DNA of 64,000 bases from Candidatus Bathyarchaeota archaeon (GTDB lineage: Archaea; Thermoproteota; Bathyarchaeia; Bathyarchaeales; Bathycorpusculaceae). The DNA lies in NCBI GenBank assembly GCA_963827165.1, contig CAWGZR010000009.1, forward strand, positions 224,001-288,000, given 5' to 3'. The position numbers and the translations under genes were made by a program. This document shows, piece by piece, positions 1-64,000 of this stretch; position 1 is the stretch's first letter, and each line of letters opens with the position of its first letter. The notes beneath the pieces are model-generated. The model did no database searches and had not been told where the DNA came from. It saw only the letters and a list, made by a program, of their open reading frames with translations.

Positions 1-390
1 TCACCTTTAGACGTGGAATTCCCCAACGCCAACGTGGCCAAGCAAATCATCACAAACCAAACCATACTAAGCCCAACCAACAAAAGTGGGTCGTTGAGCG
101 CTACTTTTTCCCCTTGGAACCTCACAAGCTACTTTTTCAGCCTGAAACTTCAATTCGCAGTCTATATCAACGGCGCATTATACACAGCTCCACTAAGAAC
201 CGACGCTGGCCAAGAAGCGACGTTTTCGGAGGAAATATCAAACGGCGGAACACAACCGGCGATAATCGCGCAGGCACCGGAGTTCCCAATGCAACTATCG
301 ATTCTTGCTTTGTTAATTGCTGCGTTTGCATCTGCCACTTTGACTGTGGCCCTGAGAAAGCGTAAAATAGCCTCATCTTGGCTTTGTTGA
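1..390 (+). CDS. C-terminal part of a surface protein with PEF-CTERM-like sorting signal (5' end outside window)
   Basis: Frame is open from base 1; ends APEFP + hydrophobic TM helix + basic tail (RKRK). Confidence 0.75.
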   Translation, partial: SPLDVEFPNANVAKQIITNQTILSPTNKSGSLSATFSPWNLTSYFFSLKLQFAVYINGALYTAPLRTDAGQEATFSEEISNGGTQPAIIAQAPEFPMQLSILALLIAAFASATLTVALRKRKIASSWLC

Positions 391-458
391 TTGTTGAGAA
401 TTATTGCCTCTTGTTCATTTAGTTTTTTGTATAGGTAATGGTAAAGCCTTTATATTTC

Positions 459-490
459 CAGTAACACGTTTTCAACTGAAAGTGTTACTG
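459..490. promoter_or_regulatory. NikR-type operator: perfect inverted repeat CAGTAACAC-N14-GTGTTACTG
   Basis: Perfect 9-bp inverted repeat (core GTAACA-N16-TGTTAC) between a TATA-like TTTATAT (~449-455) and the start of a Ni/Co permease gene. Confidence 0.7.
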
Positions 491-501
491 AGGGAAAAGA
501 T

Positions 502-1554
502 TTGGCTCAAAACCCATCCACACAAAACCTCACGGGCAACGAAAAGGCAAAAATAGCTATAATCTTCGCTGTCCTAATCGGCATAACCGCTTTCGGGTTC
601 TCAGCAGCCTTCGTCATCGGAAAAATCGCCGTTGTCCTCGCCGGATTAGGCATAGTCGCCTATGTTTTCGGGTTGCGCCACGGCGTAGACGCCGACCACA
701 TCGCAGCCATCGACAATACAACACGCAAACTGATGCAGGAAGGCAAACGCCCCTTCACCGTCGGTATGTGGTTTTCTCTTGGACACTCAACCGTTGTTGT
801 GGCACTAATCGTGGGGTTGGTTGTGGCGACGCGCGCCGTCGCAGGCAACATAGCAGCACTGCAAAGCACCGGCGCAGTTATTGGCACTTTAGTGTCAGGA
901 AGCTTCCTTTGGATCATCGGTTTCATTAACGCCGTCATTGTCATTGGCATCTACAAGATTTTCCAAACCCTAAAGCAAGGGAAACTTAACCAGCAGGAAC
1001 TTGACAATTTGCTGGAGAACCGTGGGTTCATGAACCGCTTTTTCCGTCCCCTCTTCAAAGTCATAAGCAAACCCTGGCAAATCTTCCCAGTCGGGGTGCT
1101 CTTCGGCTTGGGATTCGACACGGCAAGCGAGGTCGCGCTCATCGCAATTAGCGTCGGCATCGGAGTTTCCACAAGCATACCTCTATACTACATCCTAATC
1201 CTCCCGCTCCTATTCACCTGTGGCATGGTAACAGTTGACAGTGCAGACGGCGTCGCAATGCGCCTTGCCTACGGCTGGGCTTTCCTTAATCCCATCCGCA
1301 AAATCTACTACAACCTAACCGTAACAGTCATATCTGTTTTGGTGGCGTGGGCAATCGGTTCCATCGAGTTGCTACAAGTTTTGGCGAGCGAACTTAACCT
1401 TAATGGCGGTTTCTGGAGTTGGCTTAGCGCTTTGAACTTTGAGATGATCGGGTTCGGCATCATCGGTATCTTCGTTTTCAGTTGGCTACTGTCCTTCGGG
1501 TATTGGAGATATAAAAAATACGATAAACTATCGGCTTTCCCACAGATGCAATAA
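502..1554 (+). CDS. HoxN/HupN/NixA (NiCoT) family nickel/cobalt permease
   Basis: Signature motifs GLRHGVDADHIAAIDN, FSLGHSTVV and LFGLGFDTASE; multiple TM helices. Confidence 0.95.
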   Translation: MAQNPSTQNLTGNEKAKIAIIFAVLIGITAFGFSAAFVIGKIAVVLAGLGIVAYVFGLRHGVDADHIAAIDNTTRKLMQEGKRPFTVGMWFSLGHSTVVVALIVGLVVATRAVAGNIAALQSTGAVIGTLVSGSFLWIIGFINAVIVIGIYKIFQTLKQGKLNQQELDNLLENRGFMNRFFRPLFKVISKPWQIFPVGVLFGLGFDTASEVALIAISVGIGVSTSIPLYYILILPLLFTCGMVTVDSADGVAMRLAYGWAFLNPIRKIYYNLTVTVISVLVAWAIGSIELLQVLASELNLNGGFWSWLSALNFEMIGFGIIGIFVFSWLLSFGYWRYKKYDKLSAFPQMQ

Positions 1555-1659
1555 CATCCAACTCAATTTTTTCATGCCGCTGGCTTCCGCCGAAATTCGT
1601 TCAAGCAAAAAACAAAAAAGAAGAGAGAAAATTTCCGATTTTTATTATAGCAGTTTCAA

Positions 1660-2880
1660 CTATATCTTATTCGAAGGGTTTTTTGTTTTCGCTTTCCATG
1701 CGACTGCGGAAACGGTCAATGTAATCATGGCTACTACAACTGATATGAGTGCTACACTGCTGAACTCCGGAACTTTCGGCGTGGAAGTTGAGCCTGTGGG
1801 AGTAGAGGTACCTGTGCTTGACGTGGCTGTTGAGGTTGGGCTGGAAGTGGAAGTTCCACTTGATGGATCTGATACCACCGCTAGTGAGCCCATGCTACCT
1901 GATGTGGAGCCAGGATTATTGATTGCATAGACCGTGCTTGTTCCCGAGTCATAAGCTATGCCGTTGGATGTGCTTGCATAACCGTTAGTATTCACGGTTC
2001 CAACAACACTGTTGCTCGTGTCCGAAATGATTGAGATCGAAGCACCGTTGTTCATGTAAATTTCTCCTTTGTTAGGATTGTATGCCATGGCGCCTAAATT
2101 GGCTGAAGTGGGCAAGTCGATGGTTGCAACAACCTTGTTGGTACTGTCTGATATAACTTGGATATTGTAGCTATCTGAGCCTGTGTTTGAATCGAAAACT
2201 GAGCCTGCAACGAAAATTTCGCCCTTGCCAGAATCGTAGGCTATGTAATAGGGGGAGCCGCTGACTGGTATGGTTGTGGTGACGGCATTTGTATTAGCTG
2301 ATATAACCAAAACACTACTGCTGCCTCCGCTGCCTCCAGACTGTGCTGCAAATATTTCGCTTTTGGATGAATCATCAACAATTCCTGATACATTTTGCGT
2401 AATGTTGGCTATGATGGCGTTACTGCTGTCTGAGATAACTGCGATGGCCCCATTGTAATACATGAATACTTGACCTGTATTGGGATCGAAAGTTGCTTGC
2501 TCTAAACCGTTTGTGTCACTTACGTTTGCAACGATCTGGTTTGTGGTGTCTGAAATGGCGTATGCTCCGGTGGCGTCTGCTACCCATATTTCGCCTTTGA
2601 CGGAATCGTAGGCTAAGTTGAAGGGAGCGCCTGCGTACTGTGTAAGCGCTGTTATGTCTGCGACTTGTTGGTTGGTGCTGTCTGAGATAACTTGGATATC
2701 GCCGCTATCGTAATTGGAGACGAAAATCTCATGCGTGGCGGGATCATATACTACTCCTACAGGAGTAACCTTCGTTGCTATTGTGGTTGTCAATGAGGCG
2801 GCGTGGACTGAGCCAGCTATGGACAACATAAAGATAACTATTGAAAGCAAACCTAAGAGTTTCCAAACCTTGCTTTTCAT
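1660..2880 (-). CDS. YVTN/YncE-type beta-propeller surface protein with PEF-CTERM sorting signal
   Basis: Signal peptide; repeated 'AYD..KGEIFV....VISDSTN.VVA.I' blades; S/T-rich linker; VPEF + TM + basic tail. Start placed at ATG 2880 after a GGTGA RBS. Confidence 0.88.
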   Translation of the reverse strand: MKSKVWKLLGLLSIVIFMLSIAGSVHAASLTTTIATKVTPVGVVYDPATHEIFVSNYDSGDIQVISDSTNQQVADITALTQYAGAPFNLAYDSVKGEIWVADATGAYAISDTTNQIVANVSDTNGLEQATFDPNTGQVFMYYNGAIAVISDSSNAIIANITQNVSGIVDDSSKSEIFAAQSGGSGGSSSVLVISANTNAVTTTIPVSGSPYYIAYDSGKGEIFVAGSVFDSNTGSDSYNIQVISDSTNKVVATIDLPTSANLGAMAYNPNKGEIYMNNGASISIISDTSNSVVGTVNTNGYASTSNGIAYDSGTSTVYAINNPGSTSGSMGSLAVVSDPSSGTSTSSPTSTATSSTGTSTPTGSTSTPKVPEFSSVALISVVVAMITLTVSAVAWKAKTKNPSNKI

Positions 2881-3010
2881 ATTTATTTTTTCACCTTTCA
2901 TTTTGTAGCTTGCACTTGATACGTGAAAGCTAACGCTCAGCTTGTTAATTCCGAATTAATATAAAAGACTTTTCACCAATTAAAAATCCTGAATTCCCGC
3001 CTTTATTTTT

Positions 3011-3160
3011 AGGACTGTCTAATTGTGTATGATAGTGTCTGGACTTGTATGTAGATGTTTAAAAGCGTGTAAGAGTGTATAATATTGTCTTTTTTAGACT
3101 CAACCTGTGAACAATTCAAGTCCCAAACCAAAAAACCATTCTAAAACACAATGGAAAAAA
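3011..3160 (+). repeat. Decamer-array + conserved-motif element, copy A
   Basis: Eight in-register decamers, mostly ending TGT(A/C)T (3011-3090), then CAACCTGTGAACAATTCAAGTCCCAAACCAAAAAACCATTCTAAAACACAA. Confidence 0.75.
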
Positions 3161-3223
3161 ATCTTGTCCAGAAACCATCGGCTTGCCCTTCTGTAGGCTT
3201 CTGTCTTGAAATTTTCAAGCGAT

Positions 3224-3375
3224 TATCTAGCTTTATAGCTTAATCTAGCGCATTTTAGCTTAAAATAGCTTATTTTAGCGCACAGTTGCAATCTATCCAA
3301 GCCCCATTTCAAAAAAGCAGCCCAAAACACAAACAAAAAATTTCTGAACCAAAAAATCGTGAAGACGCCGCCAAA
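3224..3375 (+). repeat. Decamer-array + conserved-motif element, copy B
   Basis: Five in-register decamers ending TAGC(T/G) (3231-3280), then GTTGCAATCTATCCAAGCCCCATTTCAAAAAAGCAGCCCAAAACACAAAC. Confidence 0.8.
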
Positions 3376-3470
3376 TAGAACTTTTGCTGGCTTTCTTTGA
3401 TTTCTATGAGCAATTGACGGGTTTTGACTTTTAGGTTATTTTAGATTTTTAGGTTTCTTTCAGGTTTTGC

Positions 3471-3625
3471 TAAGTGGACTTTAGTGAACGGTAATGGACG
3501 GTAAAGAACGGTAGGGGACGGTAAAAGACGGTAAAGGACGGCAAGGGACGGTAATGGACTTTAAAGGACGGATGCTGCAGCTGACCCAAGTCCCTTTTCA
3601 AGAAGGCAACTCAAAACACAAACTG
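3471..3625 (+). repeat. Decamer-array + conserved-motif element, copy C
   Basis: Ten decamers, consensus GTAAAGGACG (3471-3570), then GCTGCAGCTGACCCAAGTCCCTTTTCAAGAAGGCAACTCAAAACACAAAC. Confidence 0.88.
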
Positions 3626-3777
3626 AAATTTGCCACCAAAATAAACGCCATGATTCAACCTCTTTTAGCCGTGTGAAATGATGGGTGTATAGTTTGGTCG
3701 TATTCGAGCTTGAGGGTGATAAACGTAAAATTGATTAATAAGAAGTGCTTTTGTCATAGCGTTAAGGTGTAAATTGA

Positions 3778-4200
3778 ATGGCAAGCAATGTCGTCGTTAG
3801 AGACATTATGTCGAAAGACGTTAAAACCGTGCGCAACGATACCTCTGTTCAAGAAGTTATCGCGTTGATGAACAAATACGATAAAGACGCAATTCTTGTA
3901 GAGCAGAGTGGAAAGCCAACTGGAATCATAACCGTCAAAGACGTTTTGGTGAGAGCCGTAGAACATGGCGTACCCCTAAACACAATCATTGCAAGAATGG
4001 TCTACACAAACCCACTTGTGACAATTGACGAAAACGCAACCGTTGAAGAAGCAGCGAACCTGATGAAAGAATGGCGAATCAAACACTTACCAATCGTTGA
4101 CAAAAACGGCGCCCTCGTAGGCATGGTAAATGACAGGGACGTAATTTACGCGGTTCCTGCCTTGATGTCTACGATGGAAGAGTTCTGTAGAACAAAATAA
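3778..4200 (+). CDS. CBS-domain pair protein
   Basis: VRDIMS...GIITVKD and HLPIVD..G.LVGMV CBS motifs; stand-alone 140 aa. Confidence 0.92.
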   Translation: MASNVVVRDIMSKDVKTVRNDTSVQEVIALMNKYDKDAILVEQSGKPTGIITVKDVLVRAVEHGVPLNTIIARMVYTNPLVTIDENATVEEAANLMKEWRIKHLPIVDKNGALVGMVNDRDVIYAVPALMSTMEEFCRTK

Positions 4201-4288
4201 GCGCCTACGGTAACCTTTTTTTATCTTTCACAATTTTTAAAAAAATAAAGCAAACGATTTTTCCAAAAAACTATTTGGGAGAGAGAGC

Positions 4289-4579
4289 TTAGGCTTTTTG
4301 TTGTTTAGCCCATTCTTCTTTGACAATTTTTGTAATGTTTTCCAGGTTCGGCTGCGCGGTTAAGTCGGCGATGACATTGTTGAGTTCGTTTTTTATTAGC
4401 AAGGCTAGTTCGCCCGGTCTTAGCGGTTCTGGACGGGTCGATTGATAAACCCGCAAGGCGCGCATGCAAAACTTCACCATGACTTCTTGAAGTTCACTCT
4501 GCAAATCGGTTAGTTCGTTTTTGCTGTTTTTCATAAGTTTGCTGAATCCTTTCGAATCCCAATTTCCTTCTTCTGCCAT
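4289..4579 (-). CDS. Hypothetical helical protein
   Basis: Clean ~96 aa ORF downstream of pyrG on the same strand; charged, coiled-coil-like composition. Confidence 0.7.
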   Translation of the reverse strand: MAEEGNWDSKGFSKLMKNSKNELTDLQSELQEVMVKFCMRALRVYQSTRPEPLRPGELALLIKNELNNVIADLTAQPNLENITKIVKEEWAKQQKA

Positions 4580-4649
4580 TTCCAATCAAATCCTAACGTT
4601 TCATGTAAACGGGTCATAATAGCCTTTTCTAAAAAACGGAGCAATCAAC

Positions 4650-6278
4650 TTAGGAGATGGGGGTTTTGGGTTTCCCAAGCTTCTTGTCGAGGCATGCTTG
4701 GATGAAACCTGCGTATTCGGGTTCGGGTCTCCCCGGTCGGCTTTTGAATTCTCCGTGGAACTGCGAGGCAAAGAAGAAGTATTTATCGGGTAACTCTAGG
4801 GTTTCCATTCGCCGTCCATCGCTGCTTTTGCCTGTAAAACACAATCCATGGTTTTTCTGCGTTTCTTGAAAGTCAAGGTTCACTTCGAAGCGGTGTCGGT
4901 GGCGTTCGTGGATTTCTTCTTGCTGATACATCTTGTAGGCTAAAGTGCCTTTTTGCAGGATAACTTTGTGGGCGCCCAATCGCATCGTTGCACCTTTAAT
5001 CTCTATTCCCCGTTGCTCAGGCATCAAATCGATGACAGGATAATGGGTTTCAGGGTTAATTTCCGTGCTGTTCGCATCTGTCAAGCCGCAAACGTTCCGA
5101 GAAAACTCGATGACAGCAAGCTGGAAACCGTAGCATATGCCAAGGAATGGGATGTCGTTTTCCCGTGCAAACTGGACAGCCAAGATTTTGCCTTCGGTGC
5201 CGCGCGGTCCAAAGCCGTAGGGAACGAAGATGCCGTCGAAGTTTGCTAGGTCTTTGACGCATTGGGGTTCATGCTCCAATTTTTCGGCTTCAAGGTAGCT
5301 GATGCAAACTTTGGTTTTGCATGCGCCGCCGCCGTGGCGAAGCGCTTCAGTCATGCTGACGTAACTGTCAGTCAACCCTGCGTATTTGCCTACAAGTGCG
5401 ATTTTGACTTCATGCTCGGGATGCACTACACCGTCGACGTATTGCTGCCAGACGCTGAAGTCTTTGCCGTCGCATTTGAGGCACAGTCGCTGGCAGATGA
5501 AGTCGCCCATGCCTTGCCCATCCAGAATAAGCGGCACTTGATAGACGGATTCCGCGTTGTAGGAGCAGAAAACTGCGCTCTCAGGGATTGTTCCGAAGAG
5601 AGCTATTTTACGCAGAATTTCGTTGTCAATCATTTTGGGGCTTCGGGCAACTATTGTGTCGGGTTGAACTCCGATTCGACGCAGTTCGTTGACGCTGTGC
5701 TGAAGGGGCTTAGTTTTCATTTCACCCGTGACATCTAAAATCGGCACTAAAGCCACATGAACGTAGAATGTGTTTTCGTAGCCTTCTTCTAGCCGCATCT
5801 GGCGGATAGCTTCCAGAAAAGGCAACCCTTCGATGTCGCCTACTGTACCGCCTACCTCAGTGAGGACAATGTCGGCGTTGACTGCTTTGCCGGCGTTCTT
5901 GATGCGGTTTTTGATTTCGTTAGTTACATGAGGCACGATTTGGACGCATCGCCCCAAAAAATCTCCTCGCCGTTCTTTTTCAATAACGGCTTTGTAAATC
6001 ATACCTGTAGTTAAGTTGTTTTCTTGTTTGAGGCTTAAATCCAGAAATCGTTCGTACCAGCCGAGGTCAAGGTCGGTTTCGCCGCCGTCGTCGGTTACGT
6101 AGACTTCGCCGTGCATGTACGGGTTCATTGTTCCCGCGTCAACGTTCACGTAAGGATCAATTTTTACCACGGTGCATTTTAGGCCTCTTGCCTGAAGCAT
6201 TTTTCCGATGGAAGAAGTCAATATGCCTTTGCCGACGGAACTTAACACGCCTCCCGTGATGAAAATGTACTTAACCAT
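4650..6278 (-). CDS. pyrG: CTP synthase
   Basis: KYIFITGGVLSSVGKG, KIDPYVNVDAGTM, GICYGFQ glutaminase Cys, RHRHRFE. Confidence 0.98.
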   Translation of the reverse strand: MVKYIFITGGVLSSVGKGILTSSIGKMLQARGLKCTVVKIDPYVNVDAGTMNPYMHGEVYVTDDGGETDLDLGWYERFLDLSLKQENNLTTGMIYKAVIEKERRGDFLGRCVQIVPHVTNEIKNRIKNAGKAVNADIVLTEVGGTVGDIEGLPFLEAIRQMRLEEGYENTFYVHVALVPILDVTGEMKTKPLQHSVNELRRIGVQPDTIVARSPKMIDNEILRKIALFGTIPESAVFCSYNAESVYQVPLILDGQGMGDFICQRLCLKCDGKDFSVWQQYVDGVVHPEHEVKIALVGKYAGLTDSYVSMTEALRHGGGACKTKVCISYLEAEKLEHEPQCVKDLANFDGIFVPYGFGPRGTEGKILAVQFARENDIPFLGICYGFQLAVIEFSRNVCGLTDANSTEINPETHYPVIDLMPEQRGIEIKGATMRLGAHKVILQKGTLAYKMYQQEEIHERHRHRFEVNLDFQETQKNHGLCFTGKSSDGRRMETLELPDKYFFFASQFHGEFKSRPGRPEPEYAGFIQACLDKKLGKPKTPIS

Positions 6279-6666
6279 GATTTTCCCCGCAATGAACTAC
6301 ATCTTTCCCTAAGTCGTAATATAACTCTTTTGTGTGCACAGCTGCAAAAATGTGCAGCCACCCATGGTTTAACTCAATAAAATAAGCAACATAATAGGGC
6401 GAGGGCACACTTTTGCGCCTGGAAACACCTTATCGTCGTTTATTTTTCCATTCTACAGAGGAGATTATTTCTGAAAAGATGTGCTGTTTTTGTGTAATTC
6501 GCATGGTTTACTATATTCAGACCGTCTTTCCATGGTTTTCATTTGGCATCATGCTCAACTTGATAAAGCCTTATTTAGGGAAAAAGCCTTTGGCTTATAT
6601 GAGCGAGAGCGTTTTTCAACAGAAATTATTTTGCTCTCACTCTCTAAATTTAGGAGAAAAAACCGA

Positions 6667-9342
6667 TTGGAAAAATCTAAAAGTAAATCTATTGCCATTC
6701 TGATTGCAGCCTTTTTAGCAATTTCAATGGGAACAGCGCTATTACTAACACCGAGCGCCTATGCTCATTCGCCTCCTTTGAATATTCCAACATACGCGTA
6801 CGTCAATGCAGCGCCCAACCCTGCAGGAATAGGCCAAACAATTAACGTCGGCTTCTGGCTCGGCTTACCACCACCCACAGCAAACGGCCCATATGGAGAC
6901 AGATGGCACAACCTTACAGTGATCGTAACGAAACCTGACGGAACCAACCAAACACTGGGATCGTTCACTTCGGATGACACAGGAGGAACCCACACTAATT
7001 TCATCCCATCAACCACCGGCAACTACACTTTCCAAATGAGTTTCCCAGGACAAACCCTAGCAGGCAATAACCTGGCACCAGGAACAACTAGCCCTTTTAT
7101 CGGCGACTATTACCAACCCAGCATCAGCGCACCATTTACGTTGACAGTACAACAGAGCGCAGTGCCGTCAAAAGCTCAGGCATCACTTCCTGCAAACTAC
7201 TGGTCGCGTCCAATAGAATCCGTGAACAGTTTGTGGTACACTATCAGCGGAAGTTGGCTCGGGTTTGGACAATCAACTTTTGCAAGCACTGGACAGTACA
7301 ATGCCACCGCAAGTTATAATCCGTATACGACTGCACCTACGACAGCTCATGTCATGTGGACAACTCCTGAAGCCCTAGGAGGCTTAATCGGAGGGGAATT
7401 TAGCACCGCCAGTAGCCCAGCAACCAATTTCTATTCGACTTCGCAATACGAACCTAAATTTGCACCCGTAGTGATAGCTGGTATACTTTATTACACGCAG
7501 TACCCTGGCGCTTCAACTAACCCAGCAGGCATCGTCGCCGTAGATTTACAAACAGGAAAAACGCTTTGGACCGATAATGCAGCCAATCTCGGTGGAGGCT
7601 CGCCACAGCAAACAGCCTTAACAACGTCTGGAGTTGTTACAGTTCTAAGATGCGGTCAAGTGCTCGACTACGTTACTCCAAACCAATACGGCGCACTAGC
7701 ATACCTCTGGACAACTGGAACCCCTGCGGGAATCGTTACAGGTGCAGGAACAACCACATATAACATGTTTGATGCATTGACTGGACAATACATTCTGAGC
7801 GTTGTTAACGGTAGTGCAATGACGATGACTGAAGATCAAGGCGGAGATTTGATAGGCTACTACATCAACTCAACCACTGCAACCGCGCCAAGGCTAGGCG
7901 AATGGAACTCTACCCAGTGCGTGGAACAAGCCTTCTACGGAGCATCCGCTGCCGGTTGGGAATGGAGACCAACGCAAAACGGAATCGCAGCTTTCTCTCT
8001 TGGAGTCATGTGGACATCACCAATACCCACAACGCTTAACGGCGTCGCTTTGCCATCGATACCAGTTTTCGGCTTCGGATACCTTAACGGCGGAGTTGTT
8101 GTGAACAGCGGCGTAATTTGCTTACAGGCTGCTGGGACCTCAGGTGTATCGGACTTCGAAGGCGGCTACGCAATTGAATTGGGATACAGTACAACAACAG
8201 GTCAAATGCTTTGGATCACTAACAGAACTGAGGCGCCATTTGCAAGAGTGGTCGTTGCAGGCGCAGATGGAAACGGAGTCTTCGCTGAAGTCACCTACGA
8301 AACAAACACAGTTGTCGGATACAGTCTATACACTGGCAAACAACTTTGGGTAACTAATCTTCCCGACCCAAATCCCTATGACAGCATCGGCGGCTACCAA
8401 TCCATCGTTGCAAACGGAGTAATTTACATGTGGAGTTTCGGAGGAAACATCTATGCGATTAGTACAACCAATGGGACAATCATTTGGCATACAGATACAA
8501 ACGCACTCTCTGGCTTCTCTGGGTCTGACACGCCTTACGGTGTATGGCCACTTTGGACTTTCACCTGCGGAAGCATCGCCGACGGAATGCTCTTTGTCCC
8601 TGAAGGACACATGTATAGCCCACCGCTTTTCCGTGGAGCAAGCGAACTGGCAGTAAACCTCGCCACCGGAAAGCTTGTATGGAGCATACTTGGCTTTGAC
8701 ACAACCAGCGGACCAGCAATATCAGACGGAATCATGGCGACAATCAACTCATACGACAACCAAATATACGCTTTCGGCATGGGACCAAGCAAAACCACAG
8801 TCAACGCACCTGACGTCGGCGTCACAACTGCCACGCCCGTAACAATAACTGGTACTGTAACGGACATTTCACCTGGCGCTCAACAAAAAGCAGTTGCAGC
8901 AAACTACCCCAACGGGTTGCCATGCGTTTCCGACTCAAGCATGACACCGTTTATGGAAGCCGTTTATATGCAGCAGCCAATGCCAACCAACATAACCGGA
9001 GTACCAGTCACAATAGCGGTCACAGACAAAAACAATAACTGCTACAATATTGGCACTGTGATGACTGATCCGAACGGATTCTATAGCTTAAACTGGATAC
9101 CAATCATTAGTGGGAACTTTACGGTTACAGCAACTTTCGCCGGCACACAGTCATACTATGGGTCTTCAGCTAATTCAGCATTCTATGCTAGCTCGCCCGC
9201 AACGACAATAGCCCCAACCTCAACACCAAATACTGGAGTAGCCACACAAACAACCCTGATGTACGGAATTGTCGCCATAATCATTGTGATAATCATAATC
9301 GGCGCAGTAATCATGTTGATGCTCAGTAGAAAACGGCCATAA
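6667..9342 (+). CDS. Large PQQ-like beta-propeller repeat surface protein with C-terminal TM anchor
   Basis: Signal peptide after TTG 6667 (AGGAGA RBS); repeated 'DLQTGKTLW / TTGQMLW / ATGKLVW' blades; Ig-like ends; C-terminal TM + RKRP. Confidence 0.88.
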   Translation: MEKSKSKSIAILIAAFLAISMGTALLLTPSAYAHSPPLNIPTYAYVNAAPNPAGIGQTINVGFWLGLPPPTANGPYGDRWHNLTVIVTKPDGTNQTLGSFTSDDTGGTHTNFIPSTTGNYTFQMSFPGQTLAGNNLAPGTTSPFIGDYYQPSISAPFTLTVQQSAVPSKAQASLPANYWSRPIESVNSLWYTISGSWLGFGQSTFASTGQYNATASYNPYTTAPTTAHVMWTTPEALGGLIGGEFSTASSPATNFYSTSQYEPKFAPVVIAGILYYTQYPGASTNPAGIVAVDLQTGKTLWTDNAANLGGGSPQQTALTTSGVVTVLRCGQVLDYVTPNQYGALAYLWTTGTPAGIVTGAGTTTYNMFDALTGQYILSVVNGSAMTMTEDQGGDLIGYYINSTTATAPRLGEWNSTQCVEQAFYGASAAGWEWRPTQNGIAAFSLGVMWTSPIPTTLNGVALPSIPVFGFGYLNGGVVVNSGVICLQAAGTSGVSDFEGGYAIELGYSTTTGQMLWITNRTEAPFARVVVAGADGNGVFAEVTYETNTVVGYSLYTGKQLWVTNLPDPNPYDSIGGYQSIVANGVIYMWSFGGNIYAISTTNGTIIWHTDTNALSGFSGSDTPYGVWPLWTFTCGSIADGMLFVPEGHMYSPPLFRGASELAVNLATGKLVWSILGFDTTSGPAISDGIMATINSYDNQIYAFGMGPSKTTVNAPDVGVTTATPVTITGTVTDISPGAQQKAVAANYPNGLPCVSDSSMTPFMEAVYMQQPMPTNITGVPVTIAVTDKNNNCYNIGTVMTDPNGFYSLNWIPIISGNFTVTATFAGTQSYYGSSANSAFYASSPATTIAPTSTPNTGVATQTTLMYGIVAIIIVIIIIGAVIMLMLSRKRP

Positions 9343-9594
9343 AGGAGAAGGCAAAAAATCCACTTCTTTTTTTTCTTTAATCTTTTTCGGCGTCCCCCGA
9401 AATCGTTGATATTTTGGATTAAATATTTGAAGCCCAAATTTAAGGCGGCCAGCAATTTTCTCTTTCCGAAAATATTCCCCTGCAACATAAGAACAAAGAA
9501 TTTTTTTGGTTTGCTTCCGAGTTAAGGAAAAAAGAGTTCCTTTCCTTCAGAAATATTTTAATTAAGAACACACTAAGTATGAGTGGAGACTAAA

Positions 9595-9828
9595 ATGCCA
9601 AAGGCCTTTGTGTTGATAAATGTGGAATCGGGCTCAGAAGAGGAAGTTCTTCAGCAAATCAAAAAAAGCGAAGGGGTAGAAGAAGCGTATTATTCGTATG
9701 GGGTATACGACATCATAGCCAAAATAAAAGCTGACACTATGGAGAAACTTCGGGAAGCGGTGTCGCAGAAAATGAGAACTATAAACAAAGTCAGGTCGAC
9801 GTTAACGCTGATAATGATGGAAGAATAA
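9595..9828 (+). CDS. Stand-alone Lrp/AsnC ligand-binding (RAM) domain protein
   Basis: AFVLIN...GVEEAY..YGVYDII.K...RSTLT; no HTH domain. Confidence 0.92.
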   Translation: MPKAFVLINVESGSEEEVLQQIKKSEGVEEAYYSYGVYDIIAKIKADTMEKLREAVSQKMRTINKVRSTLTLIMMEE

Positions 9829-10025
9829 GAAACATTTTGGCTCCAAGTTTTTTTCTTCAGATGAGACAAAACTTTCTGTCTAATTCATCAAAGTAATTTG
9901 TAAAGCCCAGTTCAGATTTGACCATTAATCCTTCTTTGCTGGTCAAGCAAGGCGGTGCCGAGTTTCTTTGCATATTGCTTAAAAGGTTAGCTACCGAAAG
10001 GTAAGGGAAGGCTTGCAAATTCAAC

Positions 10026-11054
10026 ATGGAAAAGGCTAAGAGACCACTTGAGCAAAAGGTAATTCTTGCAGTTCTGGTTTTGGGCTTAATAGCCTTCGTA
10101 CTCTACTTCGTTCTGTATATTAACCCTGAACAAGTTGCCAAGATTCTGTCAAAAACAAACTTGGTTTATTATGCCTGGGCATTCGTCGCTTACACAACCT
10201 ACGCCCTCTTCTCTTCACTGGTATGGCGAAGTCTGCTTAGCAGCCTATCCGTGAAAATTACCACACGAAAAGCTCTGCTCTTCACATGGGTCGGCTTATT
10301 TTTCGACGCCACTCTTCCGCAGCTCGGATGGTCAGCTGAAATCTCGAAAACTTACCTGCTAACCAAAGACTCAAGCCTCAGCGCAGGAAAAATCGGCGCC
10401 TCAGTCGTCAGTCAAAAAATCTTCAACATGGCAATAACAGTTGTCGCGATGTCTCTTGGTTTAGGCCTAGTGCTTGTTGGGTACCCTTTGCCTTTTCTAG
10501 TTACTTTTCTGATTTCCTTCGTCTTGGGTCTATTAATTTTGACTTTAGGCGTAGTATATTTCATTAGCGTTAAGCCGGCGGCCACCAAAACCCTGTTAAA
10601 CTGGGCGGTACGTGTGATTTCGTTTTTCCGAAAAACTTGGAACCCCCAAGGTTTCAGACAAAAAGCGGAGGGACTTCTCGATACGTTCCATGTTGGGATG
10701 CAGCATTTGAGGCAAAACTCGAAAACGTTGGTTAAACCCATTGTTTATTCGGTCATGAGCTTTGTTTTTGAAATCTCTGTTACTTTCATCACTTTTGTGG
10801 CTTTGGGTTACCCAGTACCCGTAGACAAAGTGCTCATTGTATTCACTTTGACGGGCACGCTGCAAACAATCGGTGTTACCTTCTTTGGCTTTCCTGAATT
10901 AATAATGAGCATCTCGTTCACTGCGCTGGGGATCCCTGCGGCTCTGAGCGTTTCAGTTACGCTGCTAACGAGGGTTGTGAGCTTGTGGTTCCGACTTGTC
11001 GTCTCTTATTCCGCGTTGCAGTGGGCGGGAATAAAAATTATGTTTAACAAGTAA
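10026..11054 (+). CDS. Lysylphosphatidylglycerol-synthase TM / UPF0104 flippase-like membrane protein
   Basis: About 8 TM helices; W..LL, FF...P...AE..K.YLL and LL.R....W patterns. Confidence 0.8.
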   Translation: MEKAKRPLEQKVILAVLVLGLIAFVLYFVLYINPEQVAKILSKTNLVYYAWAFVAYTTYALFSSLVWRSLLSSLSVKITTRKALLFTWVGLFFDATLPQLGWSAEISKTYLLTKDSSLSAGKIGASVVSQKIFNMAITVVAMSLGLGLVLVGYPLPFLVTFLISFVLGLLILTLGVVYFISVKPAATKTLLNWAVRVISFFRKTWNPQGFRQKAEGLLDTFHVGMQHLRQNSKTLVKPIVYSVMSFVFEISVTFITFVALGYPVPVDKVLIVFTLTGTLQTIGVTFFGFPELIMSISFTALGIPAALSVSVTLLTRVVSLWFRLVVSYSALQWAGIKIMFNK

Positions 11055-11150
11055 ACGTTTTTTTTTGGTGGTTAGCGAATGTTGCCTTGGCTGTCGGCTA
11101 GGAAACTTTTTAATGCAGCCTAAACTAATCAGTTATTAGGACAGATTGAT

Positions 11151-11387
11151 ATGCCAACAGCCTTTGTACTGATAAACACTGAAATTGGTTCAGAATCAGA
11201 CGTTTTGAAAGAATTAAAGAAAGTCGAAGGGGTAGAGGAAGCATCAGCCGTTTACGGAGTCTATGACATCGTTGCAAGAGTCAAAGCGGATACGATGGAC
11301 AGGCTGAAAGAACTGGTGACATGGCGCATCCGCCGCCTAGACAAGGTACGCTCAACATTGACAATGATTGTTGTCGAAGAAAAGTAA
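11151..11387 (+). CDS. Stand-alone Lrp/AsnC ligand-binding domain protein
   Basis: MPTAFVLINTEIG...VYGVYDIVARV...RSTLTMIV. Confidence 0.93.
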   Translation: MPTAFVLINTEIGSESDVLKELKKVEGVEEASAVYGVYDIVARVKADTMDRLKELVTWRIRRLDKVRSTLTMIVVEEK

Positions 11388-11488
11388 GCTTTTTTGACTC
11401 CTTTTCTTTCAAGTAAAAATAGGAAGTTTTTTTGTTATTTTTAGCATGCAAATAGGGTTAAACCTTAATGCAGATTCTGAGTGATTTG

Positions 11489-11593
11489 ATGAAAATAAAA
11501 GGAGAGTTCAAATGTCCTTGGTGTGGAAACGGTTTTCAAAACGGGAAAGACTTAGACACTCATGCAAGGGGACACTACCCAAACCCAATTTAG
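11489..11593 (+). CDS. C2H2 zinc-finger microprotein (34 aa; below ORF-track cutoff)
   Basis: Manual translation MKIKGEFKCPWCGNGFQNGKDLDTHARGHYPNPI*, matching F-x-C-x2-C-x3-F-x5-L-x2-H-x3-H. Alternative in-frame ATG at 11468. Confidence 0.8.
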   Translation: MKIKGEFKCPWCGNGFQNGKDLDTHARGHYPNPI

Positions 11594-11943
11594 CCTCAGA
11601 ATACAAGTGTGGGGCTCGTTAAGACTTGCTCCTGTCGTGGCCAAGTTGTGATTGAGTAAATACAGTCACATAATTTTAAATTTTTTACAATTGATTAAAC
11701 ACTCTGTGCATCAGAAAACAGTAAGCGAGAGAATGAATATGCTGAAAATCGACAACAATTCAGAGAGCAACCACGACCTGAAGACGAAAAATCTCATTTT
11801 TGGCGGATGCACTGAACTTTTTATCGGTTTGGCGGAAGAGATCTGGGTTAAAACCATCGTTTTTGTCGTTCCCATTGATGGTGGAGTAGCAACCAATCTC
11901 TGAAACCAACCATTTTAAAAATCTATGGAGTTTGTAAGAAAAA

Positions 11944-12243
11944 ATGCCAACAGCTTACGTACTTTTGAACACCGAAATTGGCGCGGAAAGCCAAGTTTTA
12001 AAGGATCTGAAAAAAATTGAAGGCGTTGAGGAAGCGCATAATCTCTGGGGAGTATACGACATAATCGCGAATATCAAGGCAGAGAGCATGGAAATGCTGC
12101 GGTACATAATATCCAAAAAAATCGGCCAAATCGGAAGAATCAACTCTAAGCTAACTATGATAATAACGGATAAACCCCAATTGTCACACGAGCAACAAGT
12201 GTTTTTTGAGCAGAACCCCGTGGAAACCGCTTTCATCCTTTGA
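11944..12243 (+). CDS. Stand-alone Lrp/AsnC ligand-binding domain protein with short C-terminal tail
   Basis: MPTAYVLLNTEIG...WGVYDIIA; paralogue of the two upstream copies. Confidence 0.9.
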   Translation: MPTAYVLLNTEIGAESQVLKDLKKIEGVEEAHNLWGVYDIIANIKAESMEMLRYIISKKIGQIGRINSKLTMIITDKPQLSHEQQVFFEQNPVETAFIL

Positions 12244-12326
12244 TCGTTCCAACCCAATTTTTCGGGTTAAGCAACATTTTTTTAACCTTACAGTTTATTC
12301 TCTACTTGAGCTTGGAGAATCGCTGC

Positions 12327-13670
12327 TTGACTACGGAACAGGTAATGCACGTTGGGTTGGACGACACAGACTCAACCAAAGGTGGGTGCACCACTTATCT
12401 CGCAGCGCTACTCGTTGAAAAACTCATCCATTTTCGAGTTGAATTCATCGATTACCCTCTCTTAATCAGGCTTAACCCGAACGTTCCGTGGAAAACACGA
12501 GGCAACGGCGCCCTATGCTTAAGGTTCAATCATCCAGCCGCTTTGGAGCAAGAAATAAAAGAAACCGCTTTGGAGCTGTGGGAAAAAAACAGCGCCATCA
12601 AAGAAAAGGGTACAGATCCGGGCATAGTGTTTTTCAGTGGCAAAGAAATCCCTTTGGAGTTAACGGCTTTTTCAAAAAGGGCCGAAACGAGCATTGTCAC
12701 GCTTAAGGAAGCGTTGGCGCTTACCAAAGAGCTTGGCGGGGAAGCATGCGGGTTCAACTCTTGTCGAGGGATCATCGGCGCTTTAGCGGCAATCGGCGAA
12801 ACCCTGAGCTGCGACCACACTTACGAGTTGATCGCTTACAGAACTCCGCAGAAGTGGGGAACAAAGCGGCAGGTCGACCCGGCGTCAATTTTTGAAATGG
12901 ACAAGAAACTGGCACCCTGCACCTTTAACAACGTGGACGAAGAAAAACGCAGAGTCATCATTACTCCGCGTGGTCCAGACCCGATTCTCTTCGGCATCAG
13001 AGGCGAAACACCCGAAGTAGTGAAGGAAGCCTACGGGTTGGTTAAACCGCTTGAACCCGTTGAACGATGGGTTATCTTCCGCTCGAACCAAGGCACTGAC
13101 GCACACATGATCCGCACCCCGACGCTTGGCAGCATCAAACCATACAGCTCCATAATCACCAGAGGAAACGTATCCCAGAACCCGCGCATCGTTCCTCTTC
13201 GCCACGTTATTTTTTCAATACGAGACGATATGGCAGAGGTGGATTGCGCTGCTTACGAGCCAACAGGCGACCTCAGAAAAATTGCTCGAGGACTGATAGC
13301 TGGCGACTGCGTTGAAGTCTACGGTGCTGCGCATAAAGCGACGAAGAACAAGCCATTGACAATCAACCTTGAAAAAATCCGCATCCTCAGCCTTGCATCA
13401 AAGACGCGATCGGAGAATCCAGTTTGCCCAGATTGCGAGAAACATTTAAAGTCGATGGGGAAGAATCAAGGGCTCCGCTGTGAAAAATGCGGCAAGAAAT
13501 TTGCGGGTTTGAAGAAGAAGGAACTGGTGGTTCCCAGGGCGCTTGAGGTTGGGTTGTATGTGACTTCGACAAGGTCTCAGAGGCATCTTACTAAACCGCT
13601 TCGGCGCTACGGGCAGGAAAAGGATGGCACTGAGAAGGTTCGTCTGATCGGAGAGTGGCACTATCCCTGA
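12327..13670 (+). CDS. tiaS: tRNA(Ile2) 2-agmatinylcytidine synthetase
   Basis: HVGLDDTDS..GGCTTY, RLNPNVPWKTRGNGA, DPILFGIRG, NQGTDAH, OB fold and C-terminal Zn ribbon. Start estimated at TTG 12327 (alternative ATG 12345). Confidence 0.96.
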   Translation: MTTEQVMHVGLDDTDSTKGGCTTYLAALLVEKLIHFRVEFIDYPLLIRLNPNVPWKTRGNGALCLRFNHPAALEQEIKETALELWEKNSAIKEKGTDPGIVFFSGKEIPLELTAFSKRAETSIVTLKEALALTKELGGEACGFNSCRGIIGALAAIGETLSCDHTYELIAYRTPQKWGTKRQVDPASIFEMDKKLAPCTFNNVDEEKRRVIITPRGPDPILFGIRGETPEVVKEAYGLVKPLEPVERWVIFRSNQGTDAHMIRTPTLGSIKPYSSIITRGNVSQNPRIVPLRHVIFSIRDDMAEVDCAAYEPTGDLRKIARGLIAGDCVEVYGAAHKATKNKPLTINLEKIRILSLASKTRSENPVCPDCEKHLKSMGKNQGLRCEKCGKKFAGLKKKELVVPRALEVGLYVTSTRSQRHLTKPLRRYGQEKDGTEKVRLIGEWHYP

Positions 13671-14062
13671 AGGGTATTGTTTTAAAGATCGCAATAAACA
13701 CGCAATTCTGACTGAAACGCGTTGGCAAGAAGATTAGGGGGCTCTCGGATGAGGGAATCATCATTTTTCTTCGGGGCATTGGAGATCATACTTGCCGGCT
13801 CAGCGCGCCAACCCCGCATTTCGATGTTCCGCACTAATCTCGAAGACAACAAAGAGAAAAGTTTAGGAATAGCAATTTGCTCCCCGGGGTCTTTACAATG
13901 TTGACGCGTAAACGGTCGAGATAAGGCAACATGATGTTTCTTCTAAAATATCCTTTTTTCTTCAGCCATGAACCAGAAGCTTTCTTTGAAATCATTTAAA
14001 TCAGTGAAATCCATAAACCCTCTCCAACAACAAACAATGTTACGGAAAAAAGGCGAAGGTCT

Positions 14063-16870
14063 ATGGTTGAGAAAACGTTTCCCGCAGAAGCATACCAACT
14101 CCCATTCTTCAGACAGGAAGGATTCGTGAGAAAACACTGCCCAAAATGCGGCGAATGGTACTGGACACAGAACGAAGCACAGGAAACCTGTGGCGAATCC
14201 AGCTCTGACGAATGCGGATTCTACACATTCATCAATAACCCAGCTACAAAAAAAAGCTTCACGCTGCCTGAGATGCGAGAAGCATTCCTAAGCTTCTTCG
14301 AAAAAAACGGTCACACACGCATCAAGCCATACCCCGTTGTCGCCCGCTGGCGCAAAGACATCTACCTAACCCACGCGAGCATCATTGACTTTCAACCATA
14401 CGTAACCGAAGGCATCGCGCCTCCACCAGCTAACCCACTGGTGATTTCCCAACCATCAATCAGATTAACAGACATTTCAAACACGGGTCCAACGTTTGGA
14501 AGGCACCTCACCATTTTCGAGATGGGCGGCGCCCACGCTTTCAACTATCCAAACAAAGAAGTGTACTGGAAAAACGAAACCGTCCAGTTCCACCACCGCT
14601 TCGCCACCGAGGCATTGGGCATAAAATCCGAGGAAGTAATCTATAAGGAAGGCGTCTGGGTCGGCGGAGGCAACGCGGGTCCAGACGTGGAATGCATAGT
14701 CAGAGGATTAGAAGTTGGCACTTTGGTTTTCATGCAGTACAAAGTTGTCGGCGACGAATTTGTCGAGTTGCCAATCCGCACAGTGGATACGGGATATGGT
14801 ATTGACCGTTTCGCATGGATAAGTCAAGGGGTTCCAAGCGCCTTCCAAGCTATTTACGGCAAAATGCTCGACAAAATCTACGCCCTGGCAGGACTAACCA
14901 ACGTCGACGACGACTTTTTAGCCAAAGTAGGCAAGTATTCGGGACTCGTCAGCGTAGACAAAACCGCGAACAGGATGGTTACACGCAGGCGAGTAGCCGA
15001 ACTCTCAGGCATCGACCTCAATACCTTAGAGACAGTTCTTGTACCCATCGAGAACGCTTGGGCAATAACAGACCACACTAAAACCCTTTGCTTTATGCTA
15101 AGCGAAGGTGTCGTCCCATCAAACATCCAAGAAGGCTATCTGGCAAGGCTGCTGTTCCGTCGCGTCTATCGTCTGTTGCGAACCTTAAACATGGCGCCAG
15201 ATAGACTCTACGACATCTTGGATATGCAGGTTGATTTATGGGCGAAAGATTTCCCGCAAATCAAAGAAATGCAGAAAGAAATCGTCGAAATGCTCAAGGT
15301 TGAAGAGGAAAAATTCGAGGAAACCCTGCTGCGGGGCGAGGGCATGGTTAAACGCATAAGTGCCGACCTGAAAGCAAAAGGCACATCTGAAATCCCCAAC
15401 AGCACACTAACGGAGCTTTATGATTCACATGGGCTACCGCCTGAAATCGTCAAACAAGCAGCGGAAAAAGAAGGCGTACAAGTCGAGGTACCTGAAAACT
15501 TCTACACTCTAATCGCTAACCGCCATATGCAAGCATCCAAACCGATGGAGGAAGAAGAGGCTCAAACGGAGAAAGTTCTGCAGAAAACAGCCGAACGGTT
15601 ACCGGCGACCGAACCGCTATATTACGCGGACACTTACATGCGTGAATTCGACGCCAAAGTCATCAAAATAATCAACGGCGACAACATCGTACTAGAGCAG
15701 ACCTGCTTCTACCCGGAAGGCGGAGGCCAACCCGCAGACCACGGGTGGATAACTGAAGGCAACACGAAATACGACTTGGTTGATACCCAGAAAATCGGCA
15801 AAGTCATCGTGCACAAACTCGGTGCGGCGGCAACGTTCCAAGAAGGAAGCATCGTGCACGGGATCCTCGACTGGGACAGGCGTTATTCATTGATGAAGGC
15901 GCACACAGTAACGCATCTCATTAACGGCGCGGCGCGAAGGGTTCTTGGGGAACACGTTTGGCAATCCGGAACCCAGAAAGGCTTAGAAACTTCACGTCTC
16001 GACATCACCCACTACCGAAGACTAACACCTGACGAAATACAAAAAATCGAGCAACTGGCAAACCAAGCGATAGCCGCCGACATGAAAGTAACTACAACAT
16101 GGTTCCCAAGAAATGAGGCAGAAACACGTTACGGATTTAGGCTCTATCAAGGGGGCGCCGTCCCAGGCAAGGACATACGGGTCGTCAAGACAGGCGATTG
16201 GGATGTGGAAGCCTGCGCTGGAACCCACCTGCGAAGTACACTAGAAGTTGCGTATGTAAAGATCGTTTACACCGAACGCGTGCAGGACGGGGTTGAACGT
16301 TTAGGATATGCCGTCGGATTTGAAGCAGTAAAAGCCGTGCAGAAACAAGAAACCCAGCTCTGGAAAGTTTCAGAGTTACTTTCAGCTCCTGTCGACAAAC
16401 TGGACAAAACGGCTGAAAAACTCGTCAAAGAACTCAAAGAAGCCAACCTTGAGAAACGCAAATTAATCAAAGAACTCGCTGCAAAAGAAAGCGAGGTTGG
16501 GCAGGCTCAATCGGCTGAAGCAACAACAGAAGTAAATGGGGTCACTATTGTCAAGCGAAACTTCGGAGACGTCATCGACGTTGACCGCATGGTGCAAACC
16601 GCTACAGAAATAATAAAACGCAACACGGCAGCCATCACGCTCTTTTACGGTTCAGACGGGAAAACATGCAGGCTCATGGTCATGGCGGGCAACACAGCAG
16701 TTCAGAAAGGCATCAACGCAGGCAACGTCGTGAAGGAATCAGCTCCGATTTTCGGCGGTGGAGGCGGCGGCAAACCAAACTTCGCCCAAGGCGGCGGAAC
16801 AAAAACAGACAGGTTGGTAGACGCACTAAAAGCAGCCGAAGAAACCATAATAAAACAACTCAGCCAATAA
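14063..16870 (+). CDS. alaS: Alanine--tRNA ligase (archaeal type)
   Basis: YPVVARWR, DFQPYV, VDTGYG, FYPEGGGQ, editing HxxxH...CAGTH, GGGGGK..FAQGGG. Confidence 0.98.
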   Translation: MVEKTFPAEAYQLPFFRQEGFVRKHCPKCGEWYWTQNEAQETCGESSSDECGFYTFINNPATKKSFTLPEMREAFLSFFEKNGHTRIKPYPVVARWRKDIYLTHASIIDFQPYVTEGIAPPPANPLVISQPSIRLTDISNTGPTFGRHLTIFEMGGAHAFNYPNKEVYWKNETVQFHHRFATEALGIKSEEVIYKEGVWVGGGNAGPDVECIVRGLEVGTLVFMQYKVVGDEFVELPIRTVDTGYGIDRFAWISQGVPSAFQAIYGKMLDKIYALAGLTNVDDDFLAKVGKYSGLVSVDKTANRMVTRRRVAELSGIDLNTLETVLVPIENAWAITDHTKTLCFMLSEGVVPSNIQEGYLARLLFRRVYRLLRTLNMAPDRLYDILDMQVDLWAKDFPQIKEMQKEIVEMLKVEEEKFEETLLRGEGMVKRISADLKAKGTSEIPNSTLTELYDSHGLPPEIVKQAAEKEGVQVEVPENFYTLIANRHMQASKPMEEEEAQTEKVLQKTAERLPATEPLYYADTYMREFDAKVIKIINGDNIVLEQTCFYPEGGGQPADHGWITEGNTKYDLVDTQKIGKVIVHKLGAAATFQEGSIVHGILDWDRRYSLMKAHTVTHLINGAARRVLGEHVWQSGTQKGLETSRLDITHYRRLTPDEIQKIEQLANQAIAADMKVTTTWFPRNEAETRYGFRLYQGGAVPGKDIRVVKTGDWDVEACAGTHLRSTLEVAYVKIVYTERVQDGVERLGYAVGFEAVKAVQKQETQLWKVSELLSAPVDKLDKTAEKLVKELKEANLEKRKLIKELAAKESEVGQAQSAEATTEVNGVTIVKRNFGDVIDVDRMVQTATEIIKRNTAAITLFYGSDGKTCRLMVMAGNTAVQKGINAGNVVKESAPIFGGGGGGKPNFAQGGGTKTDRLVDALKAAEETIIKQLSQ

Positions 16871-17204
16871 CAACCTCTTTTTTCACAATGTTGTTGTATG
16901 GCTACAATCACATCAATATTTATGAGTCAACAGGGCTTATGTATGAAATAACGAAAGAGATCAACTTAAAGGCAGGCGGATTGATTCTCCCCTCTCTCTT
17001 CCTGAATTTTTACGCTTGCCTTTAGGTTATCTCTCTTCCTTTTAACCCGCATAATTTTCTATATTTTAATCGCGTAAAAATATGATGGCATCATATCGCT
17101 CGGTTGCTTCCATTGGTTTGTCTATTTTTTTCCGGGTTTTCAGCCCGTTTCATATTTTTTCGCAAAACTTGAACCGAAACAGGCGCCCACTGATTTTGAG
17201 ATAA

Positions 17205-17496
17205 ATGAACAATAAACTGGGTTGCTATAGTTGTTGTGGTTATCGTGGCGGTATCGGTCAACTTGGCGTATGCGCAGAAAAACGGCTATTTTCTGAACAT
17301 AACTAATTCAAACCCTAACGTTAACACCGCCATAAACAATAGCCCGGTGGTCGAGAATGTCACATCAACCACTGGCACCTTGAACCTGCAAATCAACGCC
17401 GACAATATTAGTTCGGTAACGATCAGCGGCATAAGCCAGCTGTCCCAGGACCTGAGTACCTGCCTTACATCAGTCATAATCAACTTTTACTTATGA
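17205..17496 (+). pseudogene. Frameshifted or truncated small secreted protein
   Basis: Removing one G from GGG (17219-17221) joins ATG 17205 to the 17236 ORF, giving the signal peptide MNNKLVAIVVVVIVAVSVNLAYAQ. Confidence 0.5.
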
Positions 17497-17667
17497 GAAT
17501 GGAGTCGCCAACTGTAATAGGGAAATTTCGGCAATAGACTAAAGACGCAGAATTTGGTTTGTCCATGTATTTTTGCTTTGTTGGCAGCATAATCCTTAAA
17601 AGGAAGTCTATACACACATGTGCTCTAGGTGAAGCGGTGCAAATGAGCACACCAGCAGGTGAATAAT

Positions 17668-18072
17668 ATGCGCAGAAGTTTAACTGTAACCCCTGAAAAC
17701 GACAAGAGAATATTGCTTGCAAAAGGGCGTTTCCTAACAGGAGACTCACCCTTCGACATTGACTACACCACAATGGTCAACATATTCATAGAGCTAGGCC
17801 ACAAACTGATGTCGCAAGCATGGACAAACAACGAAAACTCAAACGTAGTCATCAACAAAAGCGAAATAACTGAATCTTTCAAAAAGCATTTCTTCGATGC
17901 CGAACTCAAAGAAGAAGCCGTCGGAGATCAAGTCGCAGAAATAATATTTCGAAAACTGGTAGAACAATCCAGCATCGCGGGGTGCAGCCCGATCCAGAAA
18001 GAACAAACCCCCGAGTTGCCTGCAGAGCAACCAAAGGCTAAAGAGACAAAAAGAGAAAAATACATCGCCTAA
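17668..18072 (+). CDS. Hypothetical protein leading the grpE-dnaK-dnaJ cluster; possible ribbon-helix-helix regulator
   Basis: GGTGA RBS before ATG 17668; N-terminus MRRSLTVTPENDKRILL...YTTMVNIFIELG has a beta-helix-helix pattern; 29 bp upstream of grpE. Confidence 0.7.
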   Translation: MRRSLTVTPENDKRILLAKGRFLTGDSPFDIDYTTMVNIFIELGHKLMSQAWTNNENSNVVINKSEITESFKKHFFDAELKEEAVGDQVAEIIFRKLVEQSSIAGCSPIQKEQTPELPAEQPKAKETKREKYIA

Positions 18073-18101
18073 ACTAGAACAATAAGAGGGTCAAACAAAA
18101 A

Positions 18102-18635
18102 ATGGTCGATGACAATCAGCCAGAATCCCCCGATTTTGGGGACCAACTCGAATGCGAAAAAAAACGTTCCGAAGACTACCTAACCCGGCTACGTTACATG
18201 CAGGCGGATCTTGAAAACTTCAAGAAACGCTCAGAACGAGAGTCAGAACAAATCAAAAACTTCTGCACCGAACGTCTAGTAATTGGACTCTTGGACATAG
18301 TGGATGAATTGGAGTTAGCGGTCAAAAACGGAGAAATCTCAACCTCGCCAGAAGTGTTACTTGAAGGCGTCGAAATGACGCTAAAGAAGCTCAGAAAAGT
18401 TCTTGAGCAAGAAGGCGTTTCTCCAATTGAGAATACCGAAGGCAAAATTTTTGACCCCTCCAAACATAATGCGGTACTCGCCGTCGAAAAAGGCGATGTC
18501 GCCGAGGGTACGATCCTTGAGGAAATAAGAAAAGGCTACATGATGAAGGGCAAAGTCATCAGACCCACCATCGTCAAAGTGGCCGTTAAACCAAAAAACA
18601 ATCAAAGTAATCAAACGGAGGAAAAAACAAATTGA
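18102..18635 (+). CDS. grpE: Nucleotide exchange factor GrpE
   Basis: [33 protein letters not shown]. Confidence 0.97.
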
Positions 18636-20551
18636 GCAACCAAAAAACAAATGAAAAAGTATTAGGAATCGATTTGGGAACAACCAATTCAGCAGCCGCC
18701 ATCTACGAAGGCGGACACGCCACTGTTATTCCAAGCGCGGAAGGCCCAACAATGGCTGGAAAAATGTTCCCTTCAGTCGTAGCCTTCACTAAAGACGGAC
18801 AACTTTTGGTAGGTGAACCAGCAAAAAGACAAGCAGCCACCAACCCGGAAGGAACAATTTTTGAAATAAAACGCAAAATGGGGACAGACTACAAAGTCAG
18901 CGTTTATGGCAAAGAGTATAGTCCACAGCAAATCTCAGCGTTCATACTTCAGAAAATCAAGAAAGACGCCGAAACATATCTTGGTGGAACCATGCGCAAC
19001 GCAGTCATCACCGTCCCAGCCCACTTTAACGACAACCAACGCCAAGCGACCAAAGACGCAGGAGAAATCGCAGGATTCCAAGTAATGCGAATAATCAATG
19101 AACCCACCGCCGCATGCCTCGCATACGGCATCGACAAGGTTCAACAGGAAATGAAGATCCTTGTCTTCAGCTTCGGCGGCGGCACCCACGACGTCACTGT
19201 CATGGATTTCGGCAAAGGAGTTTTCCAAGTGCTCAGCACAAGCGGTGACACACAGCTCGGCGGAACAGACGTTGACAAAGCAGTCATGGATTATATCTTA
19301 GGCGAGTTCAAACGCCAAACAGGCATAGACATCTCAACCGATAGAATGGCAATGCCAAGGCTCAAAGACGCGGCAGAAAAAGCCAAAATTGAGCTCTCCG
19401 CCCTAATGAGCACCGACATCGACTTGCCATTTCTAACCGCAGACGCTTCAGGGCCCAAGCACCTTCACCTAACATTAACACGCACCAAACTTGAATCCTT
19501 AGCACAGCCAATCGTGCAGCGAACCCAGCCAACCCTTCTAAAAGCCCTCGAAGATGCAAAATTAAATCCACAGCAAATCGACAAAATCATTCTCATCGGC
19601 GGCATGACTAGAATGCCACTTGTGCAACGATTCGTCGAACAAATCCTAGGCAAATCACCCGAGCGAGGGATTGATCCGATGGAAAGTGTTGCCATAGGCG
19701 CGGCAATCCAAGCAGCAGTAGTTACCGGCGAAGTCACAGACCTACTCTTACTCGACGTCACGCCCTTAAGCCTTGGCGTTGAAACTATGGGAGGCGTATT
19801 AACCAAGGTTATGGACAAGAACACCACAATTCCCACTAAACGCAGCCAAATATTCACAACAGCCGCGGACTTCCAAACTGCAGTAACTATCCACGTGCTC
19901 CAAGGCGAAAGAGCAATGGCAGGAGACAATGTCTCACTAGGCATGTTTAACCTCGTAGATTTGCCGCCGGCACCGCGAGGAGTTCCTCAGATCGAGGTAA
20001 CCTTCGACATCGACGCAAACGGAATACTAAACGTAACCGCCAAAGACTTGGGTACAGGAAAACAATCAAAAATAACTATAACAGCAGCTACCAAACTGTC
20101 CAAAGAAGAAAAAGAACGTCTAATCAAAGACGCCGACCAATACGCCGAACAAGACAAAAAGAAACGGGAAGAAGCTGAGCTGCGCAACACCGCTGATAGC
20201 TTAGTTTACACGGCAGAGCGAACAAAGACTGATTTGGCAGGCAAAATCACTTCAGAAGAAACAAGCAAAATAGACGCCGCCGTTACTGAACTCAAAAACG
20301 CCTTAGCGAGCAACGATATGTCGCAGGTAAAAGCAAAATCCGATGCACTCCAGAAGGTTCTGCAGGATGTCGGAACAAAAGTTTACCAGCAAGCATCGCA
20401 AGAATATGCGAAACAGCAAGGACAACAACCAGGGCAAGCGCCGCCTGGAGGAGCAGGACCGCAAATGCCGCCAACTGGTTCTGAAGGACCAGAACCCGAA
20501 GGTTCAAGCGAAGAAAAAGTCGTTGACTCGGAAGACTACAAAGTAAAGTAG
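18632..20551 (+). CDS. dnaK: Chaperone DnaK (Hsp70)
   Basis: [60 protein letters not shown]. Confidence 0.99.
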
Positions 20552-20692
20552 TCAACTCCCAACTTTCTTTTTTACCACTTTTTTACGCTTCCGTCTACCA
20601 AAAAACAGAATTAAAGAAGGGAAATGGTATAAATCCCAGTCAAGTGCTATAGACAAACTCAAGAAAAATATTGATTTAGCGGTAAATGGCTG

Positions 20693-21862
20693 ATGGCTGA
20701 AAAAAGAGATTACTACGAGGTCCTAGGCGTAAAACGGGACGCATCGCCCGACGAAATTAAAGACGCTTACCGAAAGCTAGCTTTACAATTTCACCCAGAC
20801 CGAAACAAAGATCCTGGCGCCGAAGACAGATTCAAAGAAATCAGCGAAGCCTACGCCGTTCTCAGTGACACCCAGAAAAGACAGCAGTACGATACTCTGG
20901 GTCATTCAGGTTTTGACCAGCGGTACAGCTCCGAAGACATTTTCAGGGGAGCCGACTTCGACTCTATTTTCCACGATATGGGTTTCGGCGATATTTTCCG
21001 CACTTTCTTCGGCGGCGGAGGAGGTTTTGGCGGTGAACGCGAAATCAGAGGAAGAGACTTAGCCTTCGACCTTGAAATAACTCTCGAAGAAGCCGCGCTT
21101 GGAACTGAAAAGGAAGTTGAGATTCCACGGACAGAAAGATGCGATGTCTGCGGGGGTTCGGGCGCCAAGCCAGGGACTCAAGCTAGGGTTTGCCCAAGAT
21201 GCGGCGGTGCAGGTCAAGTTCAAAACATGCAGAGAAGCGCCTTCGGCACGTTTGTGCAGGTATCCGTTTGTCCCCAATGCAAGGGGAAAGGCAGGCTTAT
21301 CGAAACACCGTGCCCTAACTGCCACGGAACAGGTTTGATTCGTAAACGCAGGAAAATCTCGGTTCGCATCCCAGCAGGGATAGATGAAGGTTACCAGCTT
21401 AGGCTAAGGGGCGAAGGCGAAATGGTGGCCAACGGAGGAGAAGCAGGCGACCTTTACGTTTTAGTCCACATAAAGCCAAATCAGCAGTTTCTGCGAGAAG
21501 GCGACGACTTATGGTACGTTGCAGTCGTGACTTTTCCACAAGCAGCGTTAGGCGCCGATGTAAGCATTCCAACTCTTGAGGGACCCACAACTGTAAAGAT
21601 TCATCCTGGAACCCAGCCGGGCGAAGTGTTGACGCTTAGAGGCAAAGGAATGCCGCGGTTCAGAGCCTACGGCAAAGGCGACCTCAACGTGCGAGTCAGC
21701 ATTTCCGTGCCGGAGAAACTAACCAACCAGCAGCGGTCACTAGTCGAGCAGCTAGCCAAAGAATTCGGCTCCGAAGTCCAAAAACACAGATTTAAGCTTG
21801 TAGCCTTACTGCGTTTGAAAATTTTGTCTCCGCAAAGTTTATTGTTACAAAAAACTTATTAG
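20693..21862 (+). CDS. dnaJ: Chaperone DnaJ
   Basis: J domain with HPD, G/F region, four CxxCxGxG repeats. True stop may be TAG 21801-21803 if one base is an insertion. Confidence 0.97.
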   Translation: MAEKRDYYEVLGVKRDASPDEIKDAYRKLALQFHPDRNKDPGAEDRFKEISEAYAVLSDTQKRQQYDTLGHSGFDQRYSSEDIFRGADFDSIFHDMGFGDIFRTFFGGGGGFGGEREIRGRDLAFDLEITLEEAALGTEKEVEIPRTERCDVCGGSGAKPGTQARVCPRCGGAGQVQNMQRSAFGTFVQVSVCPQCKGKGRLIETPCPNCHGTGLIRKRRKISVRIPAGIDEGYQLRLRGEGEMVANGGEAGDLYVLVHIKPNQQFLREGDDLWYVAVVTFPQAALGADVSIPTLEGPTTVKIHPGTQPGEVLTLRGKGMPRFRAYGKGDLNVRVSISVPEKLTNQQRSLVEQLAKEFGSEVQKHRFKLVALLRLKILSPQSLLLQKTY

Positions 21863-21892
21863 TTTATCAATTTTTTGCGGAGTTTGAGATTA

Positions 21893-22591
21893 TTGAAGTT
21901 TGAAACCAAAATACAGGAGATTATTCCCCGAACAGCTGACATAACCAGCTTCCGATTCCCTCGACCTGCCGAATTTGCCTATAAGCCAGGCCAATTCTTT
22001 TCCGTTGCATTAAAACAGGATGGGAAGGAGGTGAACAAGCATTTTAGCTTCAGCAGCAGCCCAACCGAGGCAGGCTTCATCGAATTTACAAAAAGGCTAA
22101 CTGACCACGAGTACTCGATGGCTCTTAAAGCCGCCAAAGTTGGCGACTGGGCAAGAATCGACGGCCCTTACGGTACCTTCACGTTCGAAGGCGAATACCC
22201 CAAAATCGCCTTGCTTGCTGGCGGCATTGGCGTAACCCCATTCATGAGCATCTGCAAAAACGCCACTGACAAAAAGGTGCCCGCACAAATTACACTTTTT
22301 CTAGGTTGCCGGACTCCAGACGACATCCCTTTTAGAAGGGAATTCGAAGCCATGCAACAAGCCAACCAGAACTTAAAGCTGCATTTTGTTGTTAACCAGC
22401 CAACCGCAGATTGGAAAGGCGCAGTTGGGATAATAACGGCGGATATGATTCAGAAAGAGCTGCCTGACTACAAAGACAACATTTTCTACTGCTGCGGGCC
22501 GCCAGGAATGGTTACGGCGATGGAGAAACTCATTGACAGTATAGGGCTACCTAAAGCGCAGTTAAAACTGGAGTATTTCACAGGCTACTAA
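21893..22591 (+). CDS. FNR-like FAD/NAD(P)-binding oxidoreductase
   Basis: YKPGQF, FSFSSSP, GPYG.F, LAGGIGVTPFMS, CGPPGM. Confidence 0.92.
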   Translation: MKFETKIQEIIPRTADITSFRFPRPAEFAYKPGQFFSVALKQDGKEVNKHFSFSSSPTEAGFIEFTKRLTDHEYSMALKAAKVGDWARIDGPYGTFTFEGEYPKIALLAGGIGVTPFMSICKNATDKKVPAQITLFLGCRTPDDIPFRREFEAMQQANQNLKLHFVVNQPTADWKGAVGIITADMIQKELPDYKDNIFYCCGPPGMVTAMEKLIDSIGLPKAQLKLEYFTGY

Positions 22592-22697
22592 CAGAATGAA
22601 TTCTTGTTAGACCCCAAATTTAAAAGGTAGACAAAAAACCCAGCCTTTCCAAAAGTTTTGGAGACAGCGCGAAAAACGCGTCAGTGAAAAAAGAAAG

Positions 22698-23987
22698 TTA
22701 TGGGTAGAATCTGCGAGTTGTCCTTGGGAATGGGATGGCATCAATGATGTTGTCTAAGTCAAGCATCCACGTTAAGAGGCGTTCAAGTCCCATTCCAAAG
22801 CCCACGTGCGGCACGGTCCCATAGCGTCTGAGGTCGAGATACCACTCGTAATCTTCAGGTTTGAGTCCCTGCGCATTCATGCGTTGGATTAGGACATCTT
22901 TGTCTTCTTCCCTTGCGCCGCCGGTGCTGATTTCCCCGATCCGTGGTACCATCATGTCCACTGACATCGCCACTTCTGGGTGATCAGGGTACGTTTTGCA
23001 GTAAAACGCCTTGATCGCCGTCGGGTAATCGTAAACGAAGAAGGGCTTCCCGAAGTCTTCGGCCAGTACCTTCTCGTCTTCATAACCCAAATCAGCGCCC
23101 CAAGTCAAAGCGGGATTCTTCACTTTCAGCCTGTCGATTGCTTCAGCATAGGTAATGCGTGGGAAAGGCGTTTTCACGGTTTTGAGTTTTTCGATGTCGG
23201 CGCCTATTTCCGCGAATTCTTTTTGACAGTTATCGACGATGGTATGGCATACCTGGGTCATTAAGCCTTCTTCGAACTTCATGAGATCATTCATGTCGGC
23301 GAAAGGCCACTCAGCTTCCATATGCCAGTATTCGGTTAGGTGCCTGATTGTTCGGCTTTTCTCCGCACGGAACGACGGAGCAATACAATACACATTTTCA
23401 AGTGAGTAAATGAGGATTTCAAGGTAGAGCTGACTGCTCTGGGTCAAATATAGGTCTTGGTCGAAATATTTCAAACCGAAAAGTGTTGAGCCACCTTCAA
23501 CCGCCGCGGAAATAAACATCGGCGGAGAAACCTCCGTGTACCCTTGGCTTTTGAAGTAAGCTCGCGCTGCTTCTAACGTCTCGGCGCGAACCTTCATCAT
23601 CAAATTCATTTTTCTGCTGCGAAGCCAAAGATGCCGCATGTCACGAATGAACTCTTCACTTTTGTCTTTGGCTATAGGGAACGTTTCGGCTAAGCCGATG
23701 ATAGCGAGGTTTTCCGCGCTGATTTCGAAGCCTCCTGGCGCACGCTTGTCTTCCCGCGCGATGCCTTCAAGCGTTAAGCTGGATTCAATGGTTACCCGCT
23801 GTGCTTCCGCCCAAGCAGAGCTAATTTTTTTCACTGTGCACTGGATGAAACCTGTTGAGTCCCGGACAACGAGGAAAATGAGTTCTTTGCCTTCCCGCTT
23901 ACGATAAACCCATCCGCGAACGGCTACTTTTTGCTCTTTATATGATCCCTCTAATATATCGCCGACCTTTATGAAATCCATTAGCAT
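22698..23987 (-). CDS. asnS: Asparagine--tRNA ligase
   Basis: OB fold (RGWV..R, RD.TG.IQC); YLTQSSQLYLE, FRAEKSRT.RHLTEYW, KAFY, YG.VPH.GFGMGLER. Confidence 0.93.
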   Translation of the reverse strand: MLMDFIKVGDILEGSYKEQKVAVRGWVYRKREGKELIFLVVRDSTGFIQCTVKKISSAWAEAQRVTIESSLTLEGIAREDKRAPGGFEISAENLAIIGLAETFPIAKDKSEEFIRDMRHLWLRSRKMNLMMKVRAETLEAARAYFKSQGYTEVSPPMFISAAVEGGSTLFGLKYFDQDLYLTQSSQLYLEILIYSLENVYCIAPSFRAEKSRTIRHLTEYWHMEAEWPFADMNDLMKFEEGLMTQVCHTIVDNCQKEFAEIGADIEKLKTVKTPFPRITYAEAIDRLKVKNPALTWGADLGYEDEKVLAEDFGKPFFVYDYPTAIKAFYCKTYPDHPEVAMSVDMMVPRIGEISTGGAREEDKDVLIQRMNAQGLKPEDYEWYLDLRRYGTVPHVGFGMGLERLLTWMLDLDNIIDAIPFPRTTRRFYP

Positions 23988-24169
23988 CAACGTTTCTCTT
24001 AATACCCAAATTCAAACCTAAATGCTTATCGATTCAAATTTCTCAAGTTTGCTCCTAAATCGAGACTTAATTTGAGTTGGCTTCTAGGTCGTTTATGGAA
24101 TGGTTTAGTTGATTTGTGCCCCGTAAAGCTTAATTCGCCCTCGTTGTGACCTTTCTGTAGATTAGGTAA

Positions 24170-25572
24170 ATGCAAGAATCTGTGGATGGCAACTATAAGC
24201 TTAGGGCACTTCGGATTGCAGCAGTCGCGATTTTCAGCGTCGTTATTGTTGAAGTTTCAATAGGTTTTTTGGTTAACAGTTTAGCCATCTTGAGCGACGG
24301 CTTACACGCATTGCTTGATGCAGTTTCAACCATAATGTTGTTTTATGCGGTTCGCGCATCAATCAAGCCCCCCGATGAAGAACACACTTACGGCCATGAA
24401 AAGTTCGAAACCATAGGTGGACTCATTGGTGGAGTCACTTTGATCGCTGTGGCGCTTCTGATCTTCTACGAAGCAGCAATACGCCTTATGATGGGCACTC
24501 AGATCCATCAGGGTGTTGAGTTAGCGGGTTTCATCGCAATAGGCTACGCAATCTTCATTGCTTCTTTACGAGTCACTGTGTTCAGGAAAAGCTCAACATA
24601 TCGAAAGCCCCTCAATGCGCGTCGGCTTTTACGATGCAATCTCAGACTTAAGTTCAACACTTCTGGCTTTGGTAGGTTTCGGCTTAGCTACCTTAGGCTT
24701 CTTCTACGGCGACGCAATAGCATCGATTTTCCTTGGTGCGTTGCTTAGTTATTTGAGCGTTAAGCTTGTGCGGGTCAGCGTGATGGAGCTCAGCGACACC
24801 GCGTCAAAAGAGTTGGTCCAAAAAACAAGAAAACATCATTATTCACATGACGGCGTAATCAAAGCCGTGAATCTCAAAGTGCGCAAAGTCAGCTCCAAAA
24901 TCTTCATCGATGCATCAATCCAGGTTCCGAGCCACATGCCCCTTGAAGAAGCGCATTCTCTGGCGTCAAAAATCGAAACTGATTTAAAGCAATCTCTCGG
25001 CAACGTAGACGCCACAATTCATGTTGAACCCTCTGAAAAAGAAAGCAAACTCGACCAACAAGTCGAGAAACTTGCGACGGTGGACGGGGTCAAAGAAGTA
25101 CATGAAATAACTACAGTTTATATAGGCGGCAAATTCTACATTACCCTTCATGCCTACGTGGACCCTGAGCTCTCGGTTGAAGAAGCGCACAAAATAGCGG
25201 AAGTCATCGAGAAACGATTGCAGAGCTGAAATTAAGCCGATTGGAAATGTAACCGTACATGTTGAGCCCTCTGGAATCGCGGTTCCAGCCGCCCAAGTTA
25301 ATGAATCCAAGCTAAGAGACGTAATCAACGAGATAGCTAAGGGCATCGGGGAGAACCTGCGCATAAAACGTGTAGTAACCTATGCTGCAGAGGGCAAACG
25401 CTACATTAACATCGACTGCTGCTTCACCAAACAAATCCAAATAAAAGAAGCCCATCGCGTTGCTTCGCAGGTTGAAAAAGAGACGAAAGACCACTTCGCA
25501 GGCGCAGTTGTCACAGTTCACATGGAGCCAGAATGCGTCACTGAAGAACTGGGGAAATATCTCAAGAACTAA
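24170..25572 (+). pseudogene. Cation diffusion facilitator (CDF) transporter with three C-terminal metal-binding domains, split by two +1 frameshifts
   Basis: SLAILSDGLHALLD, KPPDEEHTYGHEKFE; three EAH...(I/V)H(V/M)EP repeats. Frames join on removing one A at 24587-24590 and one base near 25224; final stop TAA 25570-25572. May be intact in vivo. Confidence 0.85.
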
Positions 25573-25771
25573 AGGCACCTGTGAAGAAAGAAGCGAAAAG
25601 ATACCTTTTTGTTTTTTCTTGAAATGTGAAAATGGACCGAAAATACGGCATATTTGTTAATTGATTGCAAACTTACTGCAACGATGAAGAATCCAGAGGA
25701 TTTCCTTCATCAGCCAAAAAGGCTTTAATGTTGTTTTATTCATATTAGGGTCGGTAGACGCGAGGGGTGCT

Positions 25772-28021
25772 TTGATGTTTTCCCGTTCGGCTTCAGTTAA
25801 GTTGAAAGCAATTCTTATTATTGATTTATTGATTATCAGCGGGGCTGCAGGAGCCTATTTTTATCTTCAAAATCAAGGCGCCATCGGGGGCGTCACAAAA
25901 CCTGCAAAGTTTATTCTAACAAACCTTTCCATCGATCCCCCTAACGCCACGGAAGGCGACGCCGTGCAAATTGCGGTTAACGTAACAAACGTCGGCGATT
26001 TAGAAGGCAACGATACCATAAACTTCCAAGTTAACAACGAAGTAAAAGATTCGCAAAATATAACGGTGGAAGGCGCGGCAACGCAAGTCGTCACCTACAC
26101 TGATATTGAAACCACTTATGGGAACTACAGTGTCCAGGTTGGGGACTTGACAGGAAAATTCGTGATTAACCCTGCTCCTCCAGGATCAAGCAAGATAATC
26201 CTATCTAACTTGAACGCTTTCCCATATGAAGCCTGGCCGGGCCAGCCGGTTAACATGACAGCTACTGCCCAGAACCCCACTAACCAACCTGACAAACTAA
26301 CAGTTAGAGTCACGGTTGACGGTGCCTGGGTTGAAAACAAAGTCGTCGCTTTAAACGCGAGTCAAACCGAAACCGTGGTATTCGCGCTTAACGCGTCTTC
26401 CGTTTTGGGAGACCACGCTGTTAAATTGAATACTTTGAGCGGCCAATACACAGTTGTGCAGTCTGGGTACCACACGCTCGAGGTTAGCAGAAGCGGCGGC
26501 GGCTCCATACCTATGACCTTCACGCTAAACGGAGTCAGCCACAACTCGCCCTACATCGCACTTTTACCAGACGGGCAATACACCGTCCAGGTGCCTAATC
26601 CAGTTACCCTTGCAACCGGAGTGGTCGGCTTCACAAATTGGCAAGACGGCGATACCAGCACAACCAGAACGTTCACTCTGAACCAGCAGACCTTCATGAT
26701 TGCAACCTATACCATCATCAGTGGCTACGCGTCCTGTCCCTCTCTCTTCATGTGGAACGGAACAGGCTACTCATATGTGACTGACGTTTCAAACTCTGGG
26801 TGGCTCGGGTACATGAGCACCATGTCAAGCACTGGCGCCATCACATATAGCGGAGGAACCCCATGGGACTATGTGAAACTGAACCCGAACCTGCTAGCCG
26901 TCAACAACGGGTACTACGACATGACTCTTGCTCAGCAATGGAATGAACTATTCTATTTGGACACAGCATACATGGTGGTTGTCGATCACCCTATCGGAAC
27001 CGACGTTTACTCAACCATGAGCAACTACGTGAATCAAGCCTTCAACGGGCAAATCTACACCGTCAACCCAGCCGACCTCCAGACGCCACTTAGCGCAACC
27101 TACGTTTGGGGGCCAGCGGGAACTACCGCCAAAGGCCAAAACGTCCTAACTCAAATTTCGAAGCTTGACGGAGTCTTTACGCCTGGCAAAAGTGGGGATC
27201 TTAGTCCGTCATGGAATAACACTTACCTAAACCAGTTAACTTTGGACTTAGGGAACCTTTCAGGCGCAAAAACCATCAAGCTTGTTGTTAACGGTATAGT
27301 GAACTGGGGGGCATACCAAGACTACTACAACTGGATAGGCAACTTCTCAGGTGCAGCTTCAGCGGGGCTGCTGACTAATGGCACAACGATTTATCCGGGT
27401 CCCTACATGGAAGTTAAAGACGCAAGCGGCAACTGGGTAAAAGTAGCGGCGGACAAGCAAATCCCAATGCCATCCGACGGAAACGCCAGAACCTTCGTGG
27501 TTGATTTGACTGGAGATTTTCCCAAAGGAGTAACTGACTACCAACTCAAGATCTGCAACTTCTTCAACGTGACATACGACTACATCGCAATAGACACCAG
27601 CAGTCAACAGAACATAACGGTCCAGAAAATCTTGCCAATCGCAACTCTAAGTCAGTGGGGGCCAACTCAATCAACGTCTTCAGGAAACTTTACTCGGTAC
27701 GGCGACGTAACCGCGCTGGTTGCAGCCGCAGATAACATGTACGTGATCGGGAGACAAGGCGACGAGGTTTCGCTTCAATTCCCAGTTGGCAACCTGACGA
27801 AACTCGCTCCAGGTATGGAAAGAGACTATTTCCTCTTCGTAGCGTGCTGGTTCAAGGACCCGCCAGGTCAATGGGGATACGGATTCAACTTCACTGTCGC
27901 ACCTCTACCGTACATCGGCATGACCGGGTATCCATACACGGCAACCCAAAGCTACCCCTACGACGCAGCCCACCAAGCCTACCTCAAAGCCTACAACACC
28001 CGAACAATACCGCCAACCTAA
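25772..28021 (+). CDS. Membrane-anchored extracellular protein with CARDB/Ig-like domains and a large SCPSLFMWNG-containing domain
   Basis: N-terminal TM; 'VNVTNVGDLEG' CARDB-like repeats; SCP.L..WNG, E..YLD, FTRYGDV and GDEV.L.F motifs. Confidence 0.8.
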   Translation: MMFSRSASVKLKAILIIDLLIISGAAGAYFYLQNQGAIGGVTKPAKFILTNLSIDPPNATEGDAVQIAVNVTNVGDLEGNDTINFQVNNEVKDSQNITVEGAATQVVTYTDIETTYGNYSVQVGDLTGKFVINPAPPGSSKIILSNLNAFPYEAWPGQPVNMTATAQNPTNQPDKLTVRVTVDGAWVENKVVALNASQTETVVFALNASSVLGDHAVKLNTLSGQYTVVQSGYHTLEVSRSGGGSIPMTFTLNGVSHNSPYIALLPDGQYTVQVPNPVTLATGVVGFTNWQDGDTSTTRTFTLNQQTFMIATYTIISGYASCPSLFMWNGTGYSYVTDVSNSGWLGYMSTMSSTGAITYSGGTPWDYVKLNPNLLAVNNGYYDMTLAQQWNELFYLDTAYMVVVDHPIGTDVYSTMSNYVNQAFNGQIYTVNPADLQTPLSATYVWGPAGTTAKGQNVLTQISKLDGVFTPGKSGDLSPSWNNTYLNQLTLDLGNLSGAKTIKLVVNGIVNWGAYQDYYNWIGNFSGAASAGLLTNGTTIYPGPYMEVKDASGNWVKVAADKQIPMPSDGNARTFVVDLTGDFPKGVTDYQLKICNFFNVTYDYIAIDTSSQQNITVQKILPIATLSQWGPTQSTSSGNFTRYGDVTALVAAADNMYVIGRQGDEVSLQFPVGNLTKLAPGMERDYFLFVACWFKDPPGQWGYGFNFTVAPLPYIGMTGYPYTATQSYPYDAAHQAYLKAYNTRTIPPT

Positions 28022-28282
28022 CCGCCCACTTTTTTGCTCAACACAAAATCCGCAAGCCAAGCCACCAAACAATGCAAGATTTAAAAGGTAAACCTCATAT
28101 TTTCATTACTTAAAACTTCAAAGAGACCGTGAAAAATGCCGTTTGACCCAAAAAAATCTTATCCCCTATGGAAATTTACCCGTCTTTTGAAAAGGATTAG
28201 TTTTGGGCATCTTTTCTCTTTTGAGAATTCAGCAAACAGCTGATTCTATCCTAATTTACAGTAACTGAGATGGCGAGAAACA

Positions 28283-29267
28283 ATGGTTTCGGGAGTACGT
28301 AGGGGACGTCTTAAGGTTAACAGTGCTCGGCGGACTTGGGGCAGCAGGGATACTGACTGTTCTGCTTTGGAAAAAAAACCTCGCCACAAAAGTAACCTTC
28401 CTGCGGCTTGTTGTCCAAGCAGTTGCCTTCACCGCCCTGTTCTACGTTTTCTCACTTCAACTCCCCCTTCTATACTACGTCATATTCATTTTTACCATAA
28501 CACTTTTTCTGGGACGCCTGTATTGCGGGTGGCTATGCCCCTTCGGCTTTATCATGGACCTCGAAGTTATGTTGCGAAAAGCTTTGAGAATCCGTTACCG
28601 ACTTCTGCCTGAAAGACTCAACAATACCCTGCACAAGTCAAGGTACGCCATAGCCGCTGTTTTCCTCGCTTTGCCAATCTACCTCTGGATTGAGAACCCA
28701 CCCCAAAACATGAGTTTCGCTTCGGCAATGGTACGAATTTTGGCAGGACCCTTCCGACCATACACTGTGCTCATCGACCCAATGATACCCCAGATTGTCC
28801 CATGGACAACCAACGCAGTAAGCGTTGCCCATGTCAACTTCACCTACCCCTACGTCCAAGACATCATCTTTTGGGCACCCAAAAACGTGGGCTTAGATTT
28901 AGCTCTCGCATTTGTAGCGTTAACATTGGTCGCCTCATTTTTTTTCAGGCGATTCTGGTGCCGCTTCTGCCCAACCGGCATCTCTTTGGCGGTCGTCAAT
29001 AGGTTTAAGGGTTTCAAATGGGCACCACTACTGCATATTGAAAAAGACGAAGAAAAATGCACCAAATGCGGCGTCTGCAAACGGGTTTGTCAAGCGCAGG
29101 TAGCCGAAGTGTACGAACAGAAAGGCGGGAAAATCGACACTTCCATGTGTGTGCTATGCCTGCGTTGTGCTGAAATGTGTCCGTACGCAGAAGCCCTCAA
29201 ATTAAAGTTTGGAAACAAAACCGTATTCAAATCTAGAAACTGGCTTGAACCACCAAACATTGAGTGA
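28283..29267 (+). CDS. NapH/MauN-type membrane polyferredoxin (4Fe-4S binding); 5' end apparently frameshifted
   Basis: GRLYCGWLCPFG, RRFWCRFCPTG and two CxxCxxCxxxC motifs. ATG 28283 joins the frame on removing one G at 28291-28293. Confidence 0.88.
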
Positions 29268-29273
29268 GTACTT

Positions 29274-30605
29274 ATGAAAAACGAAAAGATAGAAAAGAAA
29301 TACACGCCTCAAATCCCAGCGAAAGAAATCGAAGAACTCAAAAACACCATCAAGCTGTCTTCCGAGAAGATAATGGCTGAAAACATCGAGCGGATGAAAA
29401 AAGCCGACCCCAAAAGACCAACCGCCATGAAATACTTCGACAACATCTCGAACTTGTTCGGTCAACGCCAAGAGGAACTTGCCGCTGAAAAGGAAAAAGG
29501 CAAAAAAATCGTTGGTTACATGTGCCTGTTTGCGCCCACCGAACTAATTTTGGCAGCCAACGCTATACCTGTCAGAGTCAACAGCGGCTGGTATGACACC
29601 TCTAAAATTGGCGACCGAGTTGTCCCCGTAGAGGTCTGCCCGGTTATCCGTTCAACAATAGGAGCGCAAATGATTGGGCTCTCCCCGTTCCTGGAGCAAA
29701 GCGACGCCTTAATCAGCGTCTTAACATGCGATGGTATGACCAAACTTGGAGAAATCCTTAGCGACTACAAACCTATATGGGAAATGAACATCCCAAGAGT
29801 CAAAGATGCTCCTCACTCGCTTCGGTTCTGGGACGACGAAATAATCAATATGAAAAAACAGCTTGAAACATTTACAGGTAACAAAATTACCAGAAGGAAC
29901 CTAAAAGAAGCGATTGAACAATCGCAGAAAGCCACAAGGGTTTTCCGTCGCCTACAAGATTTGCGCAAAGGTAACCCCGTTATTATGGGCAGAGATGCCA
30001 TGCTTGTTAACCAAGCGTATTTATGGGATGATAAGCAACGGTGGACTGAAAAAACCGCCGAATTGTGTGACGAGCTTGAAAAGCGAGCTGAGCGCAAAGA
30101 ATGGGTTTGCCCGCCCGATACTCCGCGGGTTCTGGTAACAGGAACTCCAATGTTTTGGCCTGATAGCTGGAAAGTGCCGAATCTAGTTGAGGAAGCAGAC
30201 CCGAAAGGCATCATAGTTGCAGACGAGCTCTGTAGCGGTGAACGGATCCTAAATGACCCTGTCGGCGTTGATGAATGGACAATGGATGACATGTTAAACG
30301 CGATCGGTGAACGCTATCTCATGGCTTCGACCTGCCCCTGCTTCACGTCCAGTGACGGGAACGAAGATCGCATCAATTGGCTCCTAAACAAAGTTAAAGA
30401 AGCCAACGTTCAAGGCGTCATCTATTACGTGACCCGTGGCTGCATGCTTTACGCTATGGAGTACACACGTATCAAGAAGGCACTAGACAAAATCAACATA
30501 CCAATGTACTACCTGGACACCGAATACACACGCGAAGACGTGGGACAAATGAAAACCCGCGTTGAAGCCTTTCTTGAAATGCTAACCGCCAGAGTCGACA
30601 CATAG
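29274..30605 (+). CDS. 2-hydroxyacyl-CoA dehydratase-family protein, double-cubane cluster protein (DCCP)-like
   Basis: RPTAMKYFD, MCLFAP.E, VCPVIRS, TCDG, ELCSGER, TCPCF, GCMLY, GQMKTRVEAFLEM. Confidence 0.88.
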   Translation: MKNEKIEKKYTPQIPAKEIEELKNTIKLSSEKIMAENIERMKKADPKRPTAMKYFDNISNLFGQRQEELAAEKEKGKKIVGYMCLFAPTELILAANAIPVRVNSGWYDTSKIGDRVVPVEVCPVIRSTIGAQMIGLSPFLEQSDALISVLTCDGMTKLGEILSDYKPIWEMNIPRVKDAPHSLRFWDDEIINMKKQLETFTGNKITRRNLKEAIEQSQKATRVFRRLQDLRKGNPVIMGRDAMLVNQAYLWDDKQRWTEKTAELCDELEKRAERKEWVCPPDTPRVLVTGTPMFWPDSWKVPNLVEEADPKGIIVADELCSGERILNDPVGVDEWTMDDMLNAIGERYLMASTCPCFTSSDGNEDRINWLLNKVKEANVQGVIYYVTRGCMLYAMEYTRIKKALDKINIPMYYLDTEYTREDVGQMKTRVEAFLEMLTARVDT

Positions 30606-30616
30606 GAGCCAACTTA

Positions 30617-31396
30617 ATGATAACTCTGGGATTAGACCTCGGCACGCAAAGGGTAAAAGCAGTTATCCTAAAAGACTGCGTCGTCGTCGCACGAGGACAA
30701 GCTTTCTCAGGCTTTGACGCTGCAAAAGCAGCGGAAGAAGCAATATCCAAAGCGTTAGCAGATGCAAACCTCGAGCAACAAGACATAGTGTACTCCGTGG
30801 CAACGGGTTCATCAATGGAAAACGCGCCGAAAACAGACAGTGTCATAAGTATGATGGGCGCTGACGCAAAAGCAGGTGTCTGCCTTTGCCCCAAGGCCCG
30901 AACAATAATTGACATCGGCGCGGAAGAAGCCAGAGCGATCAAGTGCGATGAAAAAGGTGTGATGATGGATTTTGTCATAAATGAAAGATGCGCAGCAGGG
31001 GCAGGAGCATTTATCGAATCAATGGCAAGGGCGCTGGAAGTTAAACTCGAAGACATGGGTCCCCTTTCCCTCAAAGCGGAACGTGCAAGCCCGATAAACG
31101 CGTCCTGCGTTATCTTTGGCGAATCCGACGTTGTCTCGCTCATCCACCGGCAAGAGTCCAAACCCGAAATCGCTCGCGCTGTCTTCGACGCAATGGCCGA
31201 CCGAATAAGTTCAATGGTTCATAGACTAGGCGTAAATCTCGAGGTAGTGCTAATCGGCGGGGTAGCAAAAGACGTAGGTTTTATCGCAGCTCTGAAGAGG
31301 AAACTGGGGGTTGAGATTCTTATTCCGGAATTTCCCGATTACGCAGGCGCATTAGGCGCAGCATTAACAGCGGCAAACCGTGCAAAGGAGCCTTAA
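30617..31396 (+). CDS. ATP-dependent activase subunit (BadF/BadG/BcrA/BcrD family, BzdP-like)
   Basis: ASKHA motifs GLDLGT and IIDIGAEE, NERCAAGAG, ASCVIFGESD, GGVAK. Confidence 0.92.
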   Translation: MITLGLDLGTQRVKAVILKDCVVVARGQAFSGFDAAKAAEEAISKALADANLEQQDIVYSVATGSSMENAPKTDSVISMMGADAKAGVCLCPKARTIIDIGAEEARAIKCDEKGVMMDFVINERCAAGAGAFIESMARALEVKLEDMGPLSLKAERASPINASCVIFGESDVVSLIHRQESKPEIARAVFDAMADRISSMVHRLGVNLEVVLIGGVAKDVGFIAALKRKLGVEILIPEFPDYAGALGAALTAANRAKEP

Positions 31397-31398
31397 AA

Positions 31399-32319
31399 AT
31401 GAAAGAGCCAAGTAGCGTGAAAGATGAGTGTGAGTTTTGGCGTTGGCGAGAATACAACCGAGTTATCGAAGGCAAAGAGTGGAAAAGTAAGGACATCATC
31501 ACCGCAGGCGTTGATGTCGGCTCAGTCGGATCCAAAGCCGCCATAATGATAAACGGCGAAGCTTACTCATGGGGCATTACCCGAACGGGCTCCAACAGTC
31601 CCGAGAGTGCAACCAAAGTTCTAGGCATAGCACTTCAAGGAACGAGCTTGAAAGCCAGCGACCTCAAATACATCGTCGGCACAGGCTACGGACGAGTTAA
31701 CGTTCCAATGGCAAACAAAGCCATAACAGAAATCGCCTGCCACGCAAAAGGCGCAAATTATATCTGGGGACCCAGTGTGCGAACGGTGCTTGACGTTGGT
31801 GGACAGGACATTAAGGCCATACGTAGCGACGAAACAGGCAGAGTTGTCTCCTTCTTAATGAACGATAAATGCGCCGCCGGAACGGGCAGAGGCATGGAGG
31901 TCTTTGCTGACCTAATGCAGATACCTATTGAAGAAATCGGCGCCATCTCGCTTAAAGTTGACGAAGAGCCCGCGCCAGTAAGCTGTACCTGCGTGGCTTT
32001 CGCAAAAACCGAAGCGATCGGGCTCCTACGCAAGGGTTGGTCAAAAGAAAAAGTCCTTGCTGCTTACACCCGCGCAATGGCTGTACGCATGGCTAATCTC
32101 ATCAATAGGGTGGGCTTAGAAAAAGAACTTGTCATAACGGGCGGACAAAGCAAAAACATCGGAATCGTTTCCCGAATAGAAGCCGTCCTCGGCGTCAAAT
32201 GCCTACCAATGCCTAACTGGCGCGAGAAAGGCTTAGACCCCATGGTTGCAGGAGCTTTCGGAGCTGCACTCTTCGGCAAAGCCCTCTACGAAAAAGCGCA
32301 GAAAGCTAAGGAGGCTTGA
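31399..32319 (+). CDS. ATP-dependent activase subunit (BzdQ-like)
   Basis: N-terminal EFWRW extension, GVDVGS, TGYGR, EIACHAKG, DVGGQD.K, MNDKCAAGTG. Confidence 0.92.
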   Translation: MKEPSSVKDECEFWRWREYNRVIEGKEWKSKDIITAGVDVGSVGSKAAIMINGEAYSWGITRTGSNSPESATKVLGIALQGTSLKASDLKYIVGTGYGRVNVPMANKAITEIACHAKGANYIWGPSVRTVLDVGGQDIKAIRSDETGRVVSFLMNDKCAAGTGRGMEVFADLMQIPIEEIGAISLKVDEEPAPVSCTCVAFAKTEAIGLLRKGWSKEKVLAAYTRAMAVRMANLINRVGLEKELVITGGQSKNIGIVSRIEAVLGVKCLPMPNWREKGLDPMVAGAFGAALFGKALYEKAQKAKEA

Positions 32320-32609
32320 GCGGCTTTATCACGCATTATGGCTACAGCGACGGATCAGGCGAATACTTCATAACAATTGATACCGACAAATGCTCAGGCT
32401 GCGGCAAATGCGTCAAAATTTGTCCGCAATCTGCACTTCAGATGGAATCCATGTTCATTGACCTTGAAGACAAAACCGTGGCCTCAGTCACGGAAGAGCA
32501 CCGCAAAAAAATAAAATACACATGCGCTCCTTGCAAACCTGAAAGCAACAACACCCCCTGCGTCTTAGCTTGCGACTACAAGGCAATCAATTGTACATGT
32601 AAACCCTAG
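32316..32609 (+). CDS. 2x[4Fe-4S] ferredoxin (BzdM-like)
   Basis: YGYSDGSGEYFITIDTDKCSGCGKCVKICP...CAPC...PCVLAC; overlaps the upstream stop codon. Confidence 0.9.
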   Translation: MSGFITHYGYSDGSGEYFITIDTDKCSGCGKCVKICPQSALQMESMFIDLEDKTVASVTEEHRKKIKYTCAPCKPESNNTPCVLACDYKAINCTCKP

Positions 32610-32636
32610 CAGAAAAAATAAAACAATAGAAAAGCG

Positions 32637-33110
32637 CTAATGCGCGATAACTGTGGACGAAGCGAAAGTGCCACCTCTTGTACTTACGATAGTTAATGTG
32701 TAGTCATTTCCCTTGGTAACGCCAGTTAAGGTAAGATGCCCTGAGCCGATTTGCATTAGAGTCCCAGATGAAGGAAGCGACACAGAATACGGTGAAGTTG
32801 CGGATGGAGTAACTGTTTTAACCACATTTCCATTTGCATCTTTTATTATGATACTTGAGACAGAGACACTGACGCCATTTTTGCTCTCAGCATACACGCT
32901 CACTACTCCAGTTCCTGCTCCATTAGCGTTTATTTGAGCGGCTAATACGGAAACTCTTTCTGTTACCGCTGTTTCCCCTGCAGTCATAGTCGCAAAAGTT
33001 CCACTAGTAAACATATAAACGACTGAGCTCGCAATAACAGCAATTGCGATAAGTAAAAGAGTTGCGAATATTGGCGAAATAGCTTTAAAACTTCGTATAA
33101 AAATTTTCAT
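32637..33110 (-). CDS. Archaeal type IV pilin/archaellin-like protein
   Basis: Class III signal peptide FKA|ISPIFATLLLIAIAVIASSVVY followed by a beta-rich globular part. Confidence 0.88.
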   Translation of the reverse strand: MKIFIRSFKAISPIFATLLLIAIAVIASSVVYMFTSGTFATMTAGETAVTERVSVLAAQINANGAGTGVVSVYAESKNGVSVSVSSIIIKDANGNVVKTVTPSATSPYSVSLPSSGTLMQIGSGHLTLTGVTKGNDYTLTIVSTRGGTFASSTVIAH

Positions 33111-33510
33111 TTTCCTTTCTATCCCCGCGCTTGTTGTTCACTGATATTTTATTCTAAAGTCTGCATTTAAGTAATGTTGCTAAACTCGAAATACATCGGA
33201 AAAATAATACCCAGTATTTCGAAATATTGGAAGTCAAATAGCAACGAATGTGTATTTGAAACGAAAGAGCAAACATCTAACCAAAGAGGATTTAATTTTT
33301 GTCTTCAGGTTAGTCCAGAGGTACAATGTTTTTTTTGCTCATATTTTCTTCGGACAAATCACGCAATAGATTCGCATTAAGTTTCGATATCCAATTGGAA
33401 AACACGATGAAGAACTTATGGCTATAGCTCTTGCATACAAGGCGCCATTTCAAACCTTAATCAAAAAAACCGCAAACCCAACCTTTAGACAAAAAAAAAC
33501 AAGCCAACTT

Positions 33511-33756
33511 TCAGCTTCTTGCAGCTGCTCCCTTTAATGTTCGATTGTTGAAGTCGAAGCGTAGGAGACGGTGTTGGCATTTGGTGTTTTTGCAGCCGTA
33601 GAGATAGAGGTTGGGATTGCCGTGGTTGACGGTTAGTGGTTGGGTTGTTTGTTTGCAGTTTAAGCATTGTGGAGCTCGGACTTCATCGTTTTGGATGTAG
33701 CCTCGCAGGAGCGTGACGCTCCATTGTTTCTCCTTAAATTGTGGGGTAAGCACCAA
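33511..33756 (-). CDS. Putative small Zn-ribbon protein
   Basis: CLNC...CKNTKC Cys pairs in an 81-aa ORF followed by a T-rich tract. Confidence 0.5.
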   Translation of the reverse strand: MVLTPQFKEKQWSVTLLRGYIQNDEVRAPQCLNCKQTTQPLTVNHGNPNLYLYGCKNTKCQHRLLRFDFNNRTLKGAAARS

Positions 33757-34097
33757 AATTCACTTCGGAAAAGGGGATTGCACGCGCATTTACGGCTAAA
33801 TCTGCGCCTCCAAACATGCGTATAGACGCATAAAACAATTTGTGATTGCAACAACCCAACAACATCTGTCAAAAACACGGCGAAAAAATCCACCAAACCG
33901 GCCAACCACCAACAATTCCTTGCCGACCAACAGGGAAAAACTTCAAAACCCAAGCCGCAACCCGCCAAAAACCAATAAGTCCCTACCAACTCTTCGGTGG
34001 TTTTGTTTTTGCGTCTTTATTTTGGATTAGTAAGGGGATTTCATAAATTAGTTAAATGCAGTTTGCCTATTTTGCTTTATATTTGGAGGATAAAAAC

Positions 34098-34277
34098 TTG
34101 AAAAATCTTGATGAAAAAGACAGAAAAGAGCTTGAAGCCAAAATGGCAAGCGCTTTTGAAGATAATATCGTTGAATTGCCGACAGAATTGCGTGAAATAT
34201 TGCTAGATGACATGGTTACAGCCTTCGAAAATAGACTAAATGTGTTAAACCGTGCGACTCAAAAACCCCAAAACTAA
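34098..34277 (+). CDS. Small hypothetical helical protein
   Basis: GGAGG RBS before TTG 34098; EILLDDMVTAFENRL. Confidence 0.75.
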   Translation: MKNLDEKDRKELEAKMASAFEDNIVELPTELREILLDDMVTAFENRLNVLNRATQKPQN

Positions 34278-34364
34278 ACCCCACATATGGACTTTAATAT
34301 TGATTATTAATACATAAATGATTTATATACAAAGCGATGACTAACTAAAAAAAGAGGAGTTTAA

Positions 34365-34658
34365 GTGCGTCGATCAAAACTGGAAATGTATGTTGACATC
34401 CTATCTGTTCTAGCTCACAGAGGACCATTGAAACTGACCCACGTAATGTACAAGGCAAACGTGAACTGCAGCGTCCTCAAAGAATACCTTGACTTCCTCA
34501 TAAAACAGGGCCTGGTGGAAGAACGCACCGTCGGCAAGCGCCGTCTAGTCTATGCCGTCACACAACGAGGAATAACGGTACTCAAATACTTCAAGGAACT
34601 CAAACAAGTCCTACCTATTGTAGAGGAAGCCAGAAACCAAGCACCAATCCCCTACTAA
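34365..34658 (+). CDS. Winged helix-turn-helix transcriptional regulator
   Basis: RRSKLEMYVDIL...THVMYKANVN...YLDFL...GL...Y.VT.RG, typical of small archaeal wHTH proteins. Confidence 0.9.
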   Translation: MRRSKLEMYVDILSVLAHRGPLKLTHVMYKANVNCSVLKEYLDFLIKQGLVEERTVGKRRLVYAVTQRGITVLKYFKELKQVLPIVEEARNQAPIPY

Positions 34659-34857
34659 ATCCCCCCTTCATTCCCCCAAATTCTTATAATTTCTTAAAAA
34701 CAAAATTTTCAATCAACAACCCATTAATTTTAATCGGCAATTCTCGCATACAAAACCGGTTATGATCTTCAATCACTTGTTTCAAATCCATACTGTCGTT
34801 TCGTAATACTTAATAAACACGTAGGGGAACTGTACATGTGCAAAACAAGTCGGGGGT

Positions 34858-35238
34858 CTAAGTATTAAGGAGCAAATTTCCACTAAAGGGCCGATAGCGA
34901 TTCTTGAGAAGATTGAGGAGAGTTTAGAGAGATTGAATCAGAAGATGGAAGTTATTATTGAGATTCAGAAAAGTGGTGATGTTCGTAACGGCGCAGTTTT
35001 ACCTGACGCATCTTTAGATGTTATGACGTTGCTTTCTATGCCAGATCATCTTCGCAAGACTGCGATGACGATTTGTAGATTGGGACGGGCAACTGCTGAG
35101 GAAATTTCTGAATCAACAACTCGTGCCCGCGCAGTTGAAAGCGCGTATCTTAACCAGCTTGTTATTATGGGTTACCTCAAAAAAGAGCGGAAGGGCAGGA
35201 AAGCCTACTTTTTCGTAGACCCCGAAACGAGGAGTTGA
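34858..35238 (+). CDS. Coiled-coil + winged HTH protein (start uncertain; first canonical start 34933)
   Basis: ATAEEIS..T.RARAVESAYLNQLV..GYL.KERKGRK.YF. The frame stays open and protein-like back to ~34858. Overlaps the MinD/ParA ORF. Confidence 0.82.
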   Translation, partial: LSIKEQISTKGPIAILEKIEESLERLNQKMEVIIEIQKSGDVRNGAVLPDASLDVMTLLSMPDHLRKTAMTICRLGRATAEEISESTTRARAVESAYLNQLVIMGYLKKERKGRKAYFFVDPETRS

Positions 35239-35243
35239 AAGAA

Positions 35244-36023
35244 ATGAGCAAAATAATTGCGGTTCACTCCTACAAAGGTGGCACAGGAAAAACGCTTTTG
35301 TCAGTGAATTTGGCGGCTACGTTTGCCAAGCTCGGCAAAAAAGTTTGCGTTTTTGACCTTGACTTCCGCGCGCCAAGTCTCTTCGCCATCCTCAAGGCTG
35401 AAGGCACTCAATACTGGTTTAACGATTACCTCAACAACACCGCAGACATTGGCAAAGTCCTAATCGACTTGAGCAGCAGAGTCACCGGAAAAGGCAAACT
35501 CTACGCATCCCTCGCCAACCCCGCCACCGAAGCCATCAGAGACATGTCGTCAAAAGACAGGAAATGGGAAATGCGCGCATTGGGACGCTTGCTTGCCCTA
35601 AAGGAAACCCTCCTTGCTAACCAAAAATTTGATTACCTCTTCTTTGACACGTCTCCAGGATTACAATACTCGTCGATAAACGCGATTGTCGCCGCGGACT
35701 TCGTAATCGTCGCCACAACAGGCGACCGCTCAGATGTAGACGGAACCAAACGCATGCTATCAGAACTCTACAACCTCTTCGAGAAAAAAACGGGGTTAGT
35801 CCTCAATAAAGTACTCGACGCATCCGCCACTGCCAAAAAGGCAGAGATGAGCGCCAAAACCAAAGACGCCTACCACGTTCCACTACTCGGCTTGGTCCCA
35901 TGCTTCTGCGAGGTTCTGCGAGCCGAAGGCAACTTCATTTTCGCCGAAGACAAACCTGACCACCCATTCACCAAGATACTTACGGAAATGGCCAAAAAAA
36001 TAGAAACTGACCAGTTAGACTAA
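35244..36023 (+). CDS. MinD/ParA family ATPase
   Basis: Deviant Walker A KGGTGKT, DLDFRAP, FDTSPG, VLNKV. Confidence 0.92.
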   Translation: MSKIIAVHSYKGGTGKTLLSVNLAATFAKLGKKVCVFDLDFRAPSLFAILKAEGTQYWFNDYLNNTADIGKVLIDLSSRVTGKGKLYASLANPATEAIRDMSSKDRKWEMRALGRLLALKETLLANQKFDYLFFDTSPGLQYSSINAIVAADFVIVATTGDRSDVDGTKRMLSELYNLFEKKTGLVLNKVLDASATAKKAEMSAKTKDAYHVPLLGLVPCFCEVLRAEGNFIFAEDKPDHPFTKILTEMAKKIETDQLD

Positions 36024-36135
36024 CCGACAAAATCCAACGATTTTTCTTTTTCAAAATAATTTTAGAGACATGAAAATTGCTGTCGTTTCGTTGTATCCAG
36101 CTCACACCTACTGCAAAGGAAACGCCCAAGTTTGC

Positions 36136-36399
36136 TTATGCATAAACTTGCATTTCGGCGCTTTTACTCTTGGATCCATAAATCAAAAGGGACCCCTTGC
36201 CTTCATCCAACAGCAACCCATAACTTCTTACGAGAGCCGCTACGTCCGAGAGGTTATTTCCTTCCAAAACCACATTTATCCTAAGCTCAAAATCCTTCCC
36301 ATAAAGCGTATTCGGCGACAAAGAAATACTGCTCACAAAAGCGTCTGGTACACACTTGCAAATCTCCTTAAAAACCTTAACCGCCTCGCGCCTCCGCAT
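36136..36399 (-). CDS. Hypothetical protein
   Basis: MRRREAVKVFKEI... compact alpha/beta-like ORF, convergent with the ParA gene. Confidence 0.65.
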   Translation of the reverse strand: MRRREAVKVFKEICKCVPDAFVSSISLSPNTLYGKDFELRINVVLEGNNLSDVAALVRSYGLLLDEGKGSLLIYGSKSKSAEMQVYA

Positions 36400-36762
36400 G
36401 ACCCTACCACGCAAATAGTAGAGTAACATTGGATCTGCTTAAGGCAGTTGTTGTCAACCTCACGTGAAAAACCAGAAAAAGAAACTTCAAGACAACATAC
36501 TTTTTAGACAGAACAGCATGGCAACCCAACTTGGAAATACAACCAACATATATTCGGGAAAAAGTTAATCCCTATATTAAAAACTGCGAAGACTCACCAA
36601 CCTGATTCTACAGAAAAAAGTCCTAAGAGAACTCTCATTGCAATTCCCTTTTTACTAAGAACACACGATCAATTTACCACGGCAAAAACTCAGAATCGAG
36701 CGTTGTGTTACGTTGTATGTTTTTTAACCTGTTTTGCGGTTTATGGGTGGAGACAGTATCTG

Positions 36763-37392
36763 ATGGATAGATCAGCAATTATTCTAGCTGAGGATTCCCA
36801 AGGCAAGTTCAGCGAAGACAAGGCTTTTTTGAATCTTGATAACAAGCGACTGTTGAACCATGTGGTTGACAGTGTTAAGGGGTTCGTCGGCGAAGTACTT
36901 GTGGTTACAAGTTCAATAGAGCAGTCAGACCTGTACGCGAAGCTAGTTTCATCTGCCAAAGTCAAATTCGTAGTAAGTGATGGCGAGCCACAGGGGGACC
37001 TAGCAGCTGCCCTAGTGGGTTTTGAAGCTTCCCTGGGCGATTATTCTTTGCTTTTGCCGTTTGATGCGCCGTTTGTTTCCAGGGAAGTTGGGTGCCTGCT
37101 TTTCGAGTTGGCTGAAGGTAAGTCGGCAGTTGTTCCCCGATGGCCTGACTGCAAGATTGAGCCGCTACATTCAGTTTACAATAATGTACAAGCGTGTGAG
37201 GCTGCGAAGAAGGCTTTGGCGGCGGGCGAACTGACTACGGATGCAATTGCAGGTTGTATGCGGGGGGTGCGTTACGTTTCAACGATGGTTATCGAGCAAT
37301 TAGACCCTGATTTCCGAACTTTCTTCCGGATATGCACGGTACTGGATCTCAAGAAAGCTGCCGTAATGCTGAAGCCAAGAAGAAAGCAATAG
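36763..37392 (+). CDS. MobA-like (molybdenum cofactor guanylyltransferase) NTP transferase with degenerate GG motif
   Basis: AIILA...DKA, D.PF, EPLHSVY. The canonical LAGG.S.R is replaced by LAEDSQGK. Confidence 0.82.
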   Translation: MDRSAIILAEDSQGKFSEDKAFLNLDNKRLLNHVVDSVKGFVGEVLVVTSSIEQSDLYAKLVSSAKVKFVVSDGEPQGDLAAALVGFEASLGDYSLLLPFDAPFVSREVGCLLFELAEGKSAVVPRWPDCKIEPLHSVYNNVQACEAAKKALAAGELTTDAIAGCMRGVRYVSTMVIEQLDPDFRTFFRICTVLDLKKAAVMLKPRRKQ

Positions 37393-38067
37393 CTTGTCTG
37401 CTTGTTGCAGTTACATGTAAATCACATCATTTTTTATTGCCGCTGTGTGCAATCCTTTTAGTCATCGCAAAAGGATGCGTTAAATTCATTGCGCTTAGCA
37501 AGTGTATGGTTGATTAAGCGCAGCGAAGTTAAAAGTTCCCCACGCTCTTCCGAACCCCCATTTTTTAGCTTGCGCCTAAGTCAGGAGCTATCATTTGCCA
37601 AAAATTTTTTAAAAAATAAAACTTGTTGAAGACCCAGCATAAGCATCTCTTGTTTTCCCGAGGTTACTTCTTTAGGGACAAGACGCGAAGTCTTCTTTGC
37701 AAAATTCCATGTCTAAGTCTCCTTTTTGGAAAGGAAGATTCAGCAGTGGCTCATTTCAGCGGAAAAGTTTTGAATATAACCCCAAGCAGCTTGTAGTGGT
37801 CAAAGGCAAAGAGGAGTATGTCTGCACTTTGCGACTCTTCAGATTAGCTTCCCAAGATGCGGAAACAACACCGCCAACGTTTTGCAGGTTCAAACTCAAG
37901 GGTCAGATGAATCGTCAACCCAGTTTTTCCGCTACGTAGAAAGCTGCTATACCTATCGAGAATATACTTAAACAATAGGGCGGGCGGAACCGCTGAGGCT
38001 AGCGCGGCACAGCCACATACGTTAATACCCTAGCTTAGATTCGGGTTAGGTATTAGGTGAAAAACTT

Positions 38068-38616
38068 TTGGCTGAAGACAAAAAGAAAATGTATTATTAT
38101 TACGCGGGAAAAGAAAAGAAAGCTGGCGAAATCAAAAAAAGATCCGAAGGCGAAATGGCTCCGTACCCGATAAGGCGCGATTTTGACACTATGATGGAGC
38201 GGTTCCAAAAAGAATTTGACGATTTCTGGGAGATGCCGCCTAGGCTGAAACATTGGATGCGTATGGCACCCGGGTTCCCAATGATGAGGGAAATGGCGAT
38301 GCCCACCGTGGATTTGGAGGACCGCGGCAAAGACTACAGGGTATCAGCAGAGCTGCCGGGCTTCAATAAAGAAGATATCAACATCGAAGTCGCCGAAGAC
38401 GCAGTGACGATTTCCGCCAAGAAAACCCAAACTGAAGAAGAGAAAAACAAGAACTACATCCGCCGCGAAAGATCCGCACAGACATATTACCGAAGAATCC
38501 AGCTGCCTGAAAAAATAATTTCCGACAACGCGAAAGCTAACCTAAAAGACGGCGTACTCGAAATCACATTGCCCAAAAAGGAAACCAAAGAAACCAAAAA
38601 AATACCTATCTCGTAA
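38068..38616 (+). CDS. Hsp20/alpha-crystallin small heat-shock protein
   Basis: P.VDL....Y.V.AELPGF.KEDI, ERS...Y.R.IQLP, A.LKDGVLEITLPK; GGTGA RBS. Confidence 0.96.
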   Translation: MAEDKKKMYYYYAGKEKKAGEIKKRSEGEMAPYPIRRDFDTMMERFQKEFDDFWEMPPRLKHWMRMAPGFPMMREMAMPTVDLEDRGKDYRVSAELPGFNKEDINIEVAEDAVTISAKKTQTEEEKNKNYIRRERSAQTYYRRIQLPEKIISDNAKANLKDGVLEITLPKKETKETKKIPIS

Positions 38617-38699
38617 GGGGTTTTCCCAGTTTCCAAATCTTTTGCACCGAGATTTTTCTGCCCTTCAGTGGGCGCTATTTTTGTTGTGAACTTTTGTGG

Positions 38700-39047
38700 C
38701 TATGCTTCCTTGAGGCACTTCTTGATGGCGTTCACTTTGTCCGCCATATTTCTCGGTTTGTCTCTTCGATCATCTATTCGCAGCGTTGACGATATTCTTT
38801 TTGCGCCCATTTCTACGAGGGCTTGATGGGCTCTGCGGACTGCCTCAAAGATGGTGCTCAACTCACTTGCTGCGAGAATCGTGCCCATAGACGTCACATC
38901 AAAAGTCAACCCATCCACATTCCGGAACGCCCGGACGGCAGCGGCCACATAACGGCTAACGCTTGTTTCGCCAGTGCCAACTGGCGCGATGCTAAACTCA
39001 GCCATAACAAGACACTTTTTTTCCAAACTGAACACGCTCGGCCTCAA
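38700..39047 (-). CDS. MTH1187/YkoF thiamine-binding family protein (start probably nearer 39005)
   Basis: AEFSIAPVGTGETSVS.YVA, MGT.L, RI...LRIDDRRDK. Confidence 0.9.
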   Translation of the reverse strand: MRPSVFSLEKKCLVMAEFSIAPVGTGETSVSRYVAAAVRAFRNVDGLTFDVTSMGTILAASELSTIFEAVRRAHQALVEMGAKRISSTLRIDDRRDKPRNMADKVNAIKKCLKEA

Positions 39048-39075
39048 CTATTTTGTGATGGACATATTAAGTTTC

Positions 39076-39771
39076 TCAAGAGACATTAATGGCGATTTGG
39101 GTAGGCTTTTGTTTTCGCGTCAAAAGAAGAGATACCGTGAGACAGAAAACGACCATAAAAGCCAATGCCAACGCCGTGTAGGACAAACCGATTTGGCGGT
39201 TAAGAACCTCGTAGACACCAACAAGCCCGAACACCACAAATATAGCTGCTGAAACCCACTTAAGAATTCTTTCGGGAATATGCTTACCAAGGACAACGCC
39301 AAGTGCAATCCCCACGCCGTCTGCAACGAGCATACCCAAAACAGCGCCGAACAGAACTGCGATGGCGCTTTGGTATTCGGCCGCTAGGCTGATTGTAGTA
39401 AGTTGTGTTTTGTCTCCGAACTCCGCGATGAAAAAGGCTGCGGCTACCGTTCCCACGACTCCAAAACGGCTCGATTTGGTGTTTTCTTCTTTCGGTCTTT
39501 CAGGTTTCAGAGTCCACAGGCCAAACCCGATGAAGCTAAGAGACGCCGCAAGAGAAATCACGTCGAGGGGAACGAAAGCGGTTATGACTTGGCCAATTGC
39601 TACCATGATTGCGAAATTCGCCACGGTCGCGACAAAGATTCCCAGAAGCACTTTGTACGGGTTATGTTTCGCAGCGAGAGACATAGCTATAAACTGGGTT
39701 TTGTCGCCCATCTCTGCCACAACAATGAGGGCGAATGAGGCTGTGAAAGCGGCAACGCTAAAGAGCAACAC
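39076..39771 (-). CDS. TMEM165/GDT1 (UPF0016) Ca2+/Mn2+ transporter
   Basis: Two E-x-G-D-K-T-Q motifs (AEMGDKTQ, AEFGDKTQ). Confidence 0.95.
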   Translation of the reverse strand: MLLFSVAAFTASFALIVVAEMGDKTQFIAMSLAAKHNPYKVLLGIFVATVANFAIMVAIGQVITAFVPLDVISLAASLSFIGFGLWTLKPERPKEENTKSSRFGVVGTVAAAFFIAEFGDKTQLTTISLAAEYQSAIAVLFGAVLGMLVADGVGIALGVVLGKHIPERILKWVSAAIFVVFGLVGVYEVLNRQIGLSYTALALAFMVVFCLTVSLLLTRKQKPTQIAINVS

Positions 39772-39841
39772 GGTATTTCAACCTGGTTCAACAGGTTAAT
39801 TTTTTCTCGCCTGTTTATTTACCTTCTATAACCCTGCGACG

Positions 39842-40846
39842 TTACAGTGGGGGTTTAGCGATGTTTTGGCTATTAAGTGTCTTCATCCAAAGCTTGAATT
39901 CCTCGCCCGGAGGTGCATCTTGGAAAAGCTGCTTACGCCTCGACTCCAAAAACAGATTTTCTTCGCCTGCGTACTCCGCCGCCGTTAAGATGCTGTGTCC
40001 CGCTGTTGATGCCGCCTCAAAAACCCCTTTCAGCTTGCCCATCCAAGCTTCATCCCGAAGGACATGGTGTTCAATGATAGTGACGGGAACCGTTGCAACA
40101 ATCTGTTCGAGATTCCGAAGAGCGTGCGCTATCTGGGACTTTTCAACTCGCGCGCCTTCCAGATACAGCGGTGGTCCACCTAGCATAATCAAAGTGGGTT
40201 CAACCTCCAAAACTGCATTAAGCGTCGCCTCTGCCATAGGTCCCTGAACGTCGGGAGCGAACATGAACCTTTGATCCGCGTATTCAACGACCGTCATTAT
40301 AACCCAACCCAGTATCGAGTTCTCTGAGCCGTGAGCAACGGGTTCGGAGAAGTGAAGCTGTGTTTTGCCGTAAGTAAAGGTTTTGCCGTCAACTGCCGCA
40401 AGGGTTTTAGCGTATTTGCCACCTGTCTGCTGGAACATCCAAGCGCGTTGACGTTGGCTTGGGTTAATTTGCATCCGCGGGTTCTTCGCTAGCAAAGTTT
40501 TGCCCAGATAGATTTGCCTTGCAGTCTGGTTTGCCTCGGTCCAGTTGACTAGCCAATCCTCAAACGAGGGCGTGTAATGGTCAAAATGATAATGGCTTAT
40601 CGTCACTACTTGGGCGCGCTCGGCTGCTTTTGCGATTTTTTTGCGCGATTTGATTATAGCTTGGAACTCGGCGGGATGCGGCGGCAAACCAAAGCGCCAG
40701 GGGCAAAGTGAAACCCCAGCATCCAAGAGCACCACGACATCAGGCGTTTCCACAAGCGTACACATCGACCGAACCCCGAAACTCTCTGCCGCCAACGGAG
40801 AAACCTGAATACAGCTCAAAGGACTGCTGGCTTTCTGGTTAGTCAA
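39842..40846 (-). CDS. MBL-fold metallohydrolase (UPF0282-like)
   Basis: AESFGVRSM, ISHYHFDH, HG, DVQGP, GGPP.YL, HH.LRD. Confidence 0.9.
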   Translation of the reverse strand: MTNQKASSPLSCIQVSPLAAESFGVRSMCTLVETPDVVVLLDAGVSLCPWRFGLPPHPAEFQAIIKSRKKIAKAAERAQVVTISHYHFDHYTPSFEDWLVNWTEANQTARQIYLGKTLLAKNPRMQINPSQRQRAWMFQQTGGKYAKTLAAVDGKTFTYGKTQLHFSEPVAHGSENSILGWVIMTVVEYADQRFMFAPDVQGPMAEATLNAVLEVEPTLIMLGGPPLYLEGARVEKSQIAHALRNLEQIVATVPVTIIEHHVLRDEAWMGKLKGVFEAASTAGHSILTAAEYAGEENLFLESRRKQLFQDAPPGEEFKLWMKTLNSQNIAKPPL

Positions 40847-41020
40847 ATGGGGTCACGTCGGAAATTTTGCTATTTGCCTATTGGCCGCGGCGTACTAAAT
40901 GGTTTACGCTCTGGGCTCACCACGCTTTTTCGTGGGGATTTTGTCAACAAAATGTAGCTATCTGAACCGAGCGAAAGACCTGCCCCCTCGTGCCGATAAC
41001 TGCTGAATCAAATAACAATT

Positions 41021-42310
41021 CTATGCACCGATTTTTTTAGCCAGTTCTCCGATGGGAACGATTGTTTGTTCTCTCTTTGCTAGGTTCCTAAGCATTACCG
41101 CGCCCCCCTTGAGTTCACGTTCACCTACGATGACCGCGTAATCCACTTTGCGTTTGTCAGCATCTTCCAAAGCTTTCGCCATCTTGCGACCCATAACCTC
41201 AAACTCAACTATCACGCCCGCCTGCCTCAGCTGCTGAGCAATTTTCAGCGCCTCAACCTTAAGGACATCGTTGACTGCGAGCACAAGAATCCGTTTTTCC
41301 TCTTCGGTTCCCACTTTTGCGTTTTGCGTTTGAAGCGCTAAAGCGATGCGGTCAATTCCGTGGGCGCAGCCCACTGCGGGGGTCGGTTGGCCGCCGAACA
41401 ATTCAATAAGCTTGTCGTATCTGCCGCCTCCGCCTAACGCAATATCCAATTCAGGAATGTAAATTTCGAAAATCATCCCTGTGTAATACTCAAGCCCCCG
41501 TGCAAAAGCGGGTTCCACAAATTTGACGGGGCATCCGCTCTCAACAACAAGTTTGAGAATGTCGCATAGGTTTTCCGCGGCAACTTCCGCCATCTCATAA
41601 CCCGCTACATATGCCTTGACTTTCTCTATAGTTTTGAAGCAATCGTCAGTTTTCAGCTGCAATAATCCTTCAAGCAGGTCTCGGCATTTTTCCGTCGGCG
41701 CCAGTTTGAAGGCTTCGTCATACTCCTTCTTGTCCATGAGCTGCAAAATCGTGTTCTGGGTTTTTTCTTCAACACCCTCTTGGCTGAGAATCCCACGTAC
41801 AACGCCGATGTGTCCGATTTTGAAGGCGTAGCCGCGCAGACCCAGAGACTTCATGAATGTGTCGGTTAGTAGGACGATTTCGGCATCGGCTTCAGGTCGG
41901 CTTGAACCCATCAACTCGAAGTTTGACTGATAAAACTCTCGGTAGCGTCCTTTTTGGGGTTCGTCGTAGCGGTAGACGCTGCCCGCAGAAAACATCCTTA
42001 GCGGCTTTGGCTCGTTCTTGAGAGCCGTTGTGGCTAGCCGCGCAATTGATGCGGTAAATTCTGGGCGTAGCGCCACTTGGCGCTCACCCAAATCCTTAAA
42101 GATGAACATGCGCTGGCGAATTTCCTCGCCCGACTTGGCGCTTAACAGCTCAAAAGACTCAACAACTGGGGTAACCACTTCTTTGTAACCGTAAAGCCGG
42201 GCTGTTTCCCGTGCTTTACCGATAATCCTTATAAAGGCTTGGGCATCTTCGCCGAGCAAATCGCGCATTCCGCGAACAGTTTGAAAAGAAGGCATGAGGT
42301 TTTTCTCCAT
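41021..42310 (-). CDS. hisS: Histidine--tRNA ligase
   Basis: RGMRD, LRPEFT, YRYDEPQKGRYREF, RGLEYYTG, GGGRYD. Confidence 0.98.
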   Translation of the reverse strand: MEKNLMPSFQTVRGMRDLLGEDAQAFIRIIGKARETARLYGYKEVVTPVVESFELLSAKSGEEIRQRMFIFKDLGERQVALRPEFTASIARLATTALKNEPKPLRMFSAGSVYRYDEPQKGRYREFYQSNFELMGSSRPEADAEIVLLTDTFMKSLGLRGYAFKIGHIGVVRGILSQEGVEEKTQNTILQLMDKKEYDEAFKLAPTEKCRDLLEGLLQLKTDDCFKTIEKVKAYVAGYEMAEVAAENLCDILKLVVESGCPVKFVEPAFARGLEYYTGMIFEIYIPELDIALGGGGRYDKLIELFGGQPTPAVGCAHGIDRIALALQTQNAKVGTEEEKRILVLAVNDVLKVEALKIAQQLRQAGVIVEFEVMGRKMAKALEDADKRKVDYAVIVGERELKGGAVMLRNLAKREQTIVPIGELAKKIGA

Positions 42311-43057
42311 TGCTTAAAAGGACACAATTATTCTTTTAAACTCTCTGATGGGGCTTGAAAGCTACAGTTCCACCGACTTATCAATGCACTATCCGTCTTA
42401 CTGATAGAAAAAACTACGCTGCATTCAGTTTCGGCAAAAGAAACAAGCGCCAAATCAAAGATCACAAAAAATAGGGAAAAGTGTGTTTGGCGGGTCAAAG
42501 CACCTTTTGGACCAGACGCGCGCAAGGTTCTCATTTTGGGCTAAGTAGCCTCCGTGTCCTGCCAATGTTGACCCAGCCAATTGTTTTCCGTTGGGGGTAT
42601 TTTTCCCGTTTTAATTGTACCTGAATCTTTCAATAAAGGGCTTTTTGATGGTTTTTTTGTACTTCGAAGTTCAAGAAAATTAATCGCACAAAAAAACAAT
42701 GGCAATTAGAAGAGAAAAGCCAACTTGCCACAATAATTTCACATTTTTATGGGATGCAGTTGCAAAAAACAGGCCATAATATTCATTTTTGCTCCGTGCA
42801 TGTGTCGATTTTCATGTGTATTCTTGAGTTTTCACGACGCCGTTATCGAATGTTGGTCGAACCGCGGGTTCTCGAAAGAAAATCGAGCCAACTCATTTTA
42901 GCTTGTGTCCTTATACTTTTATGCTCATACGCCTAGCAAAGCTAAAAAATCACCAAGAAGTACTTGGGAACAAGTTATATATGGAATAGCGGAGTTACTT
43001 TTTTAGAGCTTGTTCTATGCGTTAGCCCACCGAGAGATGTGGAGGTTAAAAAAAATT

Positions 43058-43531
43058 ATGAGCAAATCGGTTGTACCTAAACTAAAGATAAGTGAGATAT
43101 CTCAGATCGGAATCGTTGTCAGGGATTTGCGGAAGGCAGTGGATAACTATTGGATGACCTTTGGAATTGGCCCTTGGCAGGTAGTCAAAATGGAACCGCC
43201 GATTCTCAGGGAAGTGACTCTGCGGGGGAAACCCGTTGGGACATCAATGCTGGCGGCAGTTGCACAAAGTGGTAACATTCAACTGGAACTTATTCAGCCC
43301 CTCGATGGTCCGAGCATCTGGAAGGAGTTCCTGGAAGGAAGGGGTGAGGGTCTCCATCACGTTCAGCCGCTTGTTCAAGACCCTAAAGTTGTTCTCGCCG
43401 CACTCAGGGAAATGGGAGTTAACGTACTCATGAGTGGCAAGATCGGTGACAACGTATTCCACTACATGGATACTGAGCCACTTCTGGGAATAATTTGCGA
43501 GGTTATCGATACCGGCTCGCAAAAGTTGTAA
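43058..43531 (+). CDS. VOC family protein (methylmalonyl-CoA epimerase-like)
   Basis: QIGIVVRDL, GIGPW, LELIQP..GPSIW.EFL...GEGLHH; GGAGG RBS. Confidence 0.88.
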   Translation: MSKSVVPKLKISEISQIGIVVRDLRKAVDNYWMTFGIGPWQVVKMEPPILREVTLRGKPVGTSMLAAVAQSGNIQLELIQPLDGPSIWKEFLEGRGEGLHHVQPLVQDPKVVLAALREMGVNVLMSGKIGDNVFHYMDTEPLLGIICEVIDTGSQKL

Positions 43532-43701
43532 TCGAGCCCAATCATGCGAATAAACCACTGACCAAATACACAAGAGAATTACTCCCTAAGCAATCAGCAG
43601 CTGGTGCAAGCAAGTAATTCTCTCTGGCTAATTTGATCTAGGAAAATTTGCCAAGTACTAAACGAAAAAATTTTGGGACGCCGGTCGTCGTTACTTTCTT
43701 T

Positions 43702-43883
43702 TTAGATCAAGTAGTCTTCGAATTGCAATATTCCTTGAATTATGAGATAAGCGCCAACGAGGAATGACAAAAACTGTGGAAGCGTCCCCACAAAAATCCC
43801 GAAGAGAATATTGATCAAAGCATGCACAGGCTTTGAAACGTCAACGCCATTCTCTCTAGAGCTTTTTCAATTCCCTCAATCAT
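43702..43883 (-). pseudogene. Small DUF3096-like membrane protein, apparently frameshifted
   Basis: GAGGT RBS + MIEGIEKAL, then after a frame change in the (CT)n tract at 43851-43857: ENGVDVSKPVHALINILFGIFVGTLPQFLSFLVGAYLIIQGILQFEDYLI*. Confidence 0.55.
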
Positions 43884-43967
43884 GCATTAAACCTCTGCAG
43901 TTATCGGAGGCGCTGATTTGCAAAAAAAAAAATTAAGAAAAAAAAGAAAAAACGGGTTCTTTTTGTT

Positions 43968-44381
43968 TTAACCAACGATCTGCGTTATATCTTTGATTAT
44001 TGTTTTTTCTACCTCTCGAGTCCAAAGCATTTCGGGCACGTCAACAGCTAGAAACAGCCAAGTTAGGAGAATGGTTTCGACTGCTACAACGCTTAAGTTT
44101 TGAATTAACTTGCCTATGCCGACATGGATTGTGAAATCGTTAGGTTGTCCCGCTATTAAGATTGTAAATGCCCTATTCGCGTCGATTATGCCTCTCAAAA
44201 CTCCGGCTTTTTGCGCTTGAATGATGATACCCAAGGGAGCAGTGGTTGACTGCGTTTTATAGCCTTCAGCGATTAATTTTTGAATAATCTGTTGCGATAG
44301 CTGGTTCAATTCCTTGTTTTTTCCTTGAAAGCGAATAACTTTTTCAGAGTAGTGGTCAGGTTTAATTTTTGTTTCTTGCAT
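43968..44381 (-). CDS. Hypothetical protein
   Basis: GAGG RBS, clean 137-aa ORF, followed by a T-rich terminator-like tract. Confidence 0.75.
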   Translation of the reverse strand: MQETKIKPDHYSEKVIRFQGKNKELNQLSQQIIQKLIAEGYKTQSTTAPLGIIIQAQKAGVLRGIIDANRAFTILIAGQPNDFTIHVGIGKLIQNLSVVAVETILLTWLFLAVDVPEMLWTREVEKTIIKDITQIVG

Positions 44382-44589
44382 TTTAGTGGTTCCTCAATCG
44401 AACACTCTTAAAATCATTTATAACGGTATGTTGTCGTTGCTCGACCATCACAAACAGATGATCTGATTGACCTGTGATAACACTTCCTTTATCTTAATGC
44501 CGAAGTTAGTCCATGCCTTGGCCCATTTAACCCTTGAACTCATTTTATAGACGTCAATTCAAACTCAAAAGTAGCTGAGACGCGGCAGC

Positions 44590-45399
44590 TTATAGTTTGC
44601 GAGCTTCCACTTCTAGGCGGATCATGCCGACATGAACCAGACCTGACTCATCAGCGGGATGCGCTTTCAGGTAGCGGTCAACGATTTCTTGGACGAATTT
44701 TGCCCTGAGTTCGATTGGAAGCCTGTCGGTGAATGGCAGCCACGTTGTTCGTACCCACCCAGCTAAGCCTTCAGCACCGTTATGTTTCATATCTCGGGGA
44801 AAAAGCTCAACCCGTTCGGCTACTAAACCAGCCTCTTGTAAGAGAACTCGGTATTCTTCTGGGTCGAAGAAGCCATAGGGAAACGGCATTTGGCTGAAAA
44901 ACGCGTGCCACGGCTCCAAATCAGCCAATTCGCTAAGGATGCACAGTACATCTTTAGCGTTACCTTTGCCAGCCATCTGAAAAAGCAGCCTACCGCCTGG
45001 TTTTAGGCTTCTTTGAACGCCATCCAAAACGGCTTTTTGGTCGACTATCCAGTGCAATGCGGCATTAGAGAATGCTATATCAAATTGTGATCGAAAAGTG
45101 AGCGTTCTCGCATCCAACATTTGAAAAGACAGGTTGGGATAATTTTTCGGGGGGAAGAAACTTTGCGCAAGGGTTATCATTTTTTCTGAGCTGTCAACTC
45201 CCACCACCCAGCCTCCGGGTAGGCACCGTGCGAGCTCTGCGGTGATTTTTCCGTCGCCGCAGCCGATGTCCAACATTGCTTCGTTTCCGTTGAGTTCTAG
45301 TTTGGGGATAAGTTCTTTAGCCCATTGGAACTGGTTTTGGCTGTTTATAGCGTAATCTTGAGCGTTCCAGTTGTAAGGCTGAGTTGTGATATCTTGCAT
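44590..45399 (-). CDS. Class I SAM-dependent methyltransferase (trans-aconitate MTase-like)
   Basis: WNAQDY, LDIGCGDG, GVDSS..M, FD..FSNAALHW, LKPGG. Confidence 0.93.
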   Translation of the reverse strand: MQDITTQPYNWNAQDYAINSQNQFQWAKELIPKLELNGNEAMLDIGCGDGKITAELARCLPGGWVVGVDSSEKMITLAQSFFPPKNYPNLSFQMLDARTLTFRSQFDIAFSNAALHWIVDQKAVLDGVQRSLKPGGRLLFQMAGKGNAKDVLCILSELADLEPWHAFFSQMPFPYGFFDPEEYRVLLQEAGLVAERVELFPRDMKHNGAEGLAGWVRTTWLPFTDRLPIELRAKFVQEIVDRYLKAHPADESGLVHVGMIRLEVEARKL

Positions 45400-45402
45400 C
45401 TC

Positions 45403-45954
45403 CTATTTGAATGCCATTTGCGAGAGGGAATAATAAACGATTTCTCCTCGGCGGTTCATCACGGCCAGCACCATCTCTTTCTTTTGGCTTTGAACCTGGC
45501 GCAAAGCATCAGCCATCTGGTCTATGCCCAATGGTTTTCCCTCTTGGATGCTCAAAACCAAATAAGGCGCTGTATCCTTGCCATACCCGCCGCGCTCGTA
45601 AACCCGAAAGTCAATGCCACCGCCGAAACCTTCTCGCGCAACGTAGCCTCGGCTTCTCAGGTCGCGGTAGACCATGTAGCTAACCCAAGCGTTCTCGTTT
45701 ACGACTTCGTAGCAACGGAGAAGACCCTGGAAATCCACCGCTTTAGCTTTGCTATCTTTGACTTCAAGCATATCCTTATCCGCAAGATAGAGCGCTTCAA
45801 AGAAGGTAAGTGTGAAAATTTTCTCCGCCAGCGTGCCGTATCCGCGGGAGTTTAGTGCGTCGATGCTGCTTTGTTCTGCTACCACTACGCCTTTTTCCGC
45901 GAGGGTGCCGTTTGTTCGAAATTCTGGCGGCGAGGGTTTTTTGTTCTCGGTCAT
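45403..45954 (-). CDS. endA: tRNA-intron endonuclease subunit (probably structural/non-catalytic)
   Basis: L...EALYL, VYRDLRSRGY, DFRVY, APYLV, KEMVLAV....IVYY. Confidence 0.85.
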   Translation of the reverse strand: MTENKKPSPPEFRTNGTLAEKGVVVAEQSSIDALNSRGYGTLAEKIFTLTFFEALYLADKDMLEVKDSKAKAVDFQGLLRCYEVVNENAWVSYMVYRDLRSRGYVAREGFGGGIDFRVYERGGYGKDTAPYLVLSIQEGKPLGIDQMADALRQVQSQKKEMVLAVMNRRGEIVYYSLSQMAFK

Positions 45955-46090
45955 AGGTTAGATCACCGTAGCAGGCTTCATTTTGGGGTTGTCGGCTCTT
46001 TAACGTTATGCTTGGCGAAAACCTATTTTACTCCAATTCTAAGAAACTGATAAATTGGTTTATGCTGTAACTGGATGTTTAGGTGTCAGT

Positions 46091-47383
46091 TTGGTTTCTG
46101 AAAAAGGCGGGCGTATTCTTGGGTGTCAAATTGCTACGTCAAATTCCGTGAAAATGCATAAGCTGCGAAGGTTCATGGCGTCGCTTTCAATTGAAGAAGG
46201 AAGAGGGGCCGAGTTTGTTTCGGTCTACGTGCCTCAGGAATCATCTGTAGATAACATAGTGGCAAACCTGAAGTGTGAGTTGGATTCCGTCGAAATAAAA
46301 TATGAAGATGCAAGAGACGTTATGAATCGCCTTCAAGAAGCCCTCAAAAACGTGATCCAGCGTTTAAAAATGCTGAAGGAAATCCCGGAGAACGGATATG
46401 CACTTTTTGCTGGAACATTCTCAGCGAACGATTTAGAGGTCGAAATGTTGAACGTCGAAGAGCTTGTACCGCCGGAACCGATAGTTGCCTATCTTTGCCG
46501 GGTCGACAATCATTTCCACTTGGAGCCGCTGAGAGAAATGCTGAGAAGCCAAAAAGTTGTGGGAATCTTAACCGTGGATTCCAAGGAAGCCAGCTTCGGA
46601 TTACTCAGCGGTGAACGCTTCGATTTTATCGAGAATATCACGTCAGGGATTCATGGGAAGTCTGGGAAGGGGGGCTCAAGTCAAAGGCGCTATGAACGTG
46701 AACGCGATATGGCAGTCACATATTTTTTCCATCGGATCGCGGAGCATGCAACGAAGGATTTTTTGGAAATCCATAAGGTTACGGCGTTGGCGGTGGGAGG
46801 ACCTGGTCCGACAAAACAGGATTTCTTGAAGGGCGATTTCCTGAATTACGAGCTCAAGAATAGGCTTGTAAGCGTGGTTGACACGCAATCAACTAGTCAA
46901 GAGGGGGTGCGAGAAGTGCTTGAGAAATCGGCTGATGCGTTGAAGAACATGTGTGCGCCTGAGGAAAAGATGATGATGCAGCGGTTTCTGGGAGAATTAG
47001 GCAAGGAACATGGGTTGGCTACTTACGGGTTAGATTCAGTTTTGACTGCTCTCAATAGGAGCGAGGTCGAAGTTGCGTTGGTGACAGATTGCACGGACAT
47101 GACTGAAATCGTGGCGGTTTGTAAAAGATGCGGATATTTGCGAGCAAAGATTGTGCCTAAGGCGCATAAGCAGCTCACTATTCAGGAAATGGCGTCGCAT
47201 CCATGCGAGAAATGCCGCGGCGTTGAATATATCGTGGAAGAGAAAGATATTGTTGATGTACTGGAGGATTTGGCTTCGCAAACAAACGCGGCGGTTGAAG
47301 TGATTTCTACCGAGTCGGAGGAAAAAGCAAGGCTCGCTGCTCTAGGCGGATTTGGTGCTATCCTAAGATACAATCCCAGATAA
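46091..47383 (+). CDS. aRF1/eRF1 release-factor paralogue with GGS in place of GGQ
   Basis: eRF1 three-domain pattern (G.EFVSVYVP, PPEPI..YLC..D..FHLEPL, GGPG.TK..F, YG...V, GGFGAILRY); motif GKSGKGGSSQRRYER. Confidence 0.88.
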   Translation: MVSEKGGRILGCQIATSNSVKMHKLRRFMASLSIEEGRGAEFVSVYVPQESSVDNIVANLKCELDSVEIKYEDARDVMNRLQEALKNVIQRLKMLKEIPENGYALFAGTFSANDLEVEMLNVEELVPPEPIVAYLCRVDNHFHLEPLREMLRSQKVVGILTVDSKEASFGLLSGERFDFIENITSGIHGKSGKGGSSQRRYERERDMAVTYFFHRIAEHATKDFLEIHKVTALAVGGPGPTKQDFLKGDFLNYELKNRLVSVVDTQSTSQEGVREVLEKSADALKNMCAPEEKMMMQRFLGELGKEHGLATYGLDSVLTALNRSEVEVALVTDCTDMTEIVAVCKRCGYLRAKIVPKAHKQLTIQEMASHPCEKCRGVEYIVEEKDIVDVLEDLASQTNAAVEVISTESEEKARLAALGGFGAILRYNPR

Positions 47384-47414
47384 AAGGAAGCGATCGCGGA
47401 AACCTCTTTCCAGA

Positions 47415-48443
47415 TTATTCCACTGGTGCGGTTTTCGTAAATTCGCCGTAGTCTTTGGGGTAGTAAACTTGGGTTTCGCAGATTATGGCTGACACGTATT
47501 TGAGTGGAGTAATGTCGAAAGCGGGGTTCATTACTTTGGCGCCGTCAGGTGCGATTTGTACTGAGCCGACGTGGGTGACTTCTTCTGGTTTGCGCTCTTC
47601 AATCACCACATCCTCCGACGTGTGTGCCAGATCGAAAGTGGATTTAGGTGCCGCAACATAAAACGGAATACCATGCTCATGCGCCAGCACCGCGACTGAG
47701 TAAGTTCCAATTTTGTTTACGACGCCATCTTGCACGATGCGGTCAGAACCTACGATAACCTTGTCAACGAGTCCTCTGCTCATGACGTAACCCGCCATGT
47801 TATCCGTTATCAAAGTAACAGGTATCCCATCACGCATAAGCTCATAAGCCGTAAGCCGCGCACCTTGAAGAAGCGGTCGGGTTTCATCGGCGATAACCTC
47901 GATTTTTTTGCCTTCTTCCCAAGCCGCGCGGATAACACCCAATGCCGTGCCGTATTCGACAGTAGCCAATTCGCCGGCGTTGCAATGGGTCAAAATCGTG
48001 TCCATATCTTCTATGAGTACGGAGCCATTTTTGCCGATGGCACGGTTCTGAGATGCGTCTTCATCAGCAATACTCTGCGCGTCCAAAATCACCGCCTGCT
48101 TTATGGCTTCAACACCGCCCTTAGTGCTTCGTGCTTTACCCAGAACTCGGTCTACCCCCCAGAAAAGATTCACCGCGGTTGGACGCTGCCGCTTGATTGT
48201 GGCGCCAGCATCCTCAAGTTCAGAAAGAAGTCTTTCTCTGACTGTGGCATTCGAATGGTAAGCTGCTAACGCAACGGCGAAACCTGCCGCAGCACCCAGC
48301 AGAGGGGCACCCCTGACGCGCAGGTTTTTTATGGCTTCGGCCATTTGCTCAACCGTCTTAATTTCCAAGATAACTTCTTTAAGGGGAAGTTTGGTTTGGT
48401 CGGGGGTGATTACTGTCCCGTTTAGCCATTGAATCATACGCAT
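47415..48443 (-). CDS. mtnA: Methylthioribose-1-phosphate isomerase (eIF-2B-like family)
   Basis: VRGAP, RPTAVNL, LTHCNAG.LAT..YGTALG, ETRPLLQGARLT, NKIGTY, NPAFDITP. Confidence 0.93.
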   Translation of the reverse strand: MRMIQWLNGTVITPDQTKLPLKEVILEIKTVEQMAEAIKNLRVRGAPLLGAAAGFAVALAAYHSNATVRERLLSELEDAGATIKRQRPTAVNLFWGVDRVLGKARSTKGGVEAIKQAVILDAQSIADEDASQNRAIGKNGSVLIEDMDTILTHCNAGELATVEYGTALGVIRAAWEEGKKIEVIADETRPLLQGARLTAYELMRDGIPVTLITDNMAGYVMSRGLVDKVIVGSDRIVQDGVVNKIGTYSVAVLAHEHGIPFYVAAPKSTFDLAHTSEDVVIEERKPEEVTHVGSVQIAPDGAKVMNPAFDITPLKYVSAIICETQVYYPKDYGEFTKTAPVE

Positions 48444-48493
48444 ATTTTGTGCCTCAACATAACTGTGTTACTCGTTAGTTGGATGCGCCTTGG

Positions 48494-48898
48494 TTAAAGA
48501 TTTTCTGTTTTAAGAATGGATCGTTGGACTAAATCGTAGAGGTTTCCATACAGATCCTCGAAAACGACTTCCATACCCCAAGCCTGTTCGGTGGGTTCAC
48601 CGTAGAACTTGACGCCTCTGGCTTTCATCGCTGTGTAATCCCGCTTGCAATCGTCAGTTTCCAAAGTCATAAAAACATGATCTCCCGCCTGCCTGCCCAG
48701 CGCCTTCCGCTTACCCTCAGTATCGGCGAAAACAAAAGTCAATTCAAGGTCAGGCTGATCTCTGGGAGAAATCGTAACCCAGCGCATGTCACCCCAAAAT
48801 TTCGTGTCTTGCCGTTTCACAAAACCCAGCTTCTCAACGTAAAAATCTGCGGCTTCATCAAAATCCTTAACTAACAATGTTAAGTGACCAATTTTCAT
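48494..48898 (-). CDS. VOC/glyoxalase family protein
   Basis: L.V.DFDEA..FY..KLGF, RWVT, GVKF..EP....WG...FEDLYGN. Confidence 0.92.
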   Translation of the reverse strand: MKIGHLTLLVKDFDEAADFYVEKLGFVKRQDTKFWGDMRWVTISPRDQPDLELTFVFADTEGKRKALGRQAGDHVFMTLETDDCKRDYTAMKARGVKFYGEPTEQAWGMEVVFEDLYGNLYDLVQRSILKTENL

Positions 48899-48936
48899 AG
48901 ATTCATCCGCCTAAAAAGAAGGTTTAGATGCGCTAA

Positions 48937-49698
48937 CTAAGCGGAGTTGTCATATGGAGATTTTAGGTGGGTAACGACTTCGACGGGTGACTCTTCGCCG
49001 GATTTTAGCCTTTTCTTCCATTCTTCGCCAACTGCAATCAGCGAAAAGATGCCTGAAACCTCAGCTTTCGACTTCTTCACAAGCGTGACGAGAGCCTCTT
49101 GGGTTTCCCCGCTTTTAATCATGTCGTCCACGATTAGGACGCTGTCGCGTTTCTTTATGGCTTCTTTAGGGATGTAAAGGGTAACGGTTACCCCTGAGTC
49201 TTTTCCGAGGATGTATGTTTCGTCGATGAAGGCTTTTACACCGACTTCTTTGTTCCGTTTCGCAACGATAAGGTTCACACCGAGAGCGTTGGCAACCATG
49301 GTGGCCAAGGGTATGCCGTCGACTGCGGCGGTTAAAACTTTAGTTACCCGTTTGCCGGCGAAGTTTGCGAGGGCGTGATTGGCGGCTTGCTGCAGTATGT
49401 TGTAGTCGCCCACGATTTCTGTGTTGTCGAAGTAGCCTGCGTCGTCGAATTTTATTCTGCTGCGCAATTCAGCTTCCAAGCCGACCATTTTGTTTAGAAC
49501 ACGCCAGAGTTGTTTGGCACGTGTGGTGTTGGGTAACACGTGACCTTTGGCGTAGCGACTTAGAACGGTTACGGGTAAGTCAGTTTTTGAGGCTAATTCA
49601 CGGTATGTGATGTTTCGTTTGTATTTTGCCGTGCGAAGCAGTTCAATCGTCATTAACCGTAGTTTCAAATCTTCTGCATGTGTGCTCAAACCGATCAT
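48937..49698 (-). CDS. HTH-containing phosphoribosyltransferase-family protein (PurR/Apt-like)
   Basis: N-terminal HTH (TYRELA....LP..VLSRY..G..LP); PRPP motif VLIVDDMIKSGET. Confidence 0.9.
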   Translation of the reverse strand: MIGLSTHAEDLKLRLMTIELLRTAKYKRNITYRELASKTDLPVTVLSRYAKGHVLPNTTRAKQLWRVLNKMVGLEAELRSRIKFDDAGYFDNTEIVGDYNILQQAANHALANFAGKRVTKVLTAAVDGIPLATMVANALGVNLIVAKRNKEVGVKAFIDETYILGKDSGVTVTLYIPKEAIKKRDSVLIVDDMIKSGETQEALVTLVKKSKAEVSGIFSLIAVGEEWKKRLKSGEESPVEVVTHLKSPYDNSA

Positions 49699-49903
49699 AT
49701 CCCATTTTTACATTTATCAGTTAAATAATCGACTTAAAGTTATATTCGCAGTGATTGAATTTATGGGTTTCTGTCTAAAATGAGGACCACCCGAATCCAG
49801 TCACAGAAAAGTGCAGAAAGACTTTAGAAGTCATATTTCGCGTCTTCAACATTAGACTTTTTAGAGACCGCGCCAAGTGCTATACCAAAGGGGGAAAAAC
49901 TAA

Positions 49904-50455
49904 CTGCAGAGGCTCAGCAGATTATTCATAACCGCACTTTTCGGCTCAATCATCTTCATCATCAACGCTTTTCTACCTCCTCCGATAAACTACATAATGA
50001 TCGTCGTCCAAGCTGTCGTCCTCGCGATAAGCGGGTTATTCATCAAAAACTTGGGCGCAACCTATGTCGGCGCAGTGGGCGGACTCTTAACGGCGCTTGG
50101 CAGCCCGGCGTTGGGTCCTTTCACATTTCTGTTCTCGTTTCTCTTTGGAGCGTTAACCGACGGTTCACTCTGGGTCTTTCGAATCAACGCGTCATCTGAA
50201 GGCGTAAACCGCAACAGGCTCATTATTGCCATGGCAGTTGCGACCATGTTAATCGGGTTAGTCAGCTATTCCGCGTTCGCTATATTTCCACAGTTCGTTC
50301 CACTGGCAAGAGAGTTTTCAAGCGTCGGTTTATTCATCCAAAGAAGTACAATGCTAGATATGCTTGTCCTCTTGATGGGTCCAGCCACAGGAGTAGTTGC
50401 AGGTTACGCCGCGGCTTACCTTTGGAACAAATATTTGCGCCACATCCGCGTCTAA
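49904..50455 (+). CDS. Membrane protein, ECF S-component-like; probable CTG start
   Basis: The hydrophobic frame extends from ATG 49997 back to CTG 49904, after a GGGGG RBS-like tract, adding one TM helix. Confidence 0.72.
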   Translation: MQRLSRLFITALFGSIIFIINAFLPPPINYIMIVVQAVVLAISGLFIKNLGATYVGAVGGLLTALGSPALGPFTFLFSFLFGALTDGSLWVFRINASSEGVNRNRLIIAMAVATMLIGLVSYSAFAIFPQFVPLAREFSSVGLFIQRSTMLDMLVLLMGPATGVVAGYAAAYLWNKYLRHIRV

Positions 50456-50721
50456 AAGCCTTGTTCCCTGATTTCTTCATCAACCAACTTTGCAATCATC
50501 AAATTGGAGACAAACACGCATTTAACGCCCAGAATCTCGGCCAACTCCGCTGGTTTTTGATCCTCCGTTACCAAAAGTAGTTTGTATTTGGCCGCGAATT
50601 CTACGATTTCCCGGTCGTTAGCACCCTTTAACCCTGAATCTTGAGCAGTCTGCACTTCGTAGCCTAAGGCTTCAAAATATTCCTTCAAGCCTGCGTACAT
50701 CTCATCCAGCAGTAACTTCAT
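50452..50721 (-). CDS. DUF5615/Mut7-C PIN-like domain protein
   Basis: MKLLLDEM....L...GY....D.EI...A.....LVT.D. Confidence 0.88.
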   Translation of the reverse strand: MKLLLDEMYAGLKEYFEALGYEVQTAQDSGLKGANDREIVEFAAKYKLLLVTEDQKPAELAEILGVKCVFVSNLMIAKLVDEEIREQGF

Positions 50722-50864
50722 ACACAACCCCATGTCTGTCTTCACCACAAATTATTTAGCCTTTACTAGCTCACCGTCTCTTCTTATGCGCCGACGGACA
50801 CGCAATAATTTTAAGCGACAATCTTTCTAGCATTTCAATCAAGTTCACATTGATGGTGATAGAT

Positions 50865-52229
50865 TTGGTTAAGCTGTTTGGAAGTTCAGGCGTTCGAGGT
50901 TTGACGAATGTTGATTTAACGCCCCTGTTAGCTTGCAAAGTCGCGTCAGCGGTAAGCACCTATGCCAAAGCAAAAAAAACTGTGGTAGCCTGCGACACGC
51001 GAACTTCAGGAGGCATGCTTCAAGACGGTCTTGTTTCGGGTTTACTTTCAAGTGGCGCAGACGTCTATTTAGCAGGCGTCGTTCCCACTCCAGCTTTAGC
51101 TTACGTTACCCGAACATTGGGCGCAGACGCTGGATTCATGCTCACCGCTTCCCACAACCCACCGCAATACAACGGGATTAAGGTCTTTCGAGGCGACAGT
51201 TTATCATATACAGACGCTGACCAAGACGCTGTCGAAAACAACGTAGCCAAAGGTACCTACGCCTTGGCAGATTGGCGCAGCATAGGCAAAACCACCCCGC
51301 TTAACGCAAGCAAACTCTACATGGAAATGGTATTGAAAGCAGTCAAGCTAAAACGGAAATGGCGAGTCATCGTTGATCCAGGATGCGGCGCAACCTTCCA
51401 AGTTGCTCCTACGCTGCTCAAAGAAATGGGATGCAAAATCACCGCCCTCAATGCTCAACCAGATGGTTACTTCCCAGCCAGAAAATCCGAACCAACCTCC
51501 GAATCCCTCAAGGATTTGGCTTCCGTCGTGAAAACGCTTGGCGCTGAGATTGGAGTAGCTTTCGATGGCGATGGTGATCGGGTGGCTTTCGTAGATGAGA
51601 AGGGGACGTTCGTGAATTTTGACCGATCTTTGGCGGCGTTTGCCGCTTACACGCTTAAGGGGGTGGGGGGCGGAATTGTGGTAACGAATGTGGAAGCTTC
51701 GATGTGCGTGGAAACGATGGTGGAGAAGCAAGGGGGCAAAGTCATCCGCACCAAAGTCGGGGACATTTACGTTTCCGAAGCAATCGAGCGTTCACGCGCG
51801 GTTTTCGGCGGAGAACCCTGTGGCGCATGGGTTCACCCCAAATTTCATTTTTGCCCCGACGGTCCACTTTCAGCTGCGCTAATGCTGGGGGCTTTAGAAG
51901 ATCAAGATAAGACCCTAAGCGAATTCGTCGGCTCAGTGCCTGAGTACATAACGCGGCGGGAAAACGTTTTAGTCAAGAATGATCAAAAATCCAAAGTCAT
52001 AACAAAACTGAAATCACCATTGAAAACTGCGTTTCCAGACTACACTGATTTCTCGATGGTTGACGGCGTTCGATTAGCGCTCAAGAACGGGTGGCTTCTC
52101 GTACGGGCTTCGGGTACAGAGCCGTTTATTCGATTAACGGTTGAAGGAGAATCCTTAATCGTGGCAAACGATATAACCCAAAAGGCTAGTGCATTAATAC
52201 TCAAGCAAATTGAGGCTGAAGAAAAATGA
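50865..52229 (+). CDS. glmM: Phosphoglucosamine mutase / phosphohexomutase
   Basis: LFGSSGVRG, TASHNP, FDGDGDR, GGEP.G, RASGTEP; adjacent to glmU. Confidence 0.93.
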   Translation: MVKLFGSSGVRGLTNVDLTPLLACKVASAVSTYAKAKKTVVACDTRTSGGMLQDGLVSGLLSSGADVYLAGVVPTPALAYVTRTLGADAGFMLTASHNPPQYNGIKVFRGDSLSYTDADQDAVENNVAKGTYALADWRSIGKTTPLNASKLYMEMVLKAVKLKRKWRVIVDPGCGATFQVAPTLLKEMGCKITALNAQPDGYFPARKSEPTSESLKDLASVVKTLGAEIGVAFDGDGDRVAFVDEKGTFVNFDRSLAAFAAYTLKGVGGGIVVTNVEASMCVETMVEKQGGKVIRTKVGDIYVSEAIERSRAVFGGEPCGAWVHPKFHFCPDGPLSAALMLGALEDQDKTLSEFVGSVPEYITRRENVLVKNDQKSKVITKLKSPLKTAFPDYTDFSMVDGVRLALKNGWLLVRASGTEPFIRLTVEGESLIVANDITQKASALILKQIEAEEK

Positions 52230-53512
52230 AAGCGGTATTGTTAGCGGCTGGCGAAGGGATAAGGCTCCTACCCATAACCGCCACCCGACCTAAGCACCTC
52301 ATCCAAGTGGGCGGCAAACCGATTTTGCAGTTCACATTGGAGGCTGTGAAAAACGCGGGAATAACCGAGGTAACTATCATTACGCATTATATGGGAGACG
52401 CTATCCGAGATTACTTTAAAGACGGCGAAAAACTCGGCTTAGATATCAGCTATGTTGAGCAAAAAGAAATCTTGGGAACGGGAAATGCTGCGGCAGTCGC
52501 TGAGCCCTACGTGGACGGAAACTTTGTTCTAATTTATGGAGACCTTCTATTTGGGGCAGACGTGGTAAAAGACACGTTGGGGCTGTTTGAGATGGGCAAA
52601 ACTGATGCAGTCGTCGGAGTAATTCCAGTTGACAATCCTGAAAACTACGGAATCATTGAATTGGATCAGAAGAAAAGGGTCAAGCGAATAGTTGAGAAGC
52701 CGACCGCTGGAACTGCTCCTTCAAACCTCGCTAACGCAGGAGTTTACGTGTTTTCCCCTTGCATCTTTGATAAGATACGTCAAACTAAAGCTTCCCCTCG
52801 GGGGGAATGGGAACTAACTGACGCTTTAACCCTTCTCGCAGATGAAGGCAAAACCGTTCTCGCTGCGGAACTTCTGAAAAATGACTGGTTTGACGTGGGC
52901 AGGCCATGGGATTTGCTTGATGCTAACAACTGGGCCCTCAAACTCATGGACCACAAAATCTTAGGAACCATTGAGCAGGGAGCCCATCTTATTGGGCAAA
53001 TCACGGTTGCAGAGTCAGCCCGCATACGCTCGGGCGCCTATATAGAGGGACCATGCTTCATCGACGAAGAATGCGATGTTGGACCAAACTGCTACATCCG
53101 GCCAGGTACAAGCCTAGGCAAAAAAGTCCGCGTTGGAAACGCCTGTGAAATCAAAAACAGCATCATCATGGCAAACACTCATGTCGGACATCTCTCATAC
53201 ATCGGGGACACAATCATAGGTGAACACTGCAACTTCGGCGCGGGCACCATAACCGCCAATTACCGCTTTGACGGTGGCTCAATAAAGATGATGGTCAAAG
53301 ATCGACTTGTCAACACGGGGAGGCGAAAACTCGGGGCAGTTTTCGGCGACAACGTGAAAACAGGGATTAAATCGCTTTTTATGCCGGGCGTAAAGGTCGG
53401 TGCAAACAGCTGGGTAGGACCCAACTTTATGGTTGAAAAAGATTTAGCTGCTGATGTAATAGCATTTCAAAAGCAGAACTTCAATATACGAGAAAAGAAA
53501 ACTCGATCTTGA
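52226..53512 (+). CDS. glmU: Bifunctional sugar-1-phosphate nucleotidylyl/acetyltransferase (archaeal GlmU)
   Basis: LAAGEG.RL.P.T..RPK, RGEWELTD, hexapeptide LbH region, HLSYIGD. Confidence 0.92.
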   Translation: MKAVLLAAGEGIRLLPITATRPKHLIQVGGKPILQFTLEAVKNAGITEVTIITHYMGDAIRDYFKDGEKLGLDISYVEQKEILGTGNAAAVAEPYVDGNFVLIYGDLLFGADVVKDTLGLFEMGKTDAVVGVIPVDNPENYGIIELDQKKRVKRIVEKPTAGTAPSNLANAGVYVFSPCIFDKIRQTKASPRGEWELTDALTLLADEGKTVLAAELLKNDWFDVGRPWDLLDANNWALKLMDHKILGTIEQGAHLIGQITVAESARIRSGAYIEGPCFIDEECDVGPNCYIRPGTSLGKKVRVGNACEIKNSIIMANTHVGHLSYIGDTIIGEHCNFGAGTITANYRFDGGSIKMMVKDRLVNTGRRKLGAVFGDNVKTGIKSLFMPGVKVGANSWVGPNFMVEKDLAADVIAFQKQNFNIREKKTRS

Positions 53513-53835
53513 GGATAGATGAAATATACTAAGATTTGAGTACGAATGCGTGAGTCCCAGTGCCAATAGTCCTTTCAACCTATTTTGATTTTGTTCATGT
53601 TAAAGACTTTTTTTTCGCATGTGCAAACTTTCTTATCTAATGGAGAAGAAATAATTTGATAGAAAAAAAGCATCACAAATGGTTAAATTAAATCCAATTA
53701 TTTTCCTTTTACACAAAATATAATATGATTCAGATTGTGCTTGTTGCCGCCGCAGTCAAGTCAAAATGTTTAAGAACAAAGTCTCCGTAAGAGAGGATAG
53801 GTAATGAACGTTGAACTTTTTAAGGAGACAAAACT

Positions 53836-54363
53836 TTGTCAAAAATTAATCCCGGCTCTAATTTTAACGAAGATAATGATATTAAGACGGCGCGACCTGG
53901 CGGGATGCAAGATATTGATATAAAGGAACCTAAAATTGACAGCGAAGGCAAACTTCATTGCACAATCTGCGATAAAGTATTCAATTCGAGACAAGATTAC
54001 GTCAGCCACGCTTTATCCAAGCATCAACAGCAGACCAGCAAGACAGTTCATGCCCAAAAGTTTTTAGCAACAGTCTCATACGACCACGGTTTTCATTTCT
54101 ATACGTCTATTGGGATATACACAGGGGAAACAGCAGTTAATTTAACAACATTTGCCAAAGAACTTGGAGTGGTGCCTATAGAGTGTGTTGATTTCCATTT
54201 CAAAAGGGCTGACTTTCAGAAGTGGATAACTGATACAATTGGAGATAATGAATTAGCAACAGCCATCGGAGAGGTTGAGATGGAGCTTGCAGGTGAACCA
54301 TTGAGACTAATGCTTCTCAGCATCGTTATCGCAAGAGTAAAAGAACTTGAAAATCAAAGCTAA
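53836..54363 (+). CDS. C2H2 zinc finger + DUF5752-like domain protein
   Basis: CTICDKVF...Y..H....H, then FHFYT..G.YTG..A..L..F.....FH..R.DFQKWI....GD.ELA. Confidence 0.82.
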   Translation: MSKINPGSNFNEDNDIKTARPGGMQDIDIKEPKIDSEGKLHCTICDKVFNSRQDYVSHALSKHQQQTSKTVHAQKFLATVSYDHGFHFYTSIGIYTGETAVNLTTFAKELGVVPIECVDFHFKRADFQKWITDTIGDNELATAIGEVEMELAGEPLRLMLLSIVIARVKELENQS

Positions 54364-54580
54364 CTGCAAAGAGCCATGGCGCGGCAATCAAGAAAAAGAA
54401 ATAACGACGTTTGAAAAAGCCTCGGACGAATAAACCTGTTTTCTTTAGTGGCCACTAACTCCTTTCGTTGTTGACCATTTCAAGTCATTAGCAGGTAAGC
54501 GGAGATTAGTCGAGATTTGTGAAATACATAAAAACTATTGATGACTATTAGTCATTTTATTCACTTATTTTTTTTTTTTT

Positions 54581-54705
54581 TTGTTTTTTGACTTTTTGGT
54601 ACGTTTTAATATGTTTTGCGAGACCAGTTGCAACCGATTCAAGCCCCAAACCAAAAAAGCAACCCAAAATACAAAGAACAAATCAGCTGGATCTTCCAAA
54701 AAAAT
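54581..54705 (+). repeat. Decamer-array + conserved-motif element, copy D
   Basis: Short array (ACTTTTTGGT ACGTTTTAAT ATGTTTTGCG), then GTTGCAACCGATTCAAGCCCCAAACCAAAAAAGCAACCCAAAATACAAAG. Confidence 0.82.
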
Positions 54706-54819
54706 TGAGTATGATTCTCCCTTTAAAAAAATAGTCACCAATCGCTTTCTCGTGTGTTGAGTATATTAAAGATAAATATACTGGTAGTGCAATTTCGTAT
54801 CCGTAAGGAGAAAATAAAG

Positions 54820-55242
54820 TTGTCTGTAGCACAAAGGAAGTATTTCAATGAAGTCGCATTACTTGCGGATAAAACAGTTTCTGTAGTTACTAATGACGGA
54901 AAAACATTCATCGGCACAGTCATCGGCATAAATCAGGACAATATGAGTCTCGTGTTGGCTGACGCGAGGGATGAGGCTGGAAAAACGCTTCACCGGCTTT
55001 TCCTGAATGGAAGCGTGGTTAATCAAATTGCAAGCGCGGAAAAACCCTTCGACCTCAAAGCCTTAGCTACAAGACTTGAAAAAGTCTTCCCAACTATGGT
55101 AAAGTTGTATGATGATAAGGGTTTCATCTGGGTCATGGATAAGGTGAAACTGACGGAAAAAGGCGTTGTTGAAGGTTCAGGTCCAGCCGCTGACCGAGTG
55201 CAGAAGGTTTACGACCTGTTCATGAGTGAAGTCAAACCCTAA
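54820..55242 (+). CDS. Lsm/Sm-like RNA-binding protein with C-terminal domain (SmAP3-like)
   Basis: Sm1/Sm2 pattern (V.V....GK.F.G...G......LVL.DA...LNG..V..I) plus C-terminal extension; AAGGAG RBS. Confidence 0.88.
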   Translation: MSVAQRKYFNEVALLADKTVSVVTNDGKTFIGTVIGINQDNMSLVLADARDEAGKTLHRLFLNGSVVNQIASAEKPFDLKALATRLEKVFPTMVKLYDDKGFIWVMDKVKLTEKGVVEGSGPAADRVQKVYDLFMSEVKP

Positions 55243-55991
55243 ATAAACCAGCGCAGCTGCTCCTCTTCTTTCTTCTTTTCTTCTGTAATGCTTCGGATAA
55301 TACCAAATGATTCTAAGATCTTTTTGATTTCGCCGCCGGTTTCATCCAGCCGGGACAAATCGACGTCTATATTCAAGTATTTCCCAAGAGTGGTTAACGC
55401 GTAGCGTGCAGCGTTTATGTCTGGATCCATGCCGGGTGTGTCAACAAGTAGCGAGAATCCTTTCATATCCCTGATCCTCGCTAGTCCAACGGATAGCCCC
55501 GCGATGCCGAAAACGTGGCCGACCATTATTTTTGTTCCCAGATTGAGCGCTTCCTGCATCGTGTCTAAGTCTGTGGCGGTGCTGTATATTCCGGGTACTG
55601 GTTGAGTCTCATCTTTTTTGAAGCCGCCGATTGAAATTACGAAGCGGCAGCCAAATTCTTGGGCTAAATCTAGCACTTTGCCGACGAGTTCATATTGCCC
55701 AATGGTCGTAAGCGCCTGCGTGTTACCGTACCAGATGATTAAGTCGCGTTCGCCCTCTCCCCGTTTGGCATAGTATAGTTCATTTGTGGGTGAGAGAGCT
55801 CTGCCGTCTCCAGTTGTCACGGCGAAATCTTGGAAGGATGAAGAAAATATTTGGACGAATCGTTTAGCTTTAAGTTCTTTTATGAGGTGTAAAGCCGCTA
55901 TGTTTGCGACGAATCCTATGCCGGGAAGTCCTTCGATAAGGATTGGGTCGTTTAGTTTTGGTTTTTCGTTGATGTCGATGGAGCAGACCAT
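55239..55991 (-). CDS. PAC2-family proteasome assembly chaperone
   Basis: LIEGLPGIGFVANIA..HL, IGG, G..GL, T.G..PD..AA, L...L.IDVD.S.L. Confidence 0.92.
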   Translation of the reverse strand: MVCSIDINEKPKLNDPILIEGLPGIGFVANIAALHLIKELKAKRFVQIFSSSFQDFAVTTGDGRALSPTNELYYAKRGEGERDLIIWYGNTQALTTIGQYELVGKVLDLAQEFGCRFVISIGGFKKDETQPVPGIYSTATDLDTMQEALNLGTKIMVGHVFGIAGLSVGLARIRDMKGFSLLVDTPGMDPDINAARYALTTLGKYLNIDVDLSRLDETGGEIKKILESFGIIRSITEEKKKEEEQLRWFI

Positions 55992-56226
55992 GGTTTACAT
56001 CTCTTTTGTCAAGTATAGACAAGCTATTCGATATAAGGATGCTGACATTTCAGTTTAGGCGACATAGCGTTACCATGTTCATGGAAAAACATATTGAGTT
56101 CGCTCTCGACCTTGCCCAAAGTTTCATCTTCCCATGAGAAATCAACAGGTTTCCATATGTGACATGACACGCCAAGGGTAAGAAAGGCATATAAGAGTTA
56201 AGAATGAAACGATAAAGAGACCAATC

Positions 56227-57489
56227 ATGGGTTCTCAGAAAACATCCCTAATCCGCATTGTTCTCCTAATGTTGTTAGTGTTTGCAGCTGTTTTTCCTGT
56301 TTTAACCGCTAAATCTGAGGCGCAGACGAACCAGAATTACTGGGTCACCGTGAAACCGACAGGCGACTCCCAAATGTACACTTCGGTCGATAGGAACTGG
56401 ACGTTGTCATTTGAGGCTGTTTGGAGTTACGGCAGCAATTCAGGTCAACCCATAAGCGATGCGGTGGTCTCAATAGAAGTTTTCGGGGCTTCAGAGGGGG
56501 CATTGGGCACTCTTGATTTGAATACGACTTCGGGATACTTTGTTTTCAATTATTCTTCATCAACGGCGGACAAAATAACTTTCACACCTACCCAACTGAA
56601 AACTCAGGACGGGGCAAAGTGGACGTCCGCCCTCGTAACAAATGACGGAGTGCAAGCTTACGGTTTACAATCAACGCCTGTTACGGTTTGGTGGGATACC
56701 TTCCAAGTGTCCTTGTTGAGCCAAGACACTGACAGCTCGAGCGCAGTTGCATTATCAGTAAACATTACTTATCAACTGCTTCCGCAAGAAGGCTTAACCT
56801 TGCCTGCGGAGGACACGTACTCGAACCAAACGTTCCTGCCTAAAACCGTCATCGGCGCCAACGTAACCATTAACGGAGTTAACGCCCAAGAAACCGGATC
56901 AACAAGCGTTTACTCAGCGAAAACTTCCACAGTTTTCCCTACAGCGTACGTGCTAGTGAAGGTTTCGCAAAGCGGATGGACAACAACCAACACGGCTCTC
57001 AGTTTTGGGCAAAAAGCCAATGGAGTCTTTTGGAGTTACGCGGAAATAATCGCGCTGATTGCTGTTGCTGCCACATTGCTGCTGTATGTTATGTTGGCAA
57101 GAAAGCCTAGTCGATCTGCTTCAAGGGGAGCTATATTCTTGTTGATAGGCAGTGCCTTGTTGCTGGCTACCTCCGTGGTCAGCCTTTACTGGGGCGCGGT
57201 TGCGGTGGAGGCTTCGCTTCATGGGTTTAACTGGCTTATCTTGGCGGTCACGAGTCTTTGCGCCTTCGCTGTAGGTGCGTTGGGCGGAGTGATGTCTCTT
57301 AGGCGGAAGAACGAGGCGTTGGTTATTTTCGCAGTCTGTGTTCCGCTTATCGTTAATCTTAGCATGGTGAGTTATGCGTTGGGTGCTTACTCTTTAGCGG
57401 TTCCGTGGATGTTCATTTTCGCGTCAACGATTACTTCGATAGCGAGTGGGTTGTTAATTGCTCATTTTGATGACCAATTCACCAAATAA
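56227..57489 (+). CDS. Hypothetical secreted-domain + multi-TM membrane protein
   Basis: Signal peptide, S/T-rich beta domain, about 5 C-terminal TM helices. Confidence 0.75.
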   Translation: MGSQKTSLIRIVLLMLLVFAAVFPVLTAKSEAQTNQNYWVTVKPTGDSQMYTSVDRNWTLSFEAVWSYGSNSGQPISDAVVSIEVFGASEGALGTLDLNTTSGYFVFNYSSSTADKITFTPTQLKTQDGAKWTSALVTNDGVQAYGLQSTPVTVWWDTFQVSLLSQDTDSSSAVALSVNITYQLLPQEGLTLPAEDTYSNQTFLPKTVIGANVTINGVNAQETGSTSVYSAKTSTVFPTAYVLVKVSQSGWTTTNTALSFGQKANGVFWSYAEIIALIAVAATLLLYVMLARKPSRSASRGAIFLLIGSALLLATSVVSLYWGAVAVEASLHGFNWLILAVTSLCAFAVGALGGVMSLRRKNEALVIFAVCVPLIVNLSMVSYALGAYSLAVPWMFIFASTITSIASGLLIAHFDDQFTK

Positions 57490-57606
57490 CCCAACGACTC
57501 ATAACATACCGAGTTGCCCTTTTTTCTGTCAAGCCAGCTGTGCCGGGTTTGAAGACACCTAGTGTTTTTTTATAGGTGAGGCGTGATTCTTGTTTAGGTT
57601 TAAAAG

Positions 57607-59232
57607 TTGAGTTTCGAAATAAAACACAAAGACCTGCTGGGAAGAATAGGGAAGCTAAAGACGAAAACCGCAACGGTGGAGACTCCGCTTCTTTACCCTG
57701 TGATTAACCCAAGCATCCAGCTTGTCACACCTAAGAAACTCAAGGAAACCTTCGGGTTTGAAGCAGTTATAACTAACTCATACATTCTGCGGAAACGTTA
57801 CGGCGATGTAGTTGTTGACCAAGGCTTGCACAAGTTTCTGGACTATGATGGTGCAGTAATGACCGATTCGGGAGCCTACCAGATTCTTGTATACGGCGAA
57901 GTTGAAGTCAATCAGAAACAAATCGTTGCTTACCAAGAAGGCATCGGCAGCGACATAGCCACTATGCTGGATATACCGACAGGCTGGAAAATAACCAAGG
58001 AGCAAGCACAAGGTACTGTAGATGAAACATTGCAGAGAGCGAAGGACTTTTTCAAAGCCAAGACTCGCGACGACATTTTATGGGTTGGGCCAGTACAGGG
58101 CGGAAGGCATCTAGATTTAGTCGCGAAGTCAGCCAGTGAAATGGCCAAGCTTCCCTTCCAGATCCACGCGTTAGGAAGCCCCACAGAAGTAATGGAAAGC
58201 TACCGCTACGATGTCTTAGCAGACATGATCTTAACCGCGAAAAAAGGGTTACCCCTTGACCGCCCGCTGCATCTGTTCGGCGCTGGGCACCCAGCCATGT
58301 TCTCGTTGGCCGTGGCACTTGGATGTGACCTCTTCGATTCAGCAGCCTATGCTCTTTATGCCCGCGAGGATAGGTACATGACTGAAAACGGGACTAAACG
58401 CGTGGCTGAACTGGATTATTTCCCGTGCTGTTGCCCCCGATGTGCAGTGGAGACACCCAAAAGCCTGATAAAGAAACCGAAAGAGGAACGTGAGGTTTTC
58501 TTAGCTGAACACAACCTCTATGTCTGTGCGGCTGAGATCAGGCGGATAAAGCAAGCCATCCGCGAAGGCAGGTTATGGGAACACACCGAAATGCGGGTCC
58601 ACGGACACCCTGCTCTTCTGTCCGCCCTCAAAAAACTTCGCAGCCACGCTGACCTTCTGGAAACGTACAGTCCCACAGTGAAAAGCAGCGGATTCTTCTA
58701 TTTCGACTCCGTCGGACTTGTGCGCCCCGAAATCACACATTACCGCAAACACTTAACCGAACGCTATGACCCGCCCAAAGACGCCAAAGTCCTCTTTCTC
58801 GTACCCCAAACCAGAAACAAGCCGTTCCACAAGGCGCCTGAGTTCAAGAAAGTCAGGCAGCTTTTCAGAGTTCTTGGGGAAGATTTGACGCGGCAAATTC
58901 ACGTTTGCGTTTACTCTGCCCCATTCGGCGTTGTTCCTCTGGAACTTGACGAGGTTTACCCGCTAAGTCAGCATGAAACAGCTTTGCCGCTTGACTTAGA
59001 AACCGTGACTTACGTGGCAGCCCAGGCAGTGGAATACGTCAAACGATCGAGCTATGAAAGTGTCGTTTTGCTCAACGACCCTAAACTATGGCAGGACACC
59101 GTCAAAACCGCAGTCAATTTCGCTTGCGGCAACAAAGGTATACCATTTGAATCAGTTGAGGCAAACGCATCGGTCCCCAAAGAGGTTTTAAACCGATTAA
59201 GCAGTATTCTTCGAAAACAGTTAAGCGAATAA
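57607..59232 (+). CDS. tgtA: tRNA-guanine(15) transglycosylase (archaeosine)
   Basis: ETP...PVINP, ITNSY, MTDSGAYQ, GPVQGG, HLFGAGHP, DLFDSAAY, Zn site CCCPRC...HNL. Confidence 0.97.
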   Translation: MSFEIKHKDLLGRIGKLKTKTATVETPLLYPVINPSIQLVTPKKLKETFGFEAVITNSYILRKRYGDVVVDQGLHKFLDYDGAVMTDSGAYQILVYGEVEVNQKQIVAYQEGIGSDIATMLDIPTGWKITKEQAQGTVDETLQRAKDFFKAKTRDDILWVGPVQGGRHLDLVAKSASEMAKLPFQIHALGSPTEVMESYRYDVLADMILTAKKGLPLDRPLHLFGAGHPAMFSLAVALGCDLFDSAAYALYAREDRYMTENGTKRVAELDYFPCCCPRCAVETPKSLIKKPKEEREVFLAEHNLYVCAAEIRRIKQAIREGRLWEHTEMRVHGHPALLSALKKLRSHADLLETYSPTVKSSGFFYFDSVGLVRPEITHYRKHLTERYDPPKDAKVLFLVPQTRNKPFHKAPEFKKVRQLFRVLGEDLTRQIHVCVYSAPFGVVPLELDEVYPLSQHETALPLDLETVTYVAAQAVEYVKRSSYESVVLLNDPKLWQDTVKTAVNFACGNKGIPFESVEANASVPKEVLNRLSSILRKQLSE

Positions 59233-59294
59233 CCTTGGTTTAAGGTGGCTGAAACCGAAGTCATCCTCTTTTTTTGTCGATCTTCCTTTCTCAC

Positions 59295-59440
59295 ATATTT
59301 TTGTAGTCCAGCGAATCGTTCTTTGTATTTTGGGTTGTTTTCTTGGTTTGGAGCTTGAATCGGTTGCAACTATTCGCCCAAAACATCTCAAAACATCTCG
59401 GAACATCCCAAAACATCTCAAAAAGTCAAAAAAGACAACA
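59295..59440 (-). repeat. Decamer-array + conserved-motif element, copy E
   Basis: Array AAACATCTCA x4 plus degenerate units (+ strand 59381-59440). Minus-strand motif GTTGCAACCGATTCAAGCTCCAAACCAAGAAAACAACCCAAAATACAAAG is near-identical to copy D. Confidence 0.88.
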
Positions 59441-59459
59441 AAATGAAACCGCAGATTTG

Positions 59460-59640
59460 TGAGCGGTGGGTCCACATTTTTTGGGAGGAGAAATTTTTTG
59501 TTTGCGTTTTGAGTTGCTTTCTTGAAATAGAGTTTGGATTGGCTGCAACAGTTCTCTAAAAACATCTAAAAAGCTCTAGAAACATCTAGAAAAATCTATT
59601 TTCATCTAAAAACATCTAGAAACATCTAGAAACATCTGAA
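59460..59640 (-). repeat. Decamer-array + conserved-motif element, copy F
   Basis: Nine decamers, consensus AACATCTAGA (+ strand 59551-59640). Minus-strand motif GTTGCAGCCAATCCAAACTCTATTTCAAGAAAGCAACTCAAAACGCAAAC; tail resembles copy B. Confidence 0.88.
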
Positions 59641-59830
59641 AAAGGCATTCTGCTCCTTTGGCAAGTAGATTACTGCGAAGTCTTCGCCGTTTCAATTGAG
59701 CCTTGACAAAGTACAATTGTATTTTTTGTAGCTCGCTTCGTGCAGTCTTGAGTTTTAAACTAATCTTTTTTAGCTTGCTCAACCTATTGAATCAGAACCG
59801 CAACCTTTAGCCCCAAAAGGAGATGTAAAC

Positions 59831-60430
59831 ATAGAATCTATCTACGCAGACTTACACATCCACACCATCTACTCCAGCGATTCTCTTCTACAACCTAAAA
59901 CCCTTGTAGACATGCTCTCCGCGCACAGCTTCATCAAGGCTGCAGCAGTAACCGACCATGACAGCGTGAGAGGCGTCAAGCTTACGATTGAGTTGGCAAA
60001 GGCTTACCCAGACATCCTAATAATTCCAGGAGTTGAAATCAGCACTGATCGCGGCGACGTTCTAGTTTTGGGAACGGAGGAGCTGCCGCCTAAACCCTGG
60101 AGCCCAGAATGCGTGGTTGATTATGCGAAGGGGGTGGGTGCGATTACGGTTGTGGCGCATCCTTTCCGCGAATACGGCATGGGTGATGTGGCGAGAAACT
60201 ACAAGTTTGACGCTATTGAGGTTCTTAACGGGAACTCGTCAGCGAAGGCGAACAGTGAGGCTAAAGCGTTTGCGAAAAGCTTGGGTTTGCCGGGTACGGC
60301 GGGCAGCGACGCCCATCAAGTGTCAGAGCTTTTCAGCGTGAACGCAAAAATTGATTGTGCACTAAATGTTGAATCTGTTTTGAAGGCACTCGAGAAGGGT
60401 TCCGTTTCGGCTCAAATAACAAAGGGATAA
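59831..60430 (+). CDS. PHP-domain metal-dependent phosphoesterase; probable ATA start
   Basis: DLHIHT..SSD motif lies upstream of the first ATG; also AVTDHD, PGVEIST, AHPFR, IEVLNG, GSDAH. Confidence 0.9.
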   Translation: MESIYADLHIHTIYSSDSLLQPKTLVDMLSAHSFIKAAAVTDHDSVRGVKLTIELAKAYPDILIIPGVEISTDRGDVLVLGTEELPPKPWSPECVVDYAKGVGAITVVAHPFREYGMGDVARNYKFDAIEVLNGNSSAKANSEAKAFAKSLGLPGTAGSDAHQVSELFSVNAKIDCALNVESVLKALEKGSVSAQITKG

Positions 60431-60531
60431 ATGCCTTTGAGCATTTTTTTAGCTGGATTTTTTGAGGTTTAAAAGGAAACCTTATTCTGGGGGCAAGACT
60501 ATTTGCACGATTTATTGGCGATTGAAAACAT

Positions 60532-61437
60532 ATGGGTAATAGCATGACTGAGCCGCAGCCGCTTAAAGAGCCGTCTAAGGGGCAGCCCAAGGAGCAGGAT
60601 CGCTTCAAATTTGAAGTTGTTTACCTGATTCCGATACTAGCAAGCATAATATTCGGCCTAGCCTGCGCAAGCCTTCTTAAAACTCAGGCCCCAGCAACCA
60701 TACCCGTTACCCCTCTTCCCCAAAACACTGCTTCGGGCTCCTTCGGCAACGCGTTTTACTTCGTCATTTTGGTGGCGGTCGCGGCAACGATATTTTATCT
60801 GTTGCTCAAACGTAGAAGCCGAAGAATCATCAAAGGCTTAATCGTTGTCGCCATGACGACCGCGTCCCTCCTGCTATCTCTCGTCTACCTAGCTGCAGTC
60901 TTCTCTTATCTGCCAAGCAGCTATGGGATCTTATGGATTCCGCTATCCATAGCCATCACGGCAGCGTTTGACTACGCCGTTTTCCGCCTAGGCAGCATCG
61001 CTCGAAACGTCGCAGTCATCGGCATCGGCGGCGCACTTGGGATGTTCTTCGGTTTTGAAATCCAGCTATGGACAGCGGTGCTGATCCTAGTTTTCCTCGC
61101 GGTTTATGATATTTTCGCGGTTTATCGGGGTCCAGTCGGCAAAATTGCTCAGTCAGCCGGCGGGCTCGAGGACTTGCAGGGTTTAAGCTACGACTTCCGC
61201 GACATCCAAATGGGGCTGGGCGATTTGGTTTTCTACTCGATGCTGGTTGGAACCATGTTCTTCAGCTTCTCAAGCATATTGCCCTGCCTCGTTTCGTTAG
61301 TGGGCATAATAGCAGGCTCAATCGTCACGTTCTTCATTCTTGAACATAAAGGAATCTTTCCAGGTCTACCCTTCCCAATCATGCTCGGTTTAGCGGGCGG
61401 CTTAATTATGGGGCTCGTGATTCTGCCACTTCTTTAG
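60532..61437 (+). CDS. Presenilin/signal-peptide-peptidase-like GxGD intramembrane aspartyl protease
   Basis: LAVYDIFAV, MGLGDLVFYS and PGLP (PAL-like) motifs; about 9 TM helices. Confidence 0.9.
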   Translation: MGNSMTEPQPLKEPSKGQPKEQDRFKFEVVYLIPILASIIFGLACASLLKTQAPATIPVTPLPQNTASGSFGNAFYFVILVAVAATIFYLLLKRRSRRIIKGLIVVAMTTASLLLSLVYLAAVFSYLPSSYGILWIPLSIAITAAFDYAVFRLGSIARNVAVIGIGGALGMFFGFEIQLWTAVLILVFLAVYDIFAVYRGPVGKIAQSAGGLEDLQGLSYDFRDIQMGLGDLVFYSMLVGTMFFSFSSILPCLVSLVGIIAGSIVTFFILEHKGIFPGLPFPIMLGLAGGLIMGLVILPLL

Positions 61438-61464
61438 GGGATTCTCGATCACATGCTTTTCGCT

Positions 61465-61630
61465 TTGGCAGTTTTTTTGTTGTTTGTTTCTTGGGTTGCT
61501 TTCTTGGTTTAGGGCTTGAAATGTCTGCAGGTTGCGTCAATTAACGTCAACTAAAGTCAACTGTCGTCTGCAAAAGTCAACCATAGTCAATAGAAGTCTA
61601 CTAAAGTCAACTAACGTCAACAAAAGTCAA
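61465..61630 (-). repeat. Decamer-array + conserved-motif element, copy G
   Basis: Ten decamers, consensus CTAAAGTCAA (+ strand 61531-61630). Minus-strand motif CAACCTGCAGACATTTCAAGCCCTAAACCAAGAAAGCAACCCAAGAAACAAAC. Confidence 0.88.
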
Positions 61631-61724
61631 CAAGCGACCCCGTCACTCAACGTACGGTTCAAATATTGTAACGAAAATAAGCATCGAAGAAAAGCTGATT
61701 ATTGTCCGCGTCTTTTGCCTCATG

Positions 61725-61810
61725 CATCTCGTTGCGCTCTGGTGTCTTTTGGTTTGGAAATTGAGGCATTTTCAGGTTGGGTCCCTAATAGTCAATAATT
61801 AGTCAAAAAC
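61725..61810 (-). repeat. Decamer-array + conserved-motif element, degenerate copy H
   Basis: Minus strand: TTGACTAATTATTGACTATTAGGGACC CAACCTGAAAATGCCTCAATTTCCAAACCAAAAGAC. Confidence 0.6.
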
Positions 61811-62294
61811 GGCAAGAGGAAGCTCAATTAAGGTTAGTTAGCGTGCTTCCGTGTTTTTCTAGCGGGAATCTTTGCCGGTTTTGAAGTGAACTACCAATTC
61901 ATAAAATCTAATTAGTCAAAACTTCAAAATGACAATCATGTGCAATTTGCTAAATTACCAAACTCAAGATTTGGAAGAAAATGCTCAGCAAAGAAAAAAC
62001 AAAATCAAAAAAACCGATGCCGAAACACTAGAAATAATCGTTCCTGCCGCAATCTCGTTGTGCTGCAAATAAATCAAATGCTTCATTCAAAACCCGTAAA
62101 CAAGCAGGCAATGTTGACACAGAAAAACTTCAAGCCCCTCGAACTCCTGTAAAATCCCAAAATCGAAGAAAAAGGGCCGACTCACATAGCGATCAATCTG
62201 TCGAAGGAAAACGAGTCGGCAAAGATCAATTAGTGATGGTGGATGGTAAAAAATAAAATAGCATTGCCCGATCAAAACGCAAAGTCGGCGCAAA

Positions 62295-63500
62295 GTGCTT
62301 AGAGATGGGGGAATCAAAAGGACATACTCGCTATCCAATAGCAGATGCAATGAAAATTACAAACCAATCACCAGCCAAGCCAGTTTTGGGAGACGACGGT
62401 GTCTATCTGCAATTTTTGCCATATTTGTTGTGGTTACTGCAAGCTTCTGCGCTCTGCATGAGATGCCGCGAGAGACTTACGCTCAGCCGCCTGTATCGCC
62501 GCAAATCCAATTCCCTCCGGCAGCATCCATTCAGCTGAGCGTCCCCTTCTGTGACCAAGACAAATCCGTAAACAGTCATTATAATTTGGCGGGTATATGC
62601 TGGGATACATCGGCAGAAATGATTCTTAATTACTGGCACAACCAGGGATATTTAGCATCTGTTCCATCGCAAACTGAAATATATTCAGACACAATGTCAA
62701 ACAGCTCAGACGGCAACCTAAACAACGCCTTAGCATCTTTAGGCTTCTACTCTGCAGGGTTCTACCCAATGCAGACGTTTTATGCAAGCTACAGCAATTA
62801 TCAGCAAACAAACAACGCGAACAACGCAAGCCAAATGATATACACTGCACAGGTCGCTTTGTCGTTGGGTGTGCCCCTTGAAGCCTCCGTGGAAACCCAG
62901 CCTTACCCGCAAGCAAATTCGAGCACCGGCGGAATCCTTTGCGATTCCAGAGGACAAGACCACGCAATAGTCATAACAGGCTACAATCAAACAGGCTTTA
63001 TATTCAACTCTGCAACAAACGAGCAATCCAATCCCCAATTTGTAAGTGACAACAGTCTGAATACCTATGTGCAAGATGGACGAGTGGTCAACGGTTATCG
63101 GCTCTATTGCCAATACTCAGAGTTCATAAACGCCTTCAGCAACGAATCATGGAGCTTCACAGCCATATTCCCCTTAAATTATGCGCCAGTAATGCGGCAG
63201 CAAATCGTACACCTCGTCGATGAAAACAATCAGCCAATATCAGGAATGTTGGTGTCGTCGCCATTGAGCACAGCGAGAACCGACTCAGACGGGTATGCCA
63301 CACTAACAATTACATATTTGGGGACACCCATAACGCTCGGTTATAACATGCAAACTAACGCATACGATAACTTCTGCGGACATTATTACGACACTCGACA
63401 GGTCGGCCATTGCTCCAGCGGAGACTACGGCATTTACATGCTTTACCCGACAACGGCAAATTGGCAAGCGACGACAAACAGAAAGATACAATACACTTAG
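62295..63500 (+). CDS. Secreted papain-fold / C39-like cysteine peptidase domain protein (start uncertain)
   Basis: TM/signal segment; L.VPF.DQ....GICW.TS.EMILNYW; DHAIVITGYN...F.FN. Confidence 0.72.
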   Translation: MLRDGGIKRTYSLSNSRCNENYKPITSQASFGRRRCLSAIFAIFVVVTASFCALHEMPRETYAQPPVSPQIQFPPAASIQLSVPFCDQDKSVNSHYNLAGICWDTSAEMILNYWHNQGYLASVPSQTEIYSDTMSNSSDGNLNNALASLGFYSAGFYPMQTFYASYSNYQQTNNANNASQMIYTAQVALSLGVPLEASVETQPYPQANSSTGGILCDSRGQDHAIVITGYNQTGFIFNSATNEQSNPQFVSDNSLNTYVQDGRVVNGYRLYCQYSEFINAFSNESWSFTAIFPLNYAPVMRQQIVHLVDENNQPISGMLVSSPLSTARTDSDGYATLTITYLGTPITLGYNMQTNAYDNFCGHYYDTRQVGHCSSGDYGIYMLYPTTANWQATTNRKIQYT

Positions 63501-63633
63501 CCGACCCGTGACGTGCTTTCAGGCGAAAGGTTTTTGAAAAAACTTCGGTAAGGGAAAGCGAATGCTTTTTGCTTTTGGTGAAAGATTAAAAAGGTTAAGA
63601 TGACTCTGGCTTATGGAGTGCGGTGTCTCAAAA

Positions 63634-64000
63634 TTGGATAAGTCGATAGTGGCAATTGTTAAGGGGGAACGGGGGCATGAACCCGTTTGGAAAGCCTTAG
63701 AATTAATTGATTACAAATCAGCCCTGGCTGGTTACAAGCGGGCTCTGATAAAAGTCAACTTCATAAATACCCAAACATGGGACAGCGGAGCAACAACCGA
63801 TCCAATCGTTGTTGAAGCCATAATCCTGAGGCTCAAAGAACTGGGCGTTGAACCCATAGTTGTTGAGTCAGACGCCACAATGACCAACGCTGACGAAGCT
63901 TACGAAGCCACAGGCATGAAGGAAATGGTTGAACGAAACGGCGTCAAATTCATCAATTTGCGTAATGAGAAAGACAAAGTCAAAATCCCCGTTCCCGACT
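63634..64000 (+). CDS. DUF362-like protein (runs off window end)
   Basis: Manual translation MDKSIVAIVK...ALIKVNF...GATTDPIVVEAII..L...G.....VESD...FINL. Confidence 0.8.
   Translation, partial: MDKSIVAIVKGERGHEPVWKALELIDYKSALAGYKRALIKVNFINTQTWDSGATTDPIVVEAIILRLKELGVEPIVVESDATMTNADEAYEATGMKEMVERNGVKFINLRNEKDKVKIPVPD

Follow-up and report, generated by a model that had tools for sequence, protein, structure and literature searches.

The tandem arrays of 10-bp units in this genome of a Candidatus Bathyarchaeota archaeon, together with the conserved motif that they adjoin, are probably the upstream control region of genes for tiny DNA-binding proteins of an MraZ-like family. What is dispersed is, on balance, a self-contained regulatory cassette, copies of which have reached many intergenic sites and have mostly lost the gene here. 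On the strand opposite to that on which the motif was first described, the T-rich motif is followed by the array, a ribosome-binding site and the ATG of a protein of 92 residues. The polarity given in the sequence-only reading of the window (the whole analysed stretch of 64,000 nucleotides) has to be reversed: going towards the gene start, one meets the motif first and then the array. All seven loci of the protein family in the genome (five intact genes, one with a stop codon and one frameshifted) are found on the array side and on the opposite strand, with the start beside the distal end of the array. Of 82 gene loci in congeners, 71 have the motif at a distance of 47-195 bp upstream of the ATG (23 of 29 in an earlier subset). 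An array of at least 3.4 units directly precedes the ATG in 58 of 87 gene loci. Short arrays of boxes phased at 10 bp are also found right before the ATG of homologues from other genera, families and orders of the class, and a TATA-like AAGCTTAAAT is located upstream of these arrays.

In the gene direction, the module begins with a conserved T/G-rich stretch containing one or two oligo-T runs. Next come a BRE/TATA-like element, which reads GGGGCTTGRAT in most of the copies here and AAAGCTTAAAT in many species, and a conserved TTGCAGGTTG. The array starts about 25 bp past the TATA and consists of 3-11 units, each with a conserved box of 4-6 bp and a variable A/T-rich spacer, and in the complete form it ends 5-70 bp before the ATG. 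As there is one box plus spacer per DNA turn, all boxes lie on the same face of the helix. When the box columns are defined on a single reference copy of each class and scored in the remaining arrays of the class, conservation is 0.92 in boxes and 0.74 in spacers, and this pattern is found in 40 of 43 arrays. Runs of at least five T are present on the gene-direction strand of the motif in 90 of 93 copies, as compared to 13 of 93 on the opposite strand and a background of 14%; in archaea, such runs serve as the intrinsic termination signal. Within the motif, GTTTTGGGTTGCTTTTTTG is strongly conserved, beyond what a plain T run would require. In our reading, the motif is a core promoter with oligo-T runs ahead of it, and the array is its putative cognate operator. 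The motif had been suggested to be a nucleation site for protein loading, and it resembles a promoter with oligo-T runs instead.

The promoter signal was evaluated with a BRE/TATA matrix derived from the upstream regions of the 36 ARAGORN-predicted tRNAs of the genome. In 27 of 71 gene loci, the best match lies at one fixed place in the motif in gene direction, with scores reaching 14.3 (tRNA median 9.5). That TATA-like place is weak in the copies of this genome (only 7.5% of them reach 6 bits), and the start site is therefore uncertain. Matches of at least 6 bits within the array, phased every 10 bp, are found in 63% of the 93 copies in gene direction and in 11% in the other direction. These directions bear on another explanation, namely that the module is a small-RNA gene, either with the C/A-rich motif strand transcribed from a TATA-like last unit or with the array giving an RNA of 10-nt repeats that terminates where the following module has its T runs. 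The last unit before the motif is indeed often TATA-like (e.g. TTTAAAGGA or TTTTATGA), the modules are self-contained units that do not depend on the genes next to them, and in clusters the T runs of the next module come after each module. Yet in motif direction matches of at least 6 bits occur at only 1% in the last two units and 11% in the rest of the array, RNAalifold gives 0.0 kcal/mol on both strands for 60 aligned motifs and hence no conserved RNA fold, and the complete module precedes a protein gene. Rfam 15 has no match at gathering score in the whole window, and none at E up to 1 over positions 2950-3700. A described ncRNA family was rejected on the grounds that neither a covariance-model match nor a conserved secondary structure was found, and a small-RNA gene of any kind is quite unlikely.

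The two-part element itself is real and more widespread than had been seen from the window. In the 3.13-Mb assembly there are 93 motif copies in 66 clusters, 85 of the copies lying outside ORFs of at least 100 aa, and all 38 strong 10-bp arrays adjoin a motif copy in the correct orientation; other periods are rare (three arrays of period 9, six of period 12, none of periods 8 and 11). An autocorrelation on both sides of the motif had been proposed, and the 10-bp signal is on the array side: the mean lag-10 match over 100 bp is 0.546 there and 0.312 on the opposite side, the genome background being 0.255 (sd 0.053), and 79 of the 93 copies exceed the background by more than 3 sd. In the window, the 24-nt core of the motif has six matches at up to three mismatches and none in 100 shuffles. 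By nhmmer, position 1 of the motif model falls at 3099, 3280, 3569 and 54622 on the plus strand (copies A to D) and at 59375, 59554 and 61536 on the minus strand (E to G), with E values of 1e-6 to 5e-14. At least eight copies had been claimed; these seven are clear, and the eighth, H, is a decayed one that was read by eye and does not reach an E of 0.01. The strands of the copies, the AAC and TTT motif subtypes and the shared tails are as described before. Tandem Repeats Finder called the period-10 arrays of B, C, E, F and G and a decayed one, and missed those of A and D, for which lag-10 matching gives 7.3 and 5.3 units. Arrays unsupported by reads had been named as a possible objection; E and F are both spanned by contigs of independent metagenome runs, one of which lacks exactly 10 bases of array F (at 59610).

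In gene direction, which is opposite to the motif strand of the earlier description, modules A to D are on the minus strand and E to H on the plus strand. Module A (3016-3164; motif 3099-3164, array about 3016-3088 with 7 units and the box ATACAC on the minus strand; E 1.3e-6) is the array-most member of the cluster C-B-A, at about 110 bp upstream of where a 413-aa ORF (1660-2901, minus strand) starts. It is 93% identical to a module at C10:80188 that precedes a 92-aa gene, and the entire cluster is 93% identical to that gene-bearing cluster over more than 550 bp. Module B (3236-3345) has its array at 3236-3279 with box AGCTA and a TTT-subtype motif at 3280-3345, and module C (3474-3634) an array at about 3474-3571 (9.7 units, box CGTCC) and a TTT-subtype motif at 3569-3634; its box class has no cognate protein in the assembly. 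Between B and C, at 3429-3468 on the minus strand, there is the decayed array with a unit of about TTTTAGGTT and no motif of its own (period 10, 4.2 copies, 75% matches in Tandem Repeats Finder). Module D (54565-54687; array about 54565-54617 with 5 units of AACAT type and a T22 run before it, motif 54622-54687) is an orphan that faces the 3' end of the ORF at 53836-54363. Modules E (59310-59433; motif 59310-59375, array 59379-59433, box ACATC) and F (59489-59642; motif 59489-59554, array 59555-59642, 8.8 units, box ATCTA) are followed by G (61471-61633; motif 61471-61536, array 61535-61633, about 10 units, box GTCAAC), which begins about 35 bp past the stop of the ORF at 60532-61437. The decayed module H (61731-61810) comprises a motif remnant at about 61731-61782 and two to three TTGAC-type units at 61783-61810.

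A search for a co-occurring protein family had been recommended, and such a family is the 92-residue MraZ-like one behind the arrays. The AlphaFold2 model (pLDDT 90.5) has a duplicated E-E-H-E pattern, and like the single-chain swapped-hairpin barrel of PhS018 from Pyrococcus horikoshii (PDB 2glw) the modelled protein comprises about 90 residues in two tandem beta-beta-alpha-beta halves that form one barrel. PhS018, which also has 92 residues, is the best match both in a PDB profile search (E 2.2e-5) and in Foldseek (TM 0.72-0.75, E 4.7e-4), yet with an identity of 19%; MraZ chains follow in Foldseek with a probability of 0.96-0.98 and in the profile search with E values of 0.44-0.6 only. According to the model, the protein is of the PhS018/MraZ/AbrB-type fold, PhS018-like and a miniature of MraZ. 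Only 3 of 73 members match the Pfam MraZ family (PF02381), the best with an E of 0.013 and far below the gathering score. PhS018 is titled 'hypothetical protein' in the PDB, it is not known to have an assigned function, and no DNA target was found under that name in titles and abstracts among the matches listed.

At least 13 box classes can be distinguished in the family, and each has a protein clade of its own. The boxes AGTCA, TAGTC, AAAGAT, GGGTA, AAGTA and AGACA are each kept by protein clades across species with only 70-78% DNA identity in genes, and in one of the clades T or A at residue 18 goes with CGTT boxes and K with (C)GAC boxes. The agreement between clade and box can also stem from common descent of whole cassettes and is thus no proof of recognition. 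About half of the box classes of this genome (CGTCC, ATCTA, ACATC, AGCTA, TTGACA and CGTCA) are without a cognate protein in the assembly, which is 94.5% complete.

Only 7 of the 66 clusters have the gene. The other 59 are orphans of about 13 box classes in random orientation and without transposon hallmarks, and several sites point to a former gene: the A-C site of the congener G013 has the full cassette with gene, the site orthologous to D in G016 has the module with a 42-residue fragment of the 92-aa gene, and an orphan at C5:220365 retains about the first 11 codons. At the site of G, there is a module with a different box (CGTCC) in G013 and a motif remnant in G004. Conceivably, arrays at a fixed site could change class by unit turnover, the boxes at this site being GTCAAC here and CGTCC in G013.

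Such a distribution could also be that of a selfish non-autonomous element, spread by a recombinase or by recombination, that has no regulatory role at most sites and is linked to the gene by origin only. The high copy number outside ORFs would fit with this, as would the orientation towards neighbouring genes (array side 34 away and 32 toward, motif side 31 and 35), the 15 clusters flanked by convergent genes, a position that calls for no promoter, the head-to-tail clusters mixing modules of different classes, and the sharp ends of inter-copy similarity at the array start and at +54 to +80. The occurrence in the genus is patchy as well (62 pattern matches here, 59 in G013, none in many congeners), and modules E and F are missing from the orthologous intergenic spacer in G003, G016, G013 and G001. 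A comparison for empty sites or target-site duplications had been proposed. There are no target-site duplications: in 77 copies, the longest word shared by the flanks is 4.45 (4.42 +/- 0.10 in shuffled pairs of flanks), and inverted ends are likewise absent (5.04 and 4.87 +/- 0.11). A transposable element of the IS or MITE type was rejected for the lack of both signatures. Further points against a selfish element are that there is no association with a transposase and no match of the module to plasmids or phages, that the copies are only 68-96% alike and hence do not derive from a recent burst, that modules occupy the same orthologous sites in species that are 70-78% identical, and that orphan boxes are still better conserved than spacers. 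Taken together, a selfish element is unlikely. No transposase or CRISPR spacers had been seen in the window, which is correct; the only CRISPR array of the genome (contig C4, 272.1-273.6 kb) has an unrelated repeat, GGTGCATGGAAAAATCCCAAGTAACGGGAATTGAAAG, and a CRISPR array or solitary repeat was rejected on this basis. A process adding 10 bp, in the form of a non-autonomous element, an ncRNA or templated synthesis, had also been considered: whole-unit array changes and dispersed copies do occur, but target-site duplications, inverted ends, an Rfam match and an RNA fold do not. The Correia elements of Neisseria and REP/BIME sequences are also short, non-coding, multi-copy intergenic repeats, and they can bring transcription signals to neighbouring genes. 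Unlike the module, in which neither was found, they carry inverted ends or hairpins and, in the case of Correia elements, target duplications. None of them is known to be made of a class-specific operator array tied to a paralogous regulator family.

The closest known operator is that of MraZ, upstream of the dcw cluster in bacteria. According to a study on Mycoplasma genitalium, MraZ represses its own promoter and binds to four boxes, GTG(G/T), that are six nucleotides apart (10-bp spacing), one subunit per box in the major groove, and transcription starts inside the first box (PMC12957436). At the level of sequence, the modules here likewise have short boxes that recur every 10 bp at the promoter of the regulator itself, and MraZ (PDB 9r4j, 9sz7, 9qlg and 1n0e) also has two AbrB-like halves in one chain. 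There are clear differences: the protein has 92 residues instead of about 150, lacks the ring helices of MraZ, reaches a TM of only 0.46-0.50 and does not reach the Pfam model; the host is an archaeon with BRE/TATA promoters; there are 3-11 boxes instead of the 3-4 of MraZ operators, many paralogues with different boxes and dozens of orphan operator copies; and no conserved gene was found downstream of the small gene in 27 loci and hence no rsmH/fts operon of the dcw type.

A helically phased protein-binding array had been one of the first interpretations, and it is the best-supported one because the boxes with their spacers recur once per turn and precede genes of MraZ/AbrB-fold proteins, whereas its polarity, its nucleation and its centromere or chromatin role are not supported. 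In its structural variant, curved or protein-wrapping arrays would position histones or nucleoid proteins or form a ParR-like partition centromere, with the motif as loading point. The exact period of 10 bp, the phased A/T-rich spacers, an array length of about 100 bp and the 20- and 30-bp super-periods detected in some arrays by Tandem Repeats Finder would agree with that. However, the conserved part is the class-specific box and not an A/T phasing, some congener arrays are G+C-rich (e.g. GAGACGCAGG), and the arrays precede their own small DNA-binding-protein gene, which makes this reading very improbable. ParR-parC and the heptads of omega protein are also short direct-repeat arrays before the operon of the binding protein itself, with cooperative binding and an autoregulatory operator. 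They share with the module the tandem array before the gene of the (here putative) binding protein, but their proteins are of the ribbon-helix-helix type, with a partition NTPase gene and one locus per replicon. In 27 loci of the small gene, neither a partition NTPase nor any other conserved partner was found next to it, and the chromosome has 66 sites; a plasmid-type partition centromere was rejected for these reasons.

For the control region of a small regulator, copies of the protein would occupy adjacent boxes, one per turn, in the manner of MraZ, and would block initiation or early elongation at their own promoter. The cassette would have been copied to many intergenic sites in this genome, and most copies would then have lost the gene. 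The 59 orphan clusters retain intact boxes, and they most likely serve as extra binding platforms, either as decoys or as regulated promoters for whatever follows the array, while some may be relics. It is also conceivable, though rather doubtful, that the cassette with its terminator-like stretch, promoter and operator array is self-propagating and has moved without transposon scars while the tiny regulators diversified. What is new here is that most copies are spread through the genome without the gene. If the cassette does propagate itself in this way, the family would provide a natural set of at least 12 orthogonal repressor/operator pairs, each with a dispersed regulon of promoters and decoys.

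The conserved motif of about 66 nt is present in the window in seven clear copies, each flanked on one side by an array of 10-bp period, and in one decayed copy, H. The sequence-only reading had counted at least eight copies, of which seven (A to G) are recovered at E values of 1e-6 to 5e-14 by a profile from 60 genome copies, while H falls below the profile threshold and is discernible by eye only. For the 24-nt core of the motif there are six window matches at no more than 3 mismatches, with 0 expected from 100 shuffles. Tandem Repeats Finder reports period-10 arrays at B, C, E, F and G; a further, decayed one lies at 3429-3468. By lag-10 matching, the weaker arrays A and D have 7.3 and 5.3 units. 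The assembly, of 3.13 Mb on 14 contigs, has 93 copies of the motif at E <= 0.01, grouped in 66 clusters, of which 46 are single, 14 double, 5 triple and 1 quadruple. Over these 93 copies the mean lag-10 match reaches 0.546 on the side of the array, compared with 0.312 on the opposite side and a background of 0.255 +/- 0.053, all 38 strong 10-bp arrays of the genome adjoin a correctly oriented motif, and arrays with other periods are rare, so that the association of a 10-bp array with the motif, first noticed in the window, holds genome-wide. At least three units are present in 77 of the 93 copies (median 6.4, maximum 11.2). Arrays E and F are spanned by contigs from independent metagenomes, and within array F one of these contigs is shorter by exactly 10 bases; the arrays are therefore real and change by whole units. 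In a 93%-identical relative, part of array G is replaced. Of the sequencing runs listed for 54000-62500 of the window, none was an RNA run.

When the small ORFs around the 93 copies are clustered, a single real protein family emerges, with a length of about 92 residues. This genome has seven loci of the family (five intact, one with a stop and one frameshifted), and in all seven the gene is on the side of the array and on the opposite strand, with its start adjoining the distal end of the array. Among 61 sampled genomes of the genus, 37 have the family, at 1-15 matches per genome, and internal stops are found in many of these matches; of 301 genomes sampled across the class, 22 (from 12 of 107 genera) have it. 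The motif is located 47-195 bp upstream of the ATG, with the array in between, in 71 of 82 loci (23 of 29 in an earlier subset), and the array has at least 3.4 units at 58 of 87 gene loci. Genes outside the genus again have short 10-bp phased box arrays and a AAGCTTAAAT-like element upstream, and the T-rich part of the motif is seen in the genus only (in a pattern search, 13 of 24 congeners matched, with one single match elsewhere). It follows from the position of the gene at these loci that the functional direction is motif, array, gene, which reverses the polarity first assigned, in which the array preceded the motif. We are highly confident of this association, in which the motif with its array (the module) serves a family of tiny PhS018/MraZ-like regulators as their promoter-operator region. 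A coding function of the motif itself was rejected, as its open frames on both strands are due solely to the absence of T from one strand and of A from the other, and the ORF clusters from motif frames have no conserved start. At the loci compared, no conserved gene follows the small gene, and the solitary gene is thus part of neither a toxin-antitoxin pair, which had been considered, nor a dcw-like operon. In the genome G012, three tandem copies of the small gene lie within 3.4 kb (C1:7626-10973; L041, L109 and L110), each with only a degenerate motif and 1-2 units upstream.

The 92-residue protein reached no Pfam family. With a profile of 73 members it matched PDB entry 2glw, the likewise 92-residue PhS018 of Pyrococcus horikoshii, at E 2.2e-5, and AbrB and MraZ chains in the PDB were matched weakly. 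The AlphaFold2 model (pLDDT 90.5) has a duplicated strand-strand-helix-strand pattern, and Foldseek ranks PhS018 first (TM 0.72-0.75), followed by MraZ chains at a probability of 0.96-0.98, including those of new MraZ-promoter complexes. In an oligomer prediction, four copies of the protein scored 0.46 versus 0.37 for the control, which counts neither for nor against an oligomer. PhS018 is labelled in its PDB entry as hypothetical only, and among the literature matches listed, titles and abstracts gave no DNA target for it.

The MraZ of M. genitalium is reported to bind four GTG(G/T) boxes separated by six nucleotides, and repression depends on box spacing and box number alike (PMC12957436). 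The Bathyarchaeal module has the same logic as this operator, but the protein has half the size, the promoter signals are archaeal, there are 3-11 boxes, and there are many specificity classes. Each array unit consists of a conserved box of 4-6 bp and a variable, mostly A/T-rich spacer. When the box columns were set from a single reference copy for each class and then scored in the remaining arrays of the class, conservation was 0.92 in the box versus 0.74 in the spacer and the pattern held in 40 of 43 arrays, figures that are descriptive because the array copies are related. The phase of the box relative to the motif is similar across all classes, of which this genome has about 13. In a tree of 58 proteins, clades that span species keep the same box (AGTCA, TAGTC, AAAGAT, GGGTA, AAGTA, AGACA), and as the genes of these species are just 70-78% identical in DNA, unconstrained intergenic DNA would be expected to have diverged; the agreement of clade and box is suggestive rather than a proof because common descent of the whole cassette (motif, array and gene) contributes to it. 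The array is probably the cognate operator, which would be occupied by one protein per helical turn. Within one tight clade, proteins whose boxes are CGTT have T or A at residue 18 and those with (C)GAC boxes have K, and from sequence comparison this residue is a candidate for a base-reading position. Near-identical proteins that differ at residue 18 are found in congeners at L028, L031, L085 and L033 versus L035, L070 and L065. A run of 22 T with one G inside (54568-54589) directly adjoins the distal end of array D, and T-rich runs are found also ahead of several other arrays.

For the promoter signals, a BRE/TATA matrix was derived from the regions upstream of the 36 ARAGORN-predicted tRNAs of this genome (consensus CGCAAACGCTTAAAA). 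ARAGORN also calls a tRNA-SeC near 157457 of contig C4; such calls are often false. The matrix has its best match at one fixed place in the motif, in gene direction, at 27 of 71 gene loci of the genus, with scores of up to 14.3 as compared to the tRNA median of 9.5, and with the usual archaeal spacing, the start site would lie about 25 bp beyond this TATA-like place, within the first array unit. At this TATA-like place, most copies in this genome have the weaker GGGGCTTGRAT, and only 7.5% reach at least 6 bits. Phased matches of at least 6 bits occur within the arrays in 63% of copies in gene direction versus 11% in the other direction, and from these the direction of transcription can be told fairly well, though not the exact start. 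Ahead of the TATA-like place, the strand in gene direction has the sequence aattTTTTt.TTTGTGTTTTGggTTGcTTTtTTG, and a run of at least five T is present on this strand of the motif in 90 of 93 copies (at least six T in 82, two runs in 57), versus 13 of 93 on the other strand and a background of 14%. Oligo-T is the archaeal intrinsic termination signal, so that the T-rich stretch could shield the cassette against transcription coming from upstream, although it is more conserved than a role in termination requires. On balance, we lean towards the motif being a core promoter preceded by terminator-like T runs. That the module is instead the promoter of a gene downstream in the orientation first read was rejected, since promoter-matrix matches that way are few and the clusters are oriented randomly relative to their neighbours on both sides (34/32 and 31/35), with 15 clusters between convergent genes.

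Only 7 of the 66 clusters have the gene, and the remainder are orphans. Within 520 bp and in all three frames, no gene remnants were found beside orphans, with the sole exception of C5:220365, where about 11 codons of the gene are kept (E 0.47). Similarity between copies, at identities of 68-96%, stops at the array start and at +54 to +80, and the dispersed unit is thus array plus motif. The sequence-only reading had considered a non-autonomous element or a non-coding RNA, which gained little support beyond the dispersal of the copies and the whole-unit changes of the arrays: module copies have neither target-site duplications nor inverted ends, the module has no Rfam match and no plasmid or phage matches, and no conserved RNA fold of the motif was found on either strand. 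An origin of the motif from CRISPR was rejected as well, as the CRISPR repeat of the genome is unrelated to it; the CRISPR array, on contig C4 at about 272100-273650, has more than 20 repeats of GGTGCATGGAAAAATCCCAAGTAACGGGAATTGAAAG. Candidates for control by the module are about ten host genes whose starts are no more than 200 bp past an orphan array. Among them is the 413-aa ORF at 1660-2901 (minus strand), which begins about 110 bp past array A and matches the NHL repeat weakly (E 0.0015); in the paralogous cluster on contig C10 a 92-aa regulator gene takes its position. About half of the box classes of this genome are without cognate protein in an assembly that is 94.5% complete, and the closest relative here of the CGTCC-class protein of the congener G013 has at most 43% identity. 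Beside the module at C8:7669, in the region of about 5800-7700, are two small ORFs, which by eye we take to resemble a HicB/HicA-type pair. The orphans are dispersed copies of the module, which may act as decoys or as regulated promoters, or may be relics.

Comparison with congeners indicates that the history of the orphan sites is mixed. The spacer with modules E and F is 680 bp long here and 0-150 bp long, with no module, in G003, G016, G013 and G001. At site G, G013 has a module with nine units and a CGTCC box, G004 a remnant of the motif, and G016 and G003 nothing. The two modules of this shared site, at 61471-61633 in the window (GTCAAC) and at positions 252-400 of L147 in G013 (C2:61700-62900; CGTCC), are both about 40 bp past the stop of a membrane-protein gene, and their different boxes reflect either class turnover with the site unchanged or a hot spot into which modules inserted repeatedly. 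Some orphan sites are old. G013 has a full cassette with the gene at the site of A to C, G016 has a module with a 42-residue gene fragment at the site of D, and the window cluster A-B-C shares 93% identity, over more than 550 bp, with the C10 cluster that still ends in the gene. Judging from these comparisons, full cassettes are at least one source of the orphans, through segmental duplication and gene loss.

Through the orphans, the operator-promoter region of a regulator behaves as a dispersed repeat family, with 93 copies in 3.1 Mb, and no description of such a family was found in the titles and abstracts of the literature matches listed. If the proposed function is true, it would assign a function and DNA targets to PhS018-like proteins, and it would extend to archaea, with their TBP/TFB promoters, the mode in which MraZ reads DNA, where a row of boxes is occupied by one small barrel at each helical turn. 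As there are many natural pairs of protein and box, including near-identical proteins with different boxes, the recognition code is directly testable, and such pairs could supply orthogonal repressors for archaeal genetics. The spread of the orphans bears on the origin of regulons and of decoy sites.

Follow-up and report, generated by a model that had tools for sequence, protein, structure and literature searches.

Which ATP-driven reductase is encoded by an operon that joins a single dehydratase-family subunit to two ATPase subunits, a ferredoxin and a membrane polyferredoxin? We addressed this question for a locus in a 64,000-nt stretch of Bathyarchaeial DNA (hereafter the window; contig CAWGZR010000009.1 of GCA_963827165.1, positions 224,001 to 288,000, forward strand). 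Databases and papers tend to read this operon as a benzoate-ring reductase, though the catalytic ring-reducing subunit is absent, and public names reading benzoyl-CoA reductase (BCR), as the preliminary description had expected, or HAD are indeed in use. We found that the five genes at 28323-32609 most likely encode an ATP-powered, very-low-potential Fe-S reductase of Bathyarchaeia, archaea of sediment and peat. In the ORF listing of the window, five plus-strand frames span this interval with gaps of 6, 11 and 2 nt followed by a 4-nt overlap, in keeping with the tight packing (11 bp or less, or overlapping) reported earlier. The start then given, 28283, was wrong; the ATG at that position belongs to a 109-aa ORF in another frame (28283-28612), and the frame of the membrane protein opens with a GTG at 28323.

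The cluster holds only one HGD-D gene (29274-30605, +; Pfam PF06050, 324 bits), which encodes a protein of 443 aa. Against NCBIfam this protein scored 341.1 bits with double_cubane, just below the equivalog cut-off of 350, versus 99.2 with bzdN (cut-off 453.8), 102.4 with HadC and 67.6 with BcrC. A phmmer search of the PDB gave 276 bits for the double-cubane protein DCCP (7YYL/6ENO), and 94, 69 and 53 bits for BzdN, HadC and MbdN, respectively. A 75-row tree, rooted on O/alpha subunits, nested the window clade (7 rows; support 100, starred) in starred sets of 22, 36, 41 and 48 DCCP rows and kept it separate from a 13-row BzdN-like clade; all trees came from 'quick' IQ-TREE runs with SH-aLRT as the only support measure, and the branch separating DCCP from the BzdN-like clade reached only 86. 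The AF2 model (pLDDT 93.1) had its best fold match in 6ENO (TMq 0.87, TMt 0.91, 428 columns), so that the fold is shared with the Carboxydothermus hydrogenoformans DCCP/DCCP-R system (6ENO, 7YYL, 7YZM; Jeoung & Dobbek) at 35-36% identity, while TMq was 0.75 to BzdN and 0.74-0.76 to 3O3M/3O3N, reflecting the superfamily fold shared with HadBC/HadI and HgdAB/HgdC. On scores, tree and fold match, the subunit belongs to the DCCP radiation and not with BzdN/O or HgdB, which bears out the DCCP-like single subunit proposed earlier. As in DCCP, one subunit type is present, and a homodimer is predicted (ipSAE 0.77, best of 3 controls 0.00; runs sharing at least 94% of contacts, partner pLDDT at least 90). 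In calibration, 20 of 30 proteins solved as same-chain pairs and 1 of 23 solved as single chains reached the mark, and the pass seen here may mean likeness only, because the DCCP homodimer has already been solved.

The 443-aa translation contains every motif described earlier, namely RPTAMKYFD (RPxAMxYFD), MCLF (C84), VCPV (C122), TCDG (C152), LCSG (C320), TCPC (C354/C356) and GCML (C390), with cluster cysteines at 84, 122, 152, 320, 354 and 390. In an alignment of the window protein with the full-length ORFs of 78 of 80 related loci, all six ligands, and C356, were invariant (79/79 sequences). This motif set and gene arrangement are beyond chance. Reading the six cysteines as a DCCP hallmark held only in part: the ligands are present, but 69 of 71 DCCP/BzdN-type rows have Cys at all six columns, and PMC11971306 places an [8Fe-9S] cluster on the same columns of BzdN, there as a store and not as the active site. 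Since BzdN also has this cluster, six ligands no longer distinguish the two, and we base their separation on tree and scores, not ligand count. Moreover, the seventh, non-ligand cysteine of DCCP (Cys94), located at the opening above the cluster, is Asn (N103) here. Of the 79 sequences, 66 have N in this column, 11 have S and 2 have Y, whereas 41 of 51 other DCCP-clade rows keep the cysteine; the BzdN-like clade also lacks it. In the three-class scheme of PMC7317905, DCCP classes I and II keep seven cysteines and class III has six and is fused to its reductase, so the operon protein fits none of the three.

The ATPase genes are of a BzdP/BzdQ-like heterodimeric kind, as the preliminary description had proposed. 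The first (atpS; 30617-31396, +; 259 aa; PF01869, 145.2 bits) is 52% identical to the gene in the BzdP position of a BzdNOPQ cluster from Bathyarchaeia; GAEE and INERCAAGAG are common to both, and they form one clade (100, starred). The second (atpL; 31399-32319, +; 306 aa) scored 359.1 bits with TIGR03192 bzdQ, against a cut-off of 380.2, carries a BzdQ-type N-terminal extension (EFWRWREY), and shares 62% identity with BzdQ of genome G077, with which it grouped at 100 (starred); these reference BzdP and BzdQ genes are uncharacterised Bathyarchaeial ones, not those of the well-studied Aromatoleum enzyme, and the BzdO of the reference cluster passes its equivalog cut-off (547.7 vs 448.6). In atpS, GAEEA is invariant in place of the GGQD of others, and atpL has canonical DVGS, TGYGR and GGQD motifs, invariant in 74 sequences. 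Both bridging-cluster cysteines are invariant in each subunit (Cys125 and Cys164 of atpS in 79 sequences; Cys158 and Cys198 of atpL). Like DCCP-R, the partner is an archerase ATPase in which a [4Fe-4S] cluster bridges the subunits, but it comprises two different subunits where DCCP-R is a homodimer; the two scored only 132 and 106 bits with DCCP-R itself, and 183 and 179 with HadI. The nearest DCCP relatives pair with other ATPases, which makes this a module swap, and DCCP loci with two ATPases of another type also exist.

Upstream of the reductase genes, the first frame (28323-29267, +) encodes a NapH-like membrane polyferredoxin of 314 aa (Pfam Fer4_5, 62.9 bits, plus Fer4), with about four predicted TM helices, CX3CP (68-73) after TM2, CX2CP (213-217) after TM4 and, at the C terminus, a 2x[4Fe-4S] domain with two CX2CX2CX3C motifs. 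This layout is that of NapH/MauN/NosH; the second motif, CX2CP, differs, and the protein is not a NapH equivalog, since its 67 bits with NCBIfam napH_ fall far under the cut-off of 213.05. All 12 cysteines are invariant in 51 sequences, and by hydropathy the Cys motifs and Fe-S domain lie on the K/R-rich side, presumably the cytoplasmic one. No nap genes occur in the operon, and the partner here, unlike that of NapH, is a cytoplasmic ATP-driven reductase. With regard to a possible quinol-dehydrogenase role, MqnA/D were not found, and a MenA-like match scored 98.3 bits, below the cut-off of 102.15. The last frame (32316-32609, +) encodes a 97-aa 2x[4Fe-4S] ferredoxin (Pfam Fer4 families; CX2CX2CX3C and CX2CX8CX3C), with eight cysteines invariant in 53 sequences, which we presume to be the electron donor to the ATPase pair. 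A dedicated ferredoxin, a NapH-like protein and an archaeal host set this operon apart from the DCCP system of C. hydrogenoformans.

Gene order was compared across 80 species-level genome loci, counting loci with room. The DCCP gene was followed by atpS (79/79), then atpL (74/74) and then a ferredoxin (73/73), and the DCCP-BzdP-BzdQ-ferredoxin core was complete in 73/73 related loci. A NapH-like or DsbD_2 gene lay upstream of the DCCP gene in 73/74, and a NapH-like gene immediately upstream in 60/78. The membrane link noted earlier is therefore present in the operon but not peculiar to it, as 15 of 24 other DCCP loci with room have a NapH-like gene upstream. The closest relatives of the window have no DsbD_2 at the locus, and the DsbD_2 gene of the window's own genome stands alone elsewhere.

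It is highly improbable that the operon encodes a class I benzoyl-CoA (aryl-CoA) reductase of incomplete or unconventional form, with its catalytic subunit elsewhere or with one subunit doing both jobs, although the ATPase module is common to it and the Bzd-type enzymes (BzdNOPQ; BzdNO 8S02; MbdONPQ 9GAI), with a ferredoxin gene alongside in both. Both ATPases group with BzdP/BzdQ, atpL comes near the bzdQ cut-off, other Bathyarchaeia have true BzdNOPQ clusters, the JGI name of the 443-aa protein is BcrC/BadD/HgdB subunit, and the Bathyarchaeum tardum paper describes a 'BcrACD' cluster lacking BcrB. However, BzdO had no match in the window's own genome (94.5% complete), whose two HGD-D genes are that of the operon and one for a canonical DCCP (499 bits; C3:247589-248884), and the related genomes G038 (100% complete) and G032 (96%) each carry exactly one HGD-D gene, encoding a DCCP-type subunit of the operon's kind, with two adjacent ATPase genes. 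No partner subunit thus completes a BCR, as anticipated. The tree places the subunit with DCCP and outside the BzdN clade. It retains the ligands of both sub-clusters, whereas BzdO, the catalytic subunit, has three cysteines and a Trp at the C84 column (PMC11971306); neither the grouping with BzdN/O or HgdB nor the missing second Cys set that would have spoken against a double-cubane protein was seen. It also keeps the long N-terminal extension that closes the CoA channel in DCCP (PMC7317905). Of a ring-opening pathway, Oah (ring hydrolase) was not found in the own genome, and the best Had match there scored 92.4 bits, where the cut-off is 338.65. A HAD pairs an alpha with a beta subunit, each with three cysteines, and uses one homodimeric activator, in contrast to one six-ligand subunit and two ATPase genes here. 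We rejected both benzoyl-CoA reductase and 2-hydroxyacyl-CoA dehydratase as readings of the operon.

Alternatively, the double-cubane protein could be a BzdN-like two-electron store and not a catalyst, charged by the BzdPQ-type ATPase and feeding the NapH-like/DsbD_2 protein, which would reduce a membrane or extracytoplasmic substrate. The membrane redox gene directly upstream in nearly all related loci and in many other DCCP loci, the Fe-S domain on the same side as the soluble parts, loss of the seventh cysteine as in the BzdN-like clade, a syntenic CARDB surface protein, and ATPases of the kind that charges BzdN in BCR (PMC11971306) all fit this arrangement. Yet NapH-linked DCCP relatives, including sister rows P0122, P0123, P0125 and P0127, mostly keep the seventh cysteine, so loss of that cysteine and the membrane link do not go together; a NapH-like gene is not directly upstream in 18/78 loci, and neither the closest relatives nor the own genome place DsbD_2 at the locus. 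We consider this arrangement unlikely. We give very little credence to a reductive activase that repairs or activates another metalloenzyme instead of reducing a metabolite, and that may also serve the second DCCP. That DCCP has no ATPase genes of its own, the genome's only two archerase genes are those of the operon, and archerases are activators in HAD systems (according to a review). On the other hand, the cassette always brings its own DCCP-type acceptor, in G038 and G032 there is no other HGD-D gene that it could serve, and the neighbourhood of the cassette shows no conserved candidate for a client enzyme.

Our preferred reading, which we consider probable, is a double-cubane (DCCP) reductase of two components, driven by ATP, working at very low potential and linked to the membrane, and the interpretation given in the preliminary description is supported with four amendments, concerning the BzdN ligands, the seventh cysteine, the NapH link and the other two-ATPase DCCP loci. 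With the chemistry of DCCP and BzdN drawn from PMC7317905, PMC9351452 and PMC11971306, the ferredoxin would reduce the bridging [4Fe-4S] cluster of the BzdP-like/BzdQ-like heterodimeric archerase, and ATP binding and hydrolysis would push the electron uphill onto the putative [8Fe-9S] double cubane of a predicted homodimer of the 443-aa protein, where the substrate would be reduced. As the channel-closing extension is retained, this substrate is probably a small molecule other than a CoA ester. The NapH-like protein, its Fe-S domain presumably cytoplasmic, may couple the system to the membrane as electron entry or exit, and in relatives a DsbD_2 protein may take this part too, or instead.

In one peat RNA library, four short contigs matched the window, and three of these were at least 99% alike. 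One contig (29222-29426) bridges the napH/DCCP junction, which indicates presence in an RNA library and is not proof of transcription. Upstream, 301 nt from the operon, a gene (25772-28021, +) encodes a 749-aa surface protein that has a CARDB domain (23.2 bits) and an anchor at its N terminus. It was found upstream in 52 of 80 related loci (tblastn), and its Atlas look-alikes are Bathyarchaeota CARDB proteins.

The five genes lie on the forward strand and encode a NapH-like membrane protein (28323-29267, +; 314 aa; Fer4_5 and Fer4), an HGD-D subunit of the double-cubane cluster protein (DCCP) type (29274-30605, +; 443 aa; HGD-D, PF06050, 324 bits), a BzdP-like ATPase (gene 3; 30617-31396, +; 259 aa; BcrAD_BadFG, 145 bits), a BzdQ-like ATPase (gene 4; 31399-32319, +; 306 aa; BcrAD_BadFG, 165 bits; bzdQ model, 359.1 against a cut-off of 380.2) and a two-cluster ferredoxin (gene 5; 32316-32609, +; 97 aa; Pfam/NCBIfam assignment). 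In the ORF listing of the window, the first four genes are spaced by 6, 11 and 2 nt and the last two overlap by 4 nt, and a 301-nt spacer lies 5' of the NapH-like gene. A preliminary description had correctly noted this tight packing and had placed the operon start at 28283; that position is instead the start codon (ATG) of a 109-aa ORF in another frame, and the membrane-protein frame opens at 28323. The motifs it had quoted were all found in the 443-aa translation. Together, the analyses below identify the operon, which is real and conserved, as a DCCP-type system that has a BzdPQ motor and a partner in the membrane. The second cluster motif of the ferredoxin is CX2CX8CX3C, which we take to resemble that of Alvin-type low-potential ferredoxins, the group that presumably includes the donor of the Thauera benzoyl-CoA reductase (BCR). 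Directly after the operon, a convergent ORF (32637-33110, −; 157 aa) bears an N-terminal hydrophobic segment resembling an archaeal pilin/flagellin-type signal; it gave no Pfam match and is not kept beside the cassette in other loci. Elsewhere in the window, a cation-diffusion-facilitator gene (24170-25229, +) appears as two overlapping ORFs, one (24170-24748, +) covering Cation_efflux positions 1-126 and the other (24558-25229, +) covering positions 125-197 plus ZT_dimer, a split that suggests a frameshift or assembly error. Four short contigs of one peat RNA library fall on parts of the stretch. Three are at least 99% alike, and one (29222-29426) crosses the napH/DCCP junction; these contigs record presence in the library and are not proof of transcription.

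The 443-aa protein had been described as a DCCP-like single subunit, and model scores, phylogeny and predicted fold all agree with that assignment. Among NCBIfam models it reached 341.1 bits with double_cubane (NF040772), below the equivalog cut-off of 350, with competing scores of 99.2 bits for bzdN (TIGR03190; cut-off 453.8), 102.4 for HadC (cut-off 700) and 67.6 for BcrC. The double_cubane model was also the best for every full-length representative (94/94; 170-524 bits), many of which likewise score under 350. A phmmer search against PDB sequences returned DCCP of Carboxydothermus hydrogenoformans (7YYL/6ENO) at 276 bits, BzdN at 94, HadC at 69 and MbdN at 53. With the AF2 model of the protein (pLDDT 93.1), Foldseek placed 6ENO at the top (TMq 0.87, TMt 0.91; 428 columns) and BzdN next (TMq 0.75), and this match, along with the 324-bit PF06050 score, identifies the HGD-D fold with its two Rossmann-like domains. 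The next full-length relatives at 50% clustering are only 42-45% identical. We then placed the protein in a 75-row tree (quick IQ-TREE, LG+C20, SH-aLRT support, rooted on O-type rows) that held the window protein, the second DCCP of the host genome, 6 orthologues from Bathyarchaeia and, from other members of the class, 6 N-type and 4 O-type subunits. It also held 57 of the 94 representatives, made up of the 23 top ones, 7 chosen for strong secondary BzdN hits and a sample of 27 of the remainder; the orthologue of one locus (L059) was left out, its ORF not being intact by the filter. A BzdN-like clade of 13 rows stood apart from the 58 DCCP rows, whose clade had a support of 86, and the window clade (7 rows; support 100, starred) nested within starred sets of 22, 36, 41 and 48 DCCP rows. 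The alignment and tree check thus puts the window protein within the DCCP clade, apart from both the BzdN-like clade and the O-type rows. By tree, scores and fold match to 6ENO, the 443-aa subunit is a DCCP and not a BzdN/O or HgdB.

In DCCP a motif of seven Cys supplies six ligands to the [8Fe-9S] cluster, and its seventh Cys, Cys94, adjoins the cluster (2020 review, PMC7317905); our ligand numbering is based on this review and on alignments. Of 71 DCCP/BzdN-type rows, 69 have Cys in every ligand column (C84, C122, C152, C320, C354 and C390), the exceptions being the N-like rows of loci L087 and L089, and the six ligands proposed for the window protein are invariant in 79 Bathyarchaeial sequences. 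O-type rows retain Cys only at 122, 152 and 390, with Trp at column 84 in BzdO, a pattern that agrees with the three Cys and Trp46 given for BzdO in the available portion of Fuchs et al. 2025 (PMC11971306). As BzdN too carries an [8Fe-9S] cluster according to the same portion of that paper, six Cys cannot split DCCP from BzdN, and we rejected the Cys count as a discriminator between DCCP and BCR; the tree and scores do the splitting. At the seventh-Cys column the window protein has N103, and the 79 Bathyarchaeial sequences have N (66), S (11) or Y (2) and never C, whereas the seventh Cys is kept in the sister rows and, overall, in 41 of the other 51 DCCP-clade rows, and in 0 of 13 BzdN-like rows. 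The first ligand is preceded by 83 residues, as in class I DCCP, compared to ~34 in short DCCP-clade rows and BzdN-type rows; in DCCP this N-terminal extension shuts the CoA channel (PMC7317905). Classes I and II of the 2020 review have the seventh Cys that the window protein lacks, and the combination of an extension, six Cys and no fusion to the reductase sets it outside all three classes of that review.

The host genome (3.13 Mb, 94.5% complete) contains two HGD-D genes (PF06050), both DCCP-type, the second being a canonical DCCP on contig 3, and only two archerase genes (ATPases of PF01869 type), both within the operon. Neither the catalytic subunit BzdO (TIGR03191) nor Oah (TIGR03200) had a match in this genome, and Had (TIGR03201) gave generic dehydrogenase matches only (best 92.4 bits; cut-off 338.65); Oah and Had belong to the dienoyl-CoA pathway downstream of BCR. 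Searches of this genome with PF06050, TIGR03191 and PF01869 found no second subunit that could complete a BCR, which the preliminary description had named as the contrary case to a single-subunit system. In the same family, genomes G038 (100% complete) and G032 (96%) each have a single HGD-D gene, of the same type as the 443-aa gene, together with two adjacent ATPase genes. Modeled as a homodimer, the 443-aa protein gave an ipSAE of 0.77 in three runs, with the best of 3 controls at 0.00, a score that the solved DCCP homodimer may explain; the runs share at least 94% of contacts, with partner pLDDT of at least 90. In calibration, 20 of 30 proteins with a solved one-chain pair reached this mark, compared with 1 of 23 whose solved structure is a single chain. 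The operon is not a benzoyl-CoA reductase. By TIGR03190 score and by its separate clade, the 443-aa protein is not the BzdN/BcrC subunit of a class I BCR. It also differs from 2-hydroxyacyl-CoA dehydratase, an alpha/beta heterodimer with a three-Cys [4Fe-4S] site per subunit, in having one subunit gene with six ligand Cys.

The reductase partner of the reference protein, DCCP-R, is homodimeric, whereas the operon has a pair of different ATPase genes that share 32% identity and group with BzdP and BzdQ. True four-gene BzdNOPQ-type clusters occur in other Bathyarchaeia, at L086:1051-5233 (genome G077, same order) and L088:804-4942 (genome G059). The G077 cluster encodes BzdN (441.8; cut-off 453.8), BzdO (547.7, over its cut-off of 448.6), a 264-aa ATPase and BzdQ (376.6; cut-off 380.2). 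The window BzdQ-like ATPase is 62% identical to G077 BzdQ and shares its EFWRWREY N-terminal extension, and the BzdP-like ATPase is 52% identical to the gene in the BzdP position and shares GAEE (for GGQD) and INERCAAGAG. In a 34-row ATPase tree, the window P-like protein joined BzdP and the Q-like protein joined BzdQ, each clade with a starred support of 100. These clades, the two identities and the bzdQ score bear out the BzdPQ-like heterodimer read earlier from the sequence. The two bridging-cluster Cys never vary in either subunit, nor do GAEEA in 79 BzdP-like sequences and the canonical motifs in 74 BzdQ-like sequences. Among solved proteins, HadI, HgdC and MbdQ (153-192 bits) were better matches to both ATPases than DCCP-R was (132 and 106 bits). 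The nearest non-Bathyarchaeial DCCP loci (L095, L096, L098 and L099; 41-43% identity) also have two ATPase genes, which belong to other clades and of which one in each pair has GGQG and NDKCSSGTGCF. Because the ATPase pairs of the nearest DCCP relatives fall in other clades, the DCCP and ATPase trees disagree, and the simplest reading of this disagreement is a module swap in which a DCCP recruited a BzdPQ motor. Heterodimeric archerases on DCCPs seem to have arisen more than once. We considered GAEE as a general BzdP signature and rejected it, since solved MbdP has GGQT at the GGQD site and GAEE is common only to Bathyarchaeial BzdP-position genes. In all three heterodimer kinds one subunit lacks the Asp of GGQD, a loss that hints at an asymmetry built into the heterodimers.

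We then examined the spread of the cassette. The best 120 clusters in a collection of 5.8 billion proteins were 80-93% identical to the 443-aa protein, and the named matches, from Bathyarchaeota/Thermoproteota MAGs, were labelled ‘BcrC/BadD/HgdB’, in line with the misannotation that had been predicted, or ‘2-hydroxyacyl-CoA dehydratase family protein’. When each species is represented by a single genome, a relative is encoded by 174 stretches, and the 80 that were kept are 63-93% identical and nearly all labelled Bathyarchaeia. In an even sample of the class, an HGD-D gene of any kind was present in 13 of 81 genomes, and the cassette is thus lineage-restricted within it. Among the 80 genome loci, wherever there was room, the DCCP gene was followed by atpS (79/79), atpL (74/74) and the ferredoxin (73/73), and by all three in 73/73. 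Upstream, a NapH-like gene was directly adjacent in 60 of 78 loci with room and a DsbD_2 (PF13386) membrane gene lay within 2.2 kb in 53 of 74; at least one of these two genes was present in 73 of 74 (both, 38; NapH-like only, 20; DsbD_2 only, 15), with neither in L018. DsbD_2/CcdA-like genes with CX3C and CPP motifs were seen upstream of the cassette at L011:4363-4992 and in 55 other loci. The window has the NapH-only form, and its genome's DsbD_2 homologue stands alone on contig 5 near ribosomal protein genes (C5:341521-342138; L094:1429-2121). A CARDB surface protein is syntenic upstream of the cassette, and an Atlas search with it returned only Bathyarchaeota CARDB clusters. Of 80 metagenome loci, 47 were of the Bathyarchaeial type, with two ATPases in 27/27 and a NapH-like gene upstream in 25/28 with room. 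The other 33 DCCP loci had a NapH-like gene directly upstream in 15 of 24 with room. In L096 and L099, the two of the four nearest non-Bathyarchaeial loci with upstream room, a NapH-like gene lies upstream; DCCP loci without it include relatives of the canonical contig 3-type DCCP.

The membrane protein itself has ~4 TM helices, with CX3CP, CX2CP and two [4Fe-4S] motifs on the K/R-rich side, and none of its 12 Cys varies among 51 sequences. Its Fer4_5 and Fer4 domains and its architecture, which NapH/MauN proteins share (4 TM helices, two CXnCP motifs and two [4Fe-4S] motifs), are consistent with its earlier description as NapH-like. It scored 67 bits against the NapH/MauN family cut-off of 213.05 (TIGR02163), and the operon holds no nap genes. 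A search of the host genome for quinone biosynthesis, which bears on a possible quinol-dehydrogenase role of the NapH-like protein, gave no PF02621 match and a MenA-like match of 98.3 bits, under the cut-off of 102.15. Family, ligands, absent partner, ATPase kinship and gene order are observations, as opposed to the steps of a mechanism, which would follow work on DCCP and BCR (PMC7317905, and the available portions of PMC11971306 and PMC9351452): the ferredoxin would reduce the [4Fe-4S] cluster shared by the two BzdP/Q-like subunits, ATP would push the electron onto the double cubane of a predicted homodimer of the 443-aa protein, and the double cubane would reduce a small, non-CoA substrate. 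Alternatively, the cassette could be an ATP-driven electron injector, in which a BzdN-like two-electron store, the homodimeric double-cubane protein with its active-site Cys lost and the BzdPQ motor of BCR taken over, feeds ultra-low-potential electrons into the NapH-like/DsbD_2 membrane proteins. We consider this injector unlikely; if it were true, the cassette would be one of a larger, so far undescribed group of DCCP systems coupled to the membrane, whose substrate is bound to the membrane or lies outside the cell.

For double-cubane proteins, the physiological role is an open question (PMC7317905; PMC9351452, in its available portion). Handles toward the natural substrate are the highly conserved clade (63-93% identity, 80 species-level loci), the BzdPQ motor, the dedicated ferredoxin and the near-obligatory membrane partner, and the wider NapH-DCCP linkage is a further one. 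In a literature search, supplements aside, we found no paper on a NapH-DCCP link or on DCCP in Bathyarchaeia, the co-mention of double-cubane and Bathyarchae concerning MCR activation. In the portions available, bcr genes are taken as evidence of aromatic degradation by Bathyarchaeia, and bcrABCD matches are used to infer benzoyl-CoA dearomatisation by these abundant archaea (PMC8329499; review PMC12694404). The cassette yields three of the four bcrABCD matches, yet lacks the catalytic subunit and, judged by Oah and Had, the downstream pathway, and such inferences therefore need BzdO, and not bcrA/C/D matches, as the useful marker for benzoyl-CoA reduction. For Bathyarchaeum tardum, the available portion of PMC10477458 reports BcrACD with BcrB not detected, and we infer that this ‘BcrACD’ is the same cassette. 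Some Bathyarchaeia may really reduce benzoyl-CoA, given true BzdNOPQ clusters with BzdO over its equivalog cut-off.

The second DCCP of the host genome (contig 3, L005:7589-8884) has 431 aa, scores 499 bits with double_cubane, retains the seventh Cys and has no ATPase gene of its own. Its flanks (L005:5530-10003) encode a Rieske protein, a LysR regulator, a DsrE/TusD-like protein and SelD, and DCCP/DCCPR are listed next to selenium genes in the figure legend available from a preprint. SelD had 0 matches beside this DCCP's closest relatives in the fetched loci outside the contig 3 region, including six with 5-kb flanks, and was therefore dropped as a clue to DCCP function. A LysR neighbor is also found at the Calderihabitans DCCP.
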